Positions 1-64,000 of a stretch of 64,000 bases of DNA are shown here, in pieces. The number at the start of each line of letters is the position of its first letter. The first letter of the stretch is position 1. Below the pieces are notes generated by a model, which worked only from the letters and a program-made list of their open reading frames with translations, was not told the origin of the DNA and did no database searches. Source of the DNA: Erythrobacter sp. (GTDB taxonomy: Bacteria > Pseudomonadota > Alphaproteobacteria > Sphingomonadales > Sphingomonadaceae). The translations under genes were made by a program, and so were the position numbers. The stretch lies in contig JAACTC010000011.1 in assembly GCA_009993635.1 (NCBI GenBank), positions 60,089-124,088 on the forward strand. Direction: 5' to 3'.

Positions 1-322
<322 letters not shown>

Positions 323-472
323 TGGCGCGCCCCTGAGCGGCACCGCTCAGGTCGCGATCGATCAGGGCCCTCGGCAGCGATGCCGGGGGCCTTTTCACAT
401 ACCGCAAGGCCGGAACTGGACCACGGCCCGCGCGCTGTCACAGGGTAACCCTGTAAAGAAAGCCCCCGCGCC

Positions 473-1993
473 ATGGCCAAGACCGTTCCCCCCACCACCA
501 CCGATGCCGGTATCCGCGTCCAGAGCGACGAACATTCGCTGACCGTCAGCCCCGACGGCCCCATCGTGCTCAACGATCACTACCTGATCGAGCAGATGGC
601 CAACTTCAATCGCGAGCGCATCCCGGAACGCCAGCCGCACGCCAAGGGATCGGGCGCGTTCGGCACGTGGAAGACCACGGCGGACGTTTCGAAATACACC
701 AAGGCCAAGATCTTCCAGCCGGGCGCCGAGTGCGAAACCGCGATGCGATTTTCCACCGTGGCGGGTGAGCGTGGCAGCCCCGATACGTGGCGCGATCCGC
801 GCGGGTTCTCGGTCAAGTTCTACACCGAGGATGGCAATTTCGACATGGTCGGTAACAACACGCCGATCTTCTTCATCCGCGATCCGCTCAAGTTCCAGCA
901 CTTCATCCGCAGCCAGAAGCGCCGCGCCGATAACGGCCTGCGTGATCACGACATGATGTGGGATTTCTGGACGCTCAGCCCCGAAAGCGCGCACCAGGTC
1001 ACCTACCTGATGGGCGACCGCGGCGTGCCGAAGAACTGGCGCGAGATGAACGGCTATTCGAGCCACACCTACATGTTGATCAACGAGGACGGCGAGAAGT
1101 TCTGGGTCAAGTTCCACTTCCACACCAATGTCGGTGACGAGAGCGGCAACGCCCACCTGACGCAGGACGAGGCGGTGAAGATAGCGGGCGAGGATAGCGA
1201 TTATCACCGCCGCGACCTGTTCGACGCGATTGCCGAGGGCAATTTCCCGAGCTGGACGCTCAAATGGCAGATCATGCCGTTCGAGGATGCCAAGACCTAT
1301 CGCATCAACCCGTTCGACCTGACCAAGACCTGGCCGCACGAGGATTATCCGCTTATCGAGGTCGGCACGCTGACGCTCAACGAAAACCCGGTCGACTGGG
1401 ATACGCAGATCGAACAGCTGGCGTTCGAGCCGAACAACATGGTGCCGGGCATCGGCCTCAGCCCTGACAAGATGCTGCTCGCACGCGGTTTCTCCTATTC
1501 CGATGCGCACCGCGCGCGTCTGGGCGTCAATTACAAGCAAATCCCGGTCAACGCGCCCAAGAATGCCGATGTGCATTCATACAGCCGCGCCGGGCACATG
1601 CGCACGCAGAACGCGGTCGATCCGGTCTACGCGCCCAATTCCTACGGCGGCCCCGCCGCGCAGCCGCAGGTTGGCGGCGAAGCGACCTGGTATTCGGACG
1701 GCGACATGGTCCGCGAGGCCTATACCTTGCGCGAAGATGACGACGACTGGAGCCAGGCCGGTGCGCTGGTGCGCGAGGTGATGGACGACGCCCAGCGCGA
1801 TCGCTTCGTCTCCAACGTCGCCGGTCACCTTGCCGACGGAGTCAGCGAAAAGGTGCTGGTGCGTGCGTTCGACTACTGGAAGAACGTCGACCAGAAGATC
1901 GGCGAGCGGATCGAGAAGGAGGTCCGCGACATGATCGGCGGCAAATCCAACGCACCGGGAATGGCCAGCGCGGAATCGATCAAGCAGGGCTAG
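473..1993 (+). CDS. monofunctional heme catalase (small-subunit type, 506 aa)
   Basis: Contains typical catalase core motifs: [47 protein letters not shown] and [10 protein letters not shown]-like [13 protein letters not shown]. Confidence 0.92.
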
Positions 1994-2105
1994 GGCCGAA
2001 CGTCAGGCCTCTCTCCTCCATGTCGATGGGCGAACCGCAACTCGCCCATCGACATGTCGCCTCAACCTGTTAATGCGAACCCTTCGCAGAAAAGGAACCA
2101 CGATC

Positions 2106-2624
2106 ATGCGCAAACTGACATTCCTCGTCCCCGTCGCCGCCACCGCACTGGCCCTCGCCGCGTGCTCGGAAGCGCCGGATGCCACCACCGACGAAACCGC
2201 CGCGACCGACGAAGCGACGGCCGATCCCGATGCCGTGGACGCCGTGGACAGCGAATCGACCGTGCTGAACGCGAACGCCGCCACCGAAGACGAGCTCGCC
2301 GCCGTCGACGGCATTTCGCCAGAGCTCGCCGCGGAAATCGTCGCCGGGCAGCCCTATGCCAATGTCGTCGCCTTCAACGACAAGCTGACGGAAACGCTGA
2401 GCGAAGACGAAGCCAAGGCCGTGCTCGTGAACGTGTTCGTGCCGATCAACCTCAACACCGCCAGCGAAGAGGAAATCCGCCTCGTCCCCGGCATGACCGA
2501 CAAGATGGTCCACGAGTTCGAGGAATACCGCCCCTATGCAGACATGGGCGTGTTCGATCGCGAGATCGGCAAATATGTCGATGAAGCGGAAGTCGCGCGC
2601 TTCCGCCAGTACGTCACGCTCTAA
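2106..2624 (+). CDS. ComEA-like helix-hairpin-helix lipoprotein
   Basis: The internal ATG at 2106 gives the lipoprotein signal MRKLTFLVPVAATALALAAC. There are two HhH-like repeats (ATEDELAAVDGISPELAAEIV and ASEEEIRLVPGMTDKMVHEF). An AAGGAA sits upstream of the ATG. Confidence 0.6.
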   Translation: MRKLTFLVPVAATALALAACSEAPDATTDETAATDEATADPDAVDAVDSESTVLNANAATEDELAAVDGISPELAAEIVAGQPYANVVAFNDKLTETLSEDEAKAVLVNVFVPINLNTASEEEIRLVPGMTDKMVHEFEEYRPYADMGVFDREIGKYVDEAEVARFRQYVTL

Positions 2625-3204
2625 CGGACCTGCGCTGCCGCCATTGCAGCAGCACCCTGACGATCTCGATCGCCGCCAATATCGCGATGTTGATATAGGC
2701 GGTGGTCGGGTCGAAGGCCGATAGTGCCCAGTGCACGAACACCAGCACCGCCGCCGGATAGACCAGCTGGTGCAGCCGCTTCCAGCCCCTCTTGAGCATC
2801 CGCATCGACGCGTCGTTCGATGTGATCGCCAGCGGCACGAACAGCGCAAAGGCGATCCACCCGGCAAGGACGTAGGGCGTCGATGCCTCGTCCCAGATGA
2901 TCGCCGGATCGGCCTTGCGCCACAGGTAGATGATCGTGTGCCCGGCGGCATAGGCGAAGCTCGCCACGCCGATATCGCGCCGTTTGCGCATCAGGTATTG
3001 GGCAAGCGAATTGCGGCGGAAGGCGAGCCTGATCGGTGTCACCGCCAGAGTCGCCATCAGCAACCACGCCGCCCAGTCGCCGCTGTCGCCGATGATGTGG
3101 CCGTAGCCGTAGGCGTCGGGCGTCAACCACCAGCGTCCCAGCATCCACGCGCCCGGCAGCGCGAGCACCAGCCACAGAAACGGGCGTGAGCGCAGCAGCG
3201 CCAT
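2614..3204 (-). CDS. ferric-reductase-like transmembrane protein (MsrQ/YedZ family)
   Basis: 196-aa polytopic membrane protein with conserved His residues in TM helices (AAGHTIIY, VFVHWAL), as in YedZ/MsrQ. No msrP gene is adjacent. Confidence 0.55.
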   Translation of the reverse strand: MALLRSRPFLWLVLALPGAWMLGRWWLTPDAYGYGHIIGDSGDWAAWLLMATLAVTPIRLAFRRNSLAQYLMRKRRDIGVASFAYAAGHTIIYLWRKADPAIIWDEASTPYVLAGWIAFALFVPLAITSNDASMRMLKRGWKRLHQLVYPAAVLVFVHWALSAFDPTTAYINIAILAAIEIVRVLLQWRQRRSVRA

Positions 3205-3794
3205 CAGCGGTTCCTCTTCAGCACGATATACAGCGCGCCCTCGCCCCCGTGGCGCTGGTGCGCCTTGCGCACGGCGGCGATCGACCCGCCGTGTTCGCTC
3301 GCGGCGAGCCAGTCGAGAATCTTCGCGCGGATCGCGCCCCGGCGCTCACCCCGGTCAGCGGCAGCGCCGCCGCGCGGCTTGCCCGTCACCACCAGCACGG
3401 TGCGCGCGCCCATGCTGCTCGCCTGCGCCATGCCATCCATCAGCCGCGTATAGGCCCGGTCGAGCCCGTGGCCGTGCAGGTCGAGGCTGAGTTCGGGCGC
3501 GATCTCGCCTGCCTTTAGCCGCCGGTCCCAGTGCGAGTCCAATCCTCCACCCCCTCGAGGGGGAGGTCGGGTCGGAGTGGTTGGCGCTCGCTGCGGAGGC
3601 CGTGCACCCACCCCCGGCCCCTCCCTCAAGGGAGGGGAGGATGCGGCGCGAGGCTGGGAGGAAGAAGAACCGGACGTACGCGTAGCAAGCTTCGGGGCGG
3701 CTGCGATCTCGGGGTTCAAAGGTTTCACGCTGGCGGCCAGCGCCGCCCAGGCCGCAGCCTCTTCCTCCGACAATCCGCGCGGGGCGCGTTTCAT
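3204..3794 (-). CDS. Smr/MutS2-type small nuclease domain protein
   Basis: The C-terminal Smr domain reads LDLHGHGLDRAYTRLMDGM...VLVVTGKP...AKILDWL. The start ATG at 3794 overlaps the mltA stop (ATGA). The longer track ORF 3204..4508 is an upstream extension over mltA. Confidence 0.75.
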   Translation of the reverse strand: MKRAPRGLSEEEAAAWAALAASVKPLNPEIAAAPKLATRTSGSSSSQPRAASSPPLREGPGVGARPPQRAPTTPTRPPPRGGGGLDSHWDRRLKAGEIAPELSLDLHGHGLDRAYTRLMDGMAQASSMGARTVLVVTGKPRGGAAADRGERRGAIRAKILDWLAASEHGGSIAAVRKAHQRHGGEGALYIVLKRNR

Positions 3795-4978
3795 CGCCCT
3801 GTGAGGCGCGCGACGCTTCCCTTCGGCAGCAGTATCAGTGCAGTCCCGCGCGCGCTCATCCCGCCGGCAATCTCGCGTGCATCGCCGCCATTGCCCCAGA
3901 AGGTGTCGAACCGGTTCGCGCCCTTGATCGCGCCGCCGGTGTCCTGCGCCACCCACAGGCCGTCTGCCACGTCGCGGTCCATATCGAGCACCACTGGCGC
4001 GCCGTAAGGCACGAAGCGAGGATCGACCGCCACGCTGTTTTCGCGGGTCACGGGCACGCCGAGCGAGCCGAGCGGCCCGCTGGTGTTCAGTTCGCGGAAG
4101 AAGATCCAGCTCTCGTTCTCCCGCATCAGCGCCCTGCCAGCCACCGGGTTCTCGTTGAGATATTGCACGATGCCCTGCATCGATCCCGGGTACTGGCCCG
4201 GCCCATCGCCCAGCAGCCCGCGTTCGCGCATCAGCCCGCCAATGGCGGTGTAGCCATGCCCGTTCTGCCCGGCGTAGCCGATGCGCATGCGGCTGCCGTC
4301 GGGCAGGCGCAGCAGGCCCGATCCCTGGATCTGGAGGAAGAACATCTCCACCGGGTCCGCGGCCCAGGCGATCTCCAGCCCGCGCCCGGCAAGCGCGCCA
4401 TCCTCTATCTCGGCGCGGGTGTAGTATTCCACGAAATTGCCCACATCGTCGTATCGGCCCAGCGGCGGACGCCCCTCGCGCTCGCTTTCGGGCATGTCGG
4501 CGGGCCATGCGCGCACCAGATCGTCGGGCATGCGGTAGACGGGCACGTCATAACCGGGCCTGCGGGTGCGGCTGCCCAGTATCTCGGGTTCGAAATAGCC
4601 GGTGGCGAAGGCCGCTCCATCGCCGATCCGCGCGGTTTCGAAATAGGTTTCGAAGAAGGTCAGCGCATCGCCCTCCCACCGCAGCGCGGCGGTGCAAGCC
4701 CCCAGCCAGTCTTCGGGTCGGGTCAACCCGCTGGCATCGACCTTTTCGGACGGCCAGTTGCAGCTCGCCCTGAACGCGGTGAGCGCCGCGGCGGCATCGT
4801 CCGCCCCGAGGCGGAGCGAACGCAAGGATGGCCCAGCCACCACACCTGCGGCGGCGGCATTCTCCAGCACGGGTTCGGGCGGGCGCTCGATCGGCGGATA
4901 AGGCGGGCGATCACCGCCGGGGCCGACGCAGCTGGCAAGCGAGGTGAGTGCCGCGAGCGGCCAGATCCACTTGAACAT
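3791..4978 (-). CDS. mltA: murein transglycosylase A (MltA plus 3D domain) lipoprotein
   Basis: The start MFKWIWPLAALTSLASC gives a lipobox signal. MltA-type motifs are present (GYFEPE, FFLQIQGSG). The 3D domain reads DTGGAIKGANRFDTFWG. Confidence 0.8.
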   Translation of the reverse strand: MFKWIWPLAALTSLASCVGPGGDRPPYPPIERPPEPVLENAAAAGVVAGPSLRSLRLGADDAAAALTAFRASCNWPSEKVDASGLTRPEDWLGACTAALRWEGDALTFFETYFETARIGDGAAFATGYFEPEILGSRTRRPGYDVPVYRMPDDLVRAWPADMPESEREGRPPLGRYDDVGNFVEYYTRAEIEDGALAGRGLEIAWAADPVEMFFLQIQGSGLLRLPDGSRMRIGYAGQNGHGYTAIGGLMRERGLLGDGPGQYPGSMQGIVQYLNENPVAGRALMRENESWIFFRELNTSGPLGSLGVPVTRENSVAVDPRFVPYGAPVVLDMDRDVADGLWVAQDTGGAIKGANRFDTFWGNGGDAREIAGGMSARGTALILLPKGSVARLTGR

Positions 4979-5039
4979 CGCGCTTCCCCTCAGTCCGATC
5001 CGGCCCTTCGGACCCAAGGCCGGTTTAACCCACGACCTT

Positions 5040-5747
5040 CTAGCCTTCGTCGGTTTCGACCAGCTGCCAGTCGGGCGTGCGCGAATCGACGCGGCGCGCG
5101 AAGGTCCAGATGTCGCGGCTTTCGATCGCATCGTCGAGCGATCCAGCCACCACATTGCCTTCGCCATCGCGCGTGACCGCTGCGATATCGGCGACGAAGC
5201 GCACGGTGATCCGGGCCTCCTTGCGCTCCAGCTCGGCATCGCGAATCGTCGCGTCCTCGATCCGGATCAGGCGGTTGTCGACCGTTTCGCCCGCTTCCGC
5301 GCGCGCGTCGATCGCCTGGGCGAAACCTTCATAGACCGAATCATCGCACAGCTCGCGCAGGCTCTCCTTGTCGCCGTTCCAGAAGGCTTCGAGGATCATG
5401 CCGTAGGCACCCTTCGCCCCTTCGAGGAACGAGACGATATCGAACCCGCGATCCGCCGCGATGATCGACTGCACGCCGCGTTCGACCTGCGGCAGCACGT
5501 CGGCCTTGGCTTCCTGTTCGCTCACCACGCGGGCGGGGGCTTCCGGCGCCTGCTCCACAGGCGCCTTGCCCGGGCCAGGGAAGCGATCGACATAGGGTGC
5601 CTTGGGCTCTTCTTCATGTTCGGCACGGCGGCCGAGCACGGAATACAGCCGCAGCCCGAGAAAGACTGCAATCATGGCGAGAATGACGATTTCGGTGATC
5701 ACTGGTAATCGCACCTGACTGGTCGGCGGGTGTAAGGACACAGGCAA
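5040..5747 (-). CDS. Tim44-like domain protein (start codon uncertain, possibly GTG at 5702)
   Basis: An N-terminal TM segment (IVILAMIAVFLGLRLYSVLGRR) is followed by a Tim44-like C-terminal domain (FLEGAKGAYGMILEAFWNGD...IWTFAR). Confidence 0.7.
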   Translation of the reverse strand: MPVSLHPPTSQVRLPVITEIVILAMIAVFLGLRLYSVLGRRAEHEEEPKAPYVDRFPGPGKAPVEQAPEAPARVVSEQEAKADVLPQVERGVQSIIAADRGFDIVSFLEGAKGAYGMILEAFWNGDKESLRELCDDSVYEGFAQAIDARAEAGETVDNRLIRIEDATIRDAELERKEARITVRFVADIAAVTRDGEGNVVAGSLDDAIESRDIWTFARRVDSRTPDWQLVETDEG

Positions 5748-5953
5748 ACCGTGCCCTGCGCACCCAAAGTGTTACATTCATTCCCACAGATAGGGGACGA
5801 TATCAAATGCACAACGGCCTTCGAAGTGTCCCAACGGGTCGATTCGTGCCCGTTGCGGGGCGGGAACGCCCCTGCTAGGCGGCAATCCATCGCAGCGGGT
5901 GCCCGGCATTCGGGCCTCCCCGCCCCCGCAACATGACAAGCAGAGTGATATTC

Positions 5954-6490
5954 ATGGCCGACGAAGGCGACGTTCTGACCGATCTCAACAGCCAGCCCAA
6001 TGCCAATGGCGCGGATAATCGCCCCACCGCCGGCTTCATCACGCAGTATATCAAGGATCTCTCGGTCGAGAATCCGAACGCGCCCGGCAGCTTCCAGTGG
6101 CAGGACGCGCCGAACATCGATCTGCAGTTCAACATCGCGGTCAACCCGGTGAACGACGAGATCAGCGAAGTCGAACTGAAGATCAACGCCGAAGCCCAGT
6201 GCGAAGGCGGCGCGATGTACGTGATCGAGCTGCTGTATGCAGGCCTCGTCGGCATCCGCAATCTGCCCGAGGATCAGGCGCACATGTTCCTGTTCGCCGA
6301 AGCACCGCGTATCCTGTTCCCCTTCGCGCGCCGCGTGATTGCCGATGCGACCCGCGATCTTGGCTTCCAGCCGCTGATGGTCGACCCGATCGATTTCAAC
6401 GGCCTGTACATCCAGCGCATGCAGGAACGGCAGCAGGAAGAAGGCACCGCCGCCGGTGGTGCGGGCAACATGCCGGGCGGCAACGCCTGA
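5954..6490 (+). CDS. secB: protein-export chaperone SecB
   Basis: ITQYIKDLSVENPNAP...LLYAGLVGIRN...LFAEAPRILFPFARRVIADATRDLGFQPLMVDPIDF is typical SecB. The ATG at 5954 is preferred over 5933. Confidence 0.88.
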   Translation: MADEGDVLTDLNSQPNANGADNRPTAGFITQYIKDLSVENPNAPGSFQWQDAPNIDLQFNIAVNPVNDEISEVELKINAEAQCEGGAMYVIELLYAGLVGIRNLPEDQAHMFLFAEAPRILFPFARRVIADATRDLGFQPLMVDPIDFNGLYIQRMQERQQEEGTAAGGAGNMPGGNA

Positions 6491-6517
6491 TAGCGGCCCG
6501 ATAGGGGAGGCGGGCGG

Positions 6518-8137
6518 ATGAGCCTGCTCAAGAATGTCGGCACGATCGGCGGACTGACGCTGGTCAGCCGCTTTGCCGGGTTAGCGCGGGAGATGATCTT
6601 CTCCCGCGTGCTCGGCGCGAATGCCGTCACCGATGCCTGGTTTCAGGCGTTCATCATCCCCAACGTCTTCCGCCGCCTGTTCGCGGAAGGTGCCTTTTCC
6701 GCCGCCTTCGTGCCGATGTTCTCCAAGCGGTTGCACGGCACGAGCGACGCGGAGGGCGGGCTGGAAGAGGCCCGCAGCTTCTCCAACGACGTGTTGAGCG
6801 TGTTCCTGCCGGTGCTGATCGCACTGTGCGCGCTGATGATGCTGGCGATGCCGCTGGTGATCCGCCTGCTGGGCGATGGCGATTCGGCGCCCGCGAACTT
6901 CGCGATGGAGGTCGACTTCGCGCGGATCATGTTCCCCTATATCGCGCTGGTCAGCCTGGTGACGCTGTTCACCGGGATGCTCAACTCGGTCAGCCGGTTC
7001 GCGCCGGGGGCGAGCTTTCCGATCATCCTGAACGTGATCCTGATCGCGGCGCTGCTTTTCGGCGACTACGCGATGGACGAATGGGGCTGGACCGAGCGGA
7101 TGGTCGGCTACAGCCAGGCGTGGGCGGTGACGCTGGGCGGGACGATCCAGCTCGCCTGGCTCTATTACTGGACGCGGGTGGAAGGTTTCCGGCCCAGGCT
7201 TTTGTGGCCGCGAATCACACCCGAAGTGAAGCGGCTGAGCATCATCGCGCTCCCCGCCGCGATCGGTGGCGGCGCGTACCAGATCAACACGCTGGTGCAG
7301 CTCTACTTCCTCAACCAGCTCGACAGCGGGTCGATCAGCTACATGAATTATGCCGACCGGCTGAACCAGCTGCCGCTGGGGATCATCGGCATCGCGCTGT
7401 CGACCGCGATCCTGCCGACGCTGTCCAAATTCGTCGCGTCGAAAAACCGGGAGGGGACGGACCGCATCCAGTCCGACGCGATCGAACTCTCCATGCTGCT
7501 GACGATCCCCGCCGCCGTGGCGCTGGCGATCTGCGCGGTGCCGTTCGTCACCATGATCTTCCAAGGCGGGCGCTTCAGCGTGGAGCAGGCGGCGCTGACG
7601 GGCGACGTGCTGGGGATGCTGGTGCTAGGCCTGCCCGCCTATGTGCTGGTGAAGGTGCTGGTGCCCAATTTCTACGCCCGGTCGGACACGCGCACGCCGG
7701 TCTATGCCGCCTTCATCTCGCTGGTGGTGTTCACGGCGATGAACTTTGCACTGGTTGCCGAGTGGGGCGTGGTTGGCGTCGCCTTTGCCAGCGTGATCGG
7801 CGCGTGGATCAACGTCATCTATCTGTATGCCGTGCTGGTCAGGCGCGACTATTACGCGATCCCGCTCAAGCTGGTGGGCCGCATCGCGCGCCAGCTGGTC
7901 GCGGCGGCGGCGATGGGCGCGGCGCTGTGGTTTGCGCGCGACCTGCTGACCGGATGGTACGATGCGGGCCTGTTCGAACGGGCGGGCGCACTCATCGCGC
8001 TCGTGATCTGTGCGGGCGCGGTCTATTTCGGTGTCGCCTTCGCCATCGGCGCGATCGACAGGCAGCGCATCGTCACGCTGACCCGCAAGAGCCCCGTTCC
8101 CGAAGAAGGCGGCAGGCCGGGCGATCTTGCCGAATAG
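6518..8137 (+). CDS. murJ: lipid II flippase MurJ
   Basis: 539-aa polytopic protein starting MSLLKNVGTIGGLTLVSRFAGLAREMIFSRVLGA...FFQAFIIPNVFRRLFAEGAFSAAFVP, the MurJ/MviN signature. Confidence 0.92.
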   Translation: MSLLKNVGTIGGLTLVSRFAGLAREMIFSRVLGANAVTDAWFQAFIIPNVFRRLFAEGAFSAAFVPMFSKRLHGTSDAEGGLEEARSFSNDVLSVFLPVLIALCALMMLAMPLVIRLLGDGDSAPANFAMEVDFARIMFPYIALVSLVTLFTGMLNSVSRFAPGASFPIILNVILIAALLFGDYAMDEWGWTERMVGYSQAWAVTLGGTIQLAWLYYWTRVEGFRPRLLWPRITPEVKRLSIIALPAAIGGGAYQINTLVQLYFLNQLDSGSISYMNYADRLNQLPLGIIGIALSTAILPTLSKFVASKNREGTDRIQSDAIELSMLLTIPAAVALAICAVPFVTMIFQGGRFSVEQAALTGDVLGMLVLGLPAYVLVKVLVPNFYARSDTRTPVYAAFISLVVFTAMNFALVAEWGVVGVAFASVIGAWINVIYLYAVLVRRDYYAIPLKLVGRIARQLVAAAAMGAALWFARDLLTGWYDAGLFERAGALIALVICAGAVYFGVAFAIGAIDRQRIVTLTRKSPVPEEGGRPGDLAE

Positions 8138-8331
8138 GCTGCGTGTGATAGTGCTCGCGGCTATGAACCGGATTGCCCAGCCAGCTGACATTGCACCGCG
8201 TCGCCCTGCGACGCCCAGTCGGGCGGCCTGGACCTGTCCAGCATGGCGATGGCCGGGTCGGCTTTAATCCGACCGTCGGGGCACCCCGGCACCACGCCCC
8301 CATCCGTTCGATTTTCGAAAGAGCTACCACC

Positions 8332-9360
8332 ATGCGCGTCGTTTCCGGCATCCAGCCCACCGGCAATCTTCACCTCGGCAATTACCTGGGCGCGATCCGC
8401 AACTGGGTAAGGATGCAGGACGAACTGCCCGAAGGCAGCGAGTGCCTGTTCTTCCTCGCCGATATGCACGCGATTTCCATGCCGCACGATCCTGCGACGC
8501 TGCGCAGGGGCACGCTGGAAATGGCTGCGGCGCTGATCGCCTGCGGCATCGATCCGCAACGCTCTATCCTGTTCAACCAGGCGCAGGTCCCCCAGCACGC
8601 AGAGCTGCAATGGCTGCTGACCGGCACCGCCCGCATGGGCTGGCTGAACCGGATGACCCAATGGAAGGACAAGGCGGGCAAGAACCGCGAAGGCGCCTCG
8701 GTCGCGCTGTTCGCCTATCCGGTGCTGCAGGCCGCCGACGTGCTGCTGTATCAGGCCACCCACGTGCCCGTGGGCGACGACCAGAAACAGCATCTGGAGC
8801 TGGCGCGCGACATCGCGCAGAAGTTCAACAATGATTTCTGTGCCGAGGATGCGCCGGTGTTCACCCTGCCCGATCCCTACATCCCGCCGCAGGCCGCGCG
8901 CATTATGAGCCTGCGCGACGGATCGAAGAAGATGAGCAAGTCCGACCCTTCGGAAATGAGCCGAATCGAACTGGCGGACGATGCCGATACGATCATGAAG
9001 AAGATCAAGAAGGCCAAGTCCGATCCCGATCCCCTGCCCTCAGAGGTTGCGGGGCTGGAGGGGCGGCCCGAGGCGCTCAATCTGGTGACGATCTACGCCG
9101 CGATGGCCGGCCAGTCCGCAGACGAGGTGCTGGCGACCTATGGCGGGCAGGGGTTCGGGGCGCTCAAGCCCGCGCTGGGCGAAGTGCTGGTCGAAACGCT
9201 GGCCCCGATTTCCAGCCGCTTCCGCGAACTGCTGGAAGATCGCGAAGCACTCGACGCGATCCTCGCACGCGGCGCTGCGATGGCCCGTGACGAGGCCGCG
9301 CCAACGCTTGCGGCGACATACGATGCGCTCGGCCTGGTTCGCGGCCTGTCGCGAGGCTGA
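8332..9360 (+). CDS. trpS: tryptophan--tRNA ligase
   Basis: MRVVSGIQPTGNLHLGNYLGA carries the class I HIGH-like motif. KMSKSDPS is the KMSKS motif. The upstream part of track ORF 8173.. is an extension. Confidence 0.92.
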   Translation: MRVVSGIQPTGNLHLGNYLGAIRNWVRMQDELPEGSECLFFLADMHAISMPHDPATLRRGTLEMAAALIACGIDPQRSILFNQAQVPQHAELQWLLTGTARMGWLNRMTQWKDKAGKNREGASVALFAYPVLQAADVLLYQATHVPVGDDQKQHLELARDIAQKFNNDFCAEDAPVFTLPDPYIPPQAARIMSLRDGSKKMSKSDPSEMSRIELADDADTIMKKIKKAKSDPDPLPSEVAGLEGRPEALNLVTIYAAMAGQSADEVLATYGGQGFGALKPALGEVLVETLAPISSRFRELLEDREALDAILARGAAMARDEAAPTLAATYDALGLVRGLSRG

Positions 9361-9475
9361 GGGGGAAACCGATTGGTGATCAATAGGTTAAAGGAGCGTT
9401 CAGGCGGAAAAGCGTAATCCATCAACCACTATTGACGGACTTTCGCCTGAAAGGCCGGCAGCAAGGGGCGAACAC

Positions 9476-10141
9476 ATGAAGACACGCAAAATCCTCGCAG
9501 CATTCTGCGCACTGGGCCTGGCCGGGACCGGCCTGGTCGCCTGCACCACCGGCTTCCAGGCCGATGTTTCGCGCTTCCAGTCGAAGCTTCCGGCGCCGCA
9601 GGGCCAGACCTTCGCGGTTGTGGCCGACGATCCGGCGCTCGCCGGCGGGCTTGAGTTCAGCCAGTATGCGGGCCTCGTCAGCCAGAAGATGGCCACGCTC
9701 GGCTACACTCCCGGGACGCCCGAGAACGCCGACCTGCTCGTCCGGTTCGATTATGGCGTCGATAACGGGCGCGAACGGATCGTCGATTCGGGCCTGCGCG
9801 ATCCCTTCTTCGATCCCTGGTACCGCTATCGCCCGCGCTATTTCCGCACGCGCGACGGCCGCGTCTTCGTGGTCCGCGACCGCTCGTGGGGTTATGGTTT
9901 CTACGATCCGTGGTTCCGCGACAATGACCTGCGCAGCTACACCGTCTATACCAGCGACATAGAGCTGGAGATCGACGACCGCGCCACCGGCGAACGCCTG
10001 TTCGAAGGCACCGCCCAGGCCATGTCGCGCAGCGATCGGCTGCAGTACCTGGTGCCGAACCTGGTCGAAGCAATGTTTACCGATTTCCCCGGCAATTCGG
10101 GCGAAACCGTGCGCATCTCGATCAAGCCGGAAGACCGGTAA
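9476..10141 (+). CDS. DUF4136-like outer-membrane lipoprotein
   Basis: Signal plus lipobox MKTRKILAAFCALGLAGTGLVAC. It ends in FTDFPGNSGETVRISIKPE, which resembles the C-terminus of the paralogue at 57941..58552 ([18 protein letters not shown]). Confidence 0.55.
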   Translation: MKTRKILAAFCALGLAGTGLVACTTGFQADVSRFQSKLPAPQGQTFAVVADDPALAGGLEFSQYAGLVSQKMATLGYTPGTPENADLLVRFDYGVDNGRERIVDSGLRDPFFDPWYRYRPRYFRTRDGRVFVVRDRSWGYGFYDPWFRDNDLRSYTVYTSDIELEIDDRATGERLFEGTAQAMSRSDRLQYLVPNLVEAMFTDFPGNSGETVRISIKPEDR

Positions 10142-10198
10142 GCGCGGCGAGACTTCACGAACCGATGAAGGCGGGCCGCAGGGTCCGCCTTTTTCGTA

Positions 10199-10657
10199 TC
10201 AGAGCGTCGCGTGCCCGCCGGTCGATCCGAAGCCGCCGCTGCCGCGCGCGGTTTCGTCCAGATCCTCGACCTCCTGAAAACGGGCGCGCGTGACCGGTGC
10301 CAGCACCAGCTGCGCCACGCGGTCGCCGCGATGGATGGCGAAAGTCTCGCTGCCGTGGTTGATCAGCAGCACCTTCAGCTCTCCGCGATAATCGGAATCG
10401 ATCGTGCCCGGCGTGTTGGGCACAGTAACCCCGTGCTTGAAAGCGAGGCCCGATCGCGGGCGCACCTGGATTTCGTAGCCTTCGGGAATAGCAACCGCGA
10501 AACCGGTGGCCACCGCGTGGCGCGCGCCCGCTGCCAGCTCGACGTCTTCCGCCGCATGCACATCCATCCCCGCCGCGCCCGCCGTCGCGTAAACCGGCAG
10601 GTCGAGGCCCTGCCCGTGCTCCAGCCGCTTGATCCGTACGGCCACAGTGTCAGTCAT
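10199..10657 (-). CDS. dut: dUTP diphosphatase
   Basis: Contains the dUTPase motifs [27 protein letters not shown] and [10 protein letters not shown]. Confidence 0.92.
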
Positions 10658-12068
10658 CGATATTCTCCAGCGCCCCAGCGATCCGTTCGACCAGTTTCAC
10701 CGCGACCTCTTCCTTGGGCATCTCGGGCCAATTCTCGACCCCGCTCTGCGTGACGAGATGGATCGTGTTGGATGCCCCGCCCATCACGCTCTGGCCGATA
10801 CCACCCGATACGTCATTGGCGACGATCCAGTCCGCGCGCTTGCGCGTACGCTTGCCGCGCGCGTTCTCGACCACGTCCTGCGTCTCGGCAGCGAAGCCGA
10901 TCAGCAGGCCGGGCCGCGCATCCGACGTGCCCAAGGTAGCCAGAATATCGGGGTTTTCCTCCAGCATCAGCGCAGGCGGTGCGGAGCTGCGCTTCTTGAG
11001 CTTCTGGTCCATCGCATCGCGCGTGCGCCAGTCCGCCACGGCGGCGGCCATCACCGCGACATCTGCGGGTAATGCGGTGCGCACCGCCGCGAGCATCTCG
11101 CGCGCGGTCTGTACGTCGATCCGCGTCACGCCCGGCGGCGTGTCGAGCGTGACCGGCCCGGCGACCAGCGTTACCCGCGCACCCGCCGCAGCCGCCGCGG
11201 CGGCAATGGCGAACCCCTGCTTCCCGCTGGACCGGTTGGCGATGTAGCGCACCGGGTCGATCGGCTCGTGCGTCGGCCCTGCGGTGACCAGCACATGCCG
11301 CCCGGCGAGCGGCGCACCATCGAAGGCGTCGCCAAAGCCGGTTGCGGTCGCGCGCGGGCCAAGATCGTCGGGCGAGATCCGGGCCGAGCCCTTGTCTGCC
11401 AGCAAGGCGTCCTGCGCCGCCGCGCGGGTCTTCGTGCCACGCGGAATCAGCGAGGCGATCAATCCACCAAGACCGCCCTGCTCTTCTTTCGGAGCAGCCT
11501 CACCCGCGGAGCCCGCGCCGCTTCCGGTCCAGCGCGCAATCGCCGCCCAGATCGCGTCGGGTTCGGGAAGGCGGCCCGCGCCATATTCGCCGCATGCCAT
11601 CGTACCTTCGTCGGGCTGCAGCACCATCACGCCCGCATCGCGCAGGGTCGCGACATTGGCCTGCGTCGCGGCGTGGCCCCACATCCGCACGTTCATCGCG
11701 GGCACCGCCATCACCGGCTTGTCCGTTGCCAGCAGCAGCGTGGTCGCCAGATCGTCTGCAATGCCGGCAGCCATCTTGGCGAGCATGTTGGCGGTTGCCG
11801 GGCACACCACGATCAGGTCCGCCTCCCGGCTGAGCTGGATATGCCCCATCTCGACCTCGTTCTTCAGATCCCACAAAGTGGTGTGAACGGAGTTTTCGGA
11901 GAGCGCCGCCAGCGTCATCGGGGTGACGAACTGCGCGCCGCCATCGGTCAGCACGCAGGTCACCTCGCCGCCGTTCCGGCGGATCAGGCGGATCAGCTCG
12001 CAGGATTTGTACGCGGCGATGCCGCCGCCGATGATCAGCAGGATGCGCAGGGCCTTGCCCTCATCCAT
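10650..12068 (-). CDS. coaBC: bifunctional phosphopantothenoylcysteine decarboxylase / phosphopantothenate--cysteine ligase
   Basis: The N-terminal flavoprotein domain reads [19 protein letters not shown]...PAMN. The C-terminal CoaB domain reads [27 protein letters not shown]. It overlaps dut by 8 nt. Confidence 0.92.
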
Positions 12069-12210
12069 GGTCCGCCTCTTTCTGGTTCAGGTTTCGTTGC
12101 GCGACGGTAACGAGGCGGCGCACGCCGCGCTAGCCCGCGCGCCGTGCGATGCGCTAGGGTGCAGGTCAGGGCGCGGCTGTTGCCAGGTGCCGAAGGGGGA
12201 GAATCGGACC

Positions 12211-12597
12211 ATGGCCATGATCTTGCGTTTCGTCTTGCTGCTGGGCGGCCTCTTCTATGCCGTTATGGGTGCACGCTTCCTGATCGATCCGACTGGAGCC
12301 GCGGAAGGCTTCGCGCTCACCGCCAGTGGGCCGCATGGCTGGTCGACCATTCGCGGCGACATGGCCGCCTTTTTCCTGGTCGGCGCGCTGGGGCTGGTCT
12401 GGGGCGGCGCGCGGCGCGCGGCCACGCCGCTGATATTCACCGCCGCGCTGTTCGGCATCGCGCTGACCGGGCGGGCGATCCATCTGGTGCAAGCAGGCGG
12501 TCACGAAGGCTGGTGGACGCCGATGGCAATCGAAGCGGCAACCACGATCATCAGTTTGGTCGCGGCAGGCGTGTTTGCCCGCGCCGCGCGCGACTAG
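12211..12597 (+). CDS. small integral membrane protein, function unknown
   Basis: The internal ATG gives MAMILRFVLLLGGLFYAVMGARFL and four hydrophobic segments. The upstream part of track ORF 11923.. overlaps coaBC antisense. Confidence 0.45.
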   Translation: MAMILRFVLLLGGLFYAVMGARFLIDPTGAAEGFALTASGPHGWSTIRGDMAAFFLVGALGLVWGGARRAATPLIFTAALFGIALTGRAIHLVQAGGHEGWWTPMAIEAATTIISLVAAGVFARAARD

Positions 12598-14153
12598 CCC
12601 AGCACGCCGAACCCGAACAGCGCGGCCATCGCGCCCGCGCCTGCCAGCAGCAGCGCCGCCTGCCCCAGCCAGCCGGGACCGGGCTTGCGCTCCTTGCGGT
12701 CCCACATCAGCTCGATCTCCGGCACGGGCGGCGGATCGGGCGCACCGCCGCGCGGCGGGTATTTCTCTTCCAGCCTGCGGATCAGCGCGGGGATGCGCTG
12801 GATCGTATCGGCATCTTCGCGCAAGCGGTTGGCGATGGCGGCTTCGGGGCCAAGCTCGTCGCGGATCCAGCTGCGCACGAAGGGTGCGGACACATCCCAC
12901 ATGTTGATCTTGGGGTTGAGCTGGGTCGCGATGCCTTCGACCATCACCATCGTCTTTTGCAGCAGCAGCAGGTGCGGCTGGGTCTGCATGTCGAAATCGC
13001 GCGTGATCGCGAACAGCCCGTCGAGCATCTGGCCGACCGACAGCTCGCTTACCGGCTTACCACGCATCGGCTCCCCCACGGCGCGCAGCGCGGTCGCGAA
13101 TTCGCCGACCGAGTGATAGCTCGGCACATATTGCGCCTCGAAATGGATTTCCGCGACCCGGCGGTAATTGCCGGTGGTCAGCCCGTAGAGGATTTCGGCC
13201 AGCCACTGGCGTGCACGCCGGTCGATCCGGCCCATGATGCCGAAGTCGATCGCCGCGATCGTGCCGTCGGGCTCCACGAACAGATTCCCCTGGTGCATGT
13301 CGGCGTGGAAATAGCCGCCGCTGATCGCCTGGGTGAGGAAGGCGAGCACCAGCCGTTCGGCCAGCTGTTCCAGATCGTGCCCGGCTTCCAGCAGCGCCTT
13401 GCGGTCGCTCATCTTGATCCCGTCGATCCACTCGATGGTCAGCACGCGGCCATTGGTGCGGTCCCAGTCGACCGCCGGGATGCGATATCCCGCAAAGCCC
13501 TTCATCGCTTCGGCCAGCTCGCTCGCCGCGGCCGCTTCGCGCCGCAGGTCCAGCTCCGAATTGGTCCACCGCTTGAAGTTGGCGATGGTCAGCGACGGGC
13601 GCAGGCGCGCAGCCTCGCCGCCCATCGCCTCGACATGGGCGGCGGCCCATTCGTAGGTTGCGATGTCGCGCGCGAACTGTTCGCGAATGCCGGGGCGCAG
13701 CATCTTGACCGCGACCTGCCGCCCGTCGCTGGTGATCGCGCGGTGGACTTGGGCAATCGACGCCGCGCCGACCGGCTTGGGGTCGATTTCCCGAAACAGC
13801 TGCTCGATCGGCTGCGCGAAGGTCGATTCGATGACCGGGCGCAGCGTATCGAACGGCACGGGGGGCAGGTTATCCTGCAGGCTGAGCAGATTGAGCGCCG
13901 CCTCGTCACCGACCAGATCGGGCCGCGTGGCGAGCGACTGGCCCAGCTTGATCGCGGCGGGTCCGATGGCGCGAAACGCACCGGCATAGTCCGGCGTCAC
14001 CGGCTGGCGCGTACCGAAGCGCGCGATGCGGATCAGCTGCTTGACCGGAGTGGGCGCGTTGGGATCGTTCTCGATCCCGCGCAAGGCGCCGTGCCGCGCA
14101 GCGGTGCGCCCCCATTTGAGCAGACGCCAGATGTGGCGTGACGGACGGGTCAT
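12594..14153 (-). CDS. ubiB: ubiquinone biosynthesis ABC1/UbiB-family kinase-like protein
   Basis: GPAAIKLGQSLATRPDLVG, ASIAQVHRA, VAVKMLRPGI and FHADMHQGNLFV are UbiB/ABC1 motifs. There are C-terminal TM helices. Confidence 0.92.
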   Translation of the reverse strand: MTRPSRHIWRLLKWGRTAARHGALRGIENDPNAPTPVKQLIRIARFGTRQPVTPDYAGAFRAIGPAAIKLGQSLATRPDLVGDEAALNLLSLQDNLPPVPFDTLRPVIESTFAQPIEQLFREIDPKPVGAASIAQVHRAITSDGRQVAVKMLRPGIREQFARDIATYEWAAAHVEAMGGEAARLRPSLTIANFKRWTNSELDLRREAAAASELAEAMKGFAGYRIPAVDWDRTNGRVLTIEWIDGIKMSDRKALLEAGHDLEQLAERLVLAFLTQAISGGYFHADMHQGNLFVEPDGTIAAIDFGIMGRIDRRARQWLAEILYGLTTGNYRRVAEIHFEAQYVPSYHSVGEFATALRAVGEPMRGKPVSELSVGQMLDGLFAITRDFDMQTQPHLLLLQKTMVMVEGIATQLNPKINMWDVSAPFVRSWIRDELGPEAAIANRLREDADTIQRIPALIRRLEEKYPPRGGAPDPPPVPEIELMWDRKERKPGPGWLGQAALLLAGAGAMAALFGFGVLG

Positions 14154-14166
14154 GTGCTGCCCATAG

Positions 14167-14330
14167 CCCTCTCCCCGTGGGGGGAGAGGATAGCGAAGGT
14201 CGCTCCGCAGGAACTACCGCAGCTTGGAGAGGGGAGTGCCCGGCCTGCGAAAACGGACGTCCCTCTCCAACTCCGGCTAGCCGGCTTCGCCGCCAAGCCT
14301 GCGTATCCTCTCCCCGAACGGGGAGAGGGC
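14167..14330. repeat. cluster of three REP-like GC-rich hairpins sharing CCTCTCCCC / GGGGAGAGG arms
   Basis: The three hairpins are CCTCTCCCCGTGGGGGGAGAGG (14168..14189), TTGGAGAGGGGA...TCCCTCTCCAA (14224..14270) and CCTCTCCCCGAACGGGGAGAGG (14308..14329). They lie in the ubiE-ubiB spacer. Confidence 0.7.
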
Positions 14331-14349
14331 CATGACAGACGGGATGCCA

Positions 14350-15080
14350 CTAAATCTTCCAGCCCGAATGGATCGCGACGAGGCCGCCCATGATCGGCTC
14401 TACCTTCGTCTGGCTGAAGCCAGCCGCGCGGATCATGCCTTCGAACTCGGCCATCGGCGGGAAGCGGCGAATCGATTCGACGAGGTAGCGGTACGAATCC
14501 TCGTCCTGCGCGATGGCCTTGCCCAGTTGCGGCACGACGCGTTCGGAATAGAGATCGTAGGCATCCTTGAAGCCCGGCCATTCAACCGTGCTGAATTCCA
14601 GGCAATAGAACCGCCCGCCGTGCTTCAGCACGCGGTGCGCCTCTGCCAGCGCCTTGTCGATATAGGTGACGTTCCGGATGCCGAAAGCGATGGTGTAGGC
14701 ATCGAACATGCGCGAGGCGTAGGGCAGTTCCTCGGCGTTCTGGCAGCTCCACGACAGGCCTTCGATCCCGCGTTCCATCGCGCGTTCGATGCCACAATCG
14801 AGCATGTCCTGGTTGATGTCGGCCACGGTCACTTCCGCGCCTGCGGCCGCCATGCGGAAGGCGATGTCACCCGTCCCGCCCGCCATGTCGAGAATGGCCT
14901 CGCCCGCCTGCGGTTTCACCCGGCGCACGAAACGGTCTTTCCAGAGCCGGTGCATCCCGCCCGACATCGCATCGTTCATCACGTCGTACTTGGCGGCGAC
15001 ATTGGAAAAGACGCCGCCGACGCGCGCGGTCTTCTCATCGGGGCTGACGTTTTCGTAGCCGAAAGAAACGGTTTCGCTCA
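14350..15080 (-). CDS. ubiE: demethylmenaquinone/ubiquinone C-methyltransferase
   Basis: MSETVSFGYENVSPDEKTARVGGVFSNVAAKYDVMND...ILDMAGGTGDIAF is typical UbiE. The start at 15080 is preferred over the track start at 15243. Confidence 0.92.
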
Positions 15081-15214
15081 TGGCCGTGGGCCTTAGTGGC
15101 AAACTGGTTGGGCGTCTATTCGGAGCTTTGTTCGAAACCGTGCCAGCCCTCTGGCACCGCTGGCGGCGACTCTCCATATGCAGCATCGAGACCCTGCAAA
15201 CCGCCGGAACGAAA

Positions 15215-16030
15215 ATGCCCGAACTGCCAGAGGTCGAGACCACCGTGCGCGGCCTCGCCCTTCATCTCGAAAACCGAATCATCGAGGCGGCTCGCGCCAC
15301 CCGGCCCGATATGCGCCGCCCCTTCCCCGCCGGCCTGGGGCAGGCGCTGGTCGGTGCACGCGTGACCGGGCTGGGCCGGCGCGCGAAGTTCGGCCTGATT
15401 CACACCGACCGCGACCAGACGCTGATCTTTCATCTGGGCATGAGCGGCCGCTGGCGGATCGACCCCGACAGGCTTGAGAAGCACGACCACTTCCTGATCG
15501 AGACCGAAGCGAATCGATTCGCGCTCAACGATCCGCGCCGGTTCGGCTGGGTCGATCTGGTCGATACGCCCATGCTCGATCAATGGCCCAGCTTCGCCGG
15601 CATGGGACCGGAACCCCTCGGCCCGGATCTGACCGCCGCCTATCTGAAGCGCGCGCTCGCGGGCCGGAAGCAGGCGATCAAGCTGATGCTGCTCGACCAG
15701 CGAATCGTCGCCGGGCTCGGCAATATCTATGTCTGCGAGGCGCTGTGGCGGGCGCGAATCGGCCCGCGGCGCGCGGCGGCACGCATCTCGCTCGCCGCGC
15801 TGGAACGGCTGGTGACCGAGATTCGCGCGGTGCTGGAACAGTCGATTCGCGATGGCGGCTCCAGCCTGCGGGACTTTGCCCGGCCCGACGGCGAGCTGGG
15901 CTATTTCTCCACCCGATTCGACGTCTACGGGCGGACGGGGGAGCCATGCCGGCGCGATGATGGTGGGCACATCGTGCGAATCGTGCAAGGAGGGCGCAGC
16001 ACGTGGTACTGCCCGCGCTGTCAGCGATAA
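15215..16030 (+). CDS. mutM: formamidopyrimidine-DNA glycosylase
   Basis: The [15 protein letters not shown]-terminus is characteristic. The C-terminal zinc finger reads [26 protein letters not shown]. Confidence 0.92.
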
Positions 16031-16175
16031 GGCCGGAGACAGGTTTGCCCCCAATTTCCTTGACGCGCTGCGCCATCGGCCCTATGTGCCGCGCCTTCCG
16101 GCGAGCAATCGCCGTTCCCAGGATTTGACATTAGACAGCAGGCCGCGCGCTTCGCGGCTCGAAACAAGGACGACC

Positions 16176-16436
16176 ATGGCCAATACGCCGCAAGCCCGCA
16201 AACGCATTCGTCGCAACGCGCGCCGCGCCGAAATCAACGGTTCGCGCATGAGCCGCATCCGCACCTTCGTGAAGAAGGTCGAAGCGGCGATCGAAGGTGG
16301 CGACAAGGAAGCCGCGCAGAACGCGCTCCGCGCCGCACAGCCCGAACTGGCCCGTGGCGTTGCCCGCGGCGTGCTGCACAAGAACACCGCCTCGCGGAAG
16401 ATGAGCCGCCTTTCCAAGCGGGTCTCGGCGCTCTAA
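16176..16436 (+). CDS. rpsT: 30S ribosomal protein S20
   Basis: [36 protein letters not shown]..., 86 aa. Confidence 0.92.
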
Positions 16437-16469
16437 CTTCACGTAAGGCCTTGCAATTGGACCTCGAAA

Positions 16470-16502
16470 GGGGGTCGTCGCAGCGTGCGGCGGCCCCTTT
16501 TT
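16470..16502 (+). terminator. rho-independent terminator after rpsT
   Basis: GGGGGTCGTCGCA-GCG-TGCGGCGGCCCC forms a stem with two G-U pairs and is followed by TTTTT. Confidence 0.6.
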
Positions 16503-16885
16503 CGATTCCGTCTTCAAGCTGTCATATTCACTTTCCGATTCGAGCTAGGATTTCTGCGCCTTACAGCAGTGTGGAAAGGTGAAAAAACAGCCTTTACAGA
16601 TAGTTAAACGGCCTTCTGCGGTTCTTGGCGTGTCAATTTCTTTATTTCAATTCGACGACTATTTCCCGCTTGCCGTGCCACCCACAGACCTGCTTTATAA
16701 ACCCCATCGCCGGGTTGGGGACACTCCCGGCGCCTAAATCGAAGATGGCCAATTGGGTGGCTTCTCAGCCTGCACGCGATCCACGCGACTGCGGCTACGG
16801 AACCGCTTTGCCCATCGAAATTCGGACTGGTTTTCTAGTCTGGTGGCGATCCGCGCTGCCGGAAGCGGAGGTGAATTAGCATATC
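16503..16885 (+). promoter_or_regulatory. relatively AT-rich dnaA leader/promoter region with weak DnaA-box-like sites
   Basis: G+C is locally low. TGTGGAAAG (16570..16578) matches TGTGGATAA at 7 of 9 positions. CGATCCACG (about 16778) resembles TGATCCACA. No perfect boxes were seen. Confidence 0.3.
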
Positions 16886-18343
16886 ATGGCACGTATTCCC
16901 GACACGAACGGCGCGGCGCGCAAGCGTACCAAGGGCGACGGCGAAGACGACATGGAGCGCGTCGCGCTCACCGCAGACTGGGACGATATTACTGCGGGTC
17001 TGCGCAAGGATCTGGGCCATCAGTTGCACAGCCAGTGGATCAAGCCGATCCAGCTGGGCGAATTCGATGCCGAAACCGGCACTCTGGCGCTCTATCTGCC
17101 GTCCGAATTCGCCGCCGAGTGGGTGCGCAAGCATTTCGCCGACCGTCTTTCGCTCGCGTGGAAGATCATGCGGTCCGAAATCAAGACCGTCGCGATCGAA
17201 GTGCATCCGAGCCGCAAGCGCATGGCCGACATCTCGCTGGGCGATTCGCGCATTCCGGCCAATGACCGGCCCGATCTGCGTGTCGTTTCCGATGGCGGCT
17301 TCGGCGATCCCGGCTTCAGCTCGGTCGGGCTCGATGCCTCGCTGACCTTTGCCGCCTTCGTTACCGGCGATGCCAACGTGCTGGCCCGCAATGCCGCGCA
17401 GCGCATGGCCGCCAGCGAGAAGCCGCAGTTCTCGCCGCTCTACATCAAGGCTGCGACAGGCCAGGGCAAGACGCACCTGCTGCATGCCATCGGCCACCAG
17501 TTCCTCAGCCAGCATCCGCGCGCACGCATCTTCTACTGCAGTGCAGAGCGTTTCATGGTGGAATTCGTCCAGGCGCTGAAACAGAACCGGATGATCGAAT
17601 TCAAGACGCGCCTGCGCGGGTTCGACCTGCTGCTGGTCGACGACCTGCAGTTTATCATCGGCAAGGCGAGCGCGCAGGAAGAGCTGCTGTACACGATCGA
17701 TCACCTGCTGTCCGAAGGCAAGCGACTGGTCTTCGCCGCCGACCGGGCACCGCAGGCACTCGATTCTGTCGAACCGCGTCTGCTCAGCCGCCTGTCGATG
17801 GGCCTGGTCGCGGATATCCAGCCCGCCGATCTGGAGCTGCGCCGCATGATCCTCGAATCGAAGCTGACCCGGTTCGCGCCGCTCAGCGTGCCCGACGATG
17901 TGGTCGACTTCCTCGCCCGCACGATCACTCGCAACGTGCGCGAACTGGTCGGCGGCCTCAACAAGCTGATCGCCTATGCCCAGCTGACCGGCCAGCCCGT
18001 ATCGCTGCAGCTGGCCGAGGAACAGCTGACCGATATCCTCTCGGCCAACCGCCGCCGGATCACGATCGACGAGATCCAGCGCACCGTGTGCCAGTTCTAC
18101 CGCATCGACCGCTCCGAGATGAGCAGCAAGCGCCGCACCCGCGCGGTGGTCCGCCCCCGGCAGGTCGCGATGTACCTCTCCAAGGTGCTGACCCCGCGCA
18201 GCTACCCCGAAATCGGGCGCAAATTCGGCGGGCGCGACCACTCAACCGTGATCCACGCGGTCAAGCTGATCGAAGACCTGCGCACCCGCGATGCCGATAT
18301 GGACGGCGACGTCCGCAGCCTGCTGCGCCAGCTCGAGAGCTGA
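16886..18343 (+). CDS. dnaA: chromosomal replication initiator protein DnaA
   Basis: AAA+ motifs are present: PLYIKAATGQGKTHLLHAIG and LLLVDDLQFI. The C-terminal DNA-binding domain reads RPRQVAMYLSKVLTPRSYPEIGRKFGGRDHSTVIHA. Confidence 0.96.
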   Translation: MARIPDTNGAARKRTKGDGEDDMERVALTADWDDITAGLRKDLGHQLHSQWIKPIQLGEFDAETGTLALYLPSEFAAEWVRKHFADRLSLAWKIMRSEIKTVAIEVHPSRKRMADISLGDSRIPANDRPDLRVVSDGGFGDPGFSSVGLDASLTFAAFVTGDANVLARNAAQRMAASEKPQFSPLYIKAATGQGKTHLLHAIGHQFLSQHPRARIFYCSAERFMVEFVQALKQNRMIEFKTRLRGFDLLLVDDLQFIIGKASAQEELLYTIDHLLSEGKRLVFAADRAPQALDSVEPRLLSRLSMGLVADIQPADLELRRMILESKLTRFAPLSVPDDVVDFLARTITRNVRELVGGLNKLIAYAQLTGQPVSLQLAEEQLTDILSANRRRITIDEIQRTVCQFYRIDRSEMSSKRRTRAVVRPRQVAMYLSKVLTPRSYPEIGRKFGGRDHSTVIHAVKLIEDLRTRDADMDGDVRSLLRQLES

Positions 18344-18442
18344 TCTCACTCACAGTCGCCCCGCATCCCGTGAACCGTTTGTCGGCAGACCGATCCACAG
18401 GTCTGTCGACAGGCAGCGCACAGGCTGCCAACAGCTACGTCC

Positions 18443-18868
18443 ATGGCCGATCCCCAGACCTATCCCGCGCGAGTCGATTTGCCCGGCACGCTCGGCGCGG
18501 CGCTGCTGCGCGCGCTTCGCGGGCAATGTCCGCGTTGCGGCGAGGCGCGGCTGTTCCGCAAATGGCTCAAGCCGGTCGACCGGTGCCCGCAATGCGCGCA
18601 GGACTGGTCGGCGCAACAGGCTGACGATTTTCCCGCCTATATCGGCATCTTCGTTGTCGGCCACCTGCTCGCCCCGGTCGTGATCGCGATGATCGGCAGC
18701 TACGGCATGTCGGCATGGCTGACGCTGGCGATCATCCTGCCGGTCGCGGTGGCGATGCTGCTGGCCATGCTCCAGCCGGTGAAGGGGGGCGTAATCGCTT
18801 TCCTGTGGTGGTTCGGGATCGGGGGTTTCGTGCAGGAGCGGCGTGCAGAGGATATCAACAAGCCGTGA
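18443..18868 (+). CDS. DUF983-like zinc-ribbon membrane protein
   Basis: A CPRCGEARLF...CPQC zinc ribbon is followed by two TM helices. Confidence 0.6.
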   Translation: MADPQTYPARVDLPGTLGAALLRALRGQCPRCGEARLFRKWLKPVDRCPQCAQDWSAQQADDFPAYIGIFVVGHLLAPVVIAMIGSYGMSAWLTLAIILPVAVAMLLAMLQPVKGGVIAFLWWFGIGGFVQERRAEDINKP

Positions 18869-19635
18869 GCCTCGCCCCCGAAAGGCTTGAGCGGTTCGCG
18901 CGCCATATCGTGCTGCCCGAAGTGGGCGGCGCGGGGCAGGCGGCGCTGGCGGGCAGACATGTCGCGCTGATCGGCCTTGGCGGGATCGGCAGCCCCGCGC
19001 TGCAATATCTGGCCGGAGCGGGCGTGGGCCGGTTCACGCTGGTCGATTCTGGCGATGTCGAGCTTTCCAACCTCCAGCGCCAGACGATCTACACCACGCG
19101 CGATATCGGCCATGCAAAGGCGGTCGCCGCGCGCCGCTGGCTGGCCAATTTCGATGGCGCGATTCCTGCCGAGGTGCGCGACGACCGGATCGATTCGCAC
19201 AACGCAGGCGCGCTCATCGCAAATGCGGACCTCGTGCTCGACGGGACGGACAATTTCGCCACCCGGCTGGCGGTATCCGATGCCTGCGTCGCGGCGGGCA
19301 CCCCGCTGCTCTCCGCTGCCGTGGGGCGCTTTCAGGGGCAGGTCGGCGCCTTCGCGGGCCACCTGCCCGATCAGGCCTGCTACCGCTGCTATGTTGGCGA
19401 CGCCTTCGACGCCGAGGATTGCGACACCTGCGCGGAAGATGGCGTGCTGGGCGCGATGGTCGGCTGGGTCGGCAGCTTCGCCGCCATGCAGGCGATCCGC
19501 GTGCTGCTGGCCGGCGCGAGCAGCTTCGGCGATCCGCAATGGGGCACGCTGCACCTGATGGACGGCCTGACGCCGGACATGCGCAGCTTCCGGATTGCGA
19601 AAGACCCGGCGTGCAGCGGGTGCGATGGCCGCTAG
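18865..19635 (+). CDS. HesA/MoeB/ThiF-family adenylyltransferase
   Basis: The GTG start overlaps the upstream stop (GTGA). RFARHIVLPEVGGAGQ..., GLGGIGSPALQYLAGAGVG and DxVELSNLQRQ are E1-like motifs. Confidence 0.75.
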   Translation: MSLAPERLERFARHIVLPEVGGAGQAALAGRHVALIGLGGIGSPALQYLAGAGVGRFTLVDSGDVELSNLQRQTIYTTRDIGHAKAVAARRWLANFDGAIPAEVRDDRIDSHNAGALIANADLVLDGTDNFATRLAVSDACVAAGTPLLSAAVGRFQGQVGAFAGHLPDQACYRCYVGDAFDAEDCDTCAEDGVLGAMVGWVGSFAAMQAIRVLLAGASSFGDPQWGTLHLMDGLTPDMRSFRIAKDPACSGCDGR

Positions 19636-19970
19636 AAACTGGCGCCGTCAACGAATGTCTTCGGCAGGTTCTCCCACAGTTTGGCATCGAACATGCGCAG
19701 GTTCACACCCATGCGGTCGTATAGCGGATCGACCGCCGTCCAGTGGGTCGTGCAGGCGCAGGTGCCGCAGTGCCACAGCGTGATCATGCGATCGCCCTGC
19801 TGATAGCCGGTCGCTTCACCCTCGATCGTCACTTGGCGCGGTGAGCAATAATGCCACAGCCCTGCGGTCCGGCGACAGATCGAGCAATTGCACTCGCTGA
19901 CCTCGGTCGGCTCGTCGCGCAGCGTGAGCTGGATCGCCCCGCAATGACAGCTTCCGTCGTGTTCGCTCAT
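19632..19970 (-). CDS. GFA (glutathione-dependent formaldehyde-activating / CENP-V) family protein
   Basis: The Cys pattern CHCGAI...CNCSIC...CGTC fits the family. Its start overlaps the cobB stop (ATGA). Confidence 0.7.
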   Translation of the reverse strand: MSEHDGSCHCGAIQLTLRDEPTEVSECNCSICRRTAGLWHYCSPRQVTIEGEATGYQQGDRMITLWHCGTCACTTHWTAVDPLYDRMGVNLRMFDAKLWENLPKTFVDGASF

Positions 19971-20677
19971 CCCAGCACCTCGTTCACCCACGCGGGCACC
20001 AGCTCGCCCGCCCTGCCCTGGCGCGATTCGTCGAACCAGTGCGAGCCTTCGCTCCGCTCCAAATTGAGCTCCAGCGTGCGCGCGCCATAGGCGGCGGCCT
20101 CCTGTACGAAGCCCGCAGCGGGGTAGACCGCGCCGCTTGTGCCGATCGAGACGAACAGATCCGCCTTGGCCAGCGCGGCGTAGATCCGCTCCATTTCATA
20201 GGGCATCTCGCCGAACCAGACGATGTCGGGCCGCAGCGCGGGTGCGCCGCAGGCCTCGCAGGGGGGAGCATCGGTCAGCGGTCCGTGCCACTGCGCCCGG
20301 GTTCCGCAAGCCGCGCACAACGCGCTGCGCAGCCGCCCATGCATGTGCAGCACCCGGCGGGCGCCCGCACGCTCGTGCAGATCGTCGACATTCTGCGTCA
20401 CGATCAGCAGGCTGTGCGTTTCGTCGTCGGGCCACCGGGCGTCGAGCCGCGCCAGCGCATCGTGCGCCGCGTTGGGCTCGACCGAATCCAGCGCCGCACG
20501 GCGGGCGTCGTAGAACCCCTGCACCAGCGAGGGATTGCGGGCGAACGCCTCTGGCGTGGCGACATCCTCTATCCGGTGTTTCTCCCACAATCCGCCCGCA
20601 TCGCGAAACGTATCGATCCCGCTTTCGGCGGAAATCCCTGCTCCTGTCAGGATGACGATATTGCCGGTCTGCTTCAT
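19967..20677 (-). CDS. cobB: NAD-dependent protein deacylase (Sir2 family)
   Basis: Contains ILTGAGISAESGIDTFR, QNVDDLHERAG and the zinc motif CxxC...CxxC. Confidence 0.88.
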   Translation of the reverse strand: MKQTGNIVILTGAGISAESGIDTFRDAGGLWEKHRIEDVATPEAFARNPSLVQGFYDARRAALDSVEPNAAHDALARLDARWPDDETHSLLIVTQNVDDLHERAGARRVLHMHGRLRSALCAACGTRAQWHGPLTDAPPCEACGAPALRPDIVWFGEMPYEMERIYAALAKADLFVSIGTSGAVYPAAGFVQEAAAYGARTLELNLERSEGSHWFDESRQGRAGELVPAWVNEVLG

Positions 20678-20745
20678 ACGGCACGCTCTAGCCCGCATGG
20701 GGCCTGCGTGATACCGCCCGAGCCTGGAAAATATGCCGGAGGATA

Positions 20746-21807
20746 GTGGGCGACATGGGCATGAGAAAAAGCTGGATCGCTGGGGCGCTGGCCATGATGC
20801 TGGGCAGTGCGGGAACCGCTCTGGCCGCGCAGGAAGCCGCGCCTGCGCCAGCCATGCCGCTGGCGGATTATCTCGACAATTCGGGCCGCGCCGATGCCTG
20901 GGCGGGCGGCGAGCAACTGGTGCCGATCACCACGCCGGACGGGCCGCACAATGTCTGGCTCAAACGGATCGGCAACAATCCGGACATGAAGCTGCTGCTG
21001 CTCCACGGCGGGCCGGGCGGGACGAGCGACTATTTCGCCGCCTTCGACAGTTTCATCCCGGCGACCGGCGTCGAATATTACCACTACGACCAGCTCGGCG
21101 CGGGCCGCAGCGACCGGCCGGATAACGACGCGCTGTGGACCATCCCGCGCTTCGTGGACGAGGTCGATCAGGTGCGGCAGGCGATCGGCGGCGATGGATC
21201 GAACTTCTGCCTCCTCGGCCATAGCTGGGGTGGCATCCTCGCCATCGAATACGCGTTGGCCCACCCGGATCGGGTGAAGTGCGTCATCATCTCGAACATG
21301 ATGGCCTCGATCCCCGCCTACAACGCCTATGCCGACACGGTGCTGAAACCGCAGATGGACCCGGCAAAGCTGGCCCGCGTGGAAGCACTGGAGGCGAGCG
21401 GGCAGACCGACGACCCCGATTACATGGGCATTTTGGTGCCCGAATTTTATGAAAAGCACATCCTGCGCCGTCCCGCGTCGGAATGGCCGGTGCCGGTCAA
21501 TCGCGGTTTCGAGGGCCTCAATCCGCACGTCTATGTGCTGATGCAGGGGCCGAGCGAACTGGGCGCGAGCGGTCGGCTGGAAAACTGGGACCGGTTCGAA
21601 GACCTCGCTGAAATCACCGTGCCCACGCTGGTGATTTCGGGCCGGCACGACACGATGGACCCGGCCTATATGGCGCAGATGGCGCAGCAGCTTCCCAACG
21701 GTCAGCTTCTGGCTACCGAGGGCAGCCACATGGCCATGTACGACGACCAGCAGGCCTATTTCGACGGGCTGACCGCCTTCCTCCTCGATCAGGCGACAAA
21801 GGACTGA
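20746..21807 (+). CDS. proline iminopeptidase-family alpha/beta hydrolase, secreted (exact start uncertain)
   Basis: Signal-like N-terminus. LLLLHGGPGGTSDY is present, and GHSWGG is the nucleophile elbow. Confidence 0.72.
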   Translation: MGDMGMRKSWIAGALAMMLGSAGTALAAQEAAPAPAMPLADYLDNSGRADAWAGGEQLVPITTPDGPHNVWLKRIGNNPDMKLLLLHGGPGGTSDYFAAFDSFIPATGVEYYHYDQLGAGRSDRPDNDALWTIPRFVDEVDQVRQAIGGDGSNFCLLGHSWGGILAIEYALAHPDRVKCVIISNMMASIPAYNAYADTVLKPQMDPAKLARVEALEASGQTDDPDYMGILVPEFYEKHILRRPASEWPVPVNRGFEGLNPHVYVLMQGPSELGASGRLENWDRFEDLAEITVPTLVISGRHDTMDPAYMAQMAQQLPNGQLLATEGSHMAMYDDQQAYFDGLTAFLLDQATKD

Positions 21808-21809
21808 GC

Positions 21810-22538
21810 ATGGCAGCCATCGGGATCATCGGGCGCGACGGGCGCATGGGGCAGGCCATCGCCGCGGCGATAGAGCGCGGCGAGCACACGCTGGCAGGCG
21901 GCGCGGACAAGGGCGAGGATGTCGCCGGGCTTGCCGATCGCAGCGACGTACTGATCGACTTTTCCGCGCCCGGCGCGCTGGAAGCCAATCTTCACGCCGC
22001 GATCGGGGCGGGCATTCCGCTGCTGATCGGCACCACCGGGCTGGACGCATCGCACCACCGCGCGATCGACGAGGCCGCGCGCGCGGTGCCCGTGCTGCAA
22101 ACCGGCAACACCTCGCTCGGCGTGACCATGCTGGCGCGGCTGGTTCGCGAGGCAGCGGCGGCGCTGGGCGATGGCTGGGACGTCGAGATCCTGGAAATGC
22201 ACCACCGCAACAAGGTGGACGCGCCATCGGGCACCGCGCTGCTGCTGGGCGAAGCAGCCGCCTCAGGGCGCGGGATCGCGCTTGCCGAAAATAGCGAGCG
22301 CGGGCGCGACGGCCATACCGGCGCGCGCGGCGAGGGCGCCATCGGTTTTGCATCCCTGCGCGGCGGCACCGTGGCGGGCGAGCACAGCGTGATTCTTGCA
22401 GGCGAGGACGAACGGATCGTGCTCAGCCACGTCGCCGAAGACCGCACCCTGTTCGCACGCTGCGCGCTGACCGGCGCAGCATGGCTGATCGGGAGGGAGC
22501 CCGGCCGCTACACGATGGAAGATGTGCTGGGGATCTAG
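21810..22538 (+). CDS. dapB: 4-hydroxy-tetrahydrodipicolinate reductase
   Basis: GRDGRMG, VLIDFSAP, GTTGL and EILEMHHRNKVDAPSGTAL are DapB motifs. Confidence 0.9.
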   Translation: MAAIGIIGRDGRMGQAIAAAIERGEHTLAGGADKGEDVAGLADRSDVLIDFSAPGALEANLHAAIGAGIPLLIGTTGLDASHHRAIDEAARAVPVLQTGNTSLGVTMLARLVREAAAALGDGWDVEILEMHHRNKVDAPSGTALLLGEAAASGRGIALAENSERGRDGHTGARGEGAIGFASLRGGTVAGEHSVILAGEDERIVLSHVAEDRTLFARCALTGAAWLIGREPGRYTMEDVLGI

Positions 22539-22549
22539 GAGAGTGGTGG

Positions 22550-23076
22550 CGTTTTCGTACGACGCTGGTGCCTACGGGTTTGCCCAAGGCCTGAAATCGC
22601 TGTCACTCATGTACCAAGCAGCCAAAAACGCGCTCGAGGAACAGCATAGCCATTTCGAAGAACTGATCGACAAATACCGGAAGGATATCGGTTCTGGTGC
22701 GCCCCAGGTGGGAGAATGGGATGAAGACGGCCACGGTCATCGCCATCTATCACCATTGGGAACGCCATGTTCCGGCAGGGGCACCAGCAGACAGACGTCG
22801 CCATCGCGACTTGAAGGCTGACGCCACAGGTCACTCAATCGAAGTGCATCGCGATATCGATGCGCTTCGGTTCTGCGCGAACTATTTCAAACACGGGAAC
22901 GACGAATGGCGCCGAAAGCTATGCGATATCTGGCCGGAGCGATTTCGAAGCACCTCGGTACACAAGCCAGCTCCGGCTTGGCATCGTACGCTAAAGCTCG
23001 ACGATGATGTGATCGATTGGTTTCTCGAAATCGCAAGAACATCCGAACGACCTATATTCAGCTCCTCACAGACACC
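22550..23076 (+). pseudogene. lower-G+C spacer with two frame-shifted ORF pieces (possible decayed accessory gene)
   Basis: Frame 1 reads ...YQAAKNALEEQHSHFEELIDKYRKDIGSGAPQVGEWDEDG. Protein-like sequence then continues in another frame (TATVIAIYHHWERHV...DALRFCANYFKHGNDEWRRKLCDIWPERF...). No family was recognised. Confidence 0.25.
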
Positions 23077-23757
23077 ATGACCAACGACCAGATCTTCGAA
23101 TTCTTCCGCCGGCTTGCAGAAGGCAACCCATCGCCCGAGACGGAGCTGGAATATGGCAATCCCTATCAGCTGCTGGTGGCGGTAACGCTGAGCGCGCAGG
23201 CGACCGATGTCGGCGTCAACAAGGCGACGCGCGCGCTGTTCGCCGATGTGAAGACGCCTCAAGCGATGCTCGATCTGGGCGAAGACGGGCTCAAGGCACA
23301 CATCAAGACCATCGGCCTGTTCAACTCCAAGGCGAAGAACGTGATCGCGATGGCGCGCCTGCTGGTGGACGAGCATGGCGGCGAGGTGCCGCAGACGCGC
23401 GAGCAGCTGGTCACGCTGCCCGGCGTGGGCCGCAAGACGGCCAATGTCGTGCTCAACTGCGCCTTCGGGCAGGAAACCTTCGCGGTCGACACGCATATCT
23501 TCCGCGTCGGCAACCGTACCGGCCTTGCCAAGGGCAAGACGCCCGAGGCGGTCGAGGCGAAGCTGGAGAAGCGCGTCCCCGGCTCCTTCCGCCTGCACGC
23601 GCATCATTGGCTGATCCTGCACGGCCGCTACGTTTGCAAGGCGCGCACGCCCGAATGCTGGCGCTGCGAGGTCGCCGACCTGTGCAGCTTCCGCAAGAAG
23701 GTGCTAGAACCGCCAAGATCGCAGCGCGCCAAAGCGCGGCTGAAGGAGGATGGATGA
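23077..23757 (+). CDS. nth: endonuclease III
   Basis: LLVAVTLSAQATD, the HhH-GPD segment LPGVGRKTANVVL and the FeS cluster CxxxxxxCxxCxxxxxC (CKARTPECWRCEVADLC) are present. Confidence 0.92.
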   Translation: MTNDQIFEFFRRLAEGNPSPETELEYGNPYQLLVAVTLSAQATDVGVNKATRALFADVKTPQAMLDLGEDGLKAHIKTIGLFNSKAKNVIAMARLLVDEHGGEVPQTREQLVTLPGVGRKTANVVLNCAFGQETFAVDTHIFRVGNRTGLAKGKTPEAVEAKLEKRVPGSFRLHAHHWLILHGRYVCKARTPECWRCEVADLCSFRKKVLEPPRSQRAKARLKEDG

Positions 23758-24179
23758 TGAAATATGCGGCACCACTTGCAGGCGTGATCGTACTTGCGGC
23801 GTGCGCTCCGGTCGTTGAACCGCGGACGCCCGTGGCCGCGGTGGAACCCGCCGTAGAGATCGCGGGCGAGTCACGGACCTGCGTCAACGCATCGAGCATC
23901 CGCAGCACCAGCGTGCGCGGCGACGGGGTGATCGATTTCACGCTCACCGGTGGCGACGTGTATCGCAACGCTCTTGGCGGGGGGTGCCCCGCGCTTCGGC
24001 GGAACGACGCGATTTCCTACGACGTGCGCGGCGGCAGCCTGTGCCAGGGCGAGATCGTGTATCGCCTGGATACCTACGGCAATCGCCTGTCGCGCGGCGC
24101 GGGGTGCGGTCTGGGAGAATTCGTGCCGGTCGAATATGTCGATCAGGTCAGCGATGGCCCGACGATCATGGGCGAGTGA
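23754..24179 (+). CDS. lipoprotein of unknown function
   Basis: MMKYAAPLAGVIVLAAC is a lipobox. The mature part contains Cys residues. Confidence 0.5.
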   Translation: MMKYAAPLAGVIVLAACAPVVEPRTPVAAVEPAVEIAGESRTCVNASSIRSTSVRGDGVIDFTLTGGDVYRNALGGGCPALRRNDAISYDVRGGSLCQGEIVYRLDTYGNRLSRGAGCGLGEFVPVEYVDQVSDGPTIMGE

Positions 24180-24182
24180 GGG

Positions 24183-24497
24183 CTAGAGACAACCGCCGCA
24201 ACAGTGACACGCCCAGATCAGGGTGAAGATGAAGATGCTTCCCAAGCCCAAGGGAACATAGCAGGCGGTCAGCACCGCCTTGGTCCATCGTCCGACGGGC
24301 AGAAGGTGAATACCGGCGATCCCCGCTGCCAGGAATCCTCCTGGAACCAGCCACCAGCCGTGATCGTCGAGCCACCCTCGAATCGCTCCTTGCGGCGAAG
24401 CAGGTTTTGAGAAGTCCGGTGGCGCGGAGAAAATGGTGATTGTGGCGACGGGCAAAGCCACGACCAGAAGGAGGCAAAGCGCGATGCGCCATGCCAT
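24183..24497 (-). CDS. small membrane protein with Cys-rich C-terminus (hypothetical)
   Basis: Begins MAWRIALCLLLVVALPVATITIF, has two further hydrophobic segments and ends in WACHCCGGCL. Start uncertain. Confidence 0.3.
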   Translation of the reverse strand: MAWRIALCLLLVVALPVATITIFSAPPDFSKPASPQGAIRGWLDDHGWWLVPGGFLAAGIAGIHLLPVGRWTKAVLTACYVPLGLGSIFIFTLIWACHCCGGCL

Positions 24498-24525
24498 CTC
24501 GCCTGCCGAAAAGCTCCGCTCCCCC

Positions 24526-25806
24526 TCAGACGTCATCCGCGCTGGCGAGCTCTGTCTTGTCGATCTCGCCCAGCATGGTCGCGGTTGCAACGGTTACCGT
24601 CGCATCGCCGGTGACGTTGGTGGCGGTGCGCATCATGTCCATTATCCGGTCCACGCCCGCCACGAAGGCGATGGTTTCCAGCGGAACGCCGACTGCGGTG
24701 AAGATCGCGCCCATCATCACCAGCCCGCCGCCGGGAATGCCCGCGGCGCCGATCGAGCCGACCGTCGCCAGCAGCGCGATCATGCCATAGTCCGCCCAGC
24801 TCAGGTCCACCCCGAAGATCTGCGCACCGAACAGCGTCGCCAGCCCCAGATACATTGCGGTGCCATCCATGTTGATGGTCGAGCCCAGCGAGACGATGAA
24901 GCTGGAGGTCGGGCGGCTGACGCCCAGATTGCGCTGTGTGCAGCGCAGCGTCACGGGCAGGGTCGCGCTGGAGCTGGCGGTCGAATAGGCGACCGCAATC
25001 GCGTCGATCATCCCGCGGAAGAAGCCGGTGACCGACACCCGCGACAGCAGCAGGATCGCGACATACATGATCGCGATGATCAGCACGCAGCCGCCGTAAT
25101 TGAGCGCGACCAGCTTGCCCAGCGCGGTCACCGCATCGAGGCCGAGCGTGCCGACCACCCAGGCGATCAGCGCGAAGACGCCGAAGGGCGTTAGCTCCAT
25201 GATGACCATGGTCACCTTCTGGAAGATGACGGCCCCGGCATCGAACGCCCGCGCCACGGCCGCCACGGCGCCCCGAGTCGCACCCGGCGTGTCCGCGTTC
25301 TCGGTGTCCTCGTCCCGCCGGGCGAGCAGGATGCCCACGCCCACCAGCAGGGAGAACACGATCAGCGGCAGCACGTTGACGTCCGCCATAACCTTCACCG
25401 GGCTGACGGGGATCATCGAGCGGAGCATTTCGCGCCAGTCGAAGGGTGCGGGCTCGGGCACCACGCCCATCTCGATCCCGCTGGTGTCGAGGCCGATGCC
25501 CGGCGCGAAGAACGTGCCCAGCCCCAGCCCCAGCCACACCGCGATCTGGCCGGTGATGACGAACAGGAGGATCGCGCGCCAGCCGACGCTGCCCAGTTTG
25601 CCCAGATCGCCGATCGCGGTCACGCCGGACACCAGGCTGAAGAAGATCAGCGGGACGATCAGCATCTTGATGAAGTCGATGAAGATGTCGCCGACGATCT
25701 TGATGCTCGCGGCACCTTCGCCCCAGAAATACCCCACGATCGCGCCAAGGATCAGCGCGAGCAGCACGCGCGCCCACAGCGGAGTGGCGAACCAGGCCTT
25801 GAACAT
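24526..25806 (-). CDS. dicarboxylate/amino acid:cation symporter (DAACS family)
   Basis: 426-aa polytopic protein. SSSATLPVTL, INMDGTA and AGIPGGGLV are DAACS signatures. Confidence 0.87.
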   Translation of the reverse strand: MFKAWFATPLWARVLLALILGAIVGYFWGEGAASIKIVGDIFIDFIKMLIVPLIFFSLVSGVTAIGDLGKLGSVGWRAILLFVITGQIAVWLGLGLGTFFAPGIGLDTSGIEMGVVPEPAPFDWREMLRSMIPVSPVKVMADVNVLPLIVFSLLVGVGILLARRDEDTENADTPGATRGAVAAVARAFDAGAVIFQKVTMVIMELTPFGVFALIAWVVGTLGLDAVTALGKLVALNYGGCVLIIAIMYVAILLLSRVSVTGFFRGMIDAIAVAYSTASSSATLPVTLRCTQRNLGVSRPTSSFIVSLGSTINMDGTAMYLGLATLFGAQIFGVDLSWADYGMIALLATVGSIGAAGIPGGGLVMMGAIFTAVGVPLETIAFVAGVDRIMDMMRTATNVTGDATVTVATATMLGEIDKTELASADDV

Positions 25807-25873
25807 CGAAATCCCCCTAGAAGTCCTGCTGCACTAGTGCCGGTGCACGAGGGGGACGGCAAGCCTTACCCGA

Positions 25874-27007
25874 TCAGCTCTCCAGCGCGGCGCGCGCAAT
25901 CCGGGCATAGATCCGCGCCAGAACCGCAAGATCGGCCACCGCGACCGCTTCGTCGCGCTTGTGCATGGTCGCGTTGATCAGGCCGAATTCGATCACCGGG
26001 CAGACTGCGCGCAGGAAACGCGCGTCCGACGTGCCGCCCGTGGTCGATGGTTCTGGCGTTACGCCGGTCTCCGCCTCCACCGCATCGCTGACCATTTGCG
26101 AGAATGCGCCGGGCGGGGTCAGGAAAGGCTCGCCCGAGATCACGGGCCGCACGTCCACCTGATGCCTTGCGCAGATTGCGGTCACCTGCTCGCTCAGCGA
26201 AACGCCCGAATGCAGATCGTTGAAGCGAATGGAGAGCCGCGCGCGTGCCTCGCCGGGGATCACGTTGTGCGCCGGATTGCCGACCTCGATATCGGTGATC
26301 TCCAGATTGCTCGGCTGGAACCAGTCCGTACCCTCATCCAGCTCCAGCGCATTCAGCTCCGCCATCGCCGCGACGAGGCGCGGGATCGGATTGTCGGCCA
26401 GATGCGGATAGGCGACATGGCCCTGCGTGCCCTTCGCGCTGAGCCACATATTCACCGATCCGCGCCGGCCGATCTTCATCATGTCGCCCAGCCGGTTGAC
26501 GCTGGTCGGCTCGCCGACAAGGCACAGGTCGGGCGCGTGGCCCTCGCTGCGCATGAAATCGATCAGCGCGCGGGTGCCGTGCAGCGCGGGCCCTTCCTCG
26601 TCGCCGGTGATGATGAAGCTGATCGTCCCGGCATCGGCAGGCACATCGGCCACCGCGGCGACCATGCAGGCGATCGCGCCCTTCATGTCGACCGCGCCGC
26701 GCCCGTAGAGAAGGTCGCCCCTGATTTCGGGCTCGAACGCCCCGCTCGCCCAGCCCTCGCCCGGCGGCACCACGTCGAGGTGCCCGGCAAAGGCGAGGTG
26801 CTTTGGCCCTGCGCCCTTGCGGATGGCGAACAGGTTTTCGACCGGGGCTTCGTCGCTGCCTGCGGCCCCATCGCCACGCGTGAAGCGGTGGACGGTGAAA
26901 CCCAGCGGCTCCAGCATCGCCTGCATTGCATCGAACACCGCGCCGGTGGCGGGGGTAACGCTGGGCGCGGCAATCAGCCGCTTGGCGAGTTCGAGAACAT
27001 CAGTCAT
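25874..27007 (-). CDS. dapE: succinyl-diaminopimelate desuccinylase
   Basis: MTDVLELAKRLIAAPSVTP, AFAGHLDVVPPG and ITGDEEG are M20 family/DapE motifs. Confidence 0.87.
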   Translation of the reverse strand: MTDVLELAKRLIAAPSVTPATGAVFDAMQAMLEPLGFTVHRFTRGDGAAGSDEAPVENLFAIRKGAGPKHLAFAGHLDVVPPGEGWASGAFEPEIRGDLLYGRGAVDMKGAIACMVAAVADVPADAGTISFIITGDEEGPALHGTRALIDFMRSEGHAPDLCLVGEPTSVNRLGDMMKIGRRGSVNMWLSAKGTQGHVAYPHLADNPIPRLVAAMAELNALELDEGTDWFQPSNLEITDIEVGNPAHNVIPGEARARLSIRFNDLHSGVSLSEQVTAICARHQVDVRPVISGEPFLTPPGAFSQMVSDAVEAETGVTPEPSTTGGTSDARFLRAVCPVIEFGLINATMHKRDEAVAVADLAVLARIYARIARAALES

Positions 27008-27036
27008 GCCTCGTGCGCTAGCAGGAGACTTCGCCG

Positions 27037-27504
27037 ATGCCCAAGCTCGATCTCGATGCAATCCCGCAGACCAATGCGACCGGCTACCCCGCGCCGTACG
27101 ATACCGAGGTGGAGGGGCGCTGGTATCGCCGCCTCGCGCCGGTCGCCGGGCTGACGCGCATGGGGGCGAGCCATGTGACGTTGAAGCCCGGTGCCTGGTC
27201 GAGCCAACGGCACTGGCACCGCGAGGAAGACGAGCTGGTGGTGATGCTGGCGGGGGAGGCCGTGCTGGTGGAGGATGGCGGCGAAACCATCATCCGCCCC
27301 GGCGATGTGGTCGCATGGGCAGCCGGCGATGATAACGGCCACCACCTCCAGAACCGCAGCAATTCCGACTGCGTGTTCGTGGCGATCGGCGCGGGGCCAA
27401 AGGATCGCGACTCGGGCGAATATCCCGATATCGACATGGTGTTCGACGCCGATGGCTACTCGCACAAGGACGGCACGCGCTATGCCGCAAAGCGCACCCC
27501 CTGA
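27037..27504 (+). CDS. cupin domain protein
   Basis: The cupin core reads HWHREEDELVVMLAGEAVLVEDGGETIIRPGDVVAWAAG. Confidence 0.6.
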   Translation: MPKLDLDAIPQTNATGYPAPYDTEVEGRWYRRLAPVAGLTRMGASHVTLKPGAWSSQRHWHREEDELVVMLAGEAVLVEDGGETIIRPGDVVAWAAGDDNGHHLQNRSNSDCVFVAIGAGPKDRDSGEYPDIDMVFDADGYSHKDGTRYAAKRTP

Positions 27505-27515
27505 GAGGAACCCGA

Positions 27516-28403
27516 CTAGTCGCGGGTCGGTTCGGGCAGCGGACCGGGCTCCATCGCGCGGTCGAGCAGTTCGGCAATCCGCAGCCCCGCCTGCGTAACG
27601 CGGCGCTGCGAAACGGGGATCGCCGCCTCGATAGCCTGCTGCGTCAGCACGGTCTCATCGGCCAACGGCCCGTCCGTCGGGCTACGCCCGAAGGCGTTGG
27701 GGTAGACAAAATCGCGCGCGGTCTCCCAGCTCTCGCGGCCCCAGTCGGCGGGGCCGCCGCCCGCCAGTTCGGCGCGCTCGGCGGCGGAGTAGCGGCGCAC
27801 CAGCGATGGCTGCGCGGACGTGATCGCACGTTCGGCCAGCGCCCCGTCCCATATCGAGTGGAGGTTCAGCCCCGGCGCAATGCCATAGGCGGCCTCGCGA
27901 TCGTTGCCGCCCCGGTCGTCCAGATCGCCCGAATGCAGCGGCATGTGGATGTCGCCTGCGAAGTGAACGACGAAGGCCAGTGCTTGCAGCCGGACATTGT
28001 CCGGCAGGCTTTCATCCGCGAGGATGCGCAAATTGCGCTCGATCTGGGCGCTGACGCAATTGCCGCCGGAGCAGTTCTTGCGCGCGTCGTACTCCTCGGT
28101 CACCGGCTCGGTCTGGTAGTGCCACGGCGCGGTATAGCCCCAGCGCCAGCCCTCGCGCCGGACGCAATCGGGCCAGGTTGCCGCTTCGACCAGATTGCTC
28201 AGCGCACAGTCGGGCGTGCCGATCAGCGGCTCGGCAGCGAACAGCCGGTCCAGCTTGGCGCGCGTTTCGGGCCGGACATTGGCAAGCGCGATCTCGCCAG
28301 TGATACCATGGGCGTAGAAGCCCCAGGCATTCCCGGCACTCGGCAGCAGCAGCGCGATTCCCGCCAGCGCCGCGCCGATGCGCAGCCCCAGGCCCCGGCT
28401 CAT
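27516..28403 (-). CDS. secreted S1/P1-family nuclease
   Basis: A signal peptide is followed by WGFYAHGITGEIA. HFAGDIHMPLH and GGN are S1/P1 metal-binding motifs. The start overlaps the upstream GST stop (ATGA). Confidence 0.75.
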   Translation of the reverse strand: MSRGLGLRIGAALAGIALLLPSAGNAWGFYAHGITGEIALANVRPETRAKLDRLFAAEPLIGTPDCALSNLVEAATWPDCVRREGWRWGYTAPWHYQTEPVTEEYDARKNCSGGNCVSAQIERNLRILADESLPDNVRLQALAFVVHFAGDIHMPLHSGDLDDRGGNDREAAYGIAPGLNLHSIWDGALAERAITSAQPSLVRRYSAAERAELAGGGPADWGRESWETARDFVYPNAFGRSPTDGPLADETVLTQQAIEAAIPVSQRRVTQAGLRIAELLDRAMEPGPLPEPTRD

Positions 28404-29080
28404 GTCTGTGGCACGCTTTCGTATTGCTCGATGACCCATTGTTCGTCCTCGGCGGCGGCAATCCATTGCTGGAGCCAGTCGTGCGTCCAGACCGCCTGCA
28501 TGTAGCTTTCGGCAAAGCCCGGCACGCCGAAGCCATAGGTGATGAACCGGCTGACGACGGGCGCGTAGAAAATGTCCGCCGCACCGAACGTGCCGAACAG
28601 GAACGGCCCGCCGCTGCCAAACCGCGCGCGCGCCTCGGCCCACAGGCCAAGGATGCGCACCACGTCCTGCCGCGTCGACTCGGAGATTTTCACCCCCTTG
28701 TGCCGGGTGCGGATATTCATCGGGCACTCGCGCCGCAGCGACAGGTATGAGCTGTGCATTTCCGCAACCATCGCACGCGCCATCGCCCGCGCGTTGTCCT
28801 GCTTGGGCCAGAACCGGTCGCGCCCCACCTTGTCGCCGAGGTATTCGAGGATCGCCAGGCTGTCCCACACGACGGCGCCCTCGTCGCCATCGCCATCCCA
28901 CAGGATCGGCACCTTGCCCGAAGACGGGGTCAGATCGCCATCGCCGCGCCGGATCGCATCCCAGTCCTCGCCGAACAGCGGCACCAGGATTTCCTCGAAG
29001 GAAAGCCCGGACTGCTTGCACGCAAGCCAGCCGCGCAGGCTCCAGCTGGAATAGTTCTTGTTGCCGATGATCAGTTTCAT
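28400..29080 (-). CDS. glutathione S-transferase family protein
   Basis: MKLIIGNKNYSSWSLRGWLACKQSGL..., GKVPIL and WDSLAILEYL indicate a GST N-terminal fold. Confidence 0.75.
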   Translation of the reverse strand: MKLIIGNKNYSSWSLRGWLACKQSGLSFEEILVPLFGEDWDAIRRGDGDLTPSSGKVPILWDGDGDEGAVVWDSLAILEYLGDKVGRDRFWPKQDNARAMARAMVAEMHSSYLSLRRECPMNIRTRHKGVKISESTRQDVVRILGLWAEARARFGSGGPFLFGTFGAADIFYAPVVSRFITYGFGVPGFAESYMQAVWTHDWLQQWIAAAEDEQWVIEQYESVPQT

Positions 29081-29156
29081 GTCGTCGCGGGCCGCGTCCT
29101 CGTGTCTTGGGTGGCGGTTAGAGCGCCGCTCCGGCTCTGTCGAGCATAGCGCGAGC

Positions 29157-29804
29157 CTAGGGCGTCAGCGCGTCGGCCACCACGGCCGCGCGCAGGGCGG
29201 CGATGCCCTGTCCCTTTTCGGCACTGGTGAGGTGGATCTCGGGAAAGGCCGCAGGGTGTTTCTTCGCCTCGGCGGCCACCGCTTCGGCGGTTTGCGCCAG
29301 CGCGCTGGCCTTGATCTTGTCGCTCTTGGTCAGGACGATGCGATAGCCAACCGCCGCTTCGTCCAGCATCTTCATCATCGCGCGGTCGGTGTCTTTCAGC
29401 CCATGACGGCTGTCGACCAGCACCAGCGTACGTGCCAGCACGGGCCGCCCGCGCAGGTAGGTACGCACGAGGTTCTGCCATTTCTCGACCACGCTCTTGG
29501 GTGCCTTGGCGAAACCGTAGCCCGGCATGTCGACCAGGCGGAACTGCGTGGGCGCGCCGACTTCGAAGATGTTGAGCTCCTGCGTGCGCCCCGGCGTGAC
29601 GGAGGCACGCGCGATGCCCTTGCGCATGGTCAGCGCGTTGAGCAGCGAGCTCTTGCCCACGTTGGACCGGCCCGCCAGCGCGATTTCGGGCACGGTCGGT
29701 TCGGGCAGGAACTTAAGCTGCGGGGCCGACAGCAGAAACTCCACCCGGCCCGAGACCATGCGTGCAGCGGCGATCTCTTCCTGCGTTTGCGGGCCGGTAT
29801 CCAT
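29157..29804 (-). CDS. yihA: ribosome biogenesis GTP-binding protein YihA/EngB
   Basis: GRSNVGKSSLLNAL is the G1 motif. DMPGYGFA and TKSDK are the G3 and G4 motifs. Confidence 0.87.
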   Translation of the reverse strand: MDTGPQTQEEIAAARMVSGRVEFLLSAPQLKFLPEPTVPEIALAGRSNVGKSSLLNALTMRKGIARASVTPGRTQELNIFEVGAPTQFRLVDMPGYGFAKAPKSVVEKWQNLVRTYLRGRPVLARTLVLVDSRHGLKDTDRAMMKMLDEAAVGYRIVLTKSDKIKASALAQTAEAVAAEAKKHPAAFPEIHLTSAEKGQGIAALRAAVVADALTP

Positions 29805-29809
29805 TGCGC

Positions 29810-31567
29810 TCACGTAGTGCTTTCCGGCTGGGCCCGGGCTTTTTCCGCCTTCTCCTTCTCCGCCGAGGCCTTGAGCTGCGGATGCTTGGAGTAGAGATAT
29901 TTCTGCTGCGCCAGCGTGAGCAGGTTGGAAGTGTTCCAGTAGAGCAGCAGCCCGGCGGCGAATGGAGCCATCACGAACATCAGCACCCACGGCATGATCG
30001 AGAACACCTGCTGCTGCACCGGATCCATCGCGGACGGGTTGAGGCGGAAGGTCAGCCACATCGTAAAGCCGAGCAGCAGTGCAAGCGGGCCAAGCGCCAG
30101 GAAGCCCGGCACTTCGTAGGGCAGCAGGCCGAACAGGTTCAGCACGTGCGCCGGATCGGGCGCGGACAGATCCCTGATCCACAGGATAAAGGGCTGGTGG
30201 CGCATCTCGATCGCCAGCACCAGCACCTTGTACAGCGCGAAGAACACCGGGATCTGCAGCACCATGGGCAGGCACCCGGCCACCGGGTTCACGCCCCTTT
30301 CCTTGAACAGCTTCTGCATTTCCTGCTGCTGCTTGACCTTGTCGTCCTTGTACTTCTCCTGCAGCTTTTTCATGTCCGGCTGGATCGCCTTCATGCTCGC
30401 CATACTGGCGAAGCCCTTCTGCGCGATGGGGAACATGAGGCCGCGCACGATGCAGGTCAGCAGGATGATCGCGACGCCGAAATTGCCGACGACGGAGAAG
30501 ATCTGGCGCAGCAGCCACAGGATCGGCTTTTCGAACCAGCGGAACCAGCCCCAGTCGATCGCCAAACCGAACTTTTCGATCCCGGCATCTTCGTACTGGT
30601 CGAGCACGTGGCTTTCCTTCGCGCCCGCGAACAGGCGCGAGCTGCGCGTGATCTGCCGCCCCGGGCGCAGAACGGCCGGATCGTAGATCAGATCGGTCCG
30701 GAACAGGTTGTCGCCCAGCGAACGAAAGCCCGTGTCCAGCGCAGCGCCGGGCTGCGGCACCAGCGCGCCCAGCCAGTAGACGTCGGTAAAGCCAAGCCAT
30801 GCGGGGTTCGCAGCGCCGGAAATGGCCTGATCCTCGGCCAGATCATCGTAATCGATTCCGTAATCGACCGATCCGTCGAACGCGCCGATCGGCCCCGAAT
30901 GCGAAATCCAGGTGCTCTTGCTCGACGTCAGGCTGGTGCGGGTGATCGTGGCGAAGGGCGAGACCACGACCGGCGCATTGCCCGCATTGGCCACGGTCTG
31001 CTCTGCGGTGATCATGTAATTGTCGTCGATCGACAGGCGGATGCGGAACCGCTGGCCTTCGCCATTATCCCATCGCAGGTCGACCGGATTGTCGGCCGAC
31101 AGCACATCGCTGCTGGCCGTCCACACTGTCTTCGCGTCGGGCAGTTCGGTACCTTCGCCGACAAAGCCGAATTGCGCGAAATACTGGATCGGCGTGCCTG
31201 CGGGCGCAAACAGCTGCACCGGGCCGCTATCCTTGTCCACCGTGGCGCGGTGATCCTTGAGCTCGATATCGTCGACCCGCGCGCCGACGAGGTTGATCGA
31301 CCCTTCGACCCGCGGTGCGTCGATCCGCACGCGGTTGCCCGACGCCAGCGCCTCGTCGAGATCGACCTTCTCCTGCCGTTCAACCTCGGCTGCCACGCCC
31401 GGATTTTCGGTGACGTTGGCGGCCCGCTGCTGCGCAGGCGTGGTCGGCCGGTCGCCCTGCTCCGTTTCCGGCGGCGCCGGATAGAAATAGGTCGTCGCGG
31501 CGTCGTAGCCGAGGAACAGGATGCCGCACAGCACCACGGCGAGGATAAGATTGCGCTGGTTGTCCAA
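29810..31567 (-). CDS. yidC: membrane protein insertase YidC
   Basis: 585 aa. The N-terminal TM and periplasmic domain are followed by the conserved C-terminal core NFGVAIILLTCIVRGLMFPI...GCLPMVLQIPVFFALY. Confidence 0.93.
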   Translation of the reverse strand: MDNQRNLILAVVLCGILFLGYDAATTYFYPAPPETEQGDRPTTPAQQRAANVTENPGVAAEVERQEKVDLDEALASGNRVRIDAPRVEGSINLVGARVDDIELKDHRATVDKDSGPVQLFAPAGTPIQYFAQFGFVGEGTELPDAKTVWTASSDVLSADNPVDLRWDNGEGQRFRIRLSIDDNYMITAEQTVANAGNAPVVVSPFATITRTSLTSSKSTWISHSGPIGAFDGSVDYGIDYDDLAEDQAISGAANPAWLGFTDVYWLGALVPQPGAALDTGFRSLGDNLFRTDLIYDPAVLRPGRQITRSSRLFAGAKESHVLDQYEDAGIEKFGLAIDWGWFRWFEKPILWLLRQIFSVVGNFGVAIILLTCIVRGLMFPIAQKGFASMASMKAIQPDMKKLQEKYKDDKVKQQQEMQKLFKERGVNPVAGCLPMVLQIPVFFALYKVLVLAIEMRHQPFILWIRDLSAPDPAHVLNLFGLLPYEVPGFLALGPLALLLGFTMWLTFRLNPSAMDPVQQQVFSIMPWVLMFVMAPFAAGLLLYWNTSNLLTLAQQKYLYSKHPQLKASAEKEKAEKARAQPESTT

Positions 31568-31649
31568 GGAATTGCAGTCCTGCTAGCTGTGCCGGCCCTG
31601 AGAGGTGTTCGGGCCCAGCGTGATCTTCGGGCAAAGTGGATATGGCGGG

Positions 31650-31868
31650 TCAGGGCACCGGATCGTGACCGTGCCCACCCCACGGATGGCAGCGCATTAT
31701 ACGCTTGAAGCCCAGCCATCCACCCTTGATTGCCCCATGCTTCTCTATCGCTTCGATGGCATATTGCGAACAGCTGGGCTGGAAGCGGCAGCTGGGCGGC
31801 AGGATGACACTGGGGCCAAGCTGCCAGCCGCGAATCAGGATCACCATCAGGCGCTTTGCCGGGTTCAT
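31650..31868 (-). CDS. yidD: membrane protein insertion efficiency factor YidD
   Basis: [19 protein letters not shown]...[17 protein letters not shown]. Confidence 0.88.
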
Positions 31869-32287
31869 CGGCGCCGCCTGCCCCGCGGAGGCCGCCCGCG
31901 CTGGCCTTCGCCCCTCGCGGCACGTGCCAGTGCGCTGGTCAATTCGCTGGAGAGCTTGGTGAAATCGCGCTCTATCCCGCTTTCGCGGCCGATCAGCACA
32001 TGGTCGTGATCGGGCAGGCCCTGGGTGCCGAGCTGCGCCCACAGCAATTCGCGCAGCCGCCGCTTCATCCGGTTGCGGACCACTGCGTTGCCGATCTTCT
32101 TGGTTACGGTGATGCCGTAGCGCATGCCCTGCCCTTCATTCGGGCGCACCAGGAGCACGAACCCCGGTGTGGGCACGCGCAACCCGCGATTCGCGGCGAG
32201 GAAATCCGCGCGGCGCGTGAGCACGTCGTGGCTGGTGATTCGCCGGTCGGCCGACCGGGCGTGGGCTGTTGCTTCGGCGACGCTCAT
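31865..32287 (-). CDS. rnpA: ribonuclease P protein component
   Basis: Contains [23 protein letters not shown]. It lies between rpmH and yidD. The start at 32287 is approximate. Confidence 0.8.
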
Positions 32288-32395
32288 GGTGCGAGCACTA
32301 TCGGCCGGCCATCGGCCAACTGCAAGCGCGCCCATGCACGGGCGCGCCAAGACCGAGAGAGCGATTCGCCCCCTCGGCTCACGTTGCCTGATGGC

Positions 32396-32530
32396 TTACG
32401 CGCAGAGCTTCTTGCGGCCACGCTTGCGACGCGCGGCAAGAACCTTGCGGCCACCGGTGGTCGCCTTGCGTGCGAAAAAGCCGTGGCGGCGCGCACGAAC
32501 GAGATTGCTGGGCTGGAAAGTCCGCTTCAT
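32396..32530 (-). CDS. rpmH: 50S ribosomal protein L34
   Basis: Not in the ORF track because it is only 44 aa. The reverse strand reads [44 protein letters not shown]. Confidence 0.92.
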
Positions 32531-32628
32531 AAGTCCCTCGAATGCTGGATCGGCTGGCCGCGCCCGGGCGCGTTCCGACCTGAAATGTTTCCGGCCCCGT
32601 CAAAGGGCCAGACTTCAAGCGCGCGCCA

Positions 32629-33552
32629 CTACTGGATCGCCACGGTAACGTCAAGATAGGCGATGCGCGGTTCGCGCTCCGCACCTGCGCCGATAGCCGC
32701 AGCACGCTCTCCGTTCGCAGCGTTGTCGTTCGCCGCAGATGGCAGCGTGCGCGCCAGCCAACCGCGCATGTCGCCCGCATCCAGCCAGCGGGCCTGCGCG
32801 TGCGACACCGCGTTGGTCATCGCGTAGAAATCGCGTGCGCCCGCCTCGCTCATGCCCATTTCGCGGTAATAGTCGAGGTAATAGCGATTCTCCGGCGCAT
32901 CCAGCGCGAAGTCTTTCGCCTCGCGACCGTGGTTGTCACGCCAGCTGTGGACTGCGAACTGCGCGCCATCCTCCACCTCGCGCCGCGCCCCGGCAAGGAA
33001 CAGCTCGACCGCGCCCGACCGTACCGATCCGCCGCGCGGCACCCGCGTGGTCAGGCCCGCTGCGCGAATCATCCTGCCGACTGCGAGATTGGCCCGGTCG
33101 TTCTCCGTCCCCGGCGCCTCGACCATGTCGAGCGTGGTGAGGTGCGGATAGGCGCGCAGCAGCGCCTCGAACTGCGCCGGCGTCGCCGCGTTGGTAACGC
33201 CGACCAGCACCGCGCGGGTTTCGTCGACCACGCGGAACGGCCCGAAGGCAGCGAGCGCGGTGGGCGCGTTGGCGCGGAACGACGTGATCGCGCGGCCCGC
33301 GCTTTCATAGGCGATCTGCGGAGCCGCATCGGTTTCGTATGGCGAGTAGAGATCGTCCTCGGCGTAGGCGTATTCGCTCGCAGGGTCGGCCTCGTAAAAG
33401 CGCGGATCGCTCTCGTCGATCCACTCCTCGGTGACGGTGACCTGCAGCTCCCAGCCCTCGGCCTGGGCGGGGGGGATCGCCAGGCCGAGGGACGCAATGA
33501 GCGCAGGGAGAAGGGGGGTTGTCCACCGCACCGGCAAACATTTGCCGCACAT
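32629..33552 (-). CDS. secreted protein of unknown function
   Basis: The signal-like N-terminus ends in AIPPAQA. No family was recognised. Start uncertain. Confidence 0.4.
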   Translation of the reverse strand: MCGKCLPVRWTTPLLPALIASLGLAIPPAQAEGWELQVTVTEEWIDESDPRFYEADPASEYAYAEDDLYSPYETDAAPQIAYESAGRAITSFRANAPTALAAFGPFRVVDETRAVLVGVTNAATPAQFEALLRAYPHLTTLDMVEAPGTENDRANLAVGRMIRAAGLTTRVPRGGSVRSGAVELFLAGARREVEDGAQFAVHSWRDNHGREAKDFALDAPENRYYLDYYREMGMSEAGARDFYAMTNAVSHAQARWLDAGDMRGWLARTLPSAANDNAANGERAAAIGAGAEREPRIAYLDVTVAIQ

Positions 33553-33674
33553 GCGTTACCATCTCCCCAGCGAGGATGGTTGCCGGCGAAGTAACCTTTT
33601 GCGCCATGCCACTGACGGGATGCGGGTTCTTGCGGGCTCGACAAGCCGAGGGCGAAGCGGCAAGTGTTTGCCGG

Positions 33675-34618
33675 ATGCACGGGGCCGGGGAGGGCCCGCC
33701 TTTGGTCGCAACGATCCGCACGGTCGCCTATCTCGGGCTGGAGGCGCGCAGCGTCGAGGTGCAGTGCCAGCTCGCCGCCGGCCTCCCGCGCTTTTCGGTC
33801 GTCGGCCTTCCGGACAAGGCCGTGGGCGAAAGCCGCGAACGGGTGCAGGCCGCGCTGGCATCCATGGGGCTGGCGCTGCCGCCCAAGCGGATCACGGTGA
33901 ACCTCTCACCCGCCGACCTGCCCAAGGAAGGATCGCATTACGATCTGCCGATCGCGCTCGCGCTGCTGGCCGCGATGGGCGTGGCGGACCGCGAGCAGCT
34001 GGCCGACTTCGTGGCGGTGGGCGAGCTGGCGCTGGACGGGCGCATCGTCGGTTCGCCCGGCGTGCTGCTGGCCGCGCTTCATGCGAGCGAGGCGGAGTGC
34101 GGCCTGATCTGCCCCGCCGCGCAGGGGGCAGAGGCCGCATGGGCCAGCGGCATCCCGGTGATCGCCGCGCCCGACCTCGTCAGCCTGCTGGGCCACCTCA
34201 AGGGCACACAGCAGCTGGGCGCACCCCAGGTCGGCACGGTGGAGGAGGCCCCGCCCGGCCCCGACCTCAGACAGGTCAAGGGGCAGGAGACCGCCAAGCG
34301 CGCGCTGGAGATCGCGGCGGCGGGCGGCCACAACCTGCTGATGAGCGGGCCGCCGGGTGCGGGCAAGAGCCTGCTCGCTGCCTGCCTGCCCGGCATCCTG
34401 CCCCCGCTGACCCCGGAAGAGGCGCTGGAGGTCAGCATGGTGCAGTCGGTCGCCGGGCTGCTGGAGGGCGGGCGGATCAGCCGCGCGCGGCCCTTCCGTG
34501 CGCCGCACCATTCGGCGAGCATGGCGGCGCTGACCGGCGGCGGGCTGAAGGTGCGCCCGGGCGAGGTCTCCCTCGCGCATCTGGGCGTCCTGTTCCTCGA
34601 CGAGCTGCCCGAGTTCCA
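33675..34618 (+). pseudogene. comM: comM/yifB Mg-chelatase-like ATPase, 5' fragment truncated by insertion
   Basis: VATIRTVAYLGLEARSVEVQ..., the Lon-like domain and the AAA+ Walker A motif (LLMSGPPGAGKS) are present. The Walker B motif (GVLFLDELPEF) is followed by the foreign read-through HSILAQMGPI*. Confidence 0.88.
34611..34618. repeat. left copy of the 8-bp target-site duplication GAGTTCCA
   Basis: An identical octamer lies at 49298..49305. Both are in the comM reading frame. Confidence 0.85.
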
Positions 34619-34645
34619 CAGCATTTTGGCGCAAATGGGACCAAT
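34619..34645. repeat. left terminal inverted repeat
   Basis: CAGCATTTTGGCGCAAATGGGACCAAT matches the reverse complement of 49271..49297 at 24 of 27 positions. Confidence 0.85.
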
Positions 34646-34687
34646 CTAGAAGATGATTTTCCGCTAGATTGATGGTCGAATGGGAGC

Positions 34688-35137
34688 ATGCAGAATCCCA
34701 ACACCGTGTCGGCCCTAAAGAGCAAGCGAGGCGAGATCGCCGGTCGCGTGGATGCACTCCAGGATCAGCTTCGCCAAGTCCTGATCGACCTCGATCACGT
34801 CGACTGCACGATCCTTCTTTTCGATCCCGATGCAGAGCTGGACGAAATCAAGACGAAGCCGATGCCTCCGCGCCATCATGCGTTCAAGGGGCAGGTGACC
34901 CGTTCAATCTTGACCATGTTGAGGAAGTCGTCGGCGCCGCTGGATGGTCTGACCATTACGCTGCGTTTGATGGACGAGCGCGAACTGAATCAGTCCGACA
35001 AAAAGCTGGTGAAGACCATCCAGAAGCGTGTGGGAGCAGCCTTGAGGAATATGCGAGATCGCGGGTTGGTGAAGTCGGAGAAGGGCCACAAGGGACTGCT
35101 GATTTGGGATCTGAAGGGCGCAACACCTGATGTCTGA
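34688..35137 (+). CDS. hypothetical protein (N-terminal coiled-coil, possible winged-helix C-terminus)
   Basis: 149-aa ORF with protein-like composition. It is the first gene inside the left end and overlaps the next ORF by 8 nt. Confidence 0.5.
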   Translation: MQNPNTVSALKSKRGEIAGRVDALQDQLRQVLIDLDHVDCTILLFDPDAELDEIKTKPMPPRHHAFKGQVTRSILTMLRKSSAPLDGLTITLRLMDERELNQSDKKLVKTIQKRVGAALRNMRDRGLVKSEKGHKGLLIWDLKGATPDV

Positions 35138-35537
35138 AGAGGTCATTGATCCCTGGAGCGCTCACGTTTCTCGCTTCGACATTCGCGACGCGCAACTCAC
35201 TGGCATGAGGCCAGATGGCGAAGTGTTTGTTCGGCATGACCTAAGCCTAACGGTGCAGGAAGGCCGCTTTGAACACCTGAGCGAGGACGAGCAAGGGCAG
35301 CCGACACCTTCCCGCCTATGCTATGGCTGCACCATCCGAATTTCAGGGGCGGCGTCACCTGATTATTGGAGCGGGACCGATATGCAGATCGTCGTGACGG
35401 GCACGCATCAGAACGGCTGGCGCATCACTATCGTTGGCCAAGGTGCCATCGGTTTCGATGACGCTGGATCGGTCGGGATCGAGTTCGATCAGGCGCCGAC
35501 AATGACCGTCTACGAGAAAGAAGGCGGAGATGGATAG
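35130..35537 (+). CDS. hypothetical protein
   Basis: 135-aa ORF coupled to the previous one. No family was recognised. Confidence 0.45.
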   Translation: MSEEVIDPWSAHVSRFDIRDAQLTGMRPDGEVFVRHDLSLTVQEGRFEHLSEDEQGQPTPSRLCYGCTIRISGAASPDYWSGTDMQIVVTGTHQNGWRITIVGQGAIGFDDAGSVGIEFDQAPTMTVYEKEGGDG

Positions 35538-35685
35538 GTCGGAAAGGGATGGGCCCACCGATGTCGGGAAGGGCCGTGAATCTTGTCTGATGAAGGTTGA
35601 GGCGCTTCTGCTTGGCGCCGTGATGCTTTACGGCATCTGGTCCCTTATCTCTTCATTCTTCTGATGCAACGGCGCGCGTGCTCTA

Positions 35686-36189
35686 TTACCCTTTCACCAA
35701 CGGGATGCGGGCATGGATGGTGCCAGTGATCACCAAGAACATGACGAAAGGGGCGATGCTGATCGCAGTCGCAATGATCGCGAGCTTCACTCGCTGATAT
35801 TTCTCGCACACGATACGCGAGTTGCGCCAAACCTGTCCTAGCAGGTCGTTTCGAAGCGTTGCCTCGCTACAGTCGAGAAATTCCGCGATATAGTTCGATT
35901 CCGTTCGCTTCTGGATTTCCTTGAAGAAGATCAGGCTTTTCTCTCCTCCATTATCGTCGGGAAAGTTGGCACGGAACAGGTGGTAGTAAGACACGAGTAA
36001 GCCGATGAGCATTAGCGATCCAGGGATCGTGACATACCAGAGGAGCAAGTCGCCAGCGGAAACGTTTAGAGCCGCGATTATGAGAATGAGCGTGTTCACG
36101 CCGAAAAGGGCGTTGATCCTCGCTTCGATACGCGGAAAGAACCCCAGGACCCGATCAAGTTGACGCTGAATGATATCGATGTCCTTCAT
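35686..36189 (-). CDS. PycTM / DUF5706-like (SLATT-like) membrane effector
   Basis: 167 aa with two central TM helices and one C-terminal TM helix. SLIFFKEIQ...EATLRNDLLGQVWRNSRIVCEKYQRVKLAI resembles Pycsar TM effectors. The ATGA overlap links it to the upstream gene. Confidence 0.6.
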   Translation of the reverse strand: MKDIDIIQRQLDRVLGFFPRIEARINALFGVNTLILIIAALNVSAGDLLLWYVTIPGSLMLIGLLVSYYHLFRANFPDDNGGEKSLIFFKEIQKRTESNYIAEFLDCSEATLRNDLLGQVWRNSRIVCEKYQRVKLAIIATAISIAPFVMFLVITGTIHARIPLVKG

Positions 36190-36959
36190 CCCTTTTCCTC
36201 CCCATCCATTGCGGCCTGATCTTCATGCGCAGCCAGGGGGCATCCCCGCATCGTTCTGCAGCATTTCTCGCCGCTAGCGATGACGTCCTGCCAATATTGC
36301 TTCAGCGCTTTTCGCCGGAGGTGTTCGGCATAGGCCAGATCAACCAGTATCTGCCGTTTGTCGCAATCGGCGCGGAGCGTCCTGACCATGCGTCCCCGTG
36401 CACGCCTCTTGCATTTTCGCGGACACAGAGCGCGGCCGTTGATGAGCCGCCCCTTCTTGCCGAAGACATGCAGCTTGCGGTCGGTGATCCAGCTCGGCTC
36501 GCCCAGCCGCGCCAGCTCATACTCCTCTAGTATACCGGCTTCGCGGGCGAGGGACAGCGCGCGCTCATGATGCTTCCCTGCGCTGCCGTGATCTAAGGCC
36601 TGTTTTACGGGCCAAATTCGCGTGAGCTCTGCTACGCCTTGGCATACAAGGAACTGTTCGAGCCGGGTCCACCACTGTCGAGCGACAGCCGGCGAGTGCA
36701 CCTCAAGGGTATGGAGGCCCACGCAAAACGTCATATCGCCCTGGATGTGTCGTTCTGCGCATCTAGCAGGAAGGTCTGTTCCGGGGTTCTCCTCACGCAC
36801 CCGTGGATCGCGAGGACCGGCTATGCGCAGATGTAGTCCGTCCTGTGCCCACGGCGTTTTAGGGACGCGAGCACGACCGACGATAAGCTGCCTGTTGGCT
36901 TTTTCTATGGAGAACCAGGCTGGACGGCTGTCAGCCAGGTGCAGAACGGCTGGCTTCAC
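36186..36959 (-). CDS. hypothetical protein, 257 aa, no recognisable domain
   Basis: The ORF exactly fills the space between the cyclase and the TM effector, with a 4-nt overlap at each end (GTGA and ATGA). Confidence 0.5.
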   Translation of the reverse strand: MKPAVLHLADSRPAWFSIEKANRQLIVGRARVPKTPWAQDGLHLRIAGPRDPRVREENPGTDLPARCAERHIQGDMTFCVGLHTLEVHSPAVARQWWTRLEQFLVCQGVAELTRIWPVKQALDHGSAGKHHERALSLAREAGILEEYELARLGEPSWITDRKLHVFGKKGRLINGRALCPRKCKRRARGRMVRTLRADCDKRQILVDLAYAEHLRRKALKQYWQDVIASGEKCCRTMRGCPLAAHEDQAAMDGEEKG

Positions 36960-38548
36960 CTTTTCGCATGCGCCCGCATCGGCGGAGCGGGGTCGACTTC
37001 ATGTGCCATCATTGGTTCACCATCGACACCGGTGTTGATGTAGGGCGAAGACATAACTCCGAGCATGATTTCCGCAGTGTGCGCATTGAGGTTCTGAATG
37101 ATGCGCTCGCTGCCAAAGGCCTCGCGGATGTTTGCGGGCGATTTCTGGCGTGCATTCTCGCCAATCGCTGTTTCTACACCGTTGCACCGCCGCTGCTCCG
37201 ATTCGGAAACGCAGGTCGCCCGGCTGGCAGCTGCGCGAACACTGGCATCGCCGCGTAGACCGAGCCGACAGATGGGTGTGGTGCCGTAATCGATGCCGAT
37301 GGCAAGGCCGAGGTCCTCGATTCCAGGCAGCATTTCGCGACACAGTTCGAACGAGGAGCGAAGACCGGCTGCAGCATCCACCGACTTCTTCATCGTATCC
37401 ATTGCATTCGTCTCTGCCTTGCTTCCTTCCGCGAGCAGGCCATGGACGCAATCCCCGATGTAGCGAACCTTCCTGCCGCCGAAATCGTCGCGCAAAACCG
37501 CGCCCATCTCCGCGCGAATTACGTGCAAATTCGCCACAGCTTCGGCGATTCCGCCGGTCGCGATGGCATTATCGATGTATGCCGTGAAGTTGTCGACGTC
37601 GGCGAAGATCGATGCCAGTTCCATCCGTATCGCATTGCTCGGAGGATGGTCGGCGTAGACCAGGCCCTTGAGCGGCGGCTCCTTGTGATGGAAACGGAAG
37701 ACCGCTTCGCCACTGTCTGACTTGTTGCGCGCTTCGAGACTTTCGAGGACCGCCGCATAAGCTTTTTCGAGCCTGTCGTTGGCGCTCTGCCGAACGCCTG
37801 CTGTGATTATTTCATCGCCAAGATAGCGACGTTCGATCTCTTCGTTGAGGAACACGCTCTTGGCGAGCGGTTCGGCCACTTGCCCGATCGCGGAGGCCGC
37901 TCGTGGGCTCAGATTCAGGCCTTCATCTGTTCCGTCCGCGAGCTTGGCCGCGTGATTCGCTGGGCTGCCGATGAAGAGCGGTTCGCGTTCACCGCGCCGA
38001 CCGGAATCAATGGCGACAGCGGGTCCACTGTCGATGCCGATGCAGACACCCGTCTTGAAATTCGGATGCTTGTCGCCGAGCCTCTCGACCATCTCACGAA
38101 ACGCAGCGGAGAAAGCCACGGCAACCCGAACACGCTCGCCCTCGTTCTCGGCCCCTTCAGGAGCGAGGACCACGGCATGCAGCCTCGAGCCGTGGAAATC
38201 GACCCGCTGCATTTCGAATTCGTCGATGAGTTCGTCACAGCCCTGGTAATGAGCATGGAGAAACTCCAGGGCCCGCTTATGGCTTGCCTCCGTTTCCCGT
38301 CCTGCGTCGGTCAGGACATCGTTGAAGTCGATAAGATTAGCGTAGACGTGAACGGCATCCGTGGTGATTGCCCTATTGCGCGGGATATCGACCAGTGCGG
38401 CACGGACCGATGCGTCGGCGGCCATACCCTTCTGCACCCTAGCCTCAGTGAGGAAAGTGCGAAAGTCTTCGACCTTGATGTCGCCTTCCGGCACGCTGTT
38501 CATGAAATCCCGAATTCTGTTCCGGGCACGATCCTCGTTCCACGCCAT
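36956..38548 (-). CDS. tandem class III nucleotidyl-cyclase-homology protein (degenerate N-terminal CHD plus catalytic-looking C-terminal CHD)
   Basis: CHD1 reads VHVYANLIDFNDV...VDFHGSRLHAVV...IGIDSGPAVAI...IGSPANHAAKLA and lacks the metal-binding Asp residues. CHD2 reads SIFADVDNFTAYI...VRYIGDCVHGLL...IGIDYGTTPI and keeps them. A GGGAGG RBS precedes the ATG. Confidence 0.7.
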   Translation of the reverse strand: MAWNEDRARNRIRDFMNSVPEGDIKVEDFRTFLTEARVQKGMAADASVRAALVDIPRNRAITTDAVHVYANLIDFNDVLTDAGRETEASHKRALEFLHAHYQGCDELIDEFEMQRVDFHGSRLHAVVLAPEGAENEGERVRVAVAFSAAFREMVERLGDKHPNFKTGVCIGIDSGPAVAIDSGRRGEREPLFIGSPANHAAKLADGTDEGLNLSPRAASAIGQVAEPLAKSVFLNEEIERRYLGDEIITAGVRQSANDRLEKAYAAVLESLEARNKSDSGEAVFRFHHKEPPLKGLVYADHPPSNAIRMELASIFADVDNFTAYIDNAIATGGIAEAVANLHVIRAEMGAVLRDDFGGRKVRYIGDCVHGLLAEGSKAETNAMDTMKKSVDAAAGLRSSFELCREMLPGIEDLGLAIGIDYGTTPICRLGLRGDASVRAAASRATCVSESEQRRCNGVETAIGENARQKSPANIREAFGSERIIQNLNAHTAEIMLGVMSSPYINTGVDGEPMMAHEVDPAPPMRAHAKR

Positions 38549-38692
38549 CTTCTGCAGCCTCCCAGTTGATCGCGAATCACCGAATGGCTGCGACCTATTG
38601 ACCGGTGGAACGTTAGCAGAACATTGAGGTTTTATCCAGCCTTACGCGATGTGCGATGCGAGTCCTGTGGATTTCTGACAACCAGCACGTTC

Positions 38693-39616
38693 TCAGCCGT
38701 TGAATGGGCCCAGATCTGCGATGTGGTCGCGCAGCATGTTGCAAGCCGGCGCCATAATCGCCGCGGCATCCTTCCCTGGCTCGTAGCTGTAGGGAATGGT
38801 CGTTATGCCGGTCAGATCACTCGGTAGTCTTACCTTCTCCTCGCGCGGTTCCATCAGGATGGCCCGCTTGCGTCCAAGGCGCCCCATGAAGAGCCCCAGC
38901 TCGAAGATCACGTTATCACGGGGGGCGGGCCATTTTTGGTCGCGAACCAGGGTGACATCGTCTGTGTGGGCGATCGCGATTGCGAAATCAGAATCGTCGA
39001 CCTCGGTCTCCAGGGAATCCAGCGCGTAGCTTGCCACTTTGAAGACATCGTTCGTCCAGAGGCGGACCACGAAATCGTCATGCGCAAAGGCGTTTTCGAT
39101 TATGCGCGCTACCGCCAGGGCTTCCACCGAGCAGATGATGAAGACCCGAACCTTCTCGCGGTGCTGCCCAACCTGCTTGTTTCGCTCAAGCAGGCGACGG
39201 GCCAAGGTCCTGGCTATGACCCGGTAGATGTCGGAATGCCTCGATGCGATGTCGCATATGTCTGCGTAGCTGAGCTTCGCCACCAGAGCGGCCTCTTTCG
39301 CGACGACGTCTGCCGATCGCCGCTGCGAGGGTTCGACTACGACCATCTCGCCGACATGGTCACCCCTGCCGCGTGAAGCGACTTCACGGCCGTTTATGAT
39401 GATACCGAAGTTGCCCGCCATGATCAGATAGAGATCATTGTCGTCTCCACCTTGCCTTATGATCGCTTCGCCCTCGGTAACCCCGAGCATCTCGGCCCTG
39501 TCGGCGAGTTCCTCGGCGAGTTCGCGATTTCCGCTCACAATCTGTTGCTGCAGCATGGCGTCAATCCGATTGGCGCGGCCTGCGTCGCCCTGAAAGCGTT
39601 CGGTCAATCTGCTCAC
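38693..39616 (-). CDS. cyclic-nucleotide-binding domain plus CAP12/Pycsar-type TIR-like effector
   Basis: The N-terminal CAP_ED motif reads GDDNDLYLIMAGNF...GDHVGEMVVVEPSQRRSADVVA. The C-terminal TIR-like motif reads FAIAIAHTDD...RDNVIFELGLFMGRLGRKRAILM...LPSDLTGI. Confidence 0.75.
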   Translation of the reverse strand: MSRLTERFQGDAGRANRIDAMLQQQIVSGNRELAEELADRAEMLGVTEGEAIIRQGGDDNDLYLIMAGNFGIIINGREVASRGRGDHVGEMVVVEPSQRRSADVVAKEAALVAKLSYADICDIASRHSDIYRVIARTLARRLLERNKQVGQHREKVRVFIICSVEALAVARIIENAFAHDDFVVRLWTNDVFKVASYALDSLETEVDDSDFAIAIAHTDDVTLVRDQKWPAPRDNVIFELGLFMGRLGRKRAILMEPREEKVRLPSDLTGITTIPYSYEPGKDAAAIMAPACNMLRDHIADLGPFNG

Positions 39617-40311
39617 GTGAAAGCCCTCCAGTAGGTCGAGGAATAGATTTCCTCATCGTTATGTTGGGACCATTTCCATTTGTGCCAGATGTTCTCGCCT
39701 TGGCTGCCAAGCTTTTGAGGGTCCTTGAGCCCGTCATAGACCCGCTTCGTTATCCAGGTCGCCTTGTCCGCGCTCAGTGATGTCAACTTGGCTGCGAGAT
39801 TGGCTGCGATGCCGATCCACACGAGGTCATTATCGCCCCGCACACCAGTGCGTGCAGCGCGTATTTCGGAAGTATCGATCCCGACGACGTGCCGAATCTC
39901 GGAATCGTGTTTCCAGTGCTTCTTCATCCCGGTCTTGAGGTAGTTCTTGACCGCGTAGTTGATCTCCAAAGCGCAACTGACCGCCTGGTTGCGCTGGCTG
40001 CTGGATATAAAGATTCCCATCACCCGGTCGCCGTCGTATGAGACGATCTTCCCGCCGTGCTGCCGGATCAGCCGCGATGCCGTGTAGAGGAACGTCTTGT
40101 AGACCTCGCCGGCGAATTGCCATTTCTTCGTCGCCACGAGATCCGTGGACTGGTCGAGATCCGCATATAGGATGGTGGCCTTTTCGAACCGAACCGCGTC
40201 GTTGGCTAGTTTCAGATCGCTGGCATTCGGAACCACCTGTCCGTCGCGCACGCTCCACTTGGAGCCGAAGGTGTCGGCCGCGTTCTTCTTGATATCGTCC
40301 GCAACGCTCAC
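39613..40311 (-). CDS. Pycsar-type small class III nucleotidyl cyclase (PycC-like)
   Basis: 232 aa with a single CHD: ATILYADLDQSTDL...YDGDRVMGIF...VGIDTSEIRAARTG...IGIAANLAAKL. It overlaps the downstream effector by 4 nt. Confidence 0.75.
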   Translation of the reverse strand: MSVADDIKKNAADTFGSKWSVRDGQVVPNASDLKLANDAVRFEKATILYADLDQSTDLVATKKWQFAGEVYKTFLYTASRLIRQHGGKIVSYDGDRVMGIFISSSQRNQAVSCALEINYAVKNYLKTGMKKHWKHDSEIRHVVGIDTSEIRAARTGVRGDNDLVWIGIAANLAAKLTSLSADKATWITKRVYDGLKDPQKLGSQGENIWHKWKWSQHNDEEIYSSTYWRAFT

Positions 40312-40335
40312 GCTGTTCCAATCCTTTGTCGAATT

Positions 40336-41532
40336 TTACACCTTCGGCGTTCGCTCGACGATGCCATCATCGTCGATGTCGTAACGATACAGGTGGAGCT
40401 TGCGGGTCGAGATTAGCCTAATGGCCTGCTCCACCGACGAGGGTGAGACTAGGAACCACTCCCGCGGGTCGACCTTGCGTCCGAAGCGGTCAGGTAAATG
40501 CACATCGACGCAGGCCGCTGAGAAGAACCGGTGTAGCAGCCCCTCTATTTTCTTGGGTGGGACGCCCCGAGTGTCATATTCATCGACGAGCTCCGCTTTC
40601 GACATGAGAAAGGTCGGATCGTTGTCGGCAGCGCTGAGCCTGCCTGCAGCTGATCCGGTGGTGGAACCGACCTTTACCATGTGGCTTTTCAGATCAGCCA
40701 GTGCTGGGTCTTCGGAGAGGGTTCTGGCGACATAGATGCGCCCGGTCACCGGAGCGGCCTGACCGTCGAACAGCGGGCCGGCTTGTGGTGACAGAACGCG
40801 GCGGCTGTTGTCGGCGCGGTAGAGTGCCTTACCGAAGGACCGCAGCAGATGACCGCTCTCGGTTCCGTTGTCATAGATGATGCGCAGCCTCGCGTCCTTC
40901 TGGTCACCCTTGGTTCGCGTCATCCAGGCGCCCACTTCGGCAATGTAAGCAAGCTGACCGTCGAGGATGAACATATCTCCGGCAGCGATCTGGTATGTGG
41001 AGCTGGTAGGCACGGTAGAGCGGACACCGGAGGCAATGTCCGCAATGGCCTCGTCGAAAATAGGAGCGAATTTTTCGAATTCGGCGCACGGCGTCCTTTC
41101 GGCGATCATATCCGCCTCGGCCTTCGGGACAGGAGCTGGCGTGGCCCGGAATTCGAAGATGTGATCATCGGGCGTGGCCAGAAGATCGTCATCGTCCGCG
41201 ATGAGTTCATCTAGGCTGGCCGGCACTTGATCCATTCGCCCTGCGCTTTGTTGTAGTAGCCCGTATTGATCTAGATCCCGAAGGGCGCTGACCTTATTCT
41301 CATCTTCTCGGAAGGCATTGAGCCGAACGCCTAGCCGCATTTCCTCCGGTGATCGGGACGCGGAGTCTGGAGGACGCCCATGGCGTTCTCGGAACGACAC
41401 GATCTCGAGGAACAGCCGCGCCTGATCGTCCGCCTGGGTCGCGGCCTTCTTGACCTCGGGAACGAACAGGTCATCCTTCGCGGCGATGAGCTCGTCGAGC
41501 TTCTCGTAGAACAGGTCAGCCGAGCGAGACAT
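40336..41532 (-). CDS. T5orf172 / MUG113 (GIY-YIG superfamily) domain protein with helicase-associated-like N-terminal motif
   Basis: The C-terminal part reads GRIYVARTL...MVKVGSTTGSAAGRL...IEGLLHRFF...REWFLVSPSSVEQAI. Its start overlaps the helicase stop by 1 nt. Confidence 0.7.
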   Translation of the reverse strand: MSRSADLFYEKLDELIAAKDDLFVPEVKKAATQADDQARLFLEIVSFRERHGRPPDSASRSPEEMRLGVRLNAFREDENKVSALRDLDQYGLLQQSAGRMDQVPASLDELIADDDDLLATPDDHIFEFRATPAPVPKAEADMIAERTPCAEFEKFAPIFDEAIADIASGVRSTVPTSSTYQIAAGDMFILDGQLAYIAEVGAWMTRTKGDQKDARLRIIYDNGTESGHLLRSFGKALYRADNSRRVLSPQAGPLFDGQAAPVTGRIYVARTLSEDPALADLKSHMVKVGSTTGSAAGRLSAADNDPTFLMSKAELVDEYDTRGVPPKKIEGLLHRFFSAACVDVHLPDRFGRKVDPREWFLVSPSSVEQAIRLISTRKLHLYRYDIDDDGIVERTPKV

Positions 41533-43589
41533 CAGGCTGCTTCATCCCGTTCCTTTTCCTTCTGACGCCGGATCGCAGCCGCCCTAATCCATGCCAGAGA
41601 CTCAGCCATCCGCTTCTCGATCGGATCGGGCGAATTGATGTTCGGCTCCTTTCCGTGCTGTTCCTTGAACGCACGGATGCGCGGCACTTGTGCCAGAGCT
41701 TCGGCTTCGCTGATTGTGATCTTGGTCTCGGCGAGCGTCTGGTGGATACGTCGCAAGACAGATTCGCCGAGCGACTTCGACAGTATTTCGTAGGATTGCT
41801 GGAACGGGTTCACCTGGTCGATCAGATCGATGCTGAGTTCGGGCATCGTGATGAACTTTGAAGTCAGCTTCAGAAGCTGCGCATGCGCCTTCTGGCCATC
41901 GGTCGCATCATCGTCCTCCGACGAGGCCTGGCCTGTCTCGCGGTTCGCCTGTGTGAGCTGGGCCAGAACCGCACGTCGTGCAACGACATTCTGGCGGATT
42001 GCTTCGATGTCGTCCTCGTTATCCGCGATGTCGGGATAGCGCTTGGCGATGAGGTCAGGGATCAGATGTTGATTGATCGTCTCGGCCGGGAACTCGTCGG
42101 GGATGAGGCTGGCGCGCATGACCTGATTGTCCTGCAGGACCGCGGCCATGAGATCGGTCATATCCGTCTGAATGATTTCCTCGGCACGCTTGCTGGTCGG
42201 CTCCTTCAAGCCCGTCACTTCGATGGTGGGCTCCGGCTCGAGCAGGTCGATCCGGGTAGAGGGCCGCGCGACGCCATCGAAACGATCGTCCGATGCCTTG
42301 GTCTTGAAGTTGAAATTGGGAGCGAGCACCTGCTCCATGAGTAGCGAGCAGGCGATCGCCTTGAGCATATCATTGACCGCTGTGCGCACGACCTCGTCGG
42401 CGGTATCTGGTTCCGCGATCAGATTGGTGAATTGTGCATGGCTCTTGCCCGGGGCGTCGCGTGTCGCTCGCCCAATGATCTGGACGACCTCGGTGAGCGA
42501 ACCACGATAGCCGATGGTCAGCGCATGCTCGCACCAGATCCAGTCGAAGCCCTCTTTGGCCATGCCCAGCGCGATGACAATGTCGAGGTCATCCTTTTCC
42601 TCCACGCTCCGGAGGCCGTTAAGCACCTTCTGCTGTGTGTCGGGGGTTACGAGATCGGCGATCTTGAGGATGCGACCATCGGACGTCCGAAGATGTTGGA
42701 ACCCGGTGACGGGATCGATCTCCACGACATCCCCGAGCACATCGAGGATGCTGTTCATCTCCTTGATCTTGTCGCCGAGCGCCGCTTGCGAGTTGACGTT
42801 GGGTATGTGGATGATCGTTTTCTTCGTCGGGTCCAGGACCTCGCCGATCGCGCTTAGATAGCTCCCGTGGTAGAAGTGGTAGCCAATCCCGAGCGTCTTG
42901 AGATGCTCGTAACCGGACAGCTGCTCGTAGTAGGTGTAGGTAACCCGGGTGAACTTCTCCTCGTCCTCGGGCCGGAGGACGGGAACTTGGTCGCCACGGA
43001 AGTAGGACCCGGTCATCGCCACGAGGTGGGCCGACCCTTCGCTCATCACTGAGCGGACGAGCTCACCGAGGCGATTGTCGGCGTCGGCCGAGACATGGTG
43101 GAACTCGTCCACCGCGAGCAGGCAACCGTGGAAGGCAGCGATTCCCGCATCGCTTTCCATGATCCGATCGAAGGCATGACGCAGGGTCGAATGCGTGCAG
43201 ACGATGATCTCGTCGTCGCTTTCCATGAAGCGGAGGAATGCGTTGATCTTGCCGCCTTCGCCCCCGAGCATATCGCACAGGTTGTTGCGTGGTGACACTG
43301 TCCAGTCATGGTCGAAGCCGTGCTGAGTGAGGCTGGTCGACCGGAACGAGTTGCCGATCGATTTCTCCGGCACCGCCACGATGACCTTACGGATGCCCTG
43401 ATTGTAGAGCTTGTCGAGCCCGAGGAACATGAGCGCGCGGCTCTTGCCCGAAGCCGGCGGCGACTTGATCAGAAGATACTGGGAGTTTCGAGCATCGTAG
43501 GCGCGGGCCTGCATTGCGCGCATGCCCATATCGTTCGTCGACTTGCTGGCGCCGGTGGCGCCGTATTCGACAGTGATGAAATCGGGCAT
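41532..43589 (-). CDS. SF2 DExH-box helicase (ResIII-like)
   Basis: Motif I is SPPASGKS, motif II is AVDEFHH, motif III is AMTGS and motif VI is QIIGRATR. A C-terminal extension of about 200 aa follows. Confidence 0.85.
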   Translation of the reverse strand: MPDFITVEYGATGASKSTNDMGMRAMQARAYDARNSQYLLIKSPPASGKSRALMFLGLDKLYNQGIRKVIVAVPEKSIGNSFRSTSLTQHGFDHDWTVSPRNNLCDMLGGEGGKINAFLRFMESDDEIIVCTHSTLRHAFDRIMESDAGIAAFHGCLLAVDEFHHVSADADNRLGELVRSVMSEGSAHLVAMTGSYFRGDQVPVLRPEDEEKFTRVTYTYYEQLSGYEHLKTLGIGYHFYHGSYLSAIGEVLDPTKKTIIHIPNVNSQAALGDKIKEMNSILDVLGDVVEIDPVTGFQHLRTSDGRILKIADLVTPDTQQKVLNGLRSVEEKDDLDIVIALGMAKEGFDWIWCEHALTIGYRGSLTEVVQIIGRATRDAPGKSHAQFTNLIAEPDTADEVVRTAVNDMLKAIACSLLMEQVLAPNFNFKTKASDDRFDGVARPSTRIDLLEPEPTIEVTGLKEPTSKRAEEIIQTDMTDLMAAVLQDNQVMRASLIPDEFPAETINQHLIPDLIAKRYPDIADNEDDIEAIRQNVVARRAVLAQLTQANRETGQASSEDDDATDGQKAHAQLLKLTSKFITMPELSIDLIDQVNPFQQSYEILSKSLGESVLRRIHQTLAETKITISEAEALAQVPRIRAFKEQHGKEPNINSPDPIEKRMAESLAWIRAAAIRRQKEKERDEAA

Positions 43590-43602
43590 GCTACTCTCCG
43601 GT

Positions 43603-46335
43603 TCAGGCGGCTTTTGCCGCTTTCTTGGTCATACGGGCGTAAAGCTTGAACAGGTGCTCGAGGCGCTCAGTATCGTCCTTAAATTGACGTCCGATATAGA
43701 TTGTCTCGAGATAGTCATCGAGGTTCCGGTGGGCTTGAAGAAGGTCGTCCGGCATTGTCTTAGGATTATATAGCCAACCCAAGGTTTTGCCGTCGGCTAC
43801 GTAAGGCTCTCTCGTCCGGACGATGCCAAGTGCATGTTCCTCAAGGTTCACTTTCTGCTCGTGGGAGAGTGATGGCATCGGAAAGTTGTTGTAGACCAGT
43901 GTGTTCGAATACCGATAATCGCTCTTCAGTCTTCCACCGACTGTAGCGAGCCAGACCGCATGAATTCTTGTCGACAGGACTGAAAGAAGCCACGTTGGCG
44001 GATCGTAAATTGCCAAAGCCGCATCATTGATAATGACTGTCTCCGAAAGAAAGCCGCAAGGCAGGTAAAGCCTATTTTCAGAAGAGACACGAGGGACGAT
44101 TATCGCAGGCTTTCCGTAATCTTGGATCTGAATGAAGCGATGCGCAGTGTCAGCCTTAGCCCGCGTGGTGGGAGCTTTAGCCTGCAGACGAAAAGCACGA
44201 CTCGCAGCTACTCGCTCTGCGATTAAAGGAATTGATAAAGCTTCGTCGAAGTCAGCATCTTCAATCCACAGACAGTATCTTTCCTTGCTCTGGAGGTAAT
44301 CCTTGGAGCCATAATACCGTTTTATAAACTTGGAGGAATCTGGATTCCTATCTCGCATTTCACGAGCCTCGTCGGGTGTCAGTATCAGACCCCCTCCATC
44401 AGATGCCATATTGCCTTTTTCCATCCGAGGCAGGCCGCTAAGATTTAAGGATGAACGACCCACCCAGACGGTGTCCATCTCAATAAGATACGGACCGATG
44501 TTTCTTACTTGTCTGGAGCTATCGTGAGATATGACGCGCCTATTGATATTCGATCTTGGGGAGATCGCAACGATTACACATATTACAGCGGCATTCTTAG
44601 CCGCATTGTTTCGCCATTTGAACGCTTCATGAGCGAATAGAACCTGGCTACCATGGTCAAAGACTGCCGGCCATAACAAGGCGACCTGTTCACCTTGCGC
44701 GATGCTGTTGGTTGCGACGAACGCTGACTCTGCGCCAGACCTTTCGCCATATTCTGCTGCTTTTAGGAACCATCCAGCTACATAGTCTAAATTTTTATAG
44801 TTGACCTTGTAGGGGGTAAAAACCGCTCGCAGATCGCTTTTTTGCTCGGGCGTCTGCATGCTGCTGCCAAGATAGGGTGGATTTCCAACGACGTAAATTT
44901 CAGCCTCTTTCTCTCGAGGACACACCTCTGACCAGTCGACGCGCAGAGCATTACCAACAACGATGCTGCCTGCATCCGTAAGCGGCAGTGCCGGCGTCGG
45001 CGCCGAGCAGATCTCGTCCAGCTTGCGGTTCATCTGATATTGCGAAATCCACAGCGACAGCTTGGCGGTCTCGCAGGCGAAATCAACCGGGTCGATGCCA
45101 TAGAAGTTGCTGATCTTGATGCCGGTCTGGTAATCGGCCAGTTGCAACTGACCCTTGCGTTTTACGTCACGCATGCGCCGGAAAGCCTCGGTCTCGATCA
45201 GCCGCAGCTCCCGATAGGCGATGATCAGGAAATTGCCCGATCCGCATGCGGGGTCGAACACGCGGATGCGCGAAATGCGCTCGACCAGCTTCTCGAGCGC
45301 CTTCACGTTGTCGCCGGCGGCAGTGAGCTGTTCACGAAGGGAGCCAAGGAACAACGGCTCCAGAACCTTCATGATGTTGGGCACGGAGGTGTAGTGCATG
45401 CCGAAGTCGGCGCGCATATCGGTCTGCACGATGGCCTGGATCATCGAGCCGAAGATATCGGCATGGATCTGGTCCCAGTGCAGCTCTGCCGCCTCGAGCA
45501 GCAGTCGCCGGGCTTTCCGGTTGAATTCGGGTATCTCGGTGTGATCGCGGAAAAGCCCGCCATTCACATAGGGGAAGTCGGCTGCGATACGCTGCGAGCG
45601 GACTCCTTGATCGGCCCGGGCGTCCTTGTCGGCCAAGTCGAGGGCAAGGAACACATCCTCGATGACGCGCTTGGTGTCCGATCCATCGACCTTCATCGCT
45701 TCGCGACGGAGGGTGTTGAGGAACAGCTTGTCGGTGAAGATGCCTGTGTCTTCTGCGAACATGCAGAACAGTAGCCGTGTCATGAACAGGTTGAGGTCGT
45801 GGACCTTGTCTGCGCCCCAGGTCGGATTGGCATCACGGATGGCGTCGTGGAACTTGGCCATGTGCCTCGCGGCCTTGACGTCGGCGGCAGTCTCAGGGGC
45901 AGGCTTGAACCGCTCCACGCCGAACATCGGAAGCAGGAAGTCGTAGTTGACCGGGAGCTCGGCCAGCTTATCGAAGCTGGGGGTCTCGTCGTTCTTGAGA
46001 TCGACGGCGAGAAATTCGTCACCGTCCGTGCTCATCACGAACCGAGGCGCATTCTTCGCAGAGCGCCCCTTCTTACCGACCAGCGAAGCCTTCAACGAAG
46101 TGACTGTATCCTGGACTTCGCCCTTCTGCGCCGCGCGGTAGAGGAGCTTTTTGGGCCAAAGAATGTCGGCGTCCACGAGCCCTTCGGGATGCTTCATCCT
46201 CAGCTTGTTGACCTCGTTCCTGGAAGCCTCGTAGGCCTCCATCAGCCTGAAGGGAAACTCGTGCAGCGAGCAGTTTTCCGCCGACACGTCGGCAACCAGC
46301 AGATCCAGCTGCTTCTCGATTTCGATTGTGTTCAT
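43603..46335 (-). CDS. MmeI/PglX-like gamma-class N6-adenine DNA methyltransferase (911 aa; N-terminal nuclease motif apparently degenerate)
   Basis: Motif I is VFDPACGSGNFLI and motif IV is VVGNPPYLG. The N-terminal region is MmeI-like and there is a large C-terminal TRD-like region. The start at MNTIEIE (46335) overlaps the upstream stop (ATGA). The track start at 46455 is an extension. Confidence 0.85.
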   Translation of the reverse strand: MNTIEIEKQLDLLVADVSAENCSLHEFPFRLMEAYEASRNEVNKLRMKHPEGLVDADILWPKKLLYRAAQKGEVQDTVTSLKASLVGKKGRSAKNAPRFVMSTDGDEFLAVDLKNDETPSFDKLAELPVNYDFLLPMFGVERFKPAPETAADVKAARHMAKFHDAIRDANPTWGADKVHDLNLFMTRLLFCMFAEDTGIFTDKLFLNTLRREAMKVDGSDTKRVIEDVFLALDLADKDARADQGVRSQRIAADFPYVNGGLFRDHTEIPEFNRKARRLLLEAAELHWDQIHADIFGSMIQAIVQTDMRADFGMHYTSVPNIMKVLEPLFLGSLREQLTAAGDNVKALEKLVERISRIRVFDPACGSGNFLIIAYRELRLIETEAFRRMRDVKRKGQLQLADYQTGIKISNFYGIDPVDFACETAKLSLWISQYQMNRKLDEICSAPTPALPLTDAGSIVVGNALRVDWSEVCPREKEAEIYVVGNPPYLGSSMQTPEQKSDLRAVFTPYKVNYKNLDYVAGWFLKAAEYGERSGAESAFVATNSIAQGEQVALLWPAVFDHGSQVLFAHEAFKWRNNAAKNAAVICVIVAISPRSNINRRVISHDSSRQVRNIGPYLIEMDTVWVGRSSLNLSGLPRMEKGNMASDGGGLILTPDEAREMRDRNPDSSKFIKRYYGSKDYLQSKERYCLWIEDADFDEALSIPLIAERVAASRAFRLQAKAPTTRAKADTAHRFIQIQDYGKPAIIVPRVSSENRLYLPCGFLSETVIINDAALAIYDPPTWLLSVLSTRIHAVWLATVGGRLKSDYRYSNTLVYNNFPMPSLSHEQKVNLEEHALGIVRTREPYVADGKTLGWLYNPKTMPDDLLQAHRNLDDYLETIYIGRQFKDDTERLEHLFKLYARMTKKAAKAA

Positions 46336-46652
46336 GATTCGCGCGCGCGGGTCCGTTTGGCCAAGGTCTGAGCGCCGTGAGCGTCGGCAGCTATTTGCGA
46401 TACTTCGTCTGCCTTCGGGATTGGCAGCAGGTCGGTGCCAATGGCGACCATACACTGCGCAAAGAAAGAGGCGGTGAACCGCCCACGGGCCACCTTGTTA
46501 CGCAGATTGGCTACGTTGTCGCTCACCCCGATGGCAGCGAGCTTATCGACCAGAACTTCGTAAGAGACCCCCTTACGCATCATTTCAGCGCGCAGGAGGT
46601 TCTTCACCAATTGGTCCCACGCGGCTTCGTCTATCTGTTCGATTTCCTTCAT
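46332..46652 (-). CDS. small DUF6471-like HTH protein
   Basis: MKEIEQIDEAAWDQLVKNLLRAEMMRKGVSYEVLVDKLAAIGVSDNVANLRNKVARGRFTASFFAQCMVAIG. It is translationally coupled to the methyltransferase. Confidence 0.6.
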   Translation of the reverse strand: MKEIEQIDEAAWDQLVKNLLRAEMMRKGVSYEVLVDKLAAIGVSDNVANLRNKVARGRFTASFFAQCMVAIGTDLLPIPKADEVSQIAADAHGAQTLAKRTRARES

Positions 46653-46719
46653 ATGGCCGTTATAGGACGCACAAGTTCCAAACGGCAAGCGTCGGCAGTT
46701 ATGTGCACCACCACAGACG

Positions 46720-48039
46720 ATGATATTGCTGGTTGACAGGCCACGTGGCACCATCGTATATGGTGGTGTAGGCAACGTCAAACGGTGGTCCTTGGGTCAA
46801 CACTTTCTCCTCTCAGCGCGCTACCGCGATCTCCCGATCGCAAAGATCGCGCGCCTGAGCGAGGCAGAGGCCTACGATATCTTCCTGCATGCTCGATGGA
46901 TGGATGGGGTGCCGAAGTGTCCCGAATGCGATTCAGGGGCATGGACGCTGGGCGATCACTCCTGTCCCGGCGACAAGCGCCAGTTCCGCTGCAAGAGCAA
47001 TCCGTGCAGGAAGAAATTCTCTGTCACGAGCGGAACGCTGCTTCACAGCCGGAAGAAGGACTTCGTGACGATCCTGGTTGCCATCAGGTTGTTCATTTCG
47101 GGCGCGAAGGGGATCTCGTCGATTCAGCTGGGCGCTGATGGCGACATGGCTATCAAGACCGCATGGGTCCTCGCTCACAAGATGCGCGAGGCGCAGATCA
47201 AGAACCAACTGGGCCGGCAGCTTTCGGGCATAGTAGAGATCGATGGCTCTACCTATGGTGGCTACTATCACCAGGTGAACGAGAAGTCGGAGCGCATCGA
47301 CCGGCGTAAACTCGGGAACATCACCGGCAAGGAGATGTCGGTGGTCGTGGCGCGCGAACGTAGCACGAAGGATCGGGTTGGTCTGAGTGTTTGCACCGTC
47401 GTGCCGCACGAGGCAGATTCACGTCCCTTCATCGTGGACAGCGTCGACCGCTTCGCCAAGGTCTATGCGGACGATGGCAGCCATTGGGATGCGCTGGCGG
47501 CGGCTTTCGACATAGATCAGGTCAACCATTCCCAGCGCTATTATGACAAGGGCATCTGCACGAACCAGGCGGAGAGCTACTTTTCGCGCGTCGATCGGAT
47601 GGAGATGGGAACGCACCATCATATCGCCGGGGATTACCTGTGGGGCTACGCCTGCGATGCGGTGTGGCGCGAGGACAAGCGCAGGGACACCCAGAGGGAG
47701 CGGTTCCAGTCGATCCTGATCGGTCTGCTCGGCAATCCCGTTTCCCGCACGATGAAGGGATACTGGCAACGCCATCTGGAAGTGGCTTCGGAAGAGCCCA
47801 ACCTCGAAGCAGAGCTGCTGGTCGAGGATGAGAACCTTGCCGATGATGAGGCCGAAGGCATGAGCCAGAAGGACATCATCGCGTTGTTCGGCCGGGACGC
47901 TCTGCCTGCTCAGCGCAGGCAGCCGGGTGGAAGGCAATGGAAGGCGCGGAAGCCGTTCGTCCCGAAGAAGCCGGATATCAGGCCCAAACCGTGGTCGGAG
48001 TTCCAGCAGCCGCGAGGCCTGCCTTCGTTCATTCCGTAG
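46720..48039 (+). CDS. IS1595-family DDE transposase (with C-terminal extension)
   Basis: The N-terminal zinc ribbon reads RWMDGVPKCPECDS...FRCKSNPCRKKFSVTSGT. It is followed by an ISXO2-like DDE domain (IVEIDGSTYGG...VYADDGSHWD...NQAESYFSR). Confidence 0.8.
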   Translation: MILLVDRPRGTIVYGGVGNVKRWSLGQHFLLSARYRDLPIAKIARLSEAEAYDIFLHARWMDGVPKCPECDSGAWTLGDHSCPGDKRQFRCKSNPCRKKFSVTSGTLLHSRKKDFVTILVAIRLFISGAKGISSIQLGADGDMAIKTAWVLAHKMREAQIKNQLGRQLSGIVEIDGSTYGGYYHQVNEKSERIDRRKLGNITGKEMSVVVARERSTKDRVGLSVCTVVPHEADSRPFIVDSVDRFAKVYADDGSHWDALAAAFDIDQVNHSQRYYDKGICTNQAESYFSRVDRMEMGTHHHIAGDYLWGYACDAVWREDKRRDTQRERFQSILIGLLGNPVSRTMKGYWQRHLEVASEEPNLEAELLVEDENLADDEAEGMSQKDIIALFGRDALPAQRRQPGGRQWKARKPFVPKKPDIRPKPWSEFQQPRGLPSFIP

Positions 48040-48110
48040 CCTTGTGCTGAATGCCGGCCGAGTGTCAGCATTAACGCGATGATGACCATGCGGATGCCAT
48101 CTGTCGCCGC

Positions 48111-49040
48111 ATGAACTTGATTCGACTATTTCTGGCGGCGTTTCTTCTGGTTGCCTGCGTGTCCTCACCCGCACACGCTGTAACTACGCAGTCTGACGCC
48201 GCTCCTTCAGAGAATGCCGTAAGTAGCAGAAGCCCAGACGTAGGTGACGGAGCCCAGCCAGCTTCCAAGGCCGACGACGGCGAGGACGACAAAAACCCAA
48301 GCCGCCGGACCGTCAACGGCCAAAGATTTATCGATACAGACCTTGAATGGCCGATACAGAGGCCATGCCGCGAGGGTGAGGAAGATCGCTACAGTGATCT
48401 GTGTGCTCAGTGGCACGCCGCTAAAGGCTCCCAAAAATCGGCGTTCTACGCGTTTTGGGGTGTATTGATCGGAATTGCTAGCACTGTGATCTTGGTTGTC
48501 ACGCTCATATTCGTGAAGCGTGGCACCGATGCTGCGGTGAATGCTGTCGCCGTTGCTACCGATGCCCAGAAACTTCAGCGCGCCGAATTCCAGCAACGAA
48601 TGCGCCCTCGATGTGCGGTAATCGGAATCAGCCTGGTCGAAGACTGGGCGGCGAGCGTGAAAGCTGGCAGTCCTATCCCTATGCGGATACAGCTCGAGAA
48701 TCTCGGCAGCACCACTGGTCGCCATCTCTCTCTGCTTCTCGATGGCATTGCGTTTCTCGCCCTTGATGGCACCGAAGTCTGGAGCGAAAAGCGCATAATT
48801 CCCCTCGCTCCTTTGCGTGCTGGACAACAACGTGAGGAGCTCATGCTGATTGAGCATACCGCGGCTGGATCCGAGATTCATGGGGTCGAGGTAAGGGGTC
48901 GCATTGGATCCATTTCCGACAAGGTCGGCGAGGAGCCGGGGCTTTCCTTCATTGAGTATTTCGTATGGCGTGAGAACTCGCTCCATCGTGGCAGCCCTGA
49001 CTTGGTCGAGCGGCCACATGAGAAAGACCCCGAGCATTGA
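48111..49040 (+). CDS. hypothetical lipoprotein/membrane protein (strand ambiguous, see findings)
   Basis: The lipobox signal is MNLIRLFLAAFLLVAC, with one internal TM helix. A 20-codon sample shows purine-rich position 1 and higher GC3 than the antisense frame. No RBS was seen. Confidence 0.4.
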   Translation: MNLIRLFLAAFLLVACVSSPAHAVTTQSDAAPSENAVSSRSPDVGDGAQPASKADDGEDDKNPSRRTVNGQRFIDTDLEWPIQRPCREGEEDRYSDLCAQWHAAKGSQKSAFYAFWGVLIGIASTVILVVTLIFVKRGTDAAVNAVAVATDAQKLQRAEFQQRMRPRCAVIGISLVEDWAASVKAGSPIPMRIQLENLGSTTGRHLSLLLDGIAFLALDGTEVWSEKRIIPLAPLRAGQQREELMLIEHTAAGSEIHGVEVRGRIGSISDKVGEEPGLSFIEYFVWRENSLHRGSPDLVERPHEKDPEH

Positions 49041-49211
49041 TACGATCACGACCGTGATCTGAAGCTTCCGAGCTCTTGGTGTAGAAATTTCCTTTTCCAT
49101 ATTCCGTCTCCTTCGAAGACGGCAACACGGGTCGGGCTGTAGGCTCGCGATTATCGCGCGCCGTCAAAAATCGCGTAAGTTTCGCTAAGGGGCGATGGCG
49201 GATGTCCGAAA

Positions 49212-49245
49212 TTTTCTAGGGGTAGGCTCGCCTACCCCTAGAAAA
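49212..49245. repeat. perfect 16-bp-stem palindrome near the right end of the element
   Basis: TTTTCTAGGGGTAGGC-TC-GCCTACCCCTAGAAAA. Confidence 0.9.
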
Positions 49246-49270
49246 CCCCTCCTCATGAGAAAGAGGTCCT

Positions 49271-49297
49271 ATTGGTCCCCTCTGCGCTAAAATGCTG
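49271..49297. repeat. right terminal inverted repeat
   Basis: The reverse complement is CAGCATTTTAGCGCAGAGGGGACCAAT. Confidence 0.85.
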
Positions 49298-49305
49298 GAG
49301 TTCCA
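49298..49305. repeat. right copy of the 8-bp target-site duplication GAGTTCCA
   Basis: Identical to 34611..34618. Confidence 0.85.
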
Positions 49306-49897
49306 GCGCCCGGTGCTCGATTCGCTGCGCCAGCCGCTGGAGACGGGCAAGGTCGACGTCGCGCGCGCCAACGCGCATGTCAGCTTCCCCGCGCGCGTCC
49401 AGCTGATCGCGGCGATGAACCCGTGCCGCTGCGGCCACCTGGGCGATCCCTCGCTCGCCTGCAGCCGCGCGCCCAAATGCGCTGCCGATTACCAGAGCAA
49501 GGTCAGCGGGCCGATGCTCGACCGGATCGACCTGCATGTCGAGGTCGAGCCTGTCAGCGCAGCCGACCTCGCGCTGCCGCCGCCCGCAGAAGGCAGCGCG
49601 CAGGTCGCCGCGCGGGTCGCCGCGGCGCGCGAAGTGCAGGGCGCACGCGGGGCAGAGGCAGGCGTGCGCACCAATGCCGAGCTGGACGGCGAGATGCTGG
49701 AACGCTTCGCCACGCCCGACGAGGCGGGGCGCGCGCTGCTGATGCAGGCGGCGGAGCGAATGCGGCTTTCGGCGCGCAGCTACGTCCGGATGCTGCGGGT
49801 CGCGCGCACGATCGCGGACCTCGCCGGCGCGGAGCAGATCGGCCGCGTCCACGTGGCCGAGGCGCTGAGCTACCGGCGGCAGGCACCGCGGGCCTGA
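49298..49897 (+). pseudogene. comM: comM/yifB Mg-chelatase-like ATPase, 3' fragment
   Basis: EFQRPVLDSLRQPLETGKVDVARANAHVSFPARVQLIAAMNPCRCG... continues the AAA+ domain in frame with the 5' fragment once the element is removed. Confidence 0.88.
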
Positions 49898-50188
49898 CAC
49901 ACCTGACACAGTGTCCAAGGGGTAAAAACCTGCGAGGCCGAGAGCGCGGACTTGGCCGAGAGGTCAGGGGGGCGGATCGACGGTTTGAAAGAGCGGCGTG
50001 CGGGTTAGCGTGGTGGGCGTGAGTAGGACAGCGGCGATGTAGCCGCACCGATACCGCAGACGCTCATAAGAGTTCTCGGTGTATCCGATGTCCAGAGGAG
50101 CGGAGTTTTCCGACCGGTCGAAGTTGGTAGGAACACGCTCCACATATTTGTTCGCAGGAAGAATGCGCTGAGGGACCAGCGGCTCCCC

Positions 50189-50674
50189 CTACACCAGCTC
50201 ATCCAGAAACAGAGCCATCAGCATCGCCTGGCTGGTCACCCCGGCCTTGGCGTAGACTTGGCTGAGCTGCGAGCGCACGGTGCCTTCCTTCGCGTCGCGC
50301 AGGCGGGCGATTTCGGCAATGTTGCAGCCCTTCAGTGCGAAAGTCGCGATGTCGGCTTCCGATGGAGTCAGGCGCCATTGTGCGAAGCGTGCCTTGAGCA
50401 GATCGGACAGGGCTCCGCGTGCAATGCCCAGCGCCTGCTCCTGCCGGGCCGAACGCTGCAGGGTCTTGCGCAGGACGTAGCCCCCCAGCCCGACCGCAAG
50501 AAACAGGGCGACCGCGACCAGGCATTCCAGCAGCACCTCGCCCAGCGAACCTTTGCCTGCCAGTTCCAGCCAGTCGGCCACCCCGTCGATCACGAAATAA
50601 AGCGCGGCGGCGAGCTGGATCGCCACGATGGCGAGCGGGGCGACAGCCTCTTTCGGCAGGGCTTGGCTGGTCAT
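50189..50674 (-). CDS. membrane-anchored LuxR-family (HTH) transcriptional regulator
   Basis: Two N-terminal TM helices precede a C-terminal LuxR HTH (LTPSEADIATFALKGCNIAEIARLRDAKEGTVRSQLSQVYAKAGV). Confidence 0.7.
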   Translation of the reverse strand: MTSQALPKEAVAPLAIVAIQLAAALYFVIDGVADWLELAGKGSLGEVLLECLVAVALFLAVGLGGYVLRKTLQRSARQEQALGIARGALSDLLKARFAQWRLTPSEADIATFALKGCNIAEIARLRDAKEGTVRSQLSQVYAKAGVTSQAMLMALFLDELV

Positions 50675-50780
50675 TCTGGACGGTGCGCTTTCGCTTGATC
50701 GGGTGGCTGTAAGCGCCTGCTTATGGCCGCTGGGTGCGCCCCACACTAGCTCGCGCTCAACACGCAGCAAGAGAAACGCC

Positions 50781-51599
50781 ATGACCAACGAACACGATCT
50801 CACGCGGGAGACACTGTCGAAAGTGCCCGCCGTCACTCTGGGCTTCTGGATCATCAAGATCCTTGCGACCACGCTGGGGGAGACCGGGGGCGATACCCTC
50901 TCGATGACATTCAATCTCGGCTACCTGCTCAGCACGGCGATCTTCGTGGTGCCGCTGGTCGCCCTGATCATCTGGCAGGTGCGCGCGCGCGCTTTCCACC
51001 CCGCGCTGTACTGGGCAACGATCATCGCTTCGACCACCGCAGGAACTACCATGGCCGACTTCGCCACCCGATCCATCGGTATCGGCTATCCCGGCGGTGC
51101 CAGCCTGCTGTTCGCGCTGGTTCTGGCCAGCCTGCTGGTCTGGCACCGCACGATTGGCACGGTTTCGGTCAACCGCATCGCTAGCCCGCGCGCGGAAACG
51201 TTCTACTGGATCACCATCACCTTCTCGCAGACGCTGGGCACCGCGCTGGGCGACTGGGCGGCAGACACGGGCGGGCTGGGGTATCTGGGCGGGGCGGCGC
51301 TGTTCGGTGGCGCGCTGCTGGTGCTGGCGGTGCTGTACCTGACGACCAACGCCAATCGCGTGGCGTTGTTCTGGGCGGCCTTTGTGCTGACCCGACCGCT
51401 GGGGGCGACCGTGGGCGACTTCCTCGACAAGCCGTTGGCAGATGGCGGACTGGCACTGAGTCGCCCGATCGCTTCGCTGGTGCTGCTGGCAGCCGTAGCC
51501 GTGCTGGTCTGGCTGATCCCGCAGCGTGCGGGATCGCATCCGGGCGACGATCCGCAAGCCGGAAGCGAGAAACATGGGCGAGCAATCAGGCCCCAATAG
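50781..51599 (+). CDS. polytopic membrane protein of unknown function (internally repeated)
   Basis: Begins MTNEHDL...LGFWIIKILATTLGETGGD. A second similar unit reads FYWITITFSQTLGTALGDW. Confidence 0.6.
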   Translation: MTNEHDLTRETLSKVPAVTLGFWIIKILATTLGETGGDTLSMTFNLGYLLSTAIFVVPLVALIIWQVRARAFHPALYWATIIASTTAGTTMADFATRSIGIGYPGGASLLFALVLASLLVWHRTIGTVSVNRIASPRAETFYWITITFSQTLGTALGDWAADTGGLGYLGGAALFGGALLVLAVLYLTTNANRVALFWAAFVLTRPLGATVGDFLDKPLADGGLALSRPIASLVLLAAVAVLVWLIPQRAGSHPGDDPQAGSEKHGRAIRPQ

Positions 51600-51682
51600 C
51601 CTCTGGCCACCCCCGGCAACTCCCTGCCATGCGCAGCGACCTGCGTATCCGGCAAGTCGTCTGTCTCGAACGCCCCCCTTCG

Positions 51683-52663
51683 TCAAATCAGCCCCGCCGT
51701 AAACGCCAGATACACCGCATAGACCAGCACCAGGCACAGGCCCTCCACCCGCGATAGGCGTGCGCCGGTGAAGGCCAGCACCATCGCCAGCAGCGAGACG
51801 CCGACCAGCACTGGCAGATCCAGCCGCGCGATGGTGTCCGGCACCGGCGTGGGCGAAATGATCCCCGTGACGCCGCCGATGAAGAACACGTTGTAGATGT
51901 TCGAGCCGAGCACATTGCCCAGCGCCACCTCCGACTGCTTGCGGATCGCCGCGACGGCTGACGTCACCAGCTCGGGCAGCGAGGTACCGATCGCCACGAT
52001 GGTCAGGCCGACCAGCGTTTCCGACATCCCGAACTCGATCGCCAGATCGACCGCCGCATCGACCAGCAGCGTGCCCCCGCCGACGATGCAGCCCAGCCCC
52101 GCCAGCAGGAAGGCGAGCGACACGGCCCAGCCCGTGCCCCGCTCGGCCTCCGCGCTCAGCGCCGGGTCGATATTCTCCAGCGCCACCGCCTTGTCGAACG
52201 CCGCACTGTGCTGGGCTGCGGCGCGGCGCTCCTGCCGGTAAGCCAGCACGAGATAGCAGATCATCATGGCGACCAGCGCGATCCCCGCGATGCGGCCCAG
52301 CCCGGTGGTCCACGCGATCGCCAGCAGCGCACATGCCGCCAGCACGCCGACCCCGCCGTCGCGCCACAAGGTGCCGCGCGCGACTGCAATCGGCGCGAGC
52401 AGAGCCGCCACGCCCAGGATCAGCAACGTGTTGGCGATGTTCGAACCCACGATATTGCCCAGCGCGATCCCCGGCGACCCGGCCAGCGCGGCCTGCAGGC
52501 TGGCGGCAAGCTCTGGCATGGAGGTGCCCATGCCGACGATGGTAAGGCCGATCATCAGCGGCGAGACGCCCAGCTTGCCGGCAATGGCAACGGCGCCGCG
52601 CACCAGCAGCTCACCCCCGATGACGAGCAGGACGAGGCCACCCAAAAGAAGAAGTACGGTCAT
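51683..52663 (-). CDS. calcium/sodium:cation antiporter (CaCA family)
   Basis: Two alpha-repeats are present: GNIVGSNIANTLLILG and GNVLGSNIYNVFFIGG. Confidence 0.87.
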   Translation of the reverse strand: MTVLLLLGGLVLLVIGGELLVRGAVAIAGKLGVSPLMIGLTIVGMGTSMPELAASLQAALAGSPGIALGNIVGSNIANTLLILGVAALLAPIAVARGTLWRDGGVGVLAACALLAIAWTTGLGRIAGIALVAMMICYLVLAYRQERRAAAQHSAAFDKAVALENIDPALSAEAERGTGWAVSLAFLLAGLGCIVGGGTLLVDAAVDLAIEFGMSETLVGLTIVAIGTSLPELVTSAVAAIRKQSEVALGNVLGSNIYNVFFIGGVTGIISPTPVPDTIARLDLPVLVGVSLLAMVLAFTGARLSRVEGLCLVLVYAVYLAFTAGLI

Positions 52664-52914
52664 GGCAGGAAATCCAGCAGAATGCGCAAGGCCCCGAGCA
52701 GGGCAGCGGCGGCGGTTGCCTTGGCTGCCCGCGCATTGAGGATCTGCGCGCGGTTGAGGGCGACCACGAGGCGGTTAATATCCGCGTAGTCGAAGGTTTC
52801 GTGTTTGCTGACCCGGCGCACCTGCTTGCCGCTGGCGCGCAGCCAGAACCATGCGGAAAGCGTCGCCGCGACGACGACCATCAGATCGAGCAGATAGATC
52901 GCGAGCTGGAGCAT
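52660..52914 (-). CDS. small membrane protein, unknown function
   Basis: MLQLAIYLLDLMVVVAATLSAWFWL. ATGA coupling links it to the downstream antiporter gene. Confidence 0.4.
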   Translation of the reverse strand: MLQLAIYLLDLMVVVAATLSAWFWLRASGKQVRRVSKHETFDYADINRLVVALNRAQILNARAAKATAAAALLGALRILLDFLP

Positions 52915-53184
52915 CCTACGCCCCCGCCTGCATGATACGGGGCCGTCCGGCAGCATTGGGCCTGGTGGGGGGTACTGGCAGGAGAAAAGGCATGGAGGTC
53001 GACCGGGCTGTTGGAGCACTGCGTTCCGACATCGCGAGTGTGCCATGCACATTCGCCAGAGGGGCCCGGTAACGGCTGAAAAATACATCGCCCGCCTGCC
53101 TGGTGCAACGGCTATTTGCGCAGGGCCATTCCCATGGTCGGGTAATACTTGACCTCAACGCCCGCACGCGGGACCACGCACGGC

Positions 53185-54291
53185 ATGACCCAGCCCGTTA
53201 CCCTGTGGGGCCTTCCCCATTCGCTCTATACCGGCCGTGCGCGTGCGTACCTGCGCACACAGCGCATCGCCTATGTCGAGCGCCCGCCGACCGACCCCGA
53301 TTTCGCTGCGCGGATCGTGCCGGCCATCGGTCGCGCGATCATTCCGGTGGTCGAACTTGCGGACGGCACGATCATTCAGGACACGGTCGATATCATCGAC
53401 CATTTCGAGGGCGAGGATACGCCGCCGGTGCCCTACCCCGCCTACCCCGGCGACGCGCGGCTGCTGGCGCTGGCCCATCTGTTCGAGATCTACGCCGTCG
53501 TGGGGCTGACGCGCCATGCGATGCATTACCGCTGGAGCTATCTGGCCGAGCAGGAGCATTTCCTGCGCGACGCCTTTGCCACCGGCGGCGATGCAACCCG
53601 CGCCGAGGCGACGATGGGCCGGATGCATTCCTACCTGCCGATGCTGGGCGTGGATGCCCCGACCATCCCCGTGATCGAGGCAAGTTATCACGAACTGCTC
53701 GGCGCGTTGGACGCGCACTTTGCGGATTATCCATTCCTACTGGGCTCGACGCCAAGCATCGCCGACTATGCGATGTTCGGGCCGCTCTTCGCGCATCTGG
53801 GGCGCGATCCGGTGCCGCTGGGGATCATGCAGCGCGAGGCGCCGCGCGTGTTCCGCTGGGTCGAGCGGATGCACGCGCCCGATCTGGACAGTGTGGATTT
53901 TGCCGCGCCCGCGCCCGATTTTCCCGACGGCGAGCTGCCTGCAACGATGGTGCCGCTGCTCGCCCAGATCGCGCAGGAATTGGTGCCCGACCTGACCGAC
54001 CGGCTCGCCTTCCTGCGCGACTACGTGGCCGAGCATCAGCCGCAGGCGGGCGAGCCCGTCACCGACAGGCCGCATCGCCGGGTGATCGGCACGGTCGAAA
54101 CCGCGTTTCGCGGGGTCGGCTATACCGGAGGGGTGCAGCCATATACGGTCTTCCTGTGGGAAAGACTGATCGCAGCCGGACGCCATCCGGCGGCAAGGGC
54201 GCTGTTCGACGATCACGGCCTGGCGCCTCTGATCGACGTGGACCTACCGATCCGCGTCGCCCGGCGGGACAATATCGAAGTGTGGGCCTGA
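53185..54291 (+). CDS. GST-N-like domain protein (glutathione S-transferase family, long form)
   Basis: The N-terminal thioredoxin-like fold reads LWGLPHSLYTGRARAYL...IPVVELADGTIIQDTVDII. Confidence 0.6.
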   Translation: MTQPVTLWGLPHSLYTGRARAYLRTQRIAYVERPPTDPDFAARIVPAIGRAIIPVVELADGTIIQDTVDIIDHFEGEDTPPVPYPAYPGDARLLALAHLFEIYAVVGLTRHAMHYRWSYLAEQEHFLRDAFATGGDATRAEATMGRMHSYLPMLGVDAPTIPVIEASYHELLGALDAHFADYPFLLGSTPSIADYAMFGPLFAHLGRDPVPLGIMQREAPRVFRWVERMHAPDLDSVDFAAPAPDFPDGELPATMVPLLAQIAQELVPDLTDRLAFLRDYVAEHQPQAGEPVTDRPHRRVIGTVETAFRGVGYTGGVQPYTVFLWERLIAAGRHPAARALFDDHGLAPLIDVDLPIRVARRDNIEVWA

Positions 54292-54404
54292 ACCGCTTTT
54301 GCGCGGGCAGAGTACACCCCGCGCAATCCTGACAGGTTTTGTAACTGGCGTCCCCGCGCGCTCCGGCTAGGTCTTGCACCGATCTGACACCCGGAGTTTC
54401 CCGC

Positions 54405-54926
54405 ATGAGCATCACCCTCGCCATCGGCCTTGCCCTTTCGCCCGCCCTCTCGCTTCAGGCGATCACGTTTTATGATGGGCCTGACATCGGCGAGAATGGC
54501 CTGGCCGTCGATTATGGCAGCGGCGTGTGCCGCGTGTCCGTGAAGGGCAAGGATGCAGATGGGGAGCGTATCGTCGCCGAATTCTCCCGCCGCCTGCGCG
54601 ACGGCAATCTTGGCGTCGCACTCGAAGGCCCCTTCATGCAGAAGTTCAGCGATGCGGACCCGAATGCGAACCATCCGGTCACCGTCCACTTCGATACCGG
54701 CAGCAGCGCGCCCTCGCGCTCCGGCGGGTACGACGTCGGCGGCTTTCGCGAGTCCGCGTGGGGCGGCTGGGGTCCGGGCGAAGCGTCGGACGCGACCTAT
54801 GCTGCGATGAAGGAGGCCAGTTCCTTCTCGGTCGAAATGGATGGCAACACCTACGGCCCGTTCACCTGGGCCGGGACGGGCGCGGTGTGGGCCGCGCTGG
54901 ATAATTGCGAAACCGAAAATAGCTGA
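54405..54926 (+). CDS. secreted hypothetical protein
   Basis: Signal-like N-terminus. No family was recognised. Confidence 0.45.
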   Translation: MSITLAIGLALSPALSLQAITFYDGPDIGENGLAVDYGSGVCRVSVKGKDADGERIVAEFSRRLRDGNLGVALEGPFMQKFSDADPNANHPVTVHFDTGSSAPSRSGGYDVGGFRESAWGGWGPGEASDATYAAMKEASSFSVEMDGNTYGPFTWAGTGAVWAALDNCETENS

Positions 54927-55837
54927 TGCTCGCCCGGCTGACGTCCGCGGGGCTGGCCCTGCTGCTTGCGATCTTCGCTGTGCCCGCCGCCGCACAGGGC
55001 GATGGGGGCGAGGCCAAGGCACGGTGGTGGGCCAGCCTTGAGGCCTGCAGCGAAACGAATCGCGCCGCATGCGACACGGCGGTGGAACTCGCCGCGCAGC
55101 TGTTCGAGCGCACCGATCGCGATGTCGCGACCACCTGGATGAAAGTCTGCATGGCCGGGGACCAGGATCGGTGCGAGATCGGCTATCGGCGGTTCAAGGA
55201 CACCAGCTTCGAAGGCGACGAGCACCCGATATCGCACATGTTCGCGCGGATATCGTGCTTTTCCGGCATGTATGACCTGTGCCGCCCGTGGGACGATTTC
55301 GACACCACGGACCGCGCGAAACGCGCAATGGTGATGGCCGACGTCTGCATGCAGGGTGCTTCGCCCAACACCTGCTATCAGGCGCTGGCCTTCTTCAAGA
55401 ACGAGAAGGGCTTCTTCAACGCGATCACCTACGATCTGTCTGCCACCTTATGCGAACGCTATGGCTCGGGCAGCGCGTGCCGTGTCTGGGCGCAGGCTCT
55501 GGAAGCAAACTGGGACCCGGTTCGGGCCTATGGCTACCACCGCAGGGCGTGCAACGCGGGCTTGCAGGAAAGCTGCCCCGATGCCGCGCGGCTGAAGAAG
55601 CGGGTGGATTACGAGAACGAAAAACGCTGGGCCGCGGAGAAGTCGCGCATGGAGCGCGAAGCCGCAGCCCAGCAAGCCGAAACCTGGCGCTCGCAGGCCT
55701 ATAATGCCGGCTACACCTCGCCCGGCCGGGTGCGACAGCCGACCACGCCCTTTGGCAGCTCGTCGCGCGATATCGCGAACTGGAGACGGTATGAAAAAAA
55801 CCTGTGCCTCGGCAACCCGGTCAACAAGTACTGCTGA
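54926..55837 (+). CDS. secreted Cys-rich repeat protein (Sel1/Hcp-like repeat pattern)
   Basis: Signal peptide ending in AVPAAAQ, with recurrent paired-Cys repeats (for example C..TA.ELA, CMAGDQDRC and CMQGASPNTC). Confidence 0.5.
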   Translation: MLARLTSAGLALLLAIFAVPAAAQGDGGEAKARWWASLEACSETNRAACDTAVELAAQLFERTDRDVATTWMKVCMAGDQDRCEIGYRRFKDTSFEGDEHPISHMFARISCFSGMYDLCRPWDDFDTTDRAKRAMVMADVCMQGASPNTCYQALAFFKNEKGFFNAITYDLSATLCERYGSGSACRVWAQALEANWDPVRAYGYHRRACNAGLQESCPDAARLKKRVDYENEKRWAAEKSRMEREAAAQQAETWRSQAYNAGYTSPGRVRQPTTPFGSSSRDIANWRRYEKNLCLGNPVNKYC

Positions 55838-55841
55838 GCGT

Positions 55842-56330
55842 GTGGCTTCGGCGGTGAAGGCGCGCTTCGTCCTGCTGGCGGCCTGCGCGGTCGCGCTTGG
55901 CGCGCCTTCTGGCGCGGCCGCACGCAATCTCTCGTCGGCCGATCCCTATGACGCGCGGGTAATTGCCGCCCATCGCTGCAACCAGGCCGCAGACAAGGGC
56001 GACTATGCGGAACGCCTGCTGGCCCAGTGCCGGACGGTGTACGAGGCGACGGTGAATTTCGAACGGTCGGTCCAGCAGCCAACGCGCGCGCAACGCAACA
56101 CGCTTGCCATTGCGAAGGGGCTGTCGATGATGACCCTCGCCGGGGGTTATGCGAAGATCGACGGCAAGATGACCGCGCGCGCGTGTCAGGCAATGGCGAC
56201 GCTCGACCAGGCATTGGCTGGGTACGATCCCGCGACGCCGACCGGAATCGAAATGCTCTACACCATGCTCGCGAAGACGCGCGACGTGGCCGTCCCGAAA
56301 TGCCGCGCAGGCGGGCATTGGCGCGGCTGA
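55842..56330 (+). CDS. secreted hypothetical protein (GTG start, uncertain)
   Basis: The signal-like segment is VKARFVLLAACAVALGAPSGAAA. Confidence 0.4.
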   Translation: MASAVKARFVLLAACAVALGAPSGAAARNLSSADPYDARVIAAHRCNQAADKGDYAERLLAQCRTVYEATVNFERSVQQPTRAQRNTLAIAKGLSMMTLAGGYAKIDGKMTARACQAMATLDQALAGYDPATPTGIEMLYTMLAKTRDVAVPKCRAGGHWRG

Positions 56331-56351
56331 TCGGTTAGCGCGGGGGAGCGG

Positions 56352-56894
56352 CTATTCTGCCGCTTCGCGCGGTTGCTCGGTCGCCCGGTCGGCATCGCCG
56401 GGCGTGCCTTCGCGCCGGTCCCGCCCTGCCTCGGGCAGGTTCTTGCGGGCGCACATATTGAGATCGGCGGGGCCCAGAATGCGTCCGTCATGCGCCAGGA
56501 TTGCGACCGGGCCGATCGGCATCCGGTCCCGATCGTCGACGATCACCGGGTCCATCCCCACCCCCTCGGTTCCGTATTTGAGGCCCCAGTGGCGCAGCGA
56601 AACCATCGCCGGCAGCAGATCGAAGCCCTTTTCGGTCAAGTGATATTCGACCCGGCGGCGATCCTGCGGGTCCTGGTGACGATCCAGAATACCGTGTTCG
56701 ACCAGCTTGCTAAGCCGGTTCGAAAGGATGTTGCGGGCAATACCCAGCTCGCTCAGGAATTCCTCGAAGTGGTGCACCCCGTTGAAGCTGGCGCGCAGGA
56801 TCATGAAGCTCCAGCGTTCGCCCATCACCTCCAGCGCAGCAGGCAGCCCGCAGGCGCTCAGCTCCTTCAGCGGTTCGCGAACGTCTGTACCCAT
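56352..56894 (-). CDS. HxlR-family winged-helix transcriptional regulator
   Basis: GERWSFMILRASFNGVHHFEEFLSELGIARNILSNRLSKLVEHGIL...YHLTEKG. Confidence 0.8.
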   Translation of the reverse strand: MGTDVREPLKELSACGLPAALEVMGERWSFMILRASFNGVHHFEEFLSELGIARNILSNRLSKLVEHGILDRHQDPQDRRRVEYHLTEKGFDLLPAMVSLRHWGLKYGTEGVGMDPVIVDDRDRMPIGPVAILAHDGRILGPADLNMCARKNLPEAGRDRREGTPGDADRATEQPREAAE

Positions 56895-57069
56895 GAAAAA
56901 CCTCTCCAGGCCCAGCAGCCTACTCCAATTGCCCAGCGTCACAAAATTGAAACTGAGTTTTTAGTTGCAACTTACAACCTAGTTAGATAGGTGGTGATTC
57001 GCAACCTAAACTCGATTCCCGATTTCGGGCCGAAGGTTGCCGCGACTGAAAGACCGCTAGGAGACCGCA

Positions 57070-57417
57070 ATGACCCTCTTCAAATCCTCGCTTCGCCAGG
57101 CCGCCATCGTCGGCGTTGCCGTGCTGACCAGCGCGCTGACCATCGGCACCGTAGCCAGCCCCACCCCCGCCTTCGCACAGTCGACCGTCTATTACCGCGC
57201 CACACTGGAAGCGCCGGTCGAGAAGCGCACCGAGGTAATCCGCGGCGGCACCTTCATCTGTGCGGACACCGTGTGTGTTGGCACCCGTGCAAAATCGCGC
57301 GGCGAACTCGTGTGCCAGCACCTGGCCCGTGAATTCGGAACCGTGACCGCGTTTTCGATCGACGGGAAAAAACTGGATGCTGACGCGCTCGCCACCTGCC
57401 GCGGCGACGACGCCTGA
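57070..57417 (+). CDS. small secreted protein, unknown function
   Basis: Signal peptide ending in PAFAQ. The mature domain has four Cys residues. Confidence 0.5.
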   Translation: MTLFKSSLRQAAIVGVAVLTSALTIGTVASPTPAFAQSTVYYRATLEAPVEKRTEVIRGGTFICADTVCVGTRAKSRGELVCQHLAREFGTVTAFSIDGKKLDADALATCRGDDA

Positions 57418-57466
57418 GCATTTACCGGGGCCATGCCCCGTTTCGGCCTCCCCCGGGCTGACATGC

Positions 57467-57505
57467 AAAAAGCCCTCCGCACGCTATGGTGCGGAGGGCT
57501 TTTTC
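57467..57505. terminator. bidirectional rho-independent terminator
   Basis: AAAAAGCCCTCCGCAC-GCTATG-GTGCGGAGGGCTTTTT lies between convergent genes. Confidence 0.75.
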
Positions 57506-57598
57506 ATATTCGTAGCGCACGCAACGAAGGGAGCGCAGGGCCACTGGCCCGCGCTCCTCAGGTCGTATCAGCGTGCGATGGTCGCAATCACAGGGCGA

Positions 57599-57724
57599 TC
57601 AGCCCTGGCGCGCCTTCATCCGCTTGTTGGTCTTGTTGATCACATAGGTCCGACCGCGACGGCGAATCACGCGGTTGTCGCGGTGACGGTTCTTGAGCGA
57701 CTTGAGGCTGTTGCGAATCTTCAT
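57599..57724 (-). CDS. rpmJ: 50S ribosomal protein L36
   Basis: [41 protein letters not shown] (41 aa). It lies inside the longer track ORF 57599..57811. Confidence 0.9.
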
Positions 57725-57940
57725 GGTATTTTTCCTGAGAAAACCTGATGCTTGCAAAATAAATCGGCACCGGAAGGCGAGCCTCCGATGCCGGTAGCAT
57801 TGCAGGGTCATTTATGTTGCACGGGCGAAAAGTCAAGCTGTTCGCGCGGCTTCGGGGCACGGAACCGCACCCTCGCGCGTTCCTTACAGCAACACGCCTC
57901 CCGCACGCAGACGAACCGCACCAGCAGAAAGACTTCCCCC

Positions 57941-58552
57941 ATGAAGGCCCGCGCCCGTTTCGCCCTCATTGCCCTCCCCCTCGCGATTGCCGCGTGCAGC
58001 ACCGTGCGCCCGGCGGGGCCCATTGAGGTCACGCGATTCCTCGCGCCCGACGCACGCGCACAGCTGGGCGACAGGCAGCTAATGGTGGAAACCGCGCCCG
58101 GTTCGCCCGAGCAGGGGCTGGCGCTGGCACCCTACAAACAAGCCGTGGCCCAGGCTCTTGCGTCCTATGGCTACAGCGAGAACGCGCGGTCCACCGCACA
58201 GCAGATCGCCAGCGTCCGGGTAGAACGCAGCCAGCTAGAAGCGGACAGGCGCCGTAGCCCGGTCAGCGTCGGCGCAGGCGGATCGACCGGCCGCTATGGC
58301 AGCGGGCTGGGGGTCGGCGTGGGATTGAATCTGGGCGGCGGATCGGACAAGCGCGTGGTCACGCAAATGTCCGTCTCGCTGCGCGACAAGACCAGCGGCG
58401 AGGTTCTGTGGGAAGGCCGCGCACGGCTCGACGCGCCGACAAAATCGCCGCTGGCGCAGAACGGGCCGGCGGCCCAGGCGCTGGCAGACGCGCTGTTCAC
58501 CGGCTTTCCCGGGAATAATGGAGAAACAATCGAAGTGGAGGTCAATCCTTGA
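57941..58552 (+). CDS. DUF4136-like lipoprotein (paralogue of 9476..10141)
   Basis: [19 protein letters not shown] is a lipobox. The C-terminus reads [18 protein letters not shown]. Confidence 0.55.
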
Positions 58553-59688
58553 GCAACATCATCATCGACAGCCGATTCGACAGCGGCAGCATCGACGTGA
58601 TGACCGTCCATCAGGCCAGCGCGATGCTGCGACTGAAGAACGACAAAGACAGCGAATTCAAGCAGTGGTTCCATTTCCGCGTCGCAAATTGCGGCGGGCG
58701 CGAACTGGTGCTGAAAATCGTCGGCCTGAACGACAGCGCCTATCCCGCCGGCTGGCCGGACTATAACGCCTGCGTTTCGGAAGACCGTGATTTCTGGGGC
58801 CGCGCCGAATCGACCTTCGACAAGGACGAGGAAGGCGGCACGCTGACCATCCGTTACACGCCCGCGGGCGATCTGGTGTGGTTCGCCTATTTCGCCCCGT
58901 TCTCGATCGATCGGCATCACGATCTGATCGCCGAATGCGCCAGCGCCGAAGGCGTGTCGCACCGCCGGCTGGGCGAAACCTTCGACGGCCAGCCGCTCGA
59001 TTGCCTCGCCATGGGCGAAGGCGAGACGCAGGTTTGGCTCTATGCCCGCCAGCATCCCGGCGAAAGCATGGCCGAATGGTGGATGGAAGGCGCGCTGCAG
59101 GTGCTGTGCGATCCTTCGGACACGCTGGGCCGCGCGCTGCGCCAGAAATGCCGGTTCCATATCGTGCCCAATTGCAACCCCGATGGCAGCGCGCGCGGCC
59201 ACCTGCGCACCAATGCCAAGGGCGTCAATCTCAACCGCGAATGGGCCGAACCCAGCGCCGAACGTTCGCCCGAAGTGCTCGCCATCCGCAACGCGATGGA
59301 CGAAACCGGCGTGCATTTCGCGATGGACGTACACGGCGACGAGGCGATCGACGCGGTGTTCCTGGCAGGCTTCGAAGGCATTCCAAGCTGGAGCGACGAG
59401 CATGGCGATCGGTTCTATCGCTACCAGCGCATCCTCGAACGCCGCAGCCCCGATTTCCAGACCGCCAGGGGCTATCCCAAGTCCGCACCCGGCAAGGCCA
59501 ATCTGGCGATCAGCACAAATCAGGTGGCAGAACGCTACGCCGCCACCGCGATGACGCTGGAAATGCCGTTCAAGGACAATGCGGACTATCCCGACGACCT
59601 GCAGGGCTGGAGCCCCGACCGGTCCAAGATGCTGGCGCGCGAGTGCCTTGGCGCACTGCTCGAATGGCTGGACAGCGACGAGGGGTAA
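58549..59688 (+). CDS. M14-family zinc carboxypeptidase-like protein (cytosolic type)
   Basis: [15 protein letters not shown] carries the HxxE zinc motif. NPDG and DVHGDE are also present. Confidence 0.75.
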
Positions 59689-59698
59689 GACCGACTTT

Positions 59699-59725
59699 CT
59701 CCTCCCCCTTTTCGGGGGGGAGGAG
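59699..59725 (+). terminator. GC-rich hairpin after the carboxypeptidase gene (same CTCCCC/GGGGAG arm type as the REP-like elements)
   Basis: CTCCTCCCCC-TTTTC-GGGGGGGAGGAG. Confidence 0.5.
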
Positions 59726-59727
59726 CC

Positions 59728-60144
59728 TTAATCCAGGTGCGCCGGGCCGAAACCGTGCGGCAGCAGCTCGGACAGGCGCAATTCCAGCACCTCGTTTGCG
59801 CCCACGCACAGCACCAGCGGATCGGTCCCGCCCAGCTGCGCGATCTCGTTCAGCGTCTGGCGACAGCGGCCGCAAGGGGTGATCGGCGCATCGCCGCCCT
59901 TGCCCTTCGGCCCGACCACCGCGATCCGCTCCAGCCCGCCGCGCCGCCCCTCGGCCAACGCCTTCGAGACCGCGAGCGTTTCCGCGCACAGCGACAGGCC
60001 GTAGCTCGCATTCTCGATATTGGTGCCGGTGACGATGGCGCCGTCGGCAAAGCGCAGCGCCGCGCCCACCGGATAATCCGAATAGGGGGCGTAGGCATTG
60101 GCCGCGGCGTCGCGTGCCGCGGCAATCAGTTCTTCATCGCTCAT
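59728..60144 (-). CDS. cdd: cytidine deaminase
   Basis: CAETLAV is the CAE motif and PCGRCRQ is the PCGxCRQ motif. 138 aa. Confidence 0.87.
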   Translation of the reverse strand: MSDEELIAAARDAAANAYAPYSDYPVGAALRFADGAIVTGTNIENASYGLSLCAETLAVSKALAEGRRGGLERIAVVGPKGKGGDAPITPCGRCRQTLNEIAQLGGTDPLVLCVGANEVLELRLSELLPHGFGPAHLD

Positions 60145-60842
60145 GGTCTCACCACCACCCAGCCCAGCGCCATATCGCTGCCCGGTCCCCGATAGGATTC
60201 GTTTGCGGTCCATAGCAGCCACGGCCGGCCGCCATATTCCGGCTCCAGCCGCGTGCGGACCAGCCACAGGTTGCGCTCGATCCGCGCGGCGACGCCATGC
60301 ACGGCCTCGAAGTCGCGTGATTCCTTGAGGATCGCAGGCTTGCCCGCGTGCGCCTCGATCTGGTTGGCGAGGATCGTCAATTCGCTGCGCACCTGCCCGC
60401 TGGTGACCTTTTCCAGGCAATCCTCCCCCGAATCGACCAGCGCGATGGCCGGGGGCAGCAGCGTGCCGTCGCGCGGCACCATGGTGACGAAATTGGCCGA
60501 CTGGCCATCGGCGGGCACGCAGGGGTCGAACCGGTGGATCGCGCCCACCTCCAGCCCGGCCGCGCGCGCCTCTGCCAGATGCTGCGTGAAATCGCCCGCC
60601 TGCTCGCTTTCCCCGGCCGTCGCGGGAAGGTAGACGAAATCGGCCCCATCGCCCTTCAGCACGGTGAAATTGACCCGGCCTTCCACGCCCGTCAGGTCGA
60701 CGCCCTGTTCGGGAAACTCGCTTTCTGCCGGACGCCACGATTGCAGATCGAGATACAGCCAGAGCGCGGCGCCCAGCGGGGCCACGATCAGCACGGCGAG
60801 CAGCGCCTTGAGCCACAGCGGGCGGGGTGATCTTTTCGCCAT
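60141..60842 (-). CDS. glycoside hydrolase family 25-like (lysozyme) membrane-anchored protein
   Basis: An N-terminal TM helix is followed by GVDLTGVEGRVNFTVLKGDGADFVYLPATAGE...GLEVGAIHRF, the GH25 pattern. Confidence 0.6.
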   Translation of the reverse strand: MAKRSPRPLWLKALLAVLIVAPLGAALWLYLDLQSWRPAESEFPEQGVDLTGVEGRVNFTVLKGDGADFVYLPATAGESEQAGDFTQHLAEARAAGLEVGAIHRFDPCVPADGQSANFVTMVPRDGTLLPPAIALVDSGEDCLEKVTSGQVRSELTILANQIEAHAGKPAILKESRDFEAVHGVAARIERNLWLVRTRLEPEYGGRPWLLWTANESYRGPGSDMALGWVVVRP

Positions 60843-60844
60843 GC

Positions 60845-61327
60845 TCAGCCCCGGATGTGCAGGACGCAGATCAGCGTGAACAGCCGCCGCGCGGTGGCGA
60901 AATCGGTTTCGACCTTACCCTCCAGCCGCTCCACCAGCAGCTCGGCGGCGCGGTTGTGCACGCCCCTGCGGGCCATATCGATGGTTTCGATTTCCTGCGG
61001 CGTCGCCTTGCGGATCGCCTGGTAATAGCTGTCGCAGATGGCGAAATAGTCGCGGATCGACCGCCGGAAGCGCGCCAGCCCCAGCAGGATCGTTTCCAGC
61101 TGCGTGCCATCCGCGTCCGCAATATCGAGTGCCAGCCGGTCGTCGCGCACCGAAAGGCCCAGCGCGTACGGCCCGGTCGCGCCTTTTTCCGCGGAGCGGA
61201 CCGGCTTGAATGTGTTTTCCTCGATCAGGTCGAAGATCGCCACCCGCCGTTCCTGCTCCACATCGGCATTGCGCCAGAGGATCGTCGAATCGTCCAGATC
61301 GATTTTCGAGATGCGGTGGTCGGCCAT
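60845..61327 (-). CDS. UPF0262 family protein
   Basis: EQERRVAIFDLIEENTF...DYFAICDSYYQAI...IETIDMARRGVHN. Confidence 0.7.
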   Translation of the reverse strand: MADHRISKIDLDDSTILWRNADVEQERRVAIFDLIEENTFKPVRSAEKGATGPYALGLSVRDDRLALDIADADGTQLETILLGLARFRRSIRDYFAICDSYYQAIRKATPQEIETIDMARRGVHNRAAELLVERLEGKVETDFATARRLFTLICVLHIRG

Positions 61328-61482
61328 GTGTCCCGTGTTGCCTTCGCAGAAATTGGATGGCCCGGGCAAGGGCTCTGTGCAGCGGATGCGTCCGGCTTGT
61401 GCTCGCTATTCACAGGCCGGGGGCAAGACTCAAGGCGCGCGACCGCTTGCGGTAAGGCAGCGGTTCGCACATTGATCCCCCC

Positions 61483-63015
61483 ATGTCCGAAGACACTCTC
61501 TTGCTCAATCCGACCGTAACGAACACCGATTCCGGATCATCCGCTGAAGGCGGCCGCGCGCTGCCTTCCAATGTCGAGGCGGAGGCGGCGTTTCTGGGCG
61601 CGGTGCTGATCGACAATTCGGTGTACGAAGAACTGCCCAACCCGCTGCGGCCGGAGCATTTCTTCGTCCCCGCGCACCGCCTGATCATGGAACGCGTGCT
61701 GACCATGATGGAACGCGGAGCCACCGCCAGCCCGGTGACGCTCAAGCCCTATTTCGAAGGCAACGAGCATCTCGAACAACTGGGCGGGACCACCTATCTC
61801 GCGCGGCTGACGTCGGACGGGCACGGCCTGCTCGCCACCCGCCAGCTGGCCGAGCAGATTTACGACCTCGCGCTGCTGCGCGAACTGGTGACGGTGGGCC
61901 GCACGCTGGTGAGCGACGCGCTCGACACGTCCGAAACGGTCGAACCGCTCAAGCAGATCGAAACCGCCGAAAAGGCGCTGTTCGACATTGCCGAGGGCAC
62001 GAATGTCGGCAACGCGGCCAAATCCTTCGGCATGGCGGCCAAGGAGGCGCTGAAGCAGGCGCAGAGGGCGATGAATTCGGGGCGCGGCCTGTCGGGGCGC
62101 ACGACCGGGCTGCCGACGATCGACGAGAAGACCGCAGGCCTGCACGATTCGGACCTGATCATCCTCGCCGGGCGTCCGGGCATGGGCAAGACCTCGCTGG
62201 TCACCAACATCGCGTTCAACACCGCCTACGAACATCTGAAGCAGCAGCGCGATGGCGGGCCCGATTCGGGAGGCGCGCCGGTCGCCTTCTTCAGCCTGGA
62301 AATGAGCGCCGACCAGCTGGCCACCCGTATCCTCTCCGAACAGGCGGAGATTTCGTCGGAAGACTTGCGCTCGGGCGATATCGGCGGGGCCGCCGGTTTC
62401 CAGCGCCTGTCCGAGGCGAGCCAGCGGCTCGCCGATCTGCCGCTGTACATCGACGATACGCCCGCTCTGACCATCGACGGGCTGCTGATGCGCGCACGGC
62501 GCCTGAAGCGCAAAAAGGACATCGGGCTGGTCATCGTCGACTATCTGCAGCTGCTGCAGGGTTCGGCGCGCAGCAAGGACAACCGCGTCAACGAGATTTC
62601 CGAGATCAGCCGAGGGCTGAAGACGCTGGCAAAGGATCTCGGCGTTCCGGTGATCGCGCTGTCGCAGCTGAGCCGCGCGGTGGAGCAGCGCGAAGACAAG
62701 AAACCGCAATTGTCCGACCTGCGCGAATCGGGATCGATCGAACAGGACGCCGACATGGTGTGGTTCATCTATCGCGGCGAATATTACCACAACCAGGTCA
62801 AGCCGGAGACTCCGGACGATACCAGCACCGAGGATGCGAAGCTCAAGTACCAGCAATGGCAGGAAAAGCAGCTGGAGCTGGCGGGCAAGGCCACGCTGAT
62901 CGTCGCCAAGCAGCGCCACGGCTCCACCGGCAATGTGCGGCTGCACTTCCAGGGCGAGTACACCAAGTTCACCAGCCCCGCGTATCGCGACTACTCGGAC
63001 TACGGCGAAGACTAG
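61483..63015 (+). CDS. dnaB: replicative DNA helicase DnaB
   Basis: LPSNVEAEAAFLGAVLIDN is the DnaB N-terminal signature. Walker A is GRPGMGKTS. The motifs IVDYLQLL, LSQLSR and KQRHG are also present. Confidence 0.96.
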   Translation: MSEDTLLLNPTVTNTDSGSSAEGGRALPSNVEAEAAFLGAVLIDNSVYEELPNPLRPEHFFVPAHRLIMERVLTMMERGATASPVTLKPYFEGNEHLEQLGGTTYLARLTSDGHGLLATRQLAEQIYDLALLRELVTVGRTLVSDALDTSETVEPLKQIETAEKALFDIAEGTNVGNAAKSFGMAAKEALKQAQRAMNSGRGLSGRTTGLPTIDEKTAGLHDSDLIILAGRPGMGKTSLVTNIAFNTAYEHLKQQRDGGPDSGGAPVAFFSLEMSADQLATRILSEQAEISSEDLRSGDIGGAAGFQRLSEASQRLADLPLYIDDTPALTIDGLLMRARRLKRKKDIGLVIVDYLQLLQGSARSKDNRVNEISEISRGLKTLAKDLGVPVIALSQLSRAVEQREDKKPQLSDLRESGSIEQDADMVWFIYRGEYYHNQVKPETPDDTSTEDAKLKYQQWQEKQLELAGKATLIVAKQRHGSTGNVRLHFQGEYTKFTSPAYRDYSDYGED

Positions 63016-63118
63016 GCGGGCGCGCCTGCGGGCGCGGTTTATGTTGAAAAATGGCGCAGGCTCGCCTATACGGGGTGTCTGATCCCGAAATTACAGCCTG
63101 TATGGAGTGCCCTCAGCT

Positions 63119-63463
63119 ATGGCGCGCGTTACCGTTGAAGATTGCGTCGACAAGGTTCCCAACCGTTTCGATCTCGTGTTGCTGGCAGCCGAACGCGCCC
63201 GCGAGATCTCCGGCGGTGCCGAAATCACGCTGGATCGCGACCGCGACAAGAACCCGGTCGTCGCGCTGCGCGAAATTGCCGAGCAGACGGTGAAGCCCAA
63301 GGAACTCCACGAAAGCATGGTCACCAACCTGCAGAAGATCCTGCCGGACGATGATGACGAAGTGGATGAAATCGGCTCGCTCAGCCAGTCGGCCGAAGCC
63401 CTGCGGGTGACCGCTGCGACGCCGACCCGCTCGACCTCGGTCGGCGGCGATTACGACGGCTGA
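63119..63463 (+). CDS. rpoZ: DNA-directed RNA polymerase subunit omega
   Basis: [30 protein letters not shown]. Confidence 0.92.
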
Positions 63464-63507
63464 TCTATCGCGGCTGATCGCGGACACGCGATCTCCAGTG
63501 AATACCG

Positions 63508-63546
63508 AAACGGGGCGGGCCTTCATAAGGCGCCGCCCCGTTTCCT
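63508..63546. terminator. hairpin terminator between the convergent rpoZ and DUF3072 genes
   Basis: AAACGGGGCGGGCC...GGCGCCGCCCCGTTTCC. Confidence 0.6.
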
Positions 63547-63588
63547 GTTTCTGGCTCCACTACGCAGCGGGCACTGCCCGCAGCGCGG

Positions 63589-63819
63589 TCAAGCGGCCCC
63601 GCGGCCCGTCTTTTCCTGCAAAGCGTCGATTCGAAGCGAGGCATCCGCCTTGGTCAACTCGGGATCGAAGGCTTCGGGCGTGCCCGCCTCCTCCGCCAGC
63701 GTCTTGAGATAGCTCGCCTGCGCGCCGGTCATCGCTTCGTCGCCCGTCGTCCAGTTCTCGGGGTCTTTCTCCGCATTCGATGTCGGCTCTGCCTTGGGGT
63801 GCTCGGTAATCTGGTCCAT
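63589..63819 (-). CDS. DUF3072-like small protein
   Basis: NWTTGDEAMTGAQASYLKTLAEEAG...LTKADASLRIDALQ. Confidence 0.6.
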   Translation of the reverse strand: MDQITEHPKAEPTSNAEKDPENWTTGDEAMTGAQASYLKTLAEEAGTPEAFDPELTKADASLRIDALQEKTGRGAA

Positions 63820-64000
63820 CGAAAGTCTCCTTTCTCCATCAACGCCTTATGTTCGCGATGTGTTCCAAGATGGGCACTGGCCATCGGCGGTTGCTGCGGT
63901 ATGGAATGGTGCAATGGCCGATCCCGACCCGTCCTCCCCCGCTCCGCCGGCTGCGCCCCCGCCAGCGCGCTGGAGCATGCCAGCCGCCTCGTTTGCCGAT

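Follow-up and report, generated by a model that had tools for sequence, protein, structure and literature searches.

In bacterial transposition, the main known example of protein-directed target choice is the multi-protein Tn7 family; other site-specific elements, IS110 among them, use other means. The Tn6022/AbaR-type Tn7-like transposons are described as carrying a TnsF selector and inserting into comM with the Walker B-coding region as anchor, and Tsy is described as a tyrosine-recombinase transposon with comM as its target (Faure et al. 2023, PMC10293859). The IS1595 family is described with 8-bp target duplications (PMC8101967). Its passenger-carrying ISNha5/ISNwi1 type is that of Siguier, Gagnevin & Chandler 2009, as cited in PMC11891212 and PMC8101967. 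For ISNha5, a transcription regulator is given as the passenger. In the literature consulted, we found no report of site specificity, of a target-tracking “regulator” or of defence islands in elements of this type; our literature search found no earlier description of the element type reported here.

We analyzed a 64-kb stretch of DNA (the window) in which comM is interrupted. The locus as a whole is most probably explained by an IS1595-family transposon with defence cargo, a fixed position in comM and a small winged-helix protein as its putative site selector.

A complete IS1595-family transposon in comM

Positions 34619–49297 of the window are a complete 14,679-bp IS1595-family transposon (Table 1). 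The sequence-only reading had described an 8-bp duplication and 27-bp inverted repeats at the point where comM is split, and our analysis bears this out: the octamer occurs at both junctions, and the repeats, directly inside them, are identical at 24 of 27 positions. The degenerate repeat pattern matched only these two sites in the window and none in 100 shuffles. The G+C content, noted earlier as lower inside the element, is 0.576, compared with 0.658 and 0.654 in the flanks.

The ComM frame reads ...GVLFLDELPEF, runs into the left repeat as HSILAQMGPI followed by a stop, and resumes as EFQRPVLDS; an in-frame ATG for the 3' part sits in the repeat tip, at 49292. The octamer comprises the codons E-F-(Q), two codons past the Walker B residues D-E (…DELP/EF). 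In silico removal of 34619–49305 restored an open frame, as the sequence-only reading had stated, but its count of 511 codons from the first ATG is probably too long, since intact homologues have 502 aa and the true start thus probably lies 9 codons further in. The rebuilt protein covers positions 3–499 of 499 in the YifB/ComM model TIGR00368 and is 95% identical to an intact 502-aa Alteriqipengyuania ComM over 100% of its length, confirming the expected end-to-end alignment. The search for an empty site that the earlier reading had recommended was also successful: an Alteriqipengyuania sp. genome (L043; GCA_041242855.1) is colinear with 29593–34618 and 49298–49898 of the window and contains the octamer once. 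Related genomes that have the same interruption also have the repeats.

Table 1. Features of the transposon and of the divided comM gene, with positions in the window.
Feature	Position	Strand	Basis or remark
comM 5' part, ComM residues 1–304, ends ...LFLDELPEF	33708..34618	+	tblastn, translation; colinear with intact comM of L043
Left 8-bp target duplication GAGTTCCA	34611..34618		single copy in L043 empty site
Left terminal inverted repeat (IRL) CAGCATTTTGGCGCAAATGGGACCAAT	34619..34645	+	conserved in relatives
orf2 (“orfL149”), long N-terminal helix and winged helix-turn-helix, candidate target-site selector	34688..35137	+	predicted structure, covariation with site
135-aa ORF	35130..35537	+	no family match; no homologue in related loci
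PycTM, 2TM Pycsar effector	35686..36189	-	Pfam PF18967; PADLOC 2TM effector model PDLC00692, E 5.5e-71
Prokaryotic E2-like protein with Cys-rich domain, between cyclase and PycTM	36186..36959	-	Pfam PF20298 (E 2.5e-22), PF20272 (E 1.1e-18)
PycC, 530-aa Pycsar cyclase	36956..38548	-	PADLOC PycC E 8.7e-186; Pfam Guanylate_cyc
PycTIR effector, cNMP-binding and TIR-like domains	38693..39616	-	Pfam PF10137, PF00027; PADLOC E 1.9e-133
PycC, 232-aa Pycsar cyclase	39613..40311	-	PADLOC PycC E 6.1e-100
T5orf172/MUG113-domain protein, 398 aa	40336..41532	-	Pfam PF10544, PF13455
Superfamily-2 helicase, 685 aa	41532..43589	-	Pfam ResIII, DEAD, Helicase_C (weak); phrog_16 DNA helicase
MmeI-family type IIG restriction-modification enzyme	43603..46455	-	five MmeI Pfam domains; PADLOC REase_MTase_IIG E 3.1e-274
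DUF6471 small protein, divergent from transposase gene	46332..46781	-	Pfam PF20075, E 1.3e-26
IS1595-family DDE transposase	46720..48039	+	Pfam PF12760 and PF12762, NCBIfam NF033547
309-aa ORF, lipoprotein-like signal	48111..49040	+	no family match
Conserved non-coding right end	49090..49270		alignment with relatives
Right terminal inverted repeat (IRR)	49271..49297	-	partner of IRL
Right 8-bp target duplication GAGTTCCA	49298..49305
comM 3' part, residues 302–500	49298..49897	+	tblastn, translation

One transposase ORF lies between the terminal repeats. It matched the DDE_Tnp_IS1595 domain (PF12762) over 153 of 153 model positions (E 1.6e-29) and NF033547 with 111 bits (cutoff, 75), and its zinc ribbon (PF12760, E 8.3e-7) scored above the gathering threshold. 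The residues C67, C70, C91 and C96 of the ribbon are invariant, as are the acidic residues D175, D251 and E285 in 28 homologues. An N-terminal zinc ribbon is found in every IS1595 group except IS1016. Homologues start at 46792, which gives 415 aa with a C-terminal extension of ~100 aa. The element contains no integrase or TnsABC genes. These results agree with the earlier proposals of DDE transposition rather than integration by an integrase, and of a comM-targeting element type unrelated to Tn7. As in its family, the single transposase would bind the 27-bp repeats and join the ends to a target cut with an 8-bp stagger, generating the GAGTTCCA duplication.

The interval from the candidate selector gene to the DUF6471/transposase module is the cargo bay. 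Two Pycsar systems, an MmeI-type restriction-modification (RM) enzyme and a helicase/T5orf172 pair occupy it in the window. As judged from the predicted proteins, a PycC adjoins a TM or TIR effector twice, the 530-aa cyclase with PycTM and the 232-aa cyclase with PycTIR. The MmeI-type enzyme, which probably begins near residue 41, combines the N, helicase-spacer, MTase, TRD and C domains in one polypeptide, all five above threshold. The DUF6471 protein, probably a regulator, is present in the outgroup L013 and in all Sphingomonadales relatives whose transposase-side region is sequenced. A 297-aa ORF on the opposite strand (48207–49100) overlaps the 309-aa ORF, and of the two frames the plus one shows the stronger conservation across loci. 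The right end contains a 26-bp near-perfect palindrome (49216–49241) and has a folding z-score of -2.9; in the alignment, its last ~105 bp are kept even in a relative whose interior differs (L029).

Recurrence of the insertion and spread of the element

The element was found at ComM residue 302–304, at the same codon (…DELP/EF) just past the Walker B motif, in 15 distinct Sphingomonadales loci, and at every locus both halves of comM are intact. In all 7 comM loci read at both ends, the two copies of the duplication are identical, and the duplication is 8 bp long in every relative so read. comM is a dedicated target common to a whole lineage, and not a chance hit. In sister lineages, insertions are found at a second site in comM (E-A-L), at the 3' end of tRNA-Arg, or in an ABC-2 permease gene. 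Seven of the 15 insertions are forward and eight reverse, which is not proof of independent events since recombination between the terminal repeats could flip the orientation in situ. With ends that are near-identical, orientation would not be fixed and the element could insert either way round.

Relatives range from 3.3 to 14.7 kb and differ in cargo, which across the elements includes Pycsar, MmeI-type RM, BREX, a methyltransferase/PLD-SNF2 helicase pair and Fic; the elements are so far unrecognised carriers of anti-phage systems in Sphingomonadales. The transposase of the window is 94–96% identical to those of L001, L005 and L006, while host ComM is only 84% identical to that of L001 and L006, a difference that suggests horizontal spread. 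The earlier reading had also looked to other insertions bounded by the same ends, and one was found in Pacificimonas flava, at a non-comM site, with ends identical at 27 of 27 positions and the fresh duplication GATCTTGT. Metagenome contigs match the window ends at 100% and 99.8%. Both observations point to recent activity, and the element is probably active.

Site specificity is not absolute, and off-target insertions exist. A metagenome scan with the end sequence found one comM junction and eight non-comM junctions, the latter with low-GC flanks, and one of these eight, L021, although 100% identical to the left end of the window element, lies inside a methyltransferase gene.

Choice of the insertion site

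The candidate selector has about 145–149 aa and matched no Pfam, NCBIfam or PHROG family. Its AlphaFold2 model (pLDDT 81) consists of a long helix and a winged helix, and its top Foldseek matches were all wHTH DNA binders, with a borderline best E value of only ~1e-3. The protein is 63–94% identical to the homologues listed and 66–93% identical in elements confirmed at the comM Walker B site, but ~30% identical in elements using other sites. L032, at Walker B, and L045, at E-A-L, insert 60 codons apart; their transposases (78%) and DUF6471 proteins (76%) are similar and their ends near-identical, yet their small proteins share only 33%. Conversely, the window and L032 use the same site with transposases 48% and small proteins 67% identical. 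L013 and L014 (transposase 82%, small protein 42%) occupy an ABC-2 permease gene and tRNA-Arg, respectively, while L014 and L017 (84% and 89%) occupy the same position of tRNA-Arg genes with unrelated far-side flanks. L013 and L015 form a weak pair, as their small proteins are only 46% identical at the same target. Transposases of 319 aa, which lack the C-terminal extension, still insert at the Walker B site.

In these comparisons, the insertion site tracks the small protein, and not the transposase, the DUF6471 protein or the ends. The putative selector role is purely correlative, and the small-protein gene adjoins one end, so that its covariation with the site is confounded with linked non-coding DNA. 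The best-supported mechanism is that a dimeric winged-helix protein would recognise the conserved target DNA and then recruit the transposase. We lean slightly towards a more general view, in which an IS1595 lineage has a Tn7-like lifestyle with a minimal kit, namely one DDE transposase and an exchangeable winged-helix protein that would fix the point of insertion to the exact 8 bp. The elements showed four specificities (comM Walker B, comM E-A-L, the tRNA-Arg 3' end and the ABC-2 permease gene); since the small-protein family comprises ~2,400 clusters at 50% identity, many more may exist.

Alternatively, the transposase, with its N-terminal Zn-ribbon/HTH region, or the DUF6471 protein might pick the site, and the small protein would be a mere regulator or transposition cofactor. 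Many IS transposases have target preferences of their own, and DUF6471 is kept throughout the lineage. The predicted transposase structure is poor (pLDDT 48) and uninformative on the catalytic fold and the extension; it has the N-terminal region alone at moderate confidence, with helices and ribbon. We consider this unlikely, because pairs with 78–83% identical transposases use different sites, pairs with only 48% identity use the same site, and the similar DUF6471 proteins of L032 and L045, the one pair so compared, go with different sites. It is less probable still that one or a few ancient random comM insertions moved among Sphingomonadales by homologous recombination through conserved flanks, with no target recognition needed, although the comM resistance islands of Acinetobacter are known to spread by this route. 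The comM flanks are 86–89% identical beside the junction between hosts and the similarity boundary is not sharp; comM is itself highly conserved there, so that the flank-identity test is uninformative and some copies may have spread by recombination. Against recombination as the general explanation, very divergent lineages (transposase 48% identical, different end sequences) share the octamer, both orientations occur within each lineage, and another exact position in comM serves a sister lineage whose ends are almost identical. Moreover, the tRNA-Arg class sits at one position beside unrelated flanks, the comM halves are undamaged, and the fresh off-target duplication reflects real transposition.

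The confounding with linked end sequence also leaves room for a nucleic-acid guide, in which non-coding RNA or DNA from the structured subterminal regions, co-inherited with the small-protein gene, would pair with the target like an IS110 bridge RNA. The conserved, strongly structured right end with its palindrome would suit such a guide. Nevertheless, we found no target-element matches of at least 10 nt at consistent positions, the targets and 2 x 200 bp of subterminal DNA had 8-mers in common at the shuffled expectation, and no Rfam family was found in the element. Walker B and E-A-L elements with near-identical ends also have the conserved motifs of their subterminal DNA in common. We therefore regard a guide as very improbable, the least probable of these explanations; recruitment by the winged-helix protein is preferred.

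Comparison with known systems

The element probably most resembles the passenger-carrying “ISNha5-type” members of IS1595. It shares several features with the ISNha5/ISNwi1-type “transporter IS”: both have one DDE transposase that carries a Zn ribbon at its N terminus, both are bounded by terminal inverted repeats and make 8-bp duplications, and both contain extra genes and occur in alphaproteobacterial hosts. The ISNha5 “regulator” may be the counterpart of the small protein or of DUF6471. The ends of the ISNha5 group have the form CGGnnTT, which fits the relatives; their ends start with CGGCATT, CGGTATT or CGGAATT, and the window end with CAGCATT. At 14.7 kb, the window element is presumably about twice the size range of that group.

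As in Tn7 (TnsD/attTn7, TnsE), the landing pad is a conserved coding sequence, safe and widely shared, but Tn7 inserts downstream of glmS and leaves the gene undamaged, while the present element splits comM. A second, less specific mode, as in Tn7, may exist, since the DNA around off-target insertions is low in GC and probably mobile; the element gave no evidence of a distinct second selector. The split should impair recombination of incoming DNA in the host, which may shield the element from being replaced. The Walker B site is conserved universally, and when it is lost, mobile elements may be less exposed to being removed by recombination.

Tn6022 and the present element are both cargo-carrying and targeted to the comM Walker B region, and Tn6022 has a dedicated DNA-binding selector apart from the transposase, as proposed here. 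In contrast, Tn6022 uses heteromeric TnsA/B/C machinery with an inactivated tyrosine-recombinase selector of ~600 aa, while the present element has one IS1595 transposase and a 145-aa winged-helix candidate. Tn6022 inserts in a fixed orientation with 5-bp duplications, unlike the 8-bp duplication and two orientations seen here. A Tn7-like identity was rejected, as no TnsA/TnsB/TnsC, TnsF or TniQ domains were found in any element ORF. Tsy shares the target region and the carriage of cargo and is not Tn7, but it has tyrosine recombinases, a circular intermediate and no inverted repeats. A Tsy identity was likewise rejected, as the element has inverted repeats and a duplication, and no core recombinase (YRec, active TnsF).

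If the proposed mechanism is correct, no simpler protein-directed site-specific DDE transposition system would be known, and the comM Walker B landing pad would have been reached by a third independent route. An IS family that has one transposase and attains codon-level precision by means of a small, swappable DNA-binding protein would add to the known modes of target choice and offer a compact system to dissect or engineer. The element adds a third unrelated machinery to Tn6022 and Tsy at the comM Walker B region, and the convergence of all three on the same few codons strengthens the view of a favoured site.

Recurrent insertion at the Walker B codons of comM

The sequence-only reading described comM as precisely split by a mobile element; the observation proved to be real, and its interpretation is supported by our analysis. 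The octamer GAGTTCCA lies at both junctions in the sequence, and directly inside it are the terminal inverted repeats, CAGCATTTTGGCGCAAATGGGACCAAT and its inverted partner, with 24 of 27 positions matching. A search of the window with a degenerate repeat pattern found these two sites and no others, against none in 100 shuffles. The lower G+C content claimed for the element was also confirmed (0.576, versus about 0.655 in the flanks). Deletion of 34619-49305 restored a single open frame, as predicted; its product aligned with the YifB/ComM model TIGR00368 over positions 3-499 of 499 and shared 95% identity along its whole length with the intact 502-aa ComM of Alteriqipengyuania and Citromicrobium. 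The length of 511 codons proposed earlier rests on an upstream ATG; the homologues suggest 502. An Alteriqipengyuania contig (L043, GCA_041242855.1) is a textbook empty site, being colinear with both flanks and carrying the octamer once. In that contig, a penicillin-amidase gene (5510-8042) is located directly downstream of comM, and it is missing from the corresponding part of the window (49898-50033).

The proposal of DDE transposition rather than integrase-mediated insertion agrees with the gene content: the element encodes an IS1595-family DDE transposase, whose residues D175, D251, and E285 do not vary across 28 homologues, and contains no integrase gene. Likewise, no Tn7 gene was found in it, in line with the claim of an independent, non-Tn7 element type in comM. 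Duplications of 8 bp are described for the IS1595 family (PMC8101967). The AlphaFold model of the transposase had a pLDDT of 48, too poor for use.

Relatives were gathered by three routes: the transposase, the small ORF beside the left end, and short transposases of 48% identity. In 15 distinct loci, comM is split by the element at residue 302-304, in hosts that include Qipengyuania, Allosphingosinicella, Sphingomonas, Stakelama, Aurantiacibacter, Erythrobacter, and Croceicoccus, as well as metagenomes. The duplicated octamer, GA(A/G)TT(C/T)(C/G)(A/C), represents the codons E-F-(Q/A) of ...LFLDELP|EF..., two codons past the Walker B D-E, within the target consensus CTCGACGAACTGCCC-GAATTCCA-GCGCGCGGTGCTCGA. 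The same duplication was present on both sides in all seven loci with both ends read; seven of the 15 insertions lie one way and eight the other, and the comM halves are still open frames at all loci. The elements range from 3.3 kb (L032, no obvious cargo) to 14.7 kb (the window), with cargo that varies per locus, for example BREX, a methyltransferase with a PLD-SNF2 helicase, Fic, MmeI-like enzymes, and HicA.

The transposase of the window is 94–96% identical to those of three relatives (L001, L005, and L006), whereas the host ComM of the two comM-inserted members, L001 and L006, is only 84% identical to that of the window. This difference indicates that the element spread horizontally and was then inserted at the same position each time. 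The flank-identity profile does not discriminate between transposition and homologous recombination, since comM itself is conserved at the junction. The plasmid database yielded none but distant relatives (small protein, at most 34%; transposase, at most 43%), and there is therefore no evidence of comM-type elements on known plasmids.

Other fixed sites and a candidate site selector

Sister lineages use other fixed sites. At a second comM site, 60 codons upstream of the Walker B site, the duplication GAGGC(G/A)CT (GAGGCGCT or GAGGCACT) covers codons E-A-L near residue 238, and insertions occur in three loci in both orientations (L045, 3682-3689 / 7597-7604; L046; L048-L051). More distant relatives, with transposases 34–42% identical to that of the window, are inserted in the 3' end of tRNA-Arg genes or in an ABC-2 (KpsM-like) permease gene, with 8-bp duplications in all. 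The tRNA-Arg duplication begins at the CA of CCA (L014, 8563-8570; L017, 12369-12376); the two genomes have unrelated far-side flanks, opposite orientations, and targeted genes with TCT and CCT anticodons. The permease gene is entered at a fixed codon in two genomes (L013 and L015 junctions).

The conserved core consists of three genes, encoding the transposase, a DUF6471 protein (whose gene is divergently oriented), and a small protein of about 145 aa. The small ORF directly follows the transposase gene in the small outgroup elements and lies at the opposite end from it in the comM elements, with the cargo between. The E-A-L lineage has nearly the same ends and transposase as the Walker B-site elements, but the small proteins share just 33% identity. 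Across the four pairs compared, the insertion point follows the small protein and no other feature measured.

Core-protein identity and insertion site in pairs of elements (DUF6471 compared for the L032/L045 and window/L032 pairs only)
Pair	Transposase	DUF6471	Small protein	Ends	Sites
L032 vs L045	78%	76%	33%	nearly same	differ (Walker B vs E-A-L)
Window vs L032	48%	53%	67%	differ	same (Walker B)
L013 vs L014	82%		42%	similar	differ (ABC-2 vs tRNA-Arg)
L014 vs L017	84%		89%	similar	same (tRNA-Arg)

We infer from this comparison that the small protein is the putative site selector. In its AlphaFold model (pLDDT 81), a 40-residue helix leads into a winged helix-turn-helix, and its leading structural matches are all DNA-binding proteins of the latter fold (best E-value near 1e-3). 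The family comprises about 2,358 representative clusters (E <=0.001). The C-terminal extension of the transposase (about 100 aa) was rejected as a selector because 319-aa transposases without it reach the same comM site. Guide-like complementarity was rejected as well; exact target-element matches of at least 10 nt were only sporadic, and 8-mers common to the targets and subterminal DNA occurred at the shuffled expectation. Two individual matches, TGAATTaCAG in L032 and GGAATTC near a ribosome-binding site in L033-L035, were rejected as guides because they are absent from other members.

Insertions outside comM

The specificity for the comM site is strong but not absolute. In Pacificimonas flava, a 92–94% relative with a BREX system (L005, 12380-12414; L018, 9926-9960) lies outside comM, in an AAA_11/AAA_12/DUF3320 helicase gene; the same ends bound this other insertion, here identical at 27 of 27 positions and with a different, fresh duplication, GATCTTGT. 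In addition, a metagenome contig (L021, 1-1610) is 100% identical to window 34619-35114, that is, the left end and small-protein gene, and on its outer side it runs into the 3' part of an interrupted DNA methyltransferase gene with 48% G+C; therefore, the same element is also present at a non-comM site.

A metagenome scan with the end pattern yielded 12 loci: one false positive, two without a usable flank, one in comM, and eight outside it, L021 being one of these, the last group with flanks low in G+C. These many non-comM ends speak against strict site specificity, and the two kinds of sampling, retrieved relatives and the metagenome end scan, disagree on the off-target rate. The false positive, at L028 5554-5577, lies in dxr of an unrelated genome. 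Its bases encode SILAQMGP, the peptide seen appended to ComM in the sequence-only reading, which we take as a chance match.

Gene content and comparison with known systems

Within its known IS family, this element is a new member and an unusually large one. All of its listed cargo genes are on the minus strand.

Features of the element and its surroundings (window coordinates)
Feature	Position	Strand or type
Target duplication, left	34611-34618	
Terminal repeat, left	34619-34645	
Small protein, ~145 aa	34688-35137	ORF
PycTM, second cyclase operon	35686-36189	-
Prokaryotic E2-like protein with Cys-rich domain, second cyclase operon	36186-36959	-
PycC of second cyclase operon (530-aa Pycsar-type cyclase)	36956-38548	-
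PycTIR, paired with PycC	38693-39616	-
PycC, paired with PycTIR	39613-40311	-
T5orf172/MUG113-domain protein, 398 aa	40336-41532	-
Helicase, 685 aa	41532-43589	-
MmeI-family type IIG restriction-modification enzyme	43603-46455	-
IS1595-family DDE transposase	46720/46792-48039	ORF
Conserved region	49090-49270	
Palindrome CTAGGGGTAGGC-TC-GCCTACCCCTAG	49216-49241	
Terminal repeat, right	49271-49297	
Target duplication, right	49298-49305	
terC RNA (Rfam RF03067, 49.9 bits), outside element	53017-53078	-

The E2-like gene lies between those of the 530-aa cyclase and PycTM. Because it overlaps each neighbor by 4 bp, the three genes form a Pycsar variant that includes a ubiquitin-conjugation-like component. 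The helicase and T5orf172/MUG113 genes come next after the MmeI-type gene, and their junctions are short or overlap; neither protein was convincingly matched to a PADLOC system, and the pair may be an uncharacterized defense module or a restriction-enzyme accessory.

A 26-bp near-perfect palindrome, about 30 bp inward from the right repeat, is located within a block of about 105 bp that is kept even in a contig with an unrelated interior (L029); the palindrome may be bound by a protein or act as a terminator. When the element ends were scanned for promoters and terminators, no above-chance signal bearing on the model was obtained. Read outward, the repeat tip (...ATGCTG| or ...ATGCCG|) contributes an in-frame ATG to the downstream part of comM (window 49292-49297 and 34619-34624; L032 and L045 junctions), whichever way the element lies and at each of the two comM sites (MLEFQ..., MPEALEV...). 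This ATG may provide a translation start for the 201-aa C-terminal ComM fragment, or may be a coincidence. It is missing from the outgroup ends (CGGTATT, CGGAATT). The ends of the relatives fit CGGnnTT, which we take to be the pattern of the ISNha5 group.

Our literature search found no paper tying IS1595 to comM or to site-specific insertion, and no selector or defense cargo reported for the family. The IS1595 family is already known to include "transporter IS" that bear passenger genes; in PMC11891212, a transcription regulator is cited as the passenger of ISNha5. A 2025 review (PMC12378983) records the disruption of comM by "various MGEs" and suggests that the gene may act in the removal of mobile elements. 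Among the comM-targeting elements already described are Tn6022, which is Tn7-like with a TnsF selector, and Tsy, a tyrosine-recombinase transposon (Faure et al., PMC10293859). The element in the window reaches the same few comM codons with a DDE transposase that is unrelated; its duplication has another size, and neither orientation is favored. What is new in this lineage is that targeting to the exact codon seems to be dictated by a small DNA-binding protein that can be exchanged, and that this targeting converges on the Walker B site of comM.

What the first reader, a model, noticed from the sequence alone, without database searches (positions are those of the whole stretch)
35686..38548. 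Non-canonical three-gene cyclase module: fused pseudo-heterodimeric double-CHD cyclase, unknown 257-aa protein and PycTM-like effector
- Immediately downstream of the canonical pair lies a second, translationally coupled trio. The gene junctions overlap (GTGA at 36956..36959 and ATGA at 36186..36189).
- Its 530-aa cyclase contains two cyclase-homology domains in one chain.
- The N-terminal domain has lost the metal-binding Asp residues (YANLIDF instead of FADxxGF, and HGSRLHAVV instead of GDxxMxxF).
- The C-terminal domain keeps them (FADVDNFT and IGDCVHGLL).
- This resembles the C1/C2 arrangement of eukaryotic adenylyl cyclases, which gives one catalytic site and one potentially regulatory site.
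- It does not resemble the homodimeric Pycsar cyclases I know of.
- The last gene is a three-TM protein of the PycTM/DUF5706 type with no recognisable cNMP-binding domain.
- The middle gene has no recognisable domain. It could be the sensor, the signal receptor or a regulator.
- I do not recognise this three-component layout as a described system.
Basis: inference. Interest (0 to 1): 0.82.

Follow-up and report, generated by a model that had tools for sequence, protein, structure and literature searches.

The report
E2-regulated clade-A Pycsar defence operon
The three genes are a real, widely conserved anti-phage operon of a kind already noted in the literature: a two-domain pyrimidine cyclase, a ubiquitin-E2-like enzyme (not an unknown protein) and a membrane effector, so this is an ordinary new member whose E2 step has not, as far as I could find, been tested.

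Summary
The sequence observations hold. Three minus-strand genes overlap by 4 bp (GTGA, ATGA). The 530-aa protein has two cyclase-homology domains. The first has lost both metal-binding Asp (N71, S121) and the second keeps them (D317, D366). The last gene is a three-segment PycTM.

The 257-aa middle protein is recognisable as a prokaryotic E2: Pfam E2-ntca plus E2-Crich, PADLOC E2 at 3e-92, and a UBC-like model. The fused cyclase is the known clade-A PycC architecture (PaPycC, PDB 6YII; E 3.5e-74, TM 0.75-0.84).

Cyclase and E2 are adjacent in 48 of 51 species-level loci. The other three carry an E2-E1 fusion instead. The third gene alternates between PycTM and PycTIR. The PaPycC locus itself has an uncalled E2 ORF. 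The literature already notes E1/E2 accessory proteins in Pycsar.

Best reading: this is an E2-only ("type II-short-like") Pycsar system. The pseudo-heterodimeric cyclase makes a cyclic pyrimidine nucleotide that opens PycTM. By analogy with E2-CBASS, the E2 probably acts on the cyclase's disordered C-terminal tail. That tail carries a conserved R-[APS]-[HY] motif in 224 of 237 homologues.

Novelty: new member of a known kind. Interest is moderate.

The parts
36956..38548 (-). Clade-A PycC: 530-aa fused two-domain class III nucleotide cyclase (includes the stop codon)
   Evidence: PADLOC PycC PDLC00762 8.7e-186 over residues 1-529. PDB 6YII E 3.5e-74 by sequence. Foldseek E 9.4e-40, TM 0.75/0.84. 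670 homologues at E<=1e-5.
37904..38401 (-). CHD1 (about aa 50-215). It is degenerate at the metal site (N71, S121) but keeps N198 and K202 in PANHAAKL.
   Evidence: hhalign to the single-domain PycC profile gives probability 98.5%, with N71 and S121 aligned to the canonical Asp positions. Pfam PF00211 matches residues 83-204. Residues invariant.
37064..37651 (-). CHD2 (about aa 300-495). It keeps the metal-binding Asp D317 (FADVDNFT) and D366 (IGDCVHGLL).
   Evidence: hhalign of the N-half against the C-half aligns the two domains, with D317/D366 opposite N71/S121. D317, G365 and D366 are invariant in 26 homologues. Positions checked.
36959..37054 (-). Disordered C-terminal tail of the cyclase (aa 499-530). 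It carries two copies of the conserved motif: PMMAH 512-516 (nt 37001-37015) and PMRAH 523-527 (nt 36968-36982), followed by AKR.
   Evidence: AF2 pLDDT is below 50 for residues 499-530. [RQEKN][APS][HY] lies within the last 16 aa in 224 of 237 homologues, against 3.9% expected. Tails are listed.
36186..36959 (-). Stand-alone prokaryotic E2 (E2-ntca domain plus Cys-rich C-terminal domain), 257 aa. The putative catalytic dyad is H71...C79 (C79 codon at nt 36723-36725).
   Evidence: Pfam PF20298 2.5e-22 and PF20272 1.1e-18. PADLOC E2 2.9e-92. AF2 pLDDT 89.5, with nearly all leading Foldseek hits being UBC E2 enzymes (best 1wzv, E 0.037, prob 0.92). C67, H71, F78, C79, W97, W116, P117, H124 and G125 are invariant.
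35686..36189 (-). PycTM effector, 167 aa, with three hydrophobic segments (23-41, 47-65, 133-151)
   Evidence: Pfam PycTM PF18967 4.1e-12. PADLOC 2TM effector PDLC00692 5.5e-71 and PycTM PDLC02363 1.1e-32. Hydropathy scan.
38549..38692 (.). 144-bp intergenic gap separating the trio from the upstream PycC/PycTIR pair
   Evidence: ORF coordinates. A GGGAGG Shine-Dalgarno-like run lies 8-9 nt before the cyclase ATG. The consensus promoter/terminator scan was uninformative.
38693..40311 (-). Neighbouring two-gene Pycsar: single-domain PycC (39613-40311, 232 aa) and PycTIR (38693-39616, 307 aa), overlapping by GTGA
   Evidence: PADLOC PycC PDLC00766 6e-100 and TIR effector PDLC00731 1.9e-133. Pfam cNMP_binding plus CAP12-PCTIR_TIR.

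Best explanation
The trio is an E2-accessorised Pycsar anti-phage system of the clade-A type.

- Cyclase (shown from sequence): the 530-aa cyclase folds as an intramolecular pseudo-heterodimer with a single competent active site. CHD2 supplies the metal-binding Asp D317/D366. CHD1 supplies N198/K202. The symmetry-related site is degenerate (N71/S121).
- Signal and effector (inferred): on phage infection the cyclase makes a 3',5'-cyclic pyrimidine mononucleotide. cUMP is the best guess, by homology to PaPycC. The nucleotide activates the co-translated three-segment PycTM effector, which damages the membrane and aborts infection.
- E2 (inferred by analogy): the 257-aa E2 regulates the cyclase covalently through its disordered C-terminal tail. 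The E2 has a UBC fold, the H71...C79 dyad, and a Cys-rich, probably zinc-binding, C-terminal domain. In E2-only CBASS the E2 acts as a cysteine protease/transferase: it trims the cGAS C-terminus and forms thioester and isopeptide links. By analogy, this E2 would recognise the conserved R-[A/P/S]-[H/Y] motif (PMRAH-AKR here), remove the short extension, and tether or oligomerise the cyclase to prime or gate its activity.
For: Identity of the three genes:
- Family and structure matches.

Obligate cyclase-E2 linkage:
- An E2-ntca gene lies immediately downstream of the cyclase in 48 of 51 complete species-level loci, down to 35% cyclase identity.
- The remaining three loci (L032, L033, L035) carry a Prok-E2_B+ThiF (Cap2-like E2-E1) fusion at the same position.
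- The same adjacency holds in the PaPycC-like clade and when starting from distant E2s.
- Gene overlaps of 4 bp are seen here and in a RefSeq plasmid trio.

Modular effector:
- The effector is PycTM or cNMP-TIR, on either side of the cyclase-E2 pair. This fits a cNMP signal read by interchangeable receptors.

Tail as the E2 handle:
- The tail is disordered.
- The motif is present in 224 of 237 homologues against 3.9% expected, followed by a variable extension of 2-11 residues.
- Tails of the E2-E1-linked cyclases end differently (…GGNRHA/…GSGRHA), so the tail varies with the conjugation enzyme.

E2 catalytic geometry:
- Invariant H71 and C79 sit between beta-4 and the crossover helix, where UBC enzymes carry HPN…Cys.

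Precedent:
- The E2-CBASS mechanism (bioRxiv 10.1101/2022.05.25.493364; PMC12948482).
- Statements that E1/E2 accessories occur in Pycsar (10.1101/2023.09.04.556158; PMC11601596; 10.64898/2026.08.12.744502).
Against: - No biochemical data exist for this E2 family.
- The E2 has no detectable sequence match to any PDB chain, and the Foldseek E-values are weak (0.04-0.3).
- The tail motif is not a C-terminal Gly as in CBASS, so the chemistry and the cleavage position are guesses.
- The homologues are related to each other, so the motif statistic overstates independence.
- The product nucleotide is uncertain. 6YII was deposited as an 'adenylyl cyclase-like ATP-binding protein', and a 2026 preprint predicts an ATP preference for its E2-associated subclade. 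cUMP for PaPycC is taken only from citing papers.
- Promoters and terminators could not be resolved, so I have not shown that the trio is transcribed independently of the upstream pair.
Confidence: 0.6

Rival explanations
1. The five genes (single-domain PycC, PycTIR, clade-A PycC, E2, PycTM) work as one integrated circuit rather than two independent systems. For example, the E2-gated clade-A cyclase could be the sensor and the second cyclase an amplifier. Alternatively, two cyclases could feed two effectors with cross-talk.
For: - A single-domain PycC lies within 6 kb of the clade-A cyclase/E2 pair in about 27 of 51 species-level loci, in at least seven different gene orders.
- A Paraburkholderia locus encodes PycC-E2-PycTIR-shortPycC-PycTM consecutively on one strand.
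- Loci L019-21 and L049 carry two cyclases but only one detectable effector.
- Other loci place a cNMP-binding/cyclase fusion directly upstream of the pair.
- A 2026 preprint also raises relay-like signalling for multi-cyclase loci (10.64898/2026.08.12.744502).
Against: - The trio, or cyclase-E2 plus one effector, stands alone in many loci: L047, L023, L024/28, L025/26, L030, L034, L038, L048, L050, L053, L054, L057, L058 and L059.
- In L015 and L022 the pair is divergently oriented from the trio.
- In the window the two blocks are separately translationally coupled with a 144-bp gap between them.
- Defence genes cluster for reasons other than function, and many loci share ancestry.
Confidence: 0.2
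2. The E2 does not act on the cyclase tail. Instead it senses or modifies a phage protein or the effector, or it serves as a scaffold.
For: - The tail motif lacks the Gly used in known ubiquitin-like conjugation.
- The extra Cys-rich domain (C179, C183, C199, C233, C234, C240) could bind another partner.
- No structure or biochemistry exists for this family.
Against: - The E2 is linked to this cyclase clade whichever effector is present.
- A Cap2-like E2-E1 occupies the same position in three loci, and their cyclase tails end differently. In CBASS, Cap2 acts on the cyclase C-terminus.
- The conserved tail motif sits in an otherwise variable disordered region.
Confidence: 0.15
3. The 530-aa protein is a catalytically inert nucleotide-binding sensor, as the 6YII deposition title suggests, and the trio does not signal through a cyclase product.
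For: - 6YII is titled 'adenylyl cyclase-like ATP-binding protein'.
- Pfam detects only CHD1.
- One site is clearly degenerate.
Against: - D317, D366, N198 and K202 are invariant across homologues at 52-85% identity and match the catalytic positions of an active single-domain PycC.
- PaPycC is reported as a cUMP synthase (PMC12489823; PMC11224242).
- The neighbouring effectors are always cNMP-type receptors.
Confidence: 0.05
4. One reading: an undescribed three-component system whose unknown middle protein is the sensor or signal receptor.
For: I found no experimental paper on an E2-only Pycsar in the searchable library.
Against: - The middle protein is an E2 by Pfam, PADLOC, NCBI naming and fold.
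- The cyclase architecture and the E2 association are both already in the literature and in annotation pipelines.
Confidence: 0.03

Closest known systems
PaPycsar (Pseudomonas aeruginosa clade-A PycC, PDB 6YII, with PaPycTIR)
   Same: - Same two-domain cyclase family (E 3.5e-74; TM 0.75/0.84).
- Same E2-ntca/E2-Crich gene overlapping the cyclase stop by 4 bp (L053 7542-8315).
- Conserved aromatic tail motif (…VQPHSRQKVDGSR).
   Different: - The effector is PycTIR upstream, rather than PycTM downstream.
- PaPycC CHD1 keeps the first Asp (YAD), where the window has YAN.
- About 34-45% identity.
- The gene caller behind the contig collection did not call the Pa E2 (TTG start). The papers I could read treat the system as two genes.
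E2-CBASS (type II short CBASS; Serratia marcescens CdnG-E2)
   Same: - A signalling-nucleotide synthase followed by a stand-alone E2, with no E1 or JAB, plus a membrane-type effector.
- The synthase has an extended C-terminal tail with a conserved residue just before a short extension.
- The E2 has conserved Cys and His.
   Different: - The synthase is a class III CHD cyclase, not a CD-NTase.
- The E2 belongs to a different family (E2-ntca plus a Cys-rich domain) with no sequence match to PDB chains.
- The tail motif is R-[APS]-[HY]-x2-11, not Gly-x.
- No biochemistry exists for this family.
Type II CBASS / 'Type II Pycsar' (Cap2 E2-E1 fusion with Cap3 JAB)
   Same: - A ubiquitin-like conjugation enzyme encoded next to the signalling enzyme.
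- Three relatives of this cyclase (L032, L033, L035) carry a Prok-E2_B+ThiF fusion in place of the E2.
   Different: - The window has no E1 (ThiF) domain in the trio, and no JAB domain was found among the island proteins scanned.
- ATP-dependent adenylation of the tail is therefore not available.
Canonical two-gene Pycsar (clade B-E homodimeric PycC plus PycTM/PycTIR)
   Same: Same effector families, same CHD catalytic motifs and the same abortive-infection logic. One such pair sits immediately upstream in the window.
   Different: - The cyclase here is a fused pseudo-heterodimer with one active site.
- It carries a long disordered tail.
- An E2 gene is obligatorily linked to it.
Mammalian soluble and transmembrane adenylyl cyclases (C1-C2)
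   Same: - Two CHDs in one chain form one catalytic and one degenerate pocket.
- These are the next-best structural matches after 6YII (4clt E 7e-13; AC9 7pdf).
   Different: - The domain order of roles is reversed: the metal Asp are in the second domain.
- About 12-14% identity, with an unrelated biological context.
- This is a resemblance of mechanism only, not membership.

Membership tests
Pycsar | Class III (CHD) nucleotide cyclase of the PycC family | tested here: met
   PADLOC PycC PDLC00762 8.7e-186 over the full length. Pfam PF00211 3e-08.
Pycsar | Adjacent cNMP-responsive effector (PycTM or PycTIR) | tested here: met
   The 167-aa protein matches PF18967 at 4.1e-12 and PADLOC effector PDLC00692 at 5.5e-71, and overlaps the E2 stop by 4 bp.
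Pycsar | Product is cCMP or cUMP | not testable with these tools
   cUMP is inferred only from PaPycC as cited in PMC12489823. A 2026 preprint predicts ATP for its E2-associated subclade.
Pycsar | Confers phage resistance by abortive infection | not testable with these tools
   Only context is available: a 14.6-kb low-GC island in comM that also carries an MmeI-type R-M enzyme and a helicase.
Clade-A PycC (PaPycC/6YII type) | Two consecutive cyclase domains in one polypeptide | tested here: met
   hhalign of both halves. Foldseek to 6YII over 507 columns, TM 0.75/0.84. PMC11224242 states that clade A has two domains.
Clade-A PycC (PaPycC/6YII type) | Sequence homology to PaPycC across both domains | tested here: met
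   phmmer E 3.5e-74, query residues 50-492 against chain residues 33-468.
E2-only regulated signalling systems (E2-CBASS-like) | Stand-alone UBC-fold E2 encoded next to the synthase | tested here: met
   Pfam E2-ntca 2.5e-22. AF2 pLDDT 89.5, with nearly all leading Foldseek hits being E2 enzymes. Adjacent in 48 of 51 loci.
E2-only regulated signalling systems (E2-CBASS-like) | Conserved active-site Cys with an upstream His | tested here: met
   H71 and C79 (and C67) are invariant in the 20-, 28- and 40-sequence alignments. They lie in the loop between beta-4 and helix 90-113.
E2-only regulated signalling systems (E2-CBASS-like) | Synthase C-terminal tail ending in a conserved Gly plus a short extension, used for conjugation | tested here: inconclusive
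   A conserved disordered-tail motif exists, but it is R-[APS]-[HY] plus 2-11 aa with no Gly.
E2-only regulated signalling systems (E2-CBASS-like) | Covalent synthase~E2 thioester/isopeptide and C-terminal trimming | not testable with these tools
   Needs co-expression and mass spectrometry. No multimer prediction was available.
Type II CBASS/Pycsar (Cap2/Cap3) | E1 (ThiF) domain fused to the E2, and a JAB peptidase | tested here: not met
   The E2 is 257 aa with no ThiF domain, and no JAB domain was found among the island proteins scanned. E2-E1 fusions occur only in relatives L032, L033 and L035.

The most novel reading that the evidence does not exclude
The E2-gated clade-A cyclase and the neighbouring single-domain PycC are parts of one cyclic-nucleotide relay or logic circuit, not two independent systems. 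The E2 module controls a sensor cyclase through an ATP-independent trimming/ligation reaction at a non-glycine R-[APS]-[HY] site. A second cyclase (a single-domain PycC, or in other genomes a cNMP-binding/cyclase fusion) amplifies or diversifies the signal to two effectors.
Probability: 0.15. Interest if true: 0.7.

Novelty: new member of a known kind. Interest (0 to 1): 0.38.

Why it matters
As it stands, the finding adds one more copy of an E2-associated clade-A Pycsar operon, sitting in a comM-inserted defence island of a sphingomonad-like bacterium.

Its value lies in what the comparison exposes:
- This cyclase clade is essentially never found without a ubiquitin-like conjugation enzyme.
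- The structurally solved type member, PaPycC, has an overlooked E2 gene.
- The cyclase tail carries a conserved non-glycine motif.

Together these give a concrete, cheap experiment on how a bacterial E2 without an E1 controls a class III cyclase. That mechanism has been worked out for CBASS, but I found no such work for Pycsar.

Tried and rejected
- A profile search of the E2 alignment against PDB sequences found nothing at E<=10. Homology to the solved CBASS E2 could therefore not be shown by sequence. Only a weak fold match to eukaryotic E2s was obtained.
- The promoter/terminator scan of 35300-40600 found fewer sites than shuffled controls. It is uninformative about whether the trio and the upstream pair share a transcript.
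- I considered whether the E2 might act on the neighbouring single-domain PycC, because that protein ends in …WRAFT. I rejected this: the middle residue varies (A/E/Q/K/S), and the segment is the end of the folded domain, not a tail.
I repeated it with database homologues.
- Tal 2021, Burroughs 2015, Ledvina 2023 and Hobbs & Kranzusch 2024 are not held in the library. What they say is taken from citing papers or from my memory, and is marked as such.
- I could not establish whether the published PaPycsar construct included the E2 ORF.
- Equating clade A with the preprint's 'Pycsar-like-4' subclade is an inference from shared E2 and WYL/BrxR contexts. It was not verified from accession lists.
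Full report
**1. What is in the sequence**

On the minus strand there are five consecutive genes:
- a 232-aa protein (39613-40311);
- a 307-aa protein (38693-39616);
- then, after a 144-bp gap, a 530-aa protein (36956-38548), a 257-aa protein (36186-36959) and a 167-aa protein (35686-36189).

The upstream pair also overlaps by GTGA. Shine-Dalgarno-like runs precede the cyclase and effector starts. The homologues share the same N-termini, so the gene models are sound.

**2. Identity of the proteins**

Cyclase:
- The 530-aa protein matches PADLOC's PycC model PDLC00762 end to end (8.7e-186).
- It matches the solved structure 6YII by sequence (E 3.5e-74).
- Its AlphaFold model (pLDDT 77) superposes on 6YII (E 9.4e-40, TM 0.75/0.84). 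The next matches are human soluble adenylyl cyclase and the AC9 catalytic core, which are single-chain C1-C2 pseudo-heterodimers.

Domain comparison:
- The N-terminal half aligns to single-domain PycC with probability 98.5%. N71 and S121 sit where the canonical enzyme has its two metal-binding Asp, while the PANHAAKL motif (N198, K202) is retained.
- The C-terminal half keeps D317 and D366.
- These residues are invariant across 26 homologues of 52-85% identity.

It is not new, however. [quoted passage not shown] PMC12489823 reports PaPycC as a cUMP synthase.

Middle gene:
- It is not an orphan. It matches Pfam PF20298 (E2-ntca, 2.5e-22) and PF20272 (E2-Crich, 1.1e-18).
- It matches PADLOC E2 PDLC00875 (2.9e-92).
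- NCBI names its homologues 'E2 domain-containing protein' or 'E2 domain-associated cysteine-rich protein'.
- Its model is confident (pLDDT 89.5). Nearly all leading Foldseek hits are ubiquitin-conjugating enzymes, though with weak E-values (best 0.037, prob 0.92).
- C67, H71, F78, C79, W97, W116, P117, H124 and G125 are invariant.
- H71 and C79 lie in the loop between the four-stranded meander and the long helix. That is the position of the HPN…Cys active site in UBC enzymes. The active-site assignment is inference from the secondary-structure order.
- The family has about 450 representatives at 50% identity.

Third gene: it is a PycTM (PF18967 4e-12; PADLOC 5.5e-71) with three hydrophobic segments.

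**3. Conservation of the layout**

A scan of one genome per species returned 52 loci encoding relatives of the cyclase (35-94% identity). Iterative profile mapping of their ORFs gave the following.
- An E2-ntca gene lies directly downstream in 48 of 51 complete loci.
- The three exceptions carry a roughly 615-aa Prok-E2_B+ThiF fusion, that is, a Cap2-like E2-E1, at the same place.
- The effector is interchangeable. It is PycTM after the E2 in the window's close relatives. It is a cNMP-binding TIR after the E2 or before the cyclase in others.

Further evidence for the stand-alone trio:
- A RefSeq plasmid carries the trio alone, with the same 4-bp overlaps. It is annotated cyclase / E2 domain-associated cysteine-rich protein / Pycsar system effector family protein.
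- Starting instead from two distant E2 homologues again lands on PycTIR-cyclase-E2.
- The PaPycC-like clade behaves in the same way.
- In the contig that encodes the exact 6YII protein, a 257-aa TTG-start ORF overlaps the PycC stop by 4 bp. No gene was called there, but the ORF is an E2-ntca/E2-Crich protein (1.4e-32 / 6.7e-39).

The trio is thus a genuine unit.

**4.

The last 32 residues of the cyclase are predicted disordered. They carry PMMAH (512-516) and PMRAH (523-527), followed by AKR.
- Across 237 homologues from both clades, a [RQEKN][APS][HY] tripeptide lies in the last 16 residues in 224 cases. Background frequency predicts 3.9%.
- The motif is followed by 2-11 residues, most often 3.
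- The cyclases paired with E2-E1 fusions end differently (…GGNRHA, …GSGRHA).
- The sequences are related, so this is not a formal probability. Still, a fixed motif in an otherwise variable tail, which changes with the type of conjugation enzyme, is what a recognition or processing site would look like.

**5. Mechanism**

*Shown by sequence and structure comparison:*
- a clade-A PycC with one composite active site;
- an E2-fold protein with a conserved Cys/His pair;
- a PycTM effector;
- obligate cyclase-E2 linkage.

*Inferred from family knowledge:* the cyclase makes a cyclic pyrimidine nucleotide that activates PycTM, causing abortive infection.

*Inferred by analogy with E2-only CBASS:* in that system the E2 acts as a cysteine protease. 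It removes the residue after the C-terminal Gly of cGAS, forms a thioester and then isopeptide links, and builds activating cGAS chains (10.1101/2022.05.25.493364; PMC12948482). I propose that this E2 uses C79 to process the tail at the R-A-H motif and to tether the cyclase covalently, priming or gating it. I rate the identity of the system at about 0.85 and the tail-processing step at about 0.5.

**6. Rivals**

- *Five genes as one circuit.* A single-domain PycC recurs within 6 kb in about half of the loci, in at least seven gene orders. These include a consecutive same-strand CycA-E2-PycTIR-shortPycC-PycTM cluster in Paraburkholderia and four-gene operons with two cyclases and one effector. 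This keeps open the idea that the five genes form one circuit. Many stand-alone trios argue against it being necessary.
- *E2 with a different target.* The E2 could act on another protein.
- *Inert cyclase.* This reading is unlikely, given the invariant catalytic residues and the cNMP-type effectors.

**7. Comparison with what is known, and novelty**

- The cyclase is a member of clade-A PycC.
- The system meets the testable Pycsar criteria.
- It works like E2-CBASS but is not a CBASS, because the synthase is not a CD-NTase.
- It is not the Cap2/Cap3 'type II' form, because it has no E1 or JAB.

Accessory E1/E2/DUB proteins in Pycsar are stated in the literature (10.1101/2023.09.04.556158; 'Type II Pycsar', PMC11601596). 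A 2026 preprint defines an E2-associated, WYL-linked 'Pycsar-like-4' subclade, which matches the contexts seen here. From memory, Burroughs et al. 2015 first described these cyclase-E2 neighbourhoods; I could not read that paper.

I found no experimental work on the E2-only Pycsar form in the searchable library. Verdict: new member of a known kind, of moderate interest, mainly as a ready-made test case for E1-independent E2 control of a class III cyclase.

**8. Context**

- The genes lie in a roughly 14.6-kb island of lower G+C (0.58 against 0.66) that splits a comM (Mg-chelatase-like) gene. The 5' part is at 33519-34649 and the 3' part at 49292-49897.
- The island also carries a T5orf172 protein, a ResIII helicase, an MmeI-type restriction-modification enzyme and an IS1595 transposase.
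- The closest loci are from Citromicrobium and Erythrobacter (94% identity), which suggests a sphingomonad host.

Noticed in passing
window 33519-34649 and 49292-49897 (island about 34650-49290): A comM/Mg-chelatase-like gene is split in two by a roughly 14.6-kb lower-GC island (0.58 against 0.66). The island carries both Pycsar modules and other defence genes. The Pfam Mg_chelatase profile covers positions 1-120 on the left and 115-206 plus the C-terminal domain on the right. No integrase was recognised. The ORFs at 48111-49100 have no Pfam match.
   Followed up: partly
window 40336-46455 (minus strand): Upstream of the Pycsar genes lie a T5orf172/MUG113 (GIY-YIG-like) 398-aa protein, a 685-aa ResIII/DEAD helicase overlapping it by one base, and a 950-aa MmeI-type fused restriction-modification enzyme. 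This may be a further defence module. An IS1595 transposase follows at 46720-48039.
   Followed up: partly
L053 7542-8315 (contig encoding the exact PDB 6YII protein, PaPycC): A 257-aa TTG-start ORF overlaps the PaPycC stop by 4 bp. No gene was called there, but it is an E2-ntca/E2-Crich protein (1.4e-32 / 6.7e-39). The structurally characterised clade-A Pycsar therefore has a third gene that the papers I could read do not mention.
   Followed up: yes
L029, L031, L032, L037, L041, L042, L044-L046 (gene directly upstream of the cyclase, e.g. L041 4818-5990): Proteins of about 374-390 aa that fuse a cNMP-binding domain to a cyclase domain sit directly upstream of the clade-A cyclase/E2 pair. In L037, L041 and L044 no PycTM or PycTIR was detected within 6 kb. 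A cNMP-activated cyclase may act there as a relay or as an NTP-consuming effector.
   Followed up: partly
L019-L021, L049 (6001-9994); L036, L051: Four-gene clusters CycA-E2-PycTIR-shortPycC contain two cyclases but only one detectable effector.
   Followed up: partly
L032 7589-9451, L033 7478-9397, L035 7562-9403: In three relatives the stand-alone E2 is replaced by a Prok-E2_B+ThiF (Cap2-like E2-E1) fusion. The cyclase tails there end …GSGRHA, …GGNRNA or …GGNRHA instead of R-A-H-xxx, so the tail co-varies with the conjugation enzyme.
   Followed up: partly
window 37001-37015 and 36968-36982: The tail motif is duplicated (PMMAH…PMRAH) in the window and throughout the sphingomonad clade. It is single in more distant relatives. 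The reason for two copies is unexplained.
   Followed up: no
window 34688-35537 (plus strand): Two overlapping small ORFs (149 and 135 aa) lie at the left edge of the island, convergent with the trio. They have no significant Pfam or PADLOC match.
   Followed up: partly
L055 3016-3891, L056 2984-3895: BrxR/WYL-type regulators are divergently transcribed from the clade-A cyclase/E2 pair in Paraburkholderia and Burkholderia loci. None is present in the window.
   Followed up: no
L036 10821-12140: Another clade-A cyclase/E2 locus lies next to a comM-like gene whose N-terminus resembles the window's. This hints that comM is a recurrent insertion site for these islands.
   Followed up: no

Follow-up and report, generated by a model that had tools for sequence, protein, structure and literature searches.

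A DnmA(YeeA)/YeeB/YeeC-family gene trio, probably a three-gene restriction-modification-like module, shares an IS1595-family transposon with two Pycsar systems in Erythrobacter sp.

A compact run of genes at positions 40336-46652 of the window (the whole 64,000-nucleotide stretch of Erythrobacter sp. DNA analysed here) raises the question as to whether it encodes a new kind of defence system, and which of its genes would belong to it. Inspection of open reading frames and junctions shows four genes, all real and intact, close-packed in one orientation:

46332..46652, minus strand, DUF6471 HTH gene, 106 aa
43603..46335, minus strand, MmeI-like methyltransferase gene, 910 aa
41532..43589, minus strand, DExH helicase gene, 685 aa
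40336..41532, minus strand, T5orf172 protein gene, 398 aa

The tight coupling described in the first-pass annotation is as it was stated there: the HTH TGA and methyltransferase ATG overlap in 'cgaatcATGAac' (ATGA), a 13-nt spacer with GGAG inside it ('accggagagtagc') separates methyltransferase from helicase, and the helicase TGA and T5orf172 ATG share one base ('TGATG'). Pfam domain calls match its four protein types (HTH, methyltransferase, helicase and T5orf172), and its methyltransferase length of 911 aa becomes 910 aa on recounting. It did not mention that the T5orf172 stop is followed after only 24 nt by the GTG with which a Pycsar cyclase gene begins, a gap in which a terminator scan found no terminator-like site.

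The same annotation concluded that the genes fit no familiar system type, but the last three match YeeA/YeeB/YeeC, and the misfit is no sign of novelty. Because direct homology ties the helicase to YeeB and the T5orf172 protein to YeeC of B. subtilis and V. crassostreae, the trio is a new copy of a long-known, widespread gene cluster and does not establish a new class of system. A subgroup of MmeI homologues that lack the nuclease motif and are flanked by helicase and GIY-YIG genes was described by Morgan et al. 2009 (PMC2731913). We consider, at a probability of roughly 65%, that 40336-46335 is an intact DnmA(YeeA)/YeeB/YeeC family member constituting a three-gene, ATP-dependent restriction-modification-like module.

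GTDB species genomes contain at least 566 such loci, and the gene neighbourhoods of 80 loci from many phyla were surveyed. A YeeC homologue lies directly 3' of the helicase gene in 78 of these, the other two being cut by a contig end, and an MmeI-like gene lies upstream in 70, whereas in the remaining ten the sequence extends less than 2.4 kb in that direction; trio gene order is thus preserved wherever the contig permits, with helicase identity of ~50% across phyla. The helicase also occurs on 265 plasmids, where the PGAP labels for the three genes read DNA methyltransferase, DEAD/DEAH box helicase and GIY-YIG nuclease, and other genomes have RhuM-like and AlbA_2-like insertions between methyltransferase and helicase. 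The survey therefore upholds the three genes as a unit, but not the quartet proposed earlier.

By sequence, the product of 43603..46335 is a DnmA/YeeA-like, MmeI-family gamma-class N6-adenine methyltransferase with a fused target-recognition domain. It matches Pfam MmeI_N, MmeI_hel, MmeI_Mtase, MmeI_TRD and MmeI_C (E 1e-99 to 7e-17), is a full-length PADLOC match to REase_MTase_IIG PDLC03598 (910 bits), and is homologous to MmeI (PDB 5hr4) over aa 43-904 (E 2e-162); similarity to PglX and DrmMI is weak. The methyltransferase motifs are intact (FDPACGSGNF, and NPPY at 485-488). Two segments of this protein bear on its function:

45832..46335, minus strand, degenerate MmeI_N (ex-nuclease) domain, aa 1-168 (Pfam MmeI_N, E 7e-20)
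43914..44840, minus strand, target-recognition-domain segment, about aa 499-807, swapped between close relatives (blastn)

In the 5hr4 alignment MmeI 'VDLFWPGILLIEMK' pairs with 'DADILWPKKLLYRAA' of the window protein, such that of the nuclease motif D70/E80/K82 only D70 is retained, E80 being replaced by R and K82 by A. These substitutions bear out the earlier description of the enzyme as nuclease-dead, and the N-terminal PD-ExK domain is catalytically degenerate. The loss is common to 60 trio-linked methyltransferase homologues: of 61 aligned sequences, 51 have K or R in the E80 column, and in the K82 column A, E, V, T, C and G, the six most frequent residues, account for 56, K not being one of them. 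Columns flanking the lost residues are well conserved among the 61, and we propose that the domain now has a docking or regulatory role. The swapped segment overlaps Pfam MmeI_TRD (aa 621-823) and lacks DNA homology between loci that are 76-90% identical on either side of it.

The product of 41532..43589 appears from its sequence to be a YeeB-like SF2 DExH ATPase/translocase of 685 aa, with 52% full-length identity to V. crassostreae and B. subtilis YeeB (648-693 aligned columns; the YeeB and YeeC comparison sequences are from Fig S5 of PMC9973331). Pfam ResIII barely exceeds its cut-off and DEAD and Helicase_C fall under theirs, but every SF2 ATPase motif is retained, PPASGKS, DEFHH, MTGSY and QIIGRATRD being conserved and containing invariant alignment columns. 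Foldseek searches with the predicted model recover SF2 helicases including HsdR of EcoR124I and LlaBIII; the model is poor (pLDDT 64) and places the protein in generic SF2 only. The product of 40336..41532 is, on similar grounds, YeeC-like, with an N-terminal motif shared with the helicase, a conserved middle domain and, at the C-terminus, a putative nuclease domain of T5orf172 type:

41565..41723, minus strand, helicase C-terminal helix-loop-helix motif of ~50 aa, aa 623-675 (hhalign)
41293..41442, minus strand, T5orf172 protein N-terminal motif homologous to the helicase C-terminus, aa 31-80 (hhalign)
40411..40737, minus strand, T5orf172 domain proper, aa 266-374 (Pfam and conserved residues)

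It shares 30-32% identity with the B. subtilis and V. crassostreae YeeC proteins (E 5e-45 and 1e-51), and its T5orf172 (E 9e-8) and MUG113 (E 3e-7) matches both exceed the Pfam cut-offs. The pattern GxIYV...KIG...R...PREWF is conserved, with G264, Y267, K287, G289, R298, E330 and P356-R357-E358-W359-F360 invariant, and membership of the GIY-YIG clan is what suggests nuclease activity. The AF2 model (pLDDT 81.5 overall, >88 for residues 31-90) gave no significant match in a fold search. The ~50-aa motif is shared by the two proteins (hhalign probability 95%, E 4e-8); the match is recovered with the full helicase profile also, there is no match to the methyltransferase profile, and the T5orf172 copy gives a sub-threshold hint of Pfam HA (PF03457; E 0.11). 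All 79 aligned helicases carry the motif, and B. subtilis YeeB lacks it, its alignment stopping at aa 638 of the window helicase.

The trio sits within an IS1595-family cargo transposon that interrupts comM and also carries two Pycsar systems:

34619..49297, no strand, IS1595-family cargo transposon, 14,679 bp (junctions, TIR search, GC)
34619-34645 and 49271-49297, imperfect terminal inverted repeats of ~27 bp (TIR search)
34611..34618, no strand, left 8-bp target-site duplication GAGTTCCA, within comM (junction sequence)
49298..49305, no strand, right 8-bp target-site duplication GAGTTCCA (junction sequence)
33519..34618, plus strand, comM/yifB (Mg-chelatase-like) 5' part (Pfam ChlI; Mg_chelatase profile positions 1-120)
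49298..49897, plus strand, comM 3' part (Pfam Mg_chelatase profile positions 115-206; Mg_chelatase_C)
46720..48039, plus strand, IS1595-family (ISXO2-like) DDE transposase, divergent from the HTH gene
38693..40311, minus strand, Pycsar system 1, a separate known system (PADLOC and Pfam)
39613..40311, minus strand, Pycsar 1 PycC cyclase (PADLOC PycC, 331 bits)
38693..39616, minus strand, Pycsar 1 cNMP-binding/TIR effector (PADLOC TIR effector, 442 bits)
35686..38548, minus strand, Pycsar system 2 (PADLOC and Pfam E2-ntca, E2-Crich, PycTM)
36956..38548, minus strand, Pycsar 2 PycC (PADLOC PycC, 617 bits)
36186..36959, minus strand, Pycsar 2 E2-like protein (PADLOC E2, 307 bits)
35686..36189, minus strand, Pycsar 2 PycTM effector (PADLOC 2TM effector, 236 bits)

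Transposon GC is 0.55-0.60, compared with about 0.65 on either side, and excising the element with one duplication copy in silico rebuilds ...LDELPEFQRPVLDSLRQPLETG. A second copy on a related metagenome contig (L084) has the same terminal inverted repeats, its own 8-bp duplication (CACTTTTG) and different cargo. The element resembles IS1595-family insertion sequences with passenger genes in its transposase and zinc ribbon (DDE_Tnp_IS1595, E 2e-29; Zn_ribbon_IS1595, E 8e-7), its terminal inverted repeats and the 8-bp duplications at two independent insertions, and differs in its very large cargo (about 13 kb) of three defence systems. Pycsar 1 is collinear with the trio in loci L085-L090, at 90.6% identity.

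We read the trio as a putative split restriction system, in which the methyltransferase would, like MmeI and DnmA, methylate a single adenine of an asymmetric site and so mark host DNA. On an unmodified site it would recruit or license YeeB, which would translocate along DNA with ATP, and YeeC would make the cut. Because modification would be on a single strand, telling self from non-self in newly replicated DNA would call for communication between two unmodified sites, of the kind known from Type III and Type ISP enzymes. Likely assembly interfaces are the degenerate methyltransferase N-domain and the motif common to the YeeB C-terminus and YeeC N-terminus. The functional idea of the first-pass annotation thus stands as the best available reading, but not as a new system type, as Morgan et al. 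2009 (PMC2731913) had already proposed that the YeeA methylase marks and recognises while the helicase and GIY-YIG proteins translocate and cut. That the trio is an active system is supported by the conservation of all catalytic motifs, replacement of the target-recognition domain between 76-90% identical loci, residence in a mobile defence island with two adjoining Pycsar systems, and the RhuM-like and AlbA_2-like insertions in other genomes.

Whether the system extends to the HTH gene, as the first-pass annotation had it, turns on how the gene is distributed. The protein is a clear DUF6471 member (Pfam PF20075, E 6e-27), its ATGA coupling to the methyltransferase recurs in L084, and it is also present at L001, but this is the only one of the 80 surveyed genome loci to have it. 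Loci L085-L090, ~90% identical over the trio, lack it, with homology beginning precisely at the methyltransferase ATG; the upstream position in other lineages is occupied by small, unrelated XRE-type HTH genes or by no HTH gene, and plasmid-borne DUF6471 genes adjoin unrelated genes. Its rarity, its absence from near relatives and these plasmid neighbours make the unit one of three genes and not four, and an obligatory fourth defence component is decidedly unlikely. In all three trio-linked cases (window, L001 and L084) the HTH gene adjoins an IS1595-family transposase in the same divergent arrangement; it is a lineage-specific accessory, a local add-on outside the conserved core and probably a regulator, and we infer that it came with the transposon that carried the trio and the Pycsar systems into comM. 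At the other extreme, the methyltransferase could be an ordinary Type IIL/IIG restriction-modification enzyme with two unrelated downstream neighbours, as its PADLOC match and full set of MmeI domains would allow. The family-wide loss of the catalytic E and K, the near-invariant presence of the helicase and GIY-YIG genes beside it, and the lack of endonuclease activity when YeeA and a Moraxella homologue were each expressed alone (Morgan et al. 2009, PMC2731913) make this highly improbable.

The B. subtilis cluster poses a different challenge: plasmid uptake is unrestricted, there is no protection against three phages, dnmA deletion is harmless and m6A affects promoter activity, and it has been proposed that the methyltransferase is an orphan epigenetic regulator and yeeB and yeeC non-functional leftovers. 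That the window trio is such a relic is unlikely: none of its genes is truncated or lacks a catalytic motif, and it travels on a recently mobile transposon together with two further defence systems. Preservation of trio order across many phyla and 265 plasmids at ~50% helicase identity is not expected of decaying genes. The motif missing from YeeB of the phenotypically silent B. subtilis cluster is retained here, and in V. crassostreae yeeAB protects against some phages, data that cover yeeA and yeeB and not yeeC. We also think it improbable that the trio acts by a non-degradative or abortive mechanism, through a BREX-like block of phage replication with no distant cutting, or with the T5orf172 protein binding DNA, sensing or serving as a toxic effector rather than as the restriction nuclease. 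Published work calls T5orf172 a DNA-binding domain whose activity is uncertain, Bacillus phage genomes show no depletion of the DnmA motif, and the methyltransferase has its weak resemblance to PglX and DrmMI. The literature searched contains no biochemical proof that any family member cleaves DNA, translocates or assembles into a complex, nor any report of nuclease activity for a YeeC. Nonetheless, the GIY-YIG-type residues are strictly conserved, target-recognition-domain swapping and the types of hitch-hiker gene resemble classical restriction-modification loci, and a scan of ten island proteins gave no homologues of PglZ, BrxC, BrxL (as noted earlier) or DrmA/B/C.

Compared with known systems, the putative split restriction module of the window is closest to DnmA(YeeA)-YeeB-YeeC, the second group of Morgan, with which it shares all three proteins and their order, an MmeI homologue without the PD-ExK E and K, and an identical proposed mechanism; it differs in its target-recognition domain, the extra DUF6471 HTH gene and its transposon setting, and its full-length helicase with the C-terminal motif is like that of Vibrio and unlike that of B. 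subtilis. With MmeI proper it shares the order of N-domain, helical spacer, gamma-class N6A methyltransferase, target-recognition domain and C-domain and, probably, single-strand modification of an asymmetric site, whereas MmeI needs no ATP and cleaves about 20 bp away from its own site, and here cutting is presumably outsourced to separate ATP-dependent helicase and GIY-YIG proteins. Type I systems (HsdM/S/R) also have separate subunits, an ATP-dependent SF2 motor and hitch-hiker genes similar to the RhuM-like and AlbA_2-like ones of trio operons in other genomes, and cleavage presumably depends on the methyltransferase complex in both; the window differs in lacking HsdS, the target-recognition domain being fused to the methyltransferase, in having motor and nuclease on separate proteins, and in its GIY-YIG-type rather than PD-ExK nuclease and probable one-strand methylation. 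Type ISP enzymes (LlaGI, LlaBIII) combine a nuclease, an SF2 helicase and an MmeI-related methyltransferase with target-recognition domain, and act at asymmetric, singly methylated sites; they do so in one polypeptide with an Mrr-type nuclease as opposed to three polypeptides with a GIY-YIG-type one, but are the likely mechanistic analogue for translocation and two-site communication.

With a probability of about 95%, the methyltransferase, helicase, and T5orf172 genes of the window belong to the DnmA(YeeA)/YeeB/YeeC family, to which a literature search on MmeI and T5orf172 led by way of the B. subtilis dnmA-yeeB-yeeC cluster. Reference YeeB and YeeC sequences are given as text in Figure S5 of the 2023 mBio paper (PMC9973331). 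By blastp, the helicase of the window aligns nearly end to end with both YeeB references, at identities of 51.9% for B. subtilis (648 columns) and 51.5% for V. crassostreae (693 columns); for the T5orf172 protein, identity with the respective YeeC proteins is 30% and 32% (E values of 5e-45 and 1e-51). The first-pass annotation held that the module fits no known system type; at identities of 52% for YeeB and 30-32% for YeeC, the trio is YeeA/B/C and that statement falls. The features of the region are as follows.

34611-34618 and 49298-49305, no strand: the two copies of an 8-bp direct target-site duplication, GAGTTCCA
34619-49297, no strand: cargo transposon of the IS1595 family, 14,679 bp long and low in GC, with imperfect 27-bp terminal inverted repeats, inserted in comM
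35686-40311: two Pycsar systems that follow the trio immediately downstream, with 24 nt between the T5orf172 stop and the first of them
36186-36959: E2-like gene (Pfam E2-ntca and E2-Crich) between a cyclase and the PycTM effector
40336..41532, minus strand: T5orf172 protein (YeeC-like), 398 aa, Pfam T5orf172 and MUG113
41532..43589, minus strand: helicase (YeeB-like), 685 aa, Pfam ResIII just over its cut-off, DEAD and Helicase_C under theirs
43603..46335, minus strand: MmeI-like methyltransferase (YeeA-like), 910 aa, with all five MmeI Pfam domains
46332..46652, minus strand: DUF6471 helix-turn-helix (HTH) gene, Pfam DUF6471, its own TGA overlapping the methyltransferase ATG (ATGA)
46720..48039: IS1595-family transposase, Pfam DDE_Tnp_IS1595, E value 2e-29

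ORF calls and junction sequences agree with the earlier description of four closely spaced minus-strand genes, the spacer between methyltransferase and helicase being 13 nt with GGAG inside it, and the helicase TGA and T5orf172 ATG having one base in common; the methyltransferase ORF encodes 910 rather than the 911 residues first reported. The domain assignments for all four proteins are backed by Pfam. A promoter and terminator scan gave site counts not above those of shuffled sequence, with one promoter-like site ∼100 nt 5' of the HTH gene and no terminator-like site after the T5orf172 gene.

The family is large and widely distributed. A protein search with the helicase gave more than 8000 protein clusters, with E values below 1e-5 for all 8000 candidates scored, and a helicase alignment used to scan one genome per GTDB species gave at least 566 loci, of which 80 were kept; these come from Pseudomonadota, Bacteroidota, Bacillota, Actinomycetota, Chlamydiota, Planctomycetota, Saccharibacteria, Melainabacteria, Nitrospirota, and others, mostly with ∼50% helicase identity. 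When stop-to-stop ORFs of these loci were searched with the four window proteins, a T5orf172 homologue was found directly after the helicase in 78 of 80 (the other two stop at a contig edge), and 70 have an MmeI-like gene upstream of the helicase in the same orientation (in the other ten, the sequence available upstream is shorter than 2.4 kb). The HTH gene is present at a single locus, L001. Because the order of the trio is kept while the HTH gene occurs in 1/80 loci, the conserved unit is one of three genes, not the quartet proposed initially. The helicase is also found on 265 plasmids, where PGAP annotates the trio as DNA methyltransferase, DEAD/DEAH box helicase, and GIY-YIG nuclease family protein. 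Extra DNA lies between methyltransferase and helicase at 24 of the 70 loci (within L009-L078; for example, 4574-5656 in L077 and 8256-9908 in L047), and recurrent inserts encode a RhuM-like protein of ∼340 aa (8 loci) and an AlbA_2-like, putative ATP-binding protein of ∼500 aa (3 loci), names that come from inspection of the sequences with no database search behind them. RhuM-like and AlbA_2-like genes also hitch-hike in Type I operons.

The methyltransferase aligns with MmeI (PDB 5hr4) across aa 43-904 (phmmer, E value 2e-162), and its FDPACGSGNF and NPPY motifs are intact. The MmeI catalytic residues D70...E80-x-K82 (VDLFWPGILLIEMK) pair with DADILWPKKLLYRAA in the window protein, such that E80 is replaced by R and K82 by A; the description of the enzyme as nuclease-dead is thus correct. 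This loss is a property of the family: among 61 trio-linked homologues, the position of E80 is K or R in 51, and that of K82 is occupied in 56 by one of its six commonest residues (A, E, V, T, C, or G), K not being one of them, and the N-domain residues around the lost E and K are well conserved. The methyltransferase nonetheless matches the PADLOC model PDLC03598 (Type IIG restriction enzyme-methyltransferase) over its full length with 910 bits. PADLOC and NCBIfam give no match for the T5orf172 or DUF6471 proteins and only weak PbeA, Cas3, DpdF, and dnd_restrict matches for the helicase, so automated annotation would probably report a stand-alone Type IIG restriction-modification enzyme and miss the helicase and GIY-YIG partners. 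A segment of ∼925 bp that overlaps the target-recognition domain (TRD; 43914-44840) shows no homology at the DNA level when loci with 76-90% identity on either side of it are compared, which indicates that the TRD segment has been replaced by recombination between close relatives, as read from these alignments; TRD exchange is typically seen in restriction systems on which diversifying selection acts.

Motifs of both partners are likewise conserved in family alignments. The helicase retains motifs I, II (DEFHH), III, and VI, and the T5orf172 protein retains the signature GxIYV...KIG...R...PREWF, with Y267, R298, E330, and E358 invariant; Pfam T5orf172 and MUG113 are members of the GIY-YIG clan. 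Structural comparison added little. The AF2 model of the T5orf172 protein (pLDDT 81.5) has no significant Foldseek match in the PDB (best E value 0.047), leaving neither its GIY-YIG part nor its middle domain (aa ∼150-250) with a fold assignment by that route, and the poor helicase model (pLDDT 64) matches only generic SF2 proteins (BLM, Pol theta, HsdR, LlaBIII, and RadD), from which no SF2 sub-family is assignable. PDB sequence searches with the two proteins returned nothing useful.

The two partners have a stretch of ∼50 aa in common. Helicase aa 623-675 (41565-41723) are homologous to aa 31-80 of the T5orf172 protein (41293-41442) by hhalign (95%, E value 4e-8), and when the T5orf172 N-terminal stretch was compared with the whole helicase profile, the same C-terminal region was again best (89%); comparison with the methyltransferase profile, a negative control, gave no match. 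Both stretches are confident helix-loop-helix structures in the AF2 models, and the helicase motif is present in 79 of 79 aligned helicases. Pfam yields only a sub-threshold match to HA (PF03457, E value 0.11), and we have not adopted that label. This homology does not appear in the YeeA/B/C papers searched. Judged from sequence, the motif would fit a role in docking the helicase and nuclease and suggests how the complex may assemble. B. subtilis YeeB ends just before the motif, the alignment stopping at window aa 638, and the protective V. crassostreae YeeB carries it; absence of the motif might account for the negative outcomes in B. subtilis described below.

The trio resides on a mobile element. 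Pfam shows comM to be split, with profile positions 1-120 to the left of the island and 115-206 to its right, and comM is back in frame once the element is removed in silico. A generic repeat finder missed the transposon ends, which were read from the comM junctions and then confirmed by pattern search: the left terminal inverted repeat, CAGCATTTTGGCGCAAATGGGACCAAT, starts at 34619, and its counterpart ends at 49297. With the transposase, terminal inverted repeats, and 8-bp target-site duplication all present, the island is an IS1595-family transposon. A second copy lies at another insertion site in metagenome contig L084 (4432-19955), with the same terminal inverted repeats, transposase, DUF6471 gene, and trio, its own 8-bp duplication (CACTTTTG), and a partly different cargo, DUF4365 and DUF4062 genes being in place of Pycsar. 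The MmeI-like gene of that copy (7257-9987) is called as two ORFs of 835 and 72 aa, suggesting that the assembled metagenome sequence has a frameshift or stop close to the C-domain. Other features of the window element include a perfect 16-nt inverted repeat at 49212-49245 (TTTTCTAGGGGTAGGC and GCCTACCCCTAGAAAA, with a 2-nt loop), ∼50 nt inside the right end, which may serve as a terminator or as a binding site for the transposase. ORFs of no matching family lie at both ends: that on the left (34688-35137; 149 aa) is conserved in L084 (295 bits), and that on the right (48111-49040) encodes a predicted membrane protein of 309 aa, L084 having another gene there.

The HTH gene appears to follow the transposon rather than the trio. 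At L001, a related IS1595 transposase adjoins the DUF6471 gene and is divergent from it. Six marine metagenome contigs (L085-L090) have the trio and both Pycsar systems at ∼90% identity without the HTH gene or transposase, their homology to the window starting exactly at the methyltransferase ATG, and DUF6471 genes on plasmids have unrelated neighbors. On the basis of these linkages, absences, and plasmid contexts, we regard the HTH gene as a lineage-specific add-on tied to this transposon lineage, plausibly as a regulator. The two Pycsar systems, one with PycC and a cNMP-binding TIR effector and the other with PycC, the E2-like protein, and a PycTM effector, are already known and separate from the trio, with which they travel together. 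L086 has a shorter version of the E2-like gene, and in L085, L087, and L088 this gene is either absent or disrupted.

How the trio acts must be considered against the published work. Morgan et al. (2009; PMC2731913) divided MmeI homologues into two sets, with and without the PD-ExK motif, the latter 'invariably' flanked by a DEAD-type YeeB-like helicase and a YeeC-like protein with a GIY-YIG motif, and proposed that the MmeI-like subunit provides specificity and protective modification while separate helicase and endonuclease proteins cut. Published data on restriction of phages and plasmids by such clusters are mixed, negative for B. subtilis but positive for Vibrio. Nye et al. (2020) found B. 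subtilis plasmid transformation unaffected, and the 2023 mBio paper (PMC9973331), which describes the trio's synteny as widespread, saw no protection against three phages and described the cluster as a relic. In V. crassostreae, yeeAB was found to give resistance to one phage group (Piel et al. 2021). Our literature search found no later paper naming or reconstituting a YeeA/B/C system.

A restriction-modification-like mechanism for the window trio is, we think, reasonably probable. The methyltransferase would mark DNA by single-strand m6A and would recognize unmodified sites, YeeB would translocate driven by ATP, and YeeC would cut, perhaps after communication between two sites, in the manner of Type III and Type ISP enzymes; assembly may proceed through the dead N-domain and the motif common to YeeB and YeeC. 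The first-pass annotation likewise assigned marking to the methyltransferase and translocation and cleavage to its partners, a model that is partly supported, although it was already put forward in 2009 and the unit comprises three genes. A bolder and rather doubtful proposal is that YeeA/B/C constitutes a distinct, still unclassified ATP-dependent restriction-modification type, in which the dead nuclease domain of a single-strand-modifying MmeI-type methyltransferase would be a hub, the helix-loop-helix motif at the YeeB C terminus and YeeC N terminus would dock motor and nuclease onto it, and loss of the motif would leave B. subtilis YeeB silent. Were that so, the intact window copy on its 14.7-kb IS1595-family defense transposon would be a good model to show docking; it is in any case a reasonable, mobile substrate for reconstituting the mechanism. 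The module itself is of modest interest, and the defense-laden transposon and common docking motif are of somewhat more. Possibly more interesting than the module are an IS1595-family transposon that moves three defense systems as a unit and disrupts comM, the clear TRD swapping, and a helicase/nuclease motif that hints at assembly and at the inactivity in B. subtilis.

Comparison with other systems bears out the earlier exclusion of BREX, Type I, and Type ISP, as judged by domain and PADLOC scans of the island proteins. A PADLOC scan of the ten island proteins found no PglZ, BrxC, BrxL, DrmA, DrmB, or DrmC/D/E, and membership in BREX and DISARM is rejected; there are only weak PglX and DrmMI matches, attributable to the methyltransferase fold, and NCBIfam BREX scores fall far under their cut-offs. 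Type I systems have a separate HsdS and an HsdR joining nuclease and motor, whereas the window TRD is fused to the methyltransferase; no HsdS or HsdR model matched among the same ten proteins with Pfam or PADLOC, and Pfam detects no nuclease domain in the helicase. Type ISP enzymes combine an Mrr nuclease, helicase, methyltransferase, and TRD in one polypeptide, whereas the window has three separate ORFs, with neither Mrr nor PD-ExK found by Pfam in the helicase or T5orf172 protein. A stand-alone Type IIL/IIG enzyme, as is MmeI proper, is rejected in view of the replacement of the PD-ExK E and K and of the lack of endonuclease activity in YeeA expressed by itself and in other motif-less homologues (Morgan et al. 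2009; PMC2731913). The system to which the window trio corresponds is YeeA/B/C, and neither the trio nor its proposed division of labor is new: both were in print in 2009 and were taken up again in 2020 and 2023, and genetic work in Vibrio ties the trio to phage resistance.
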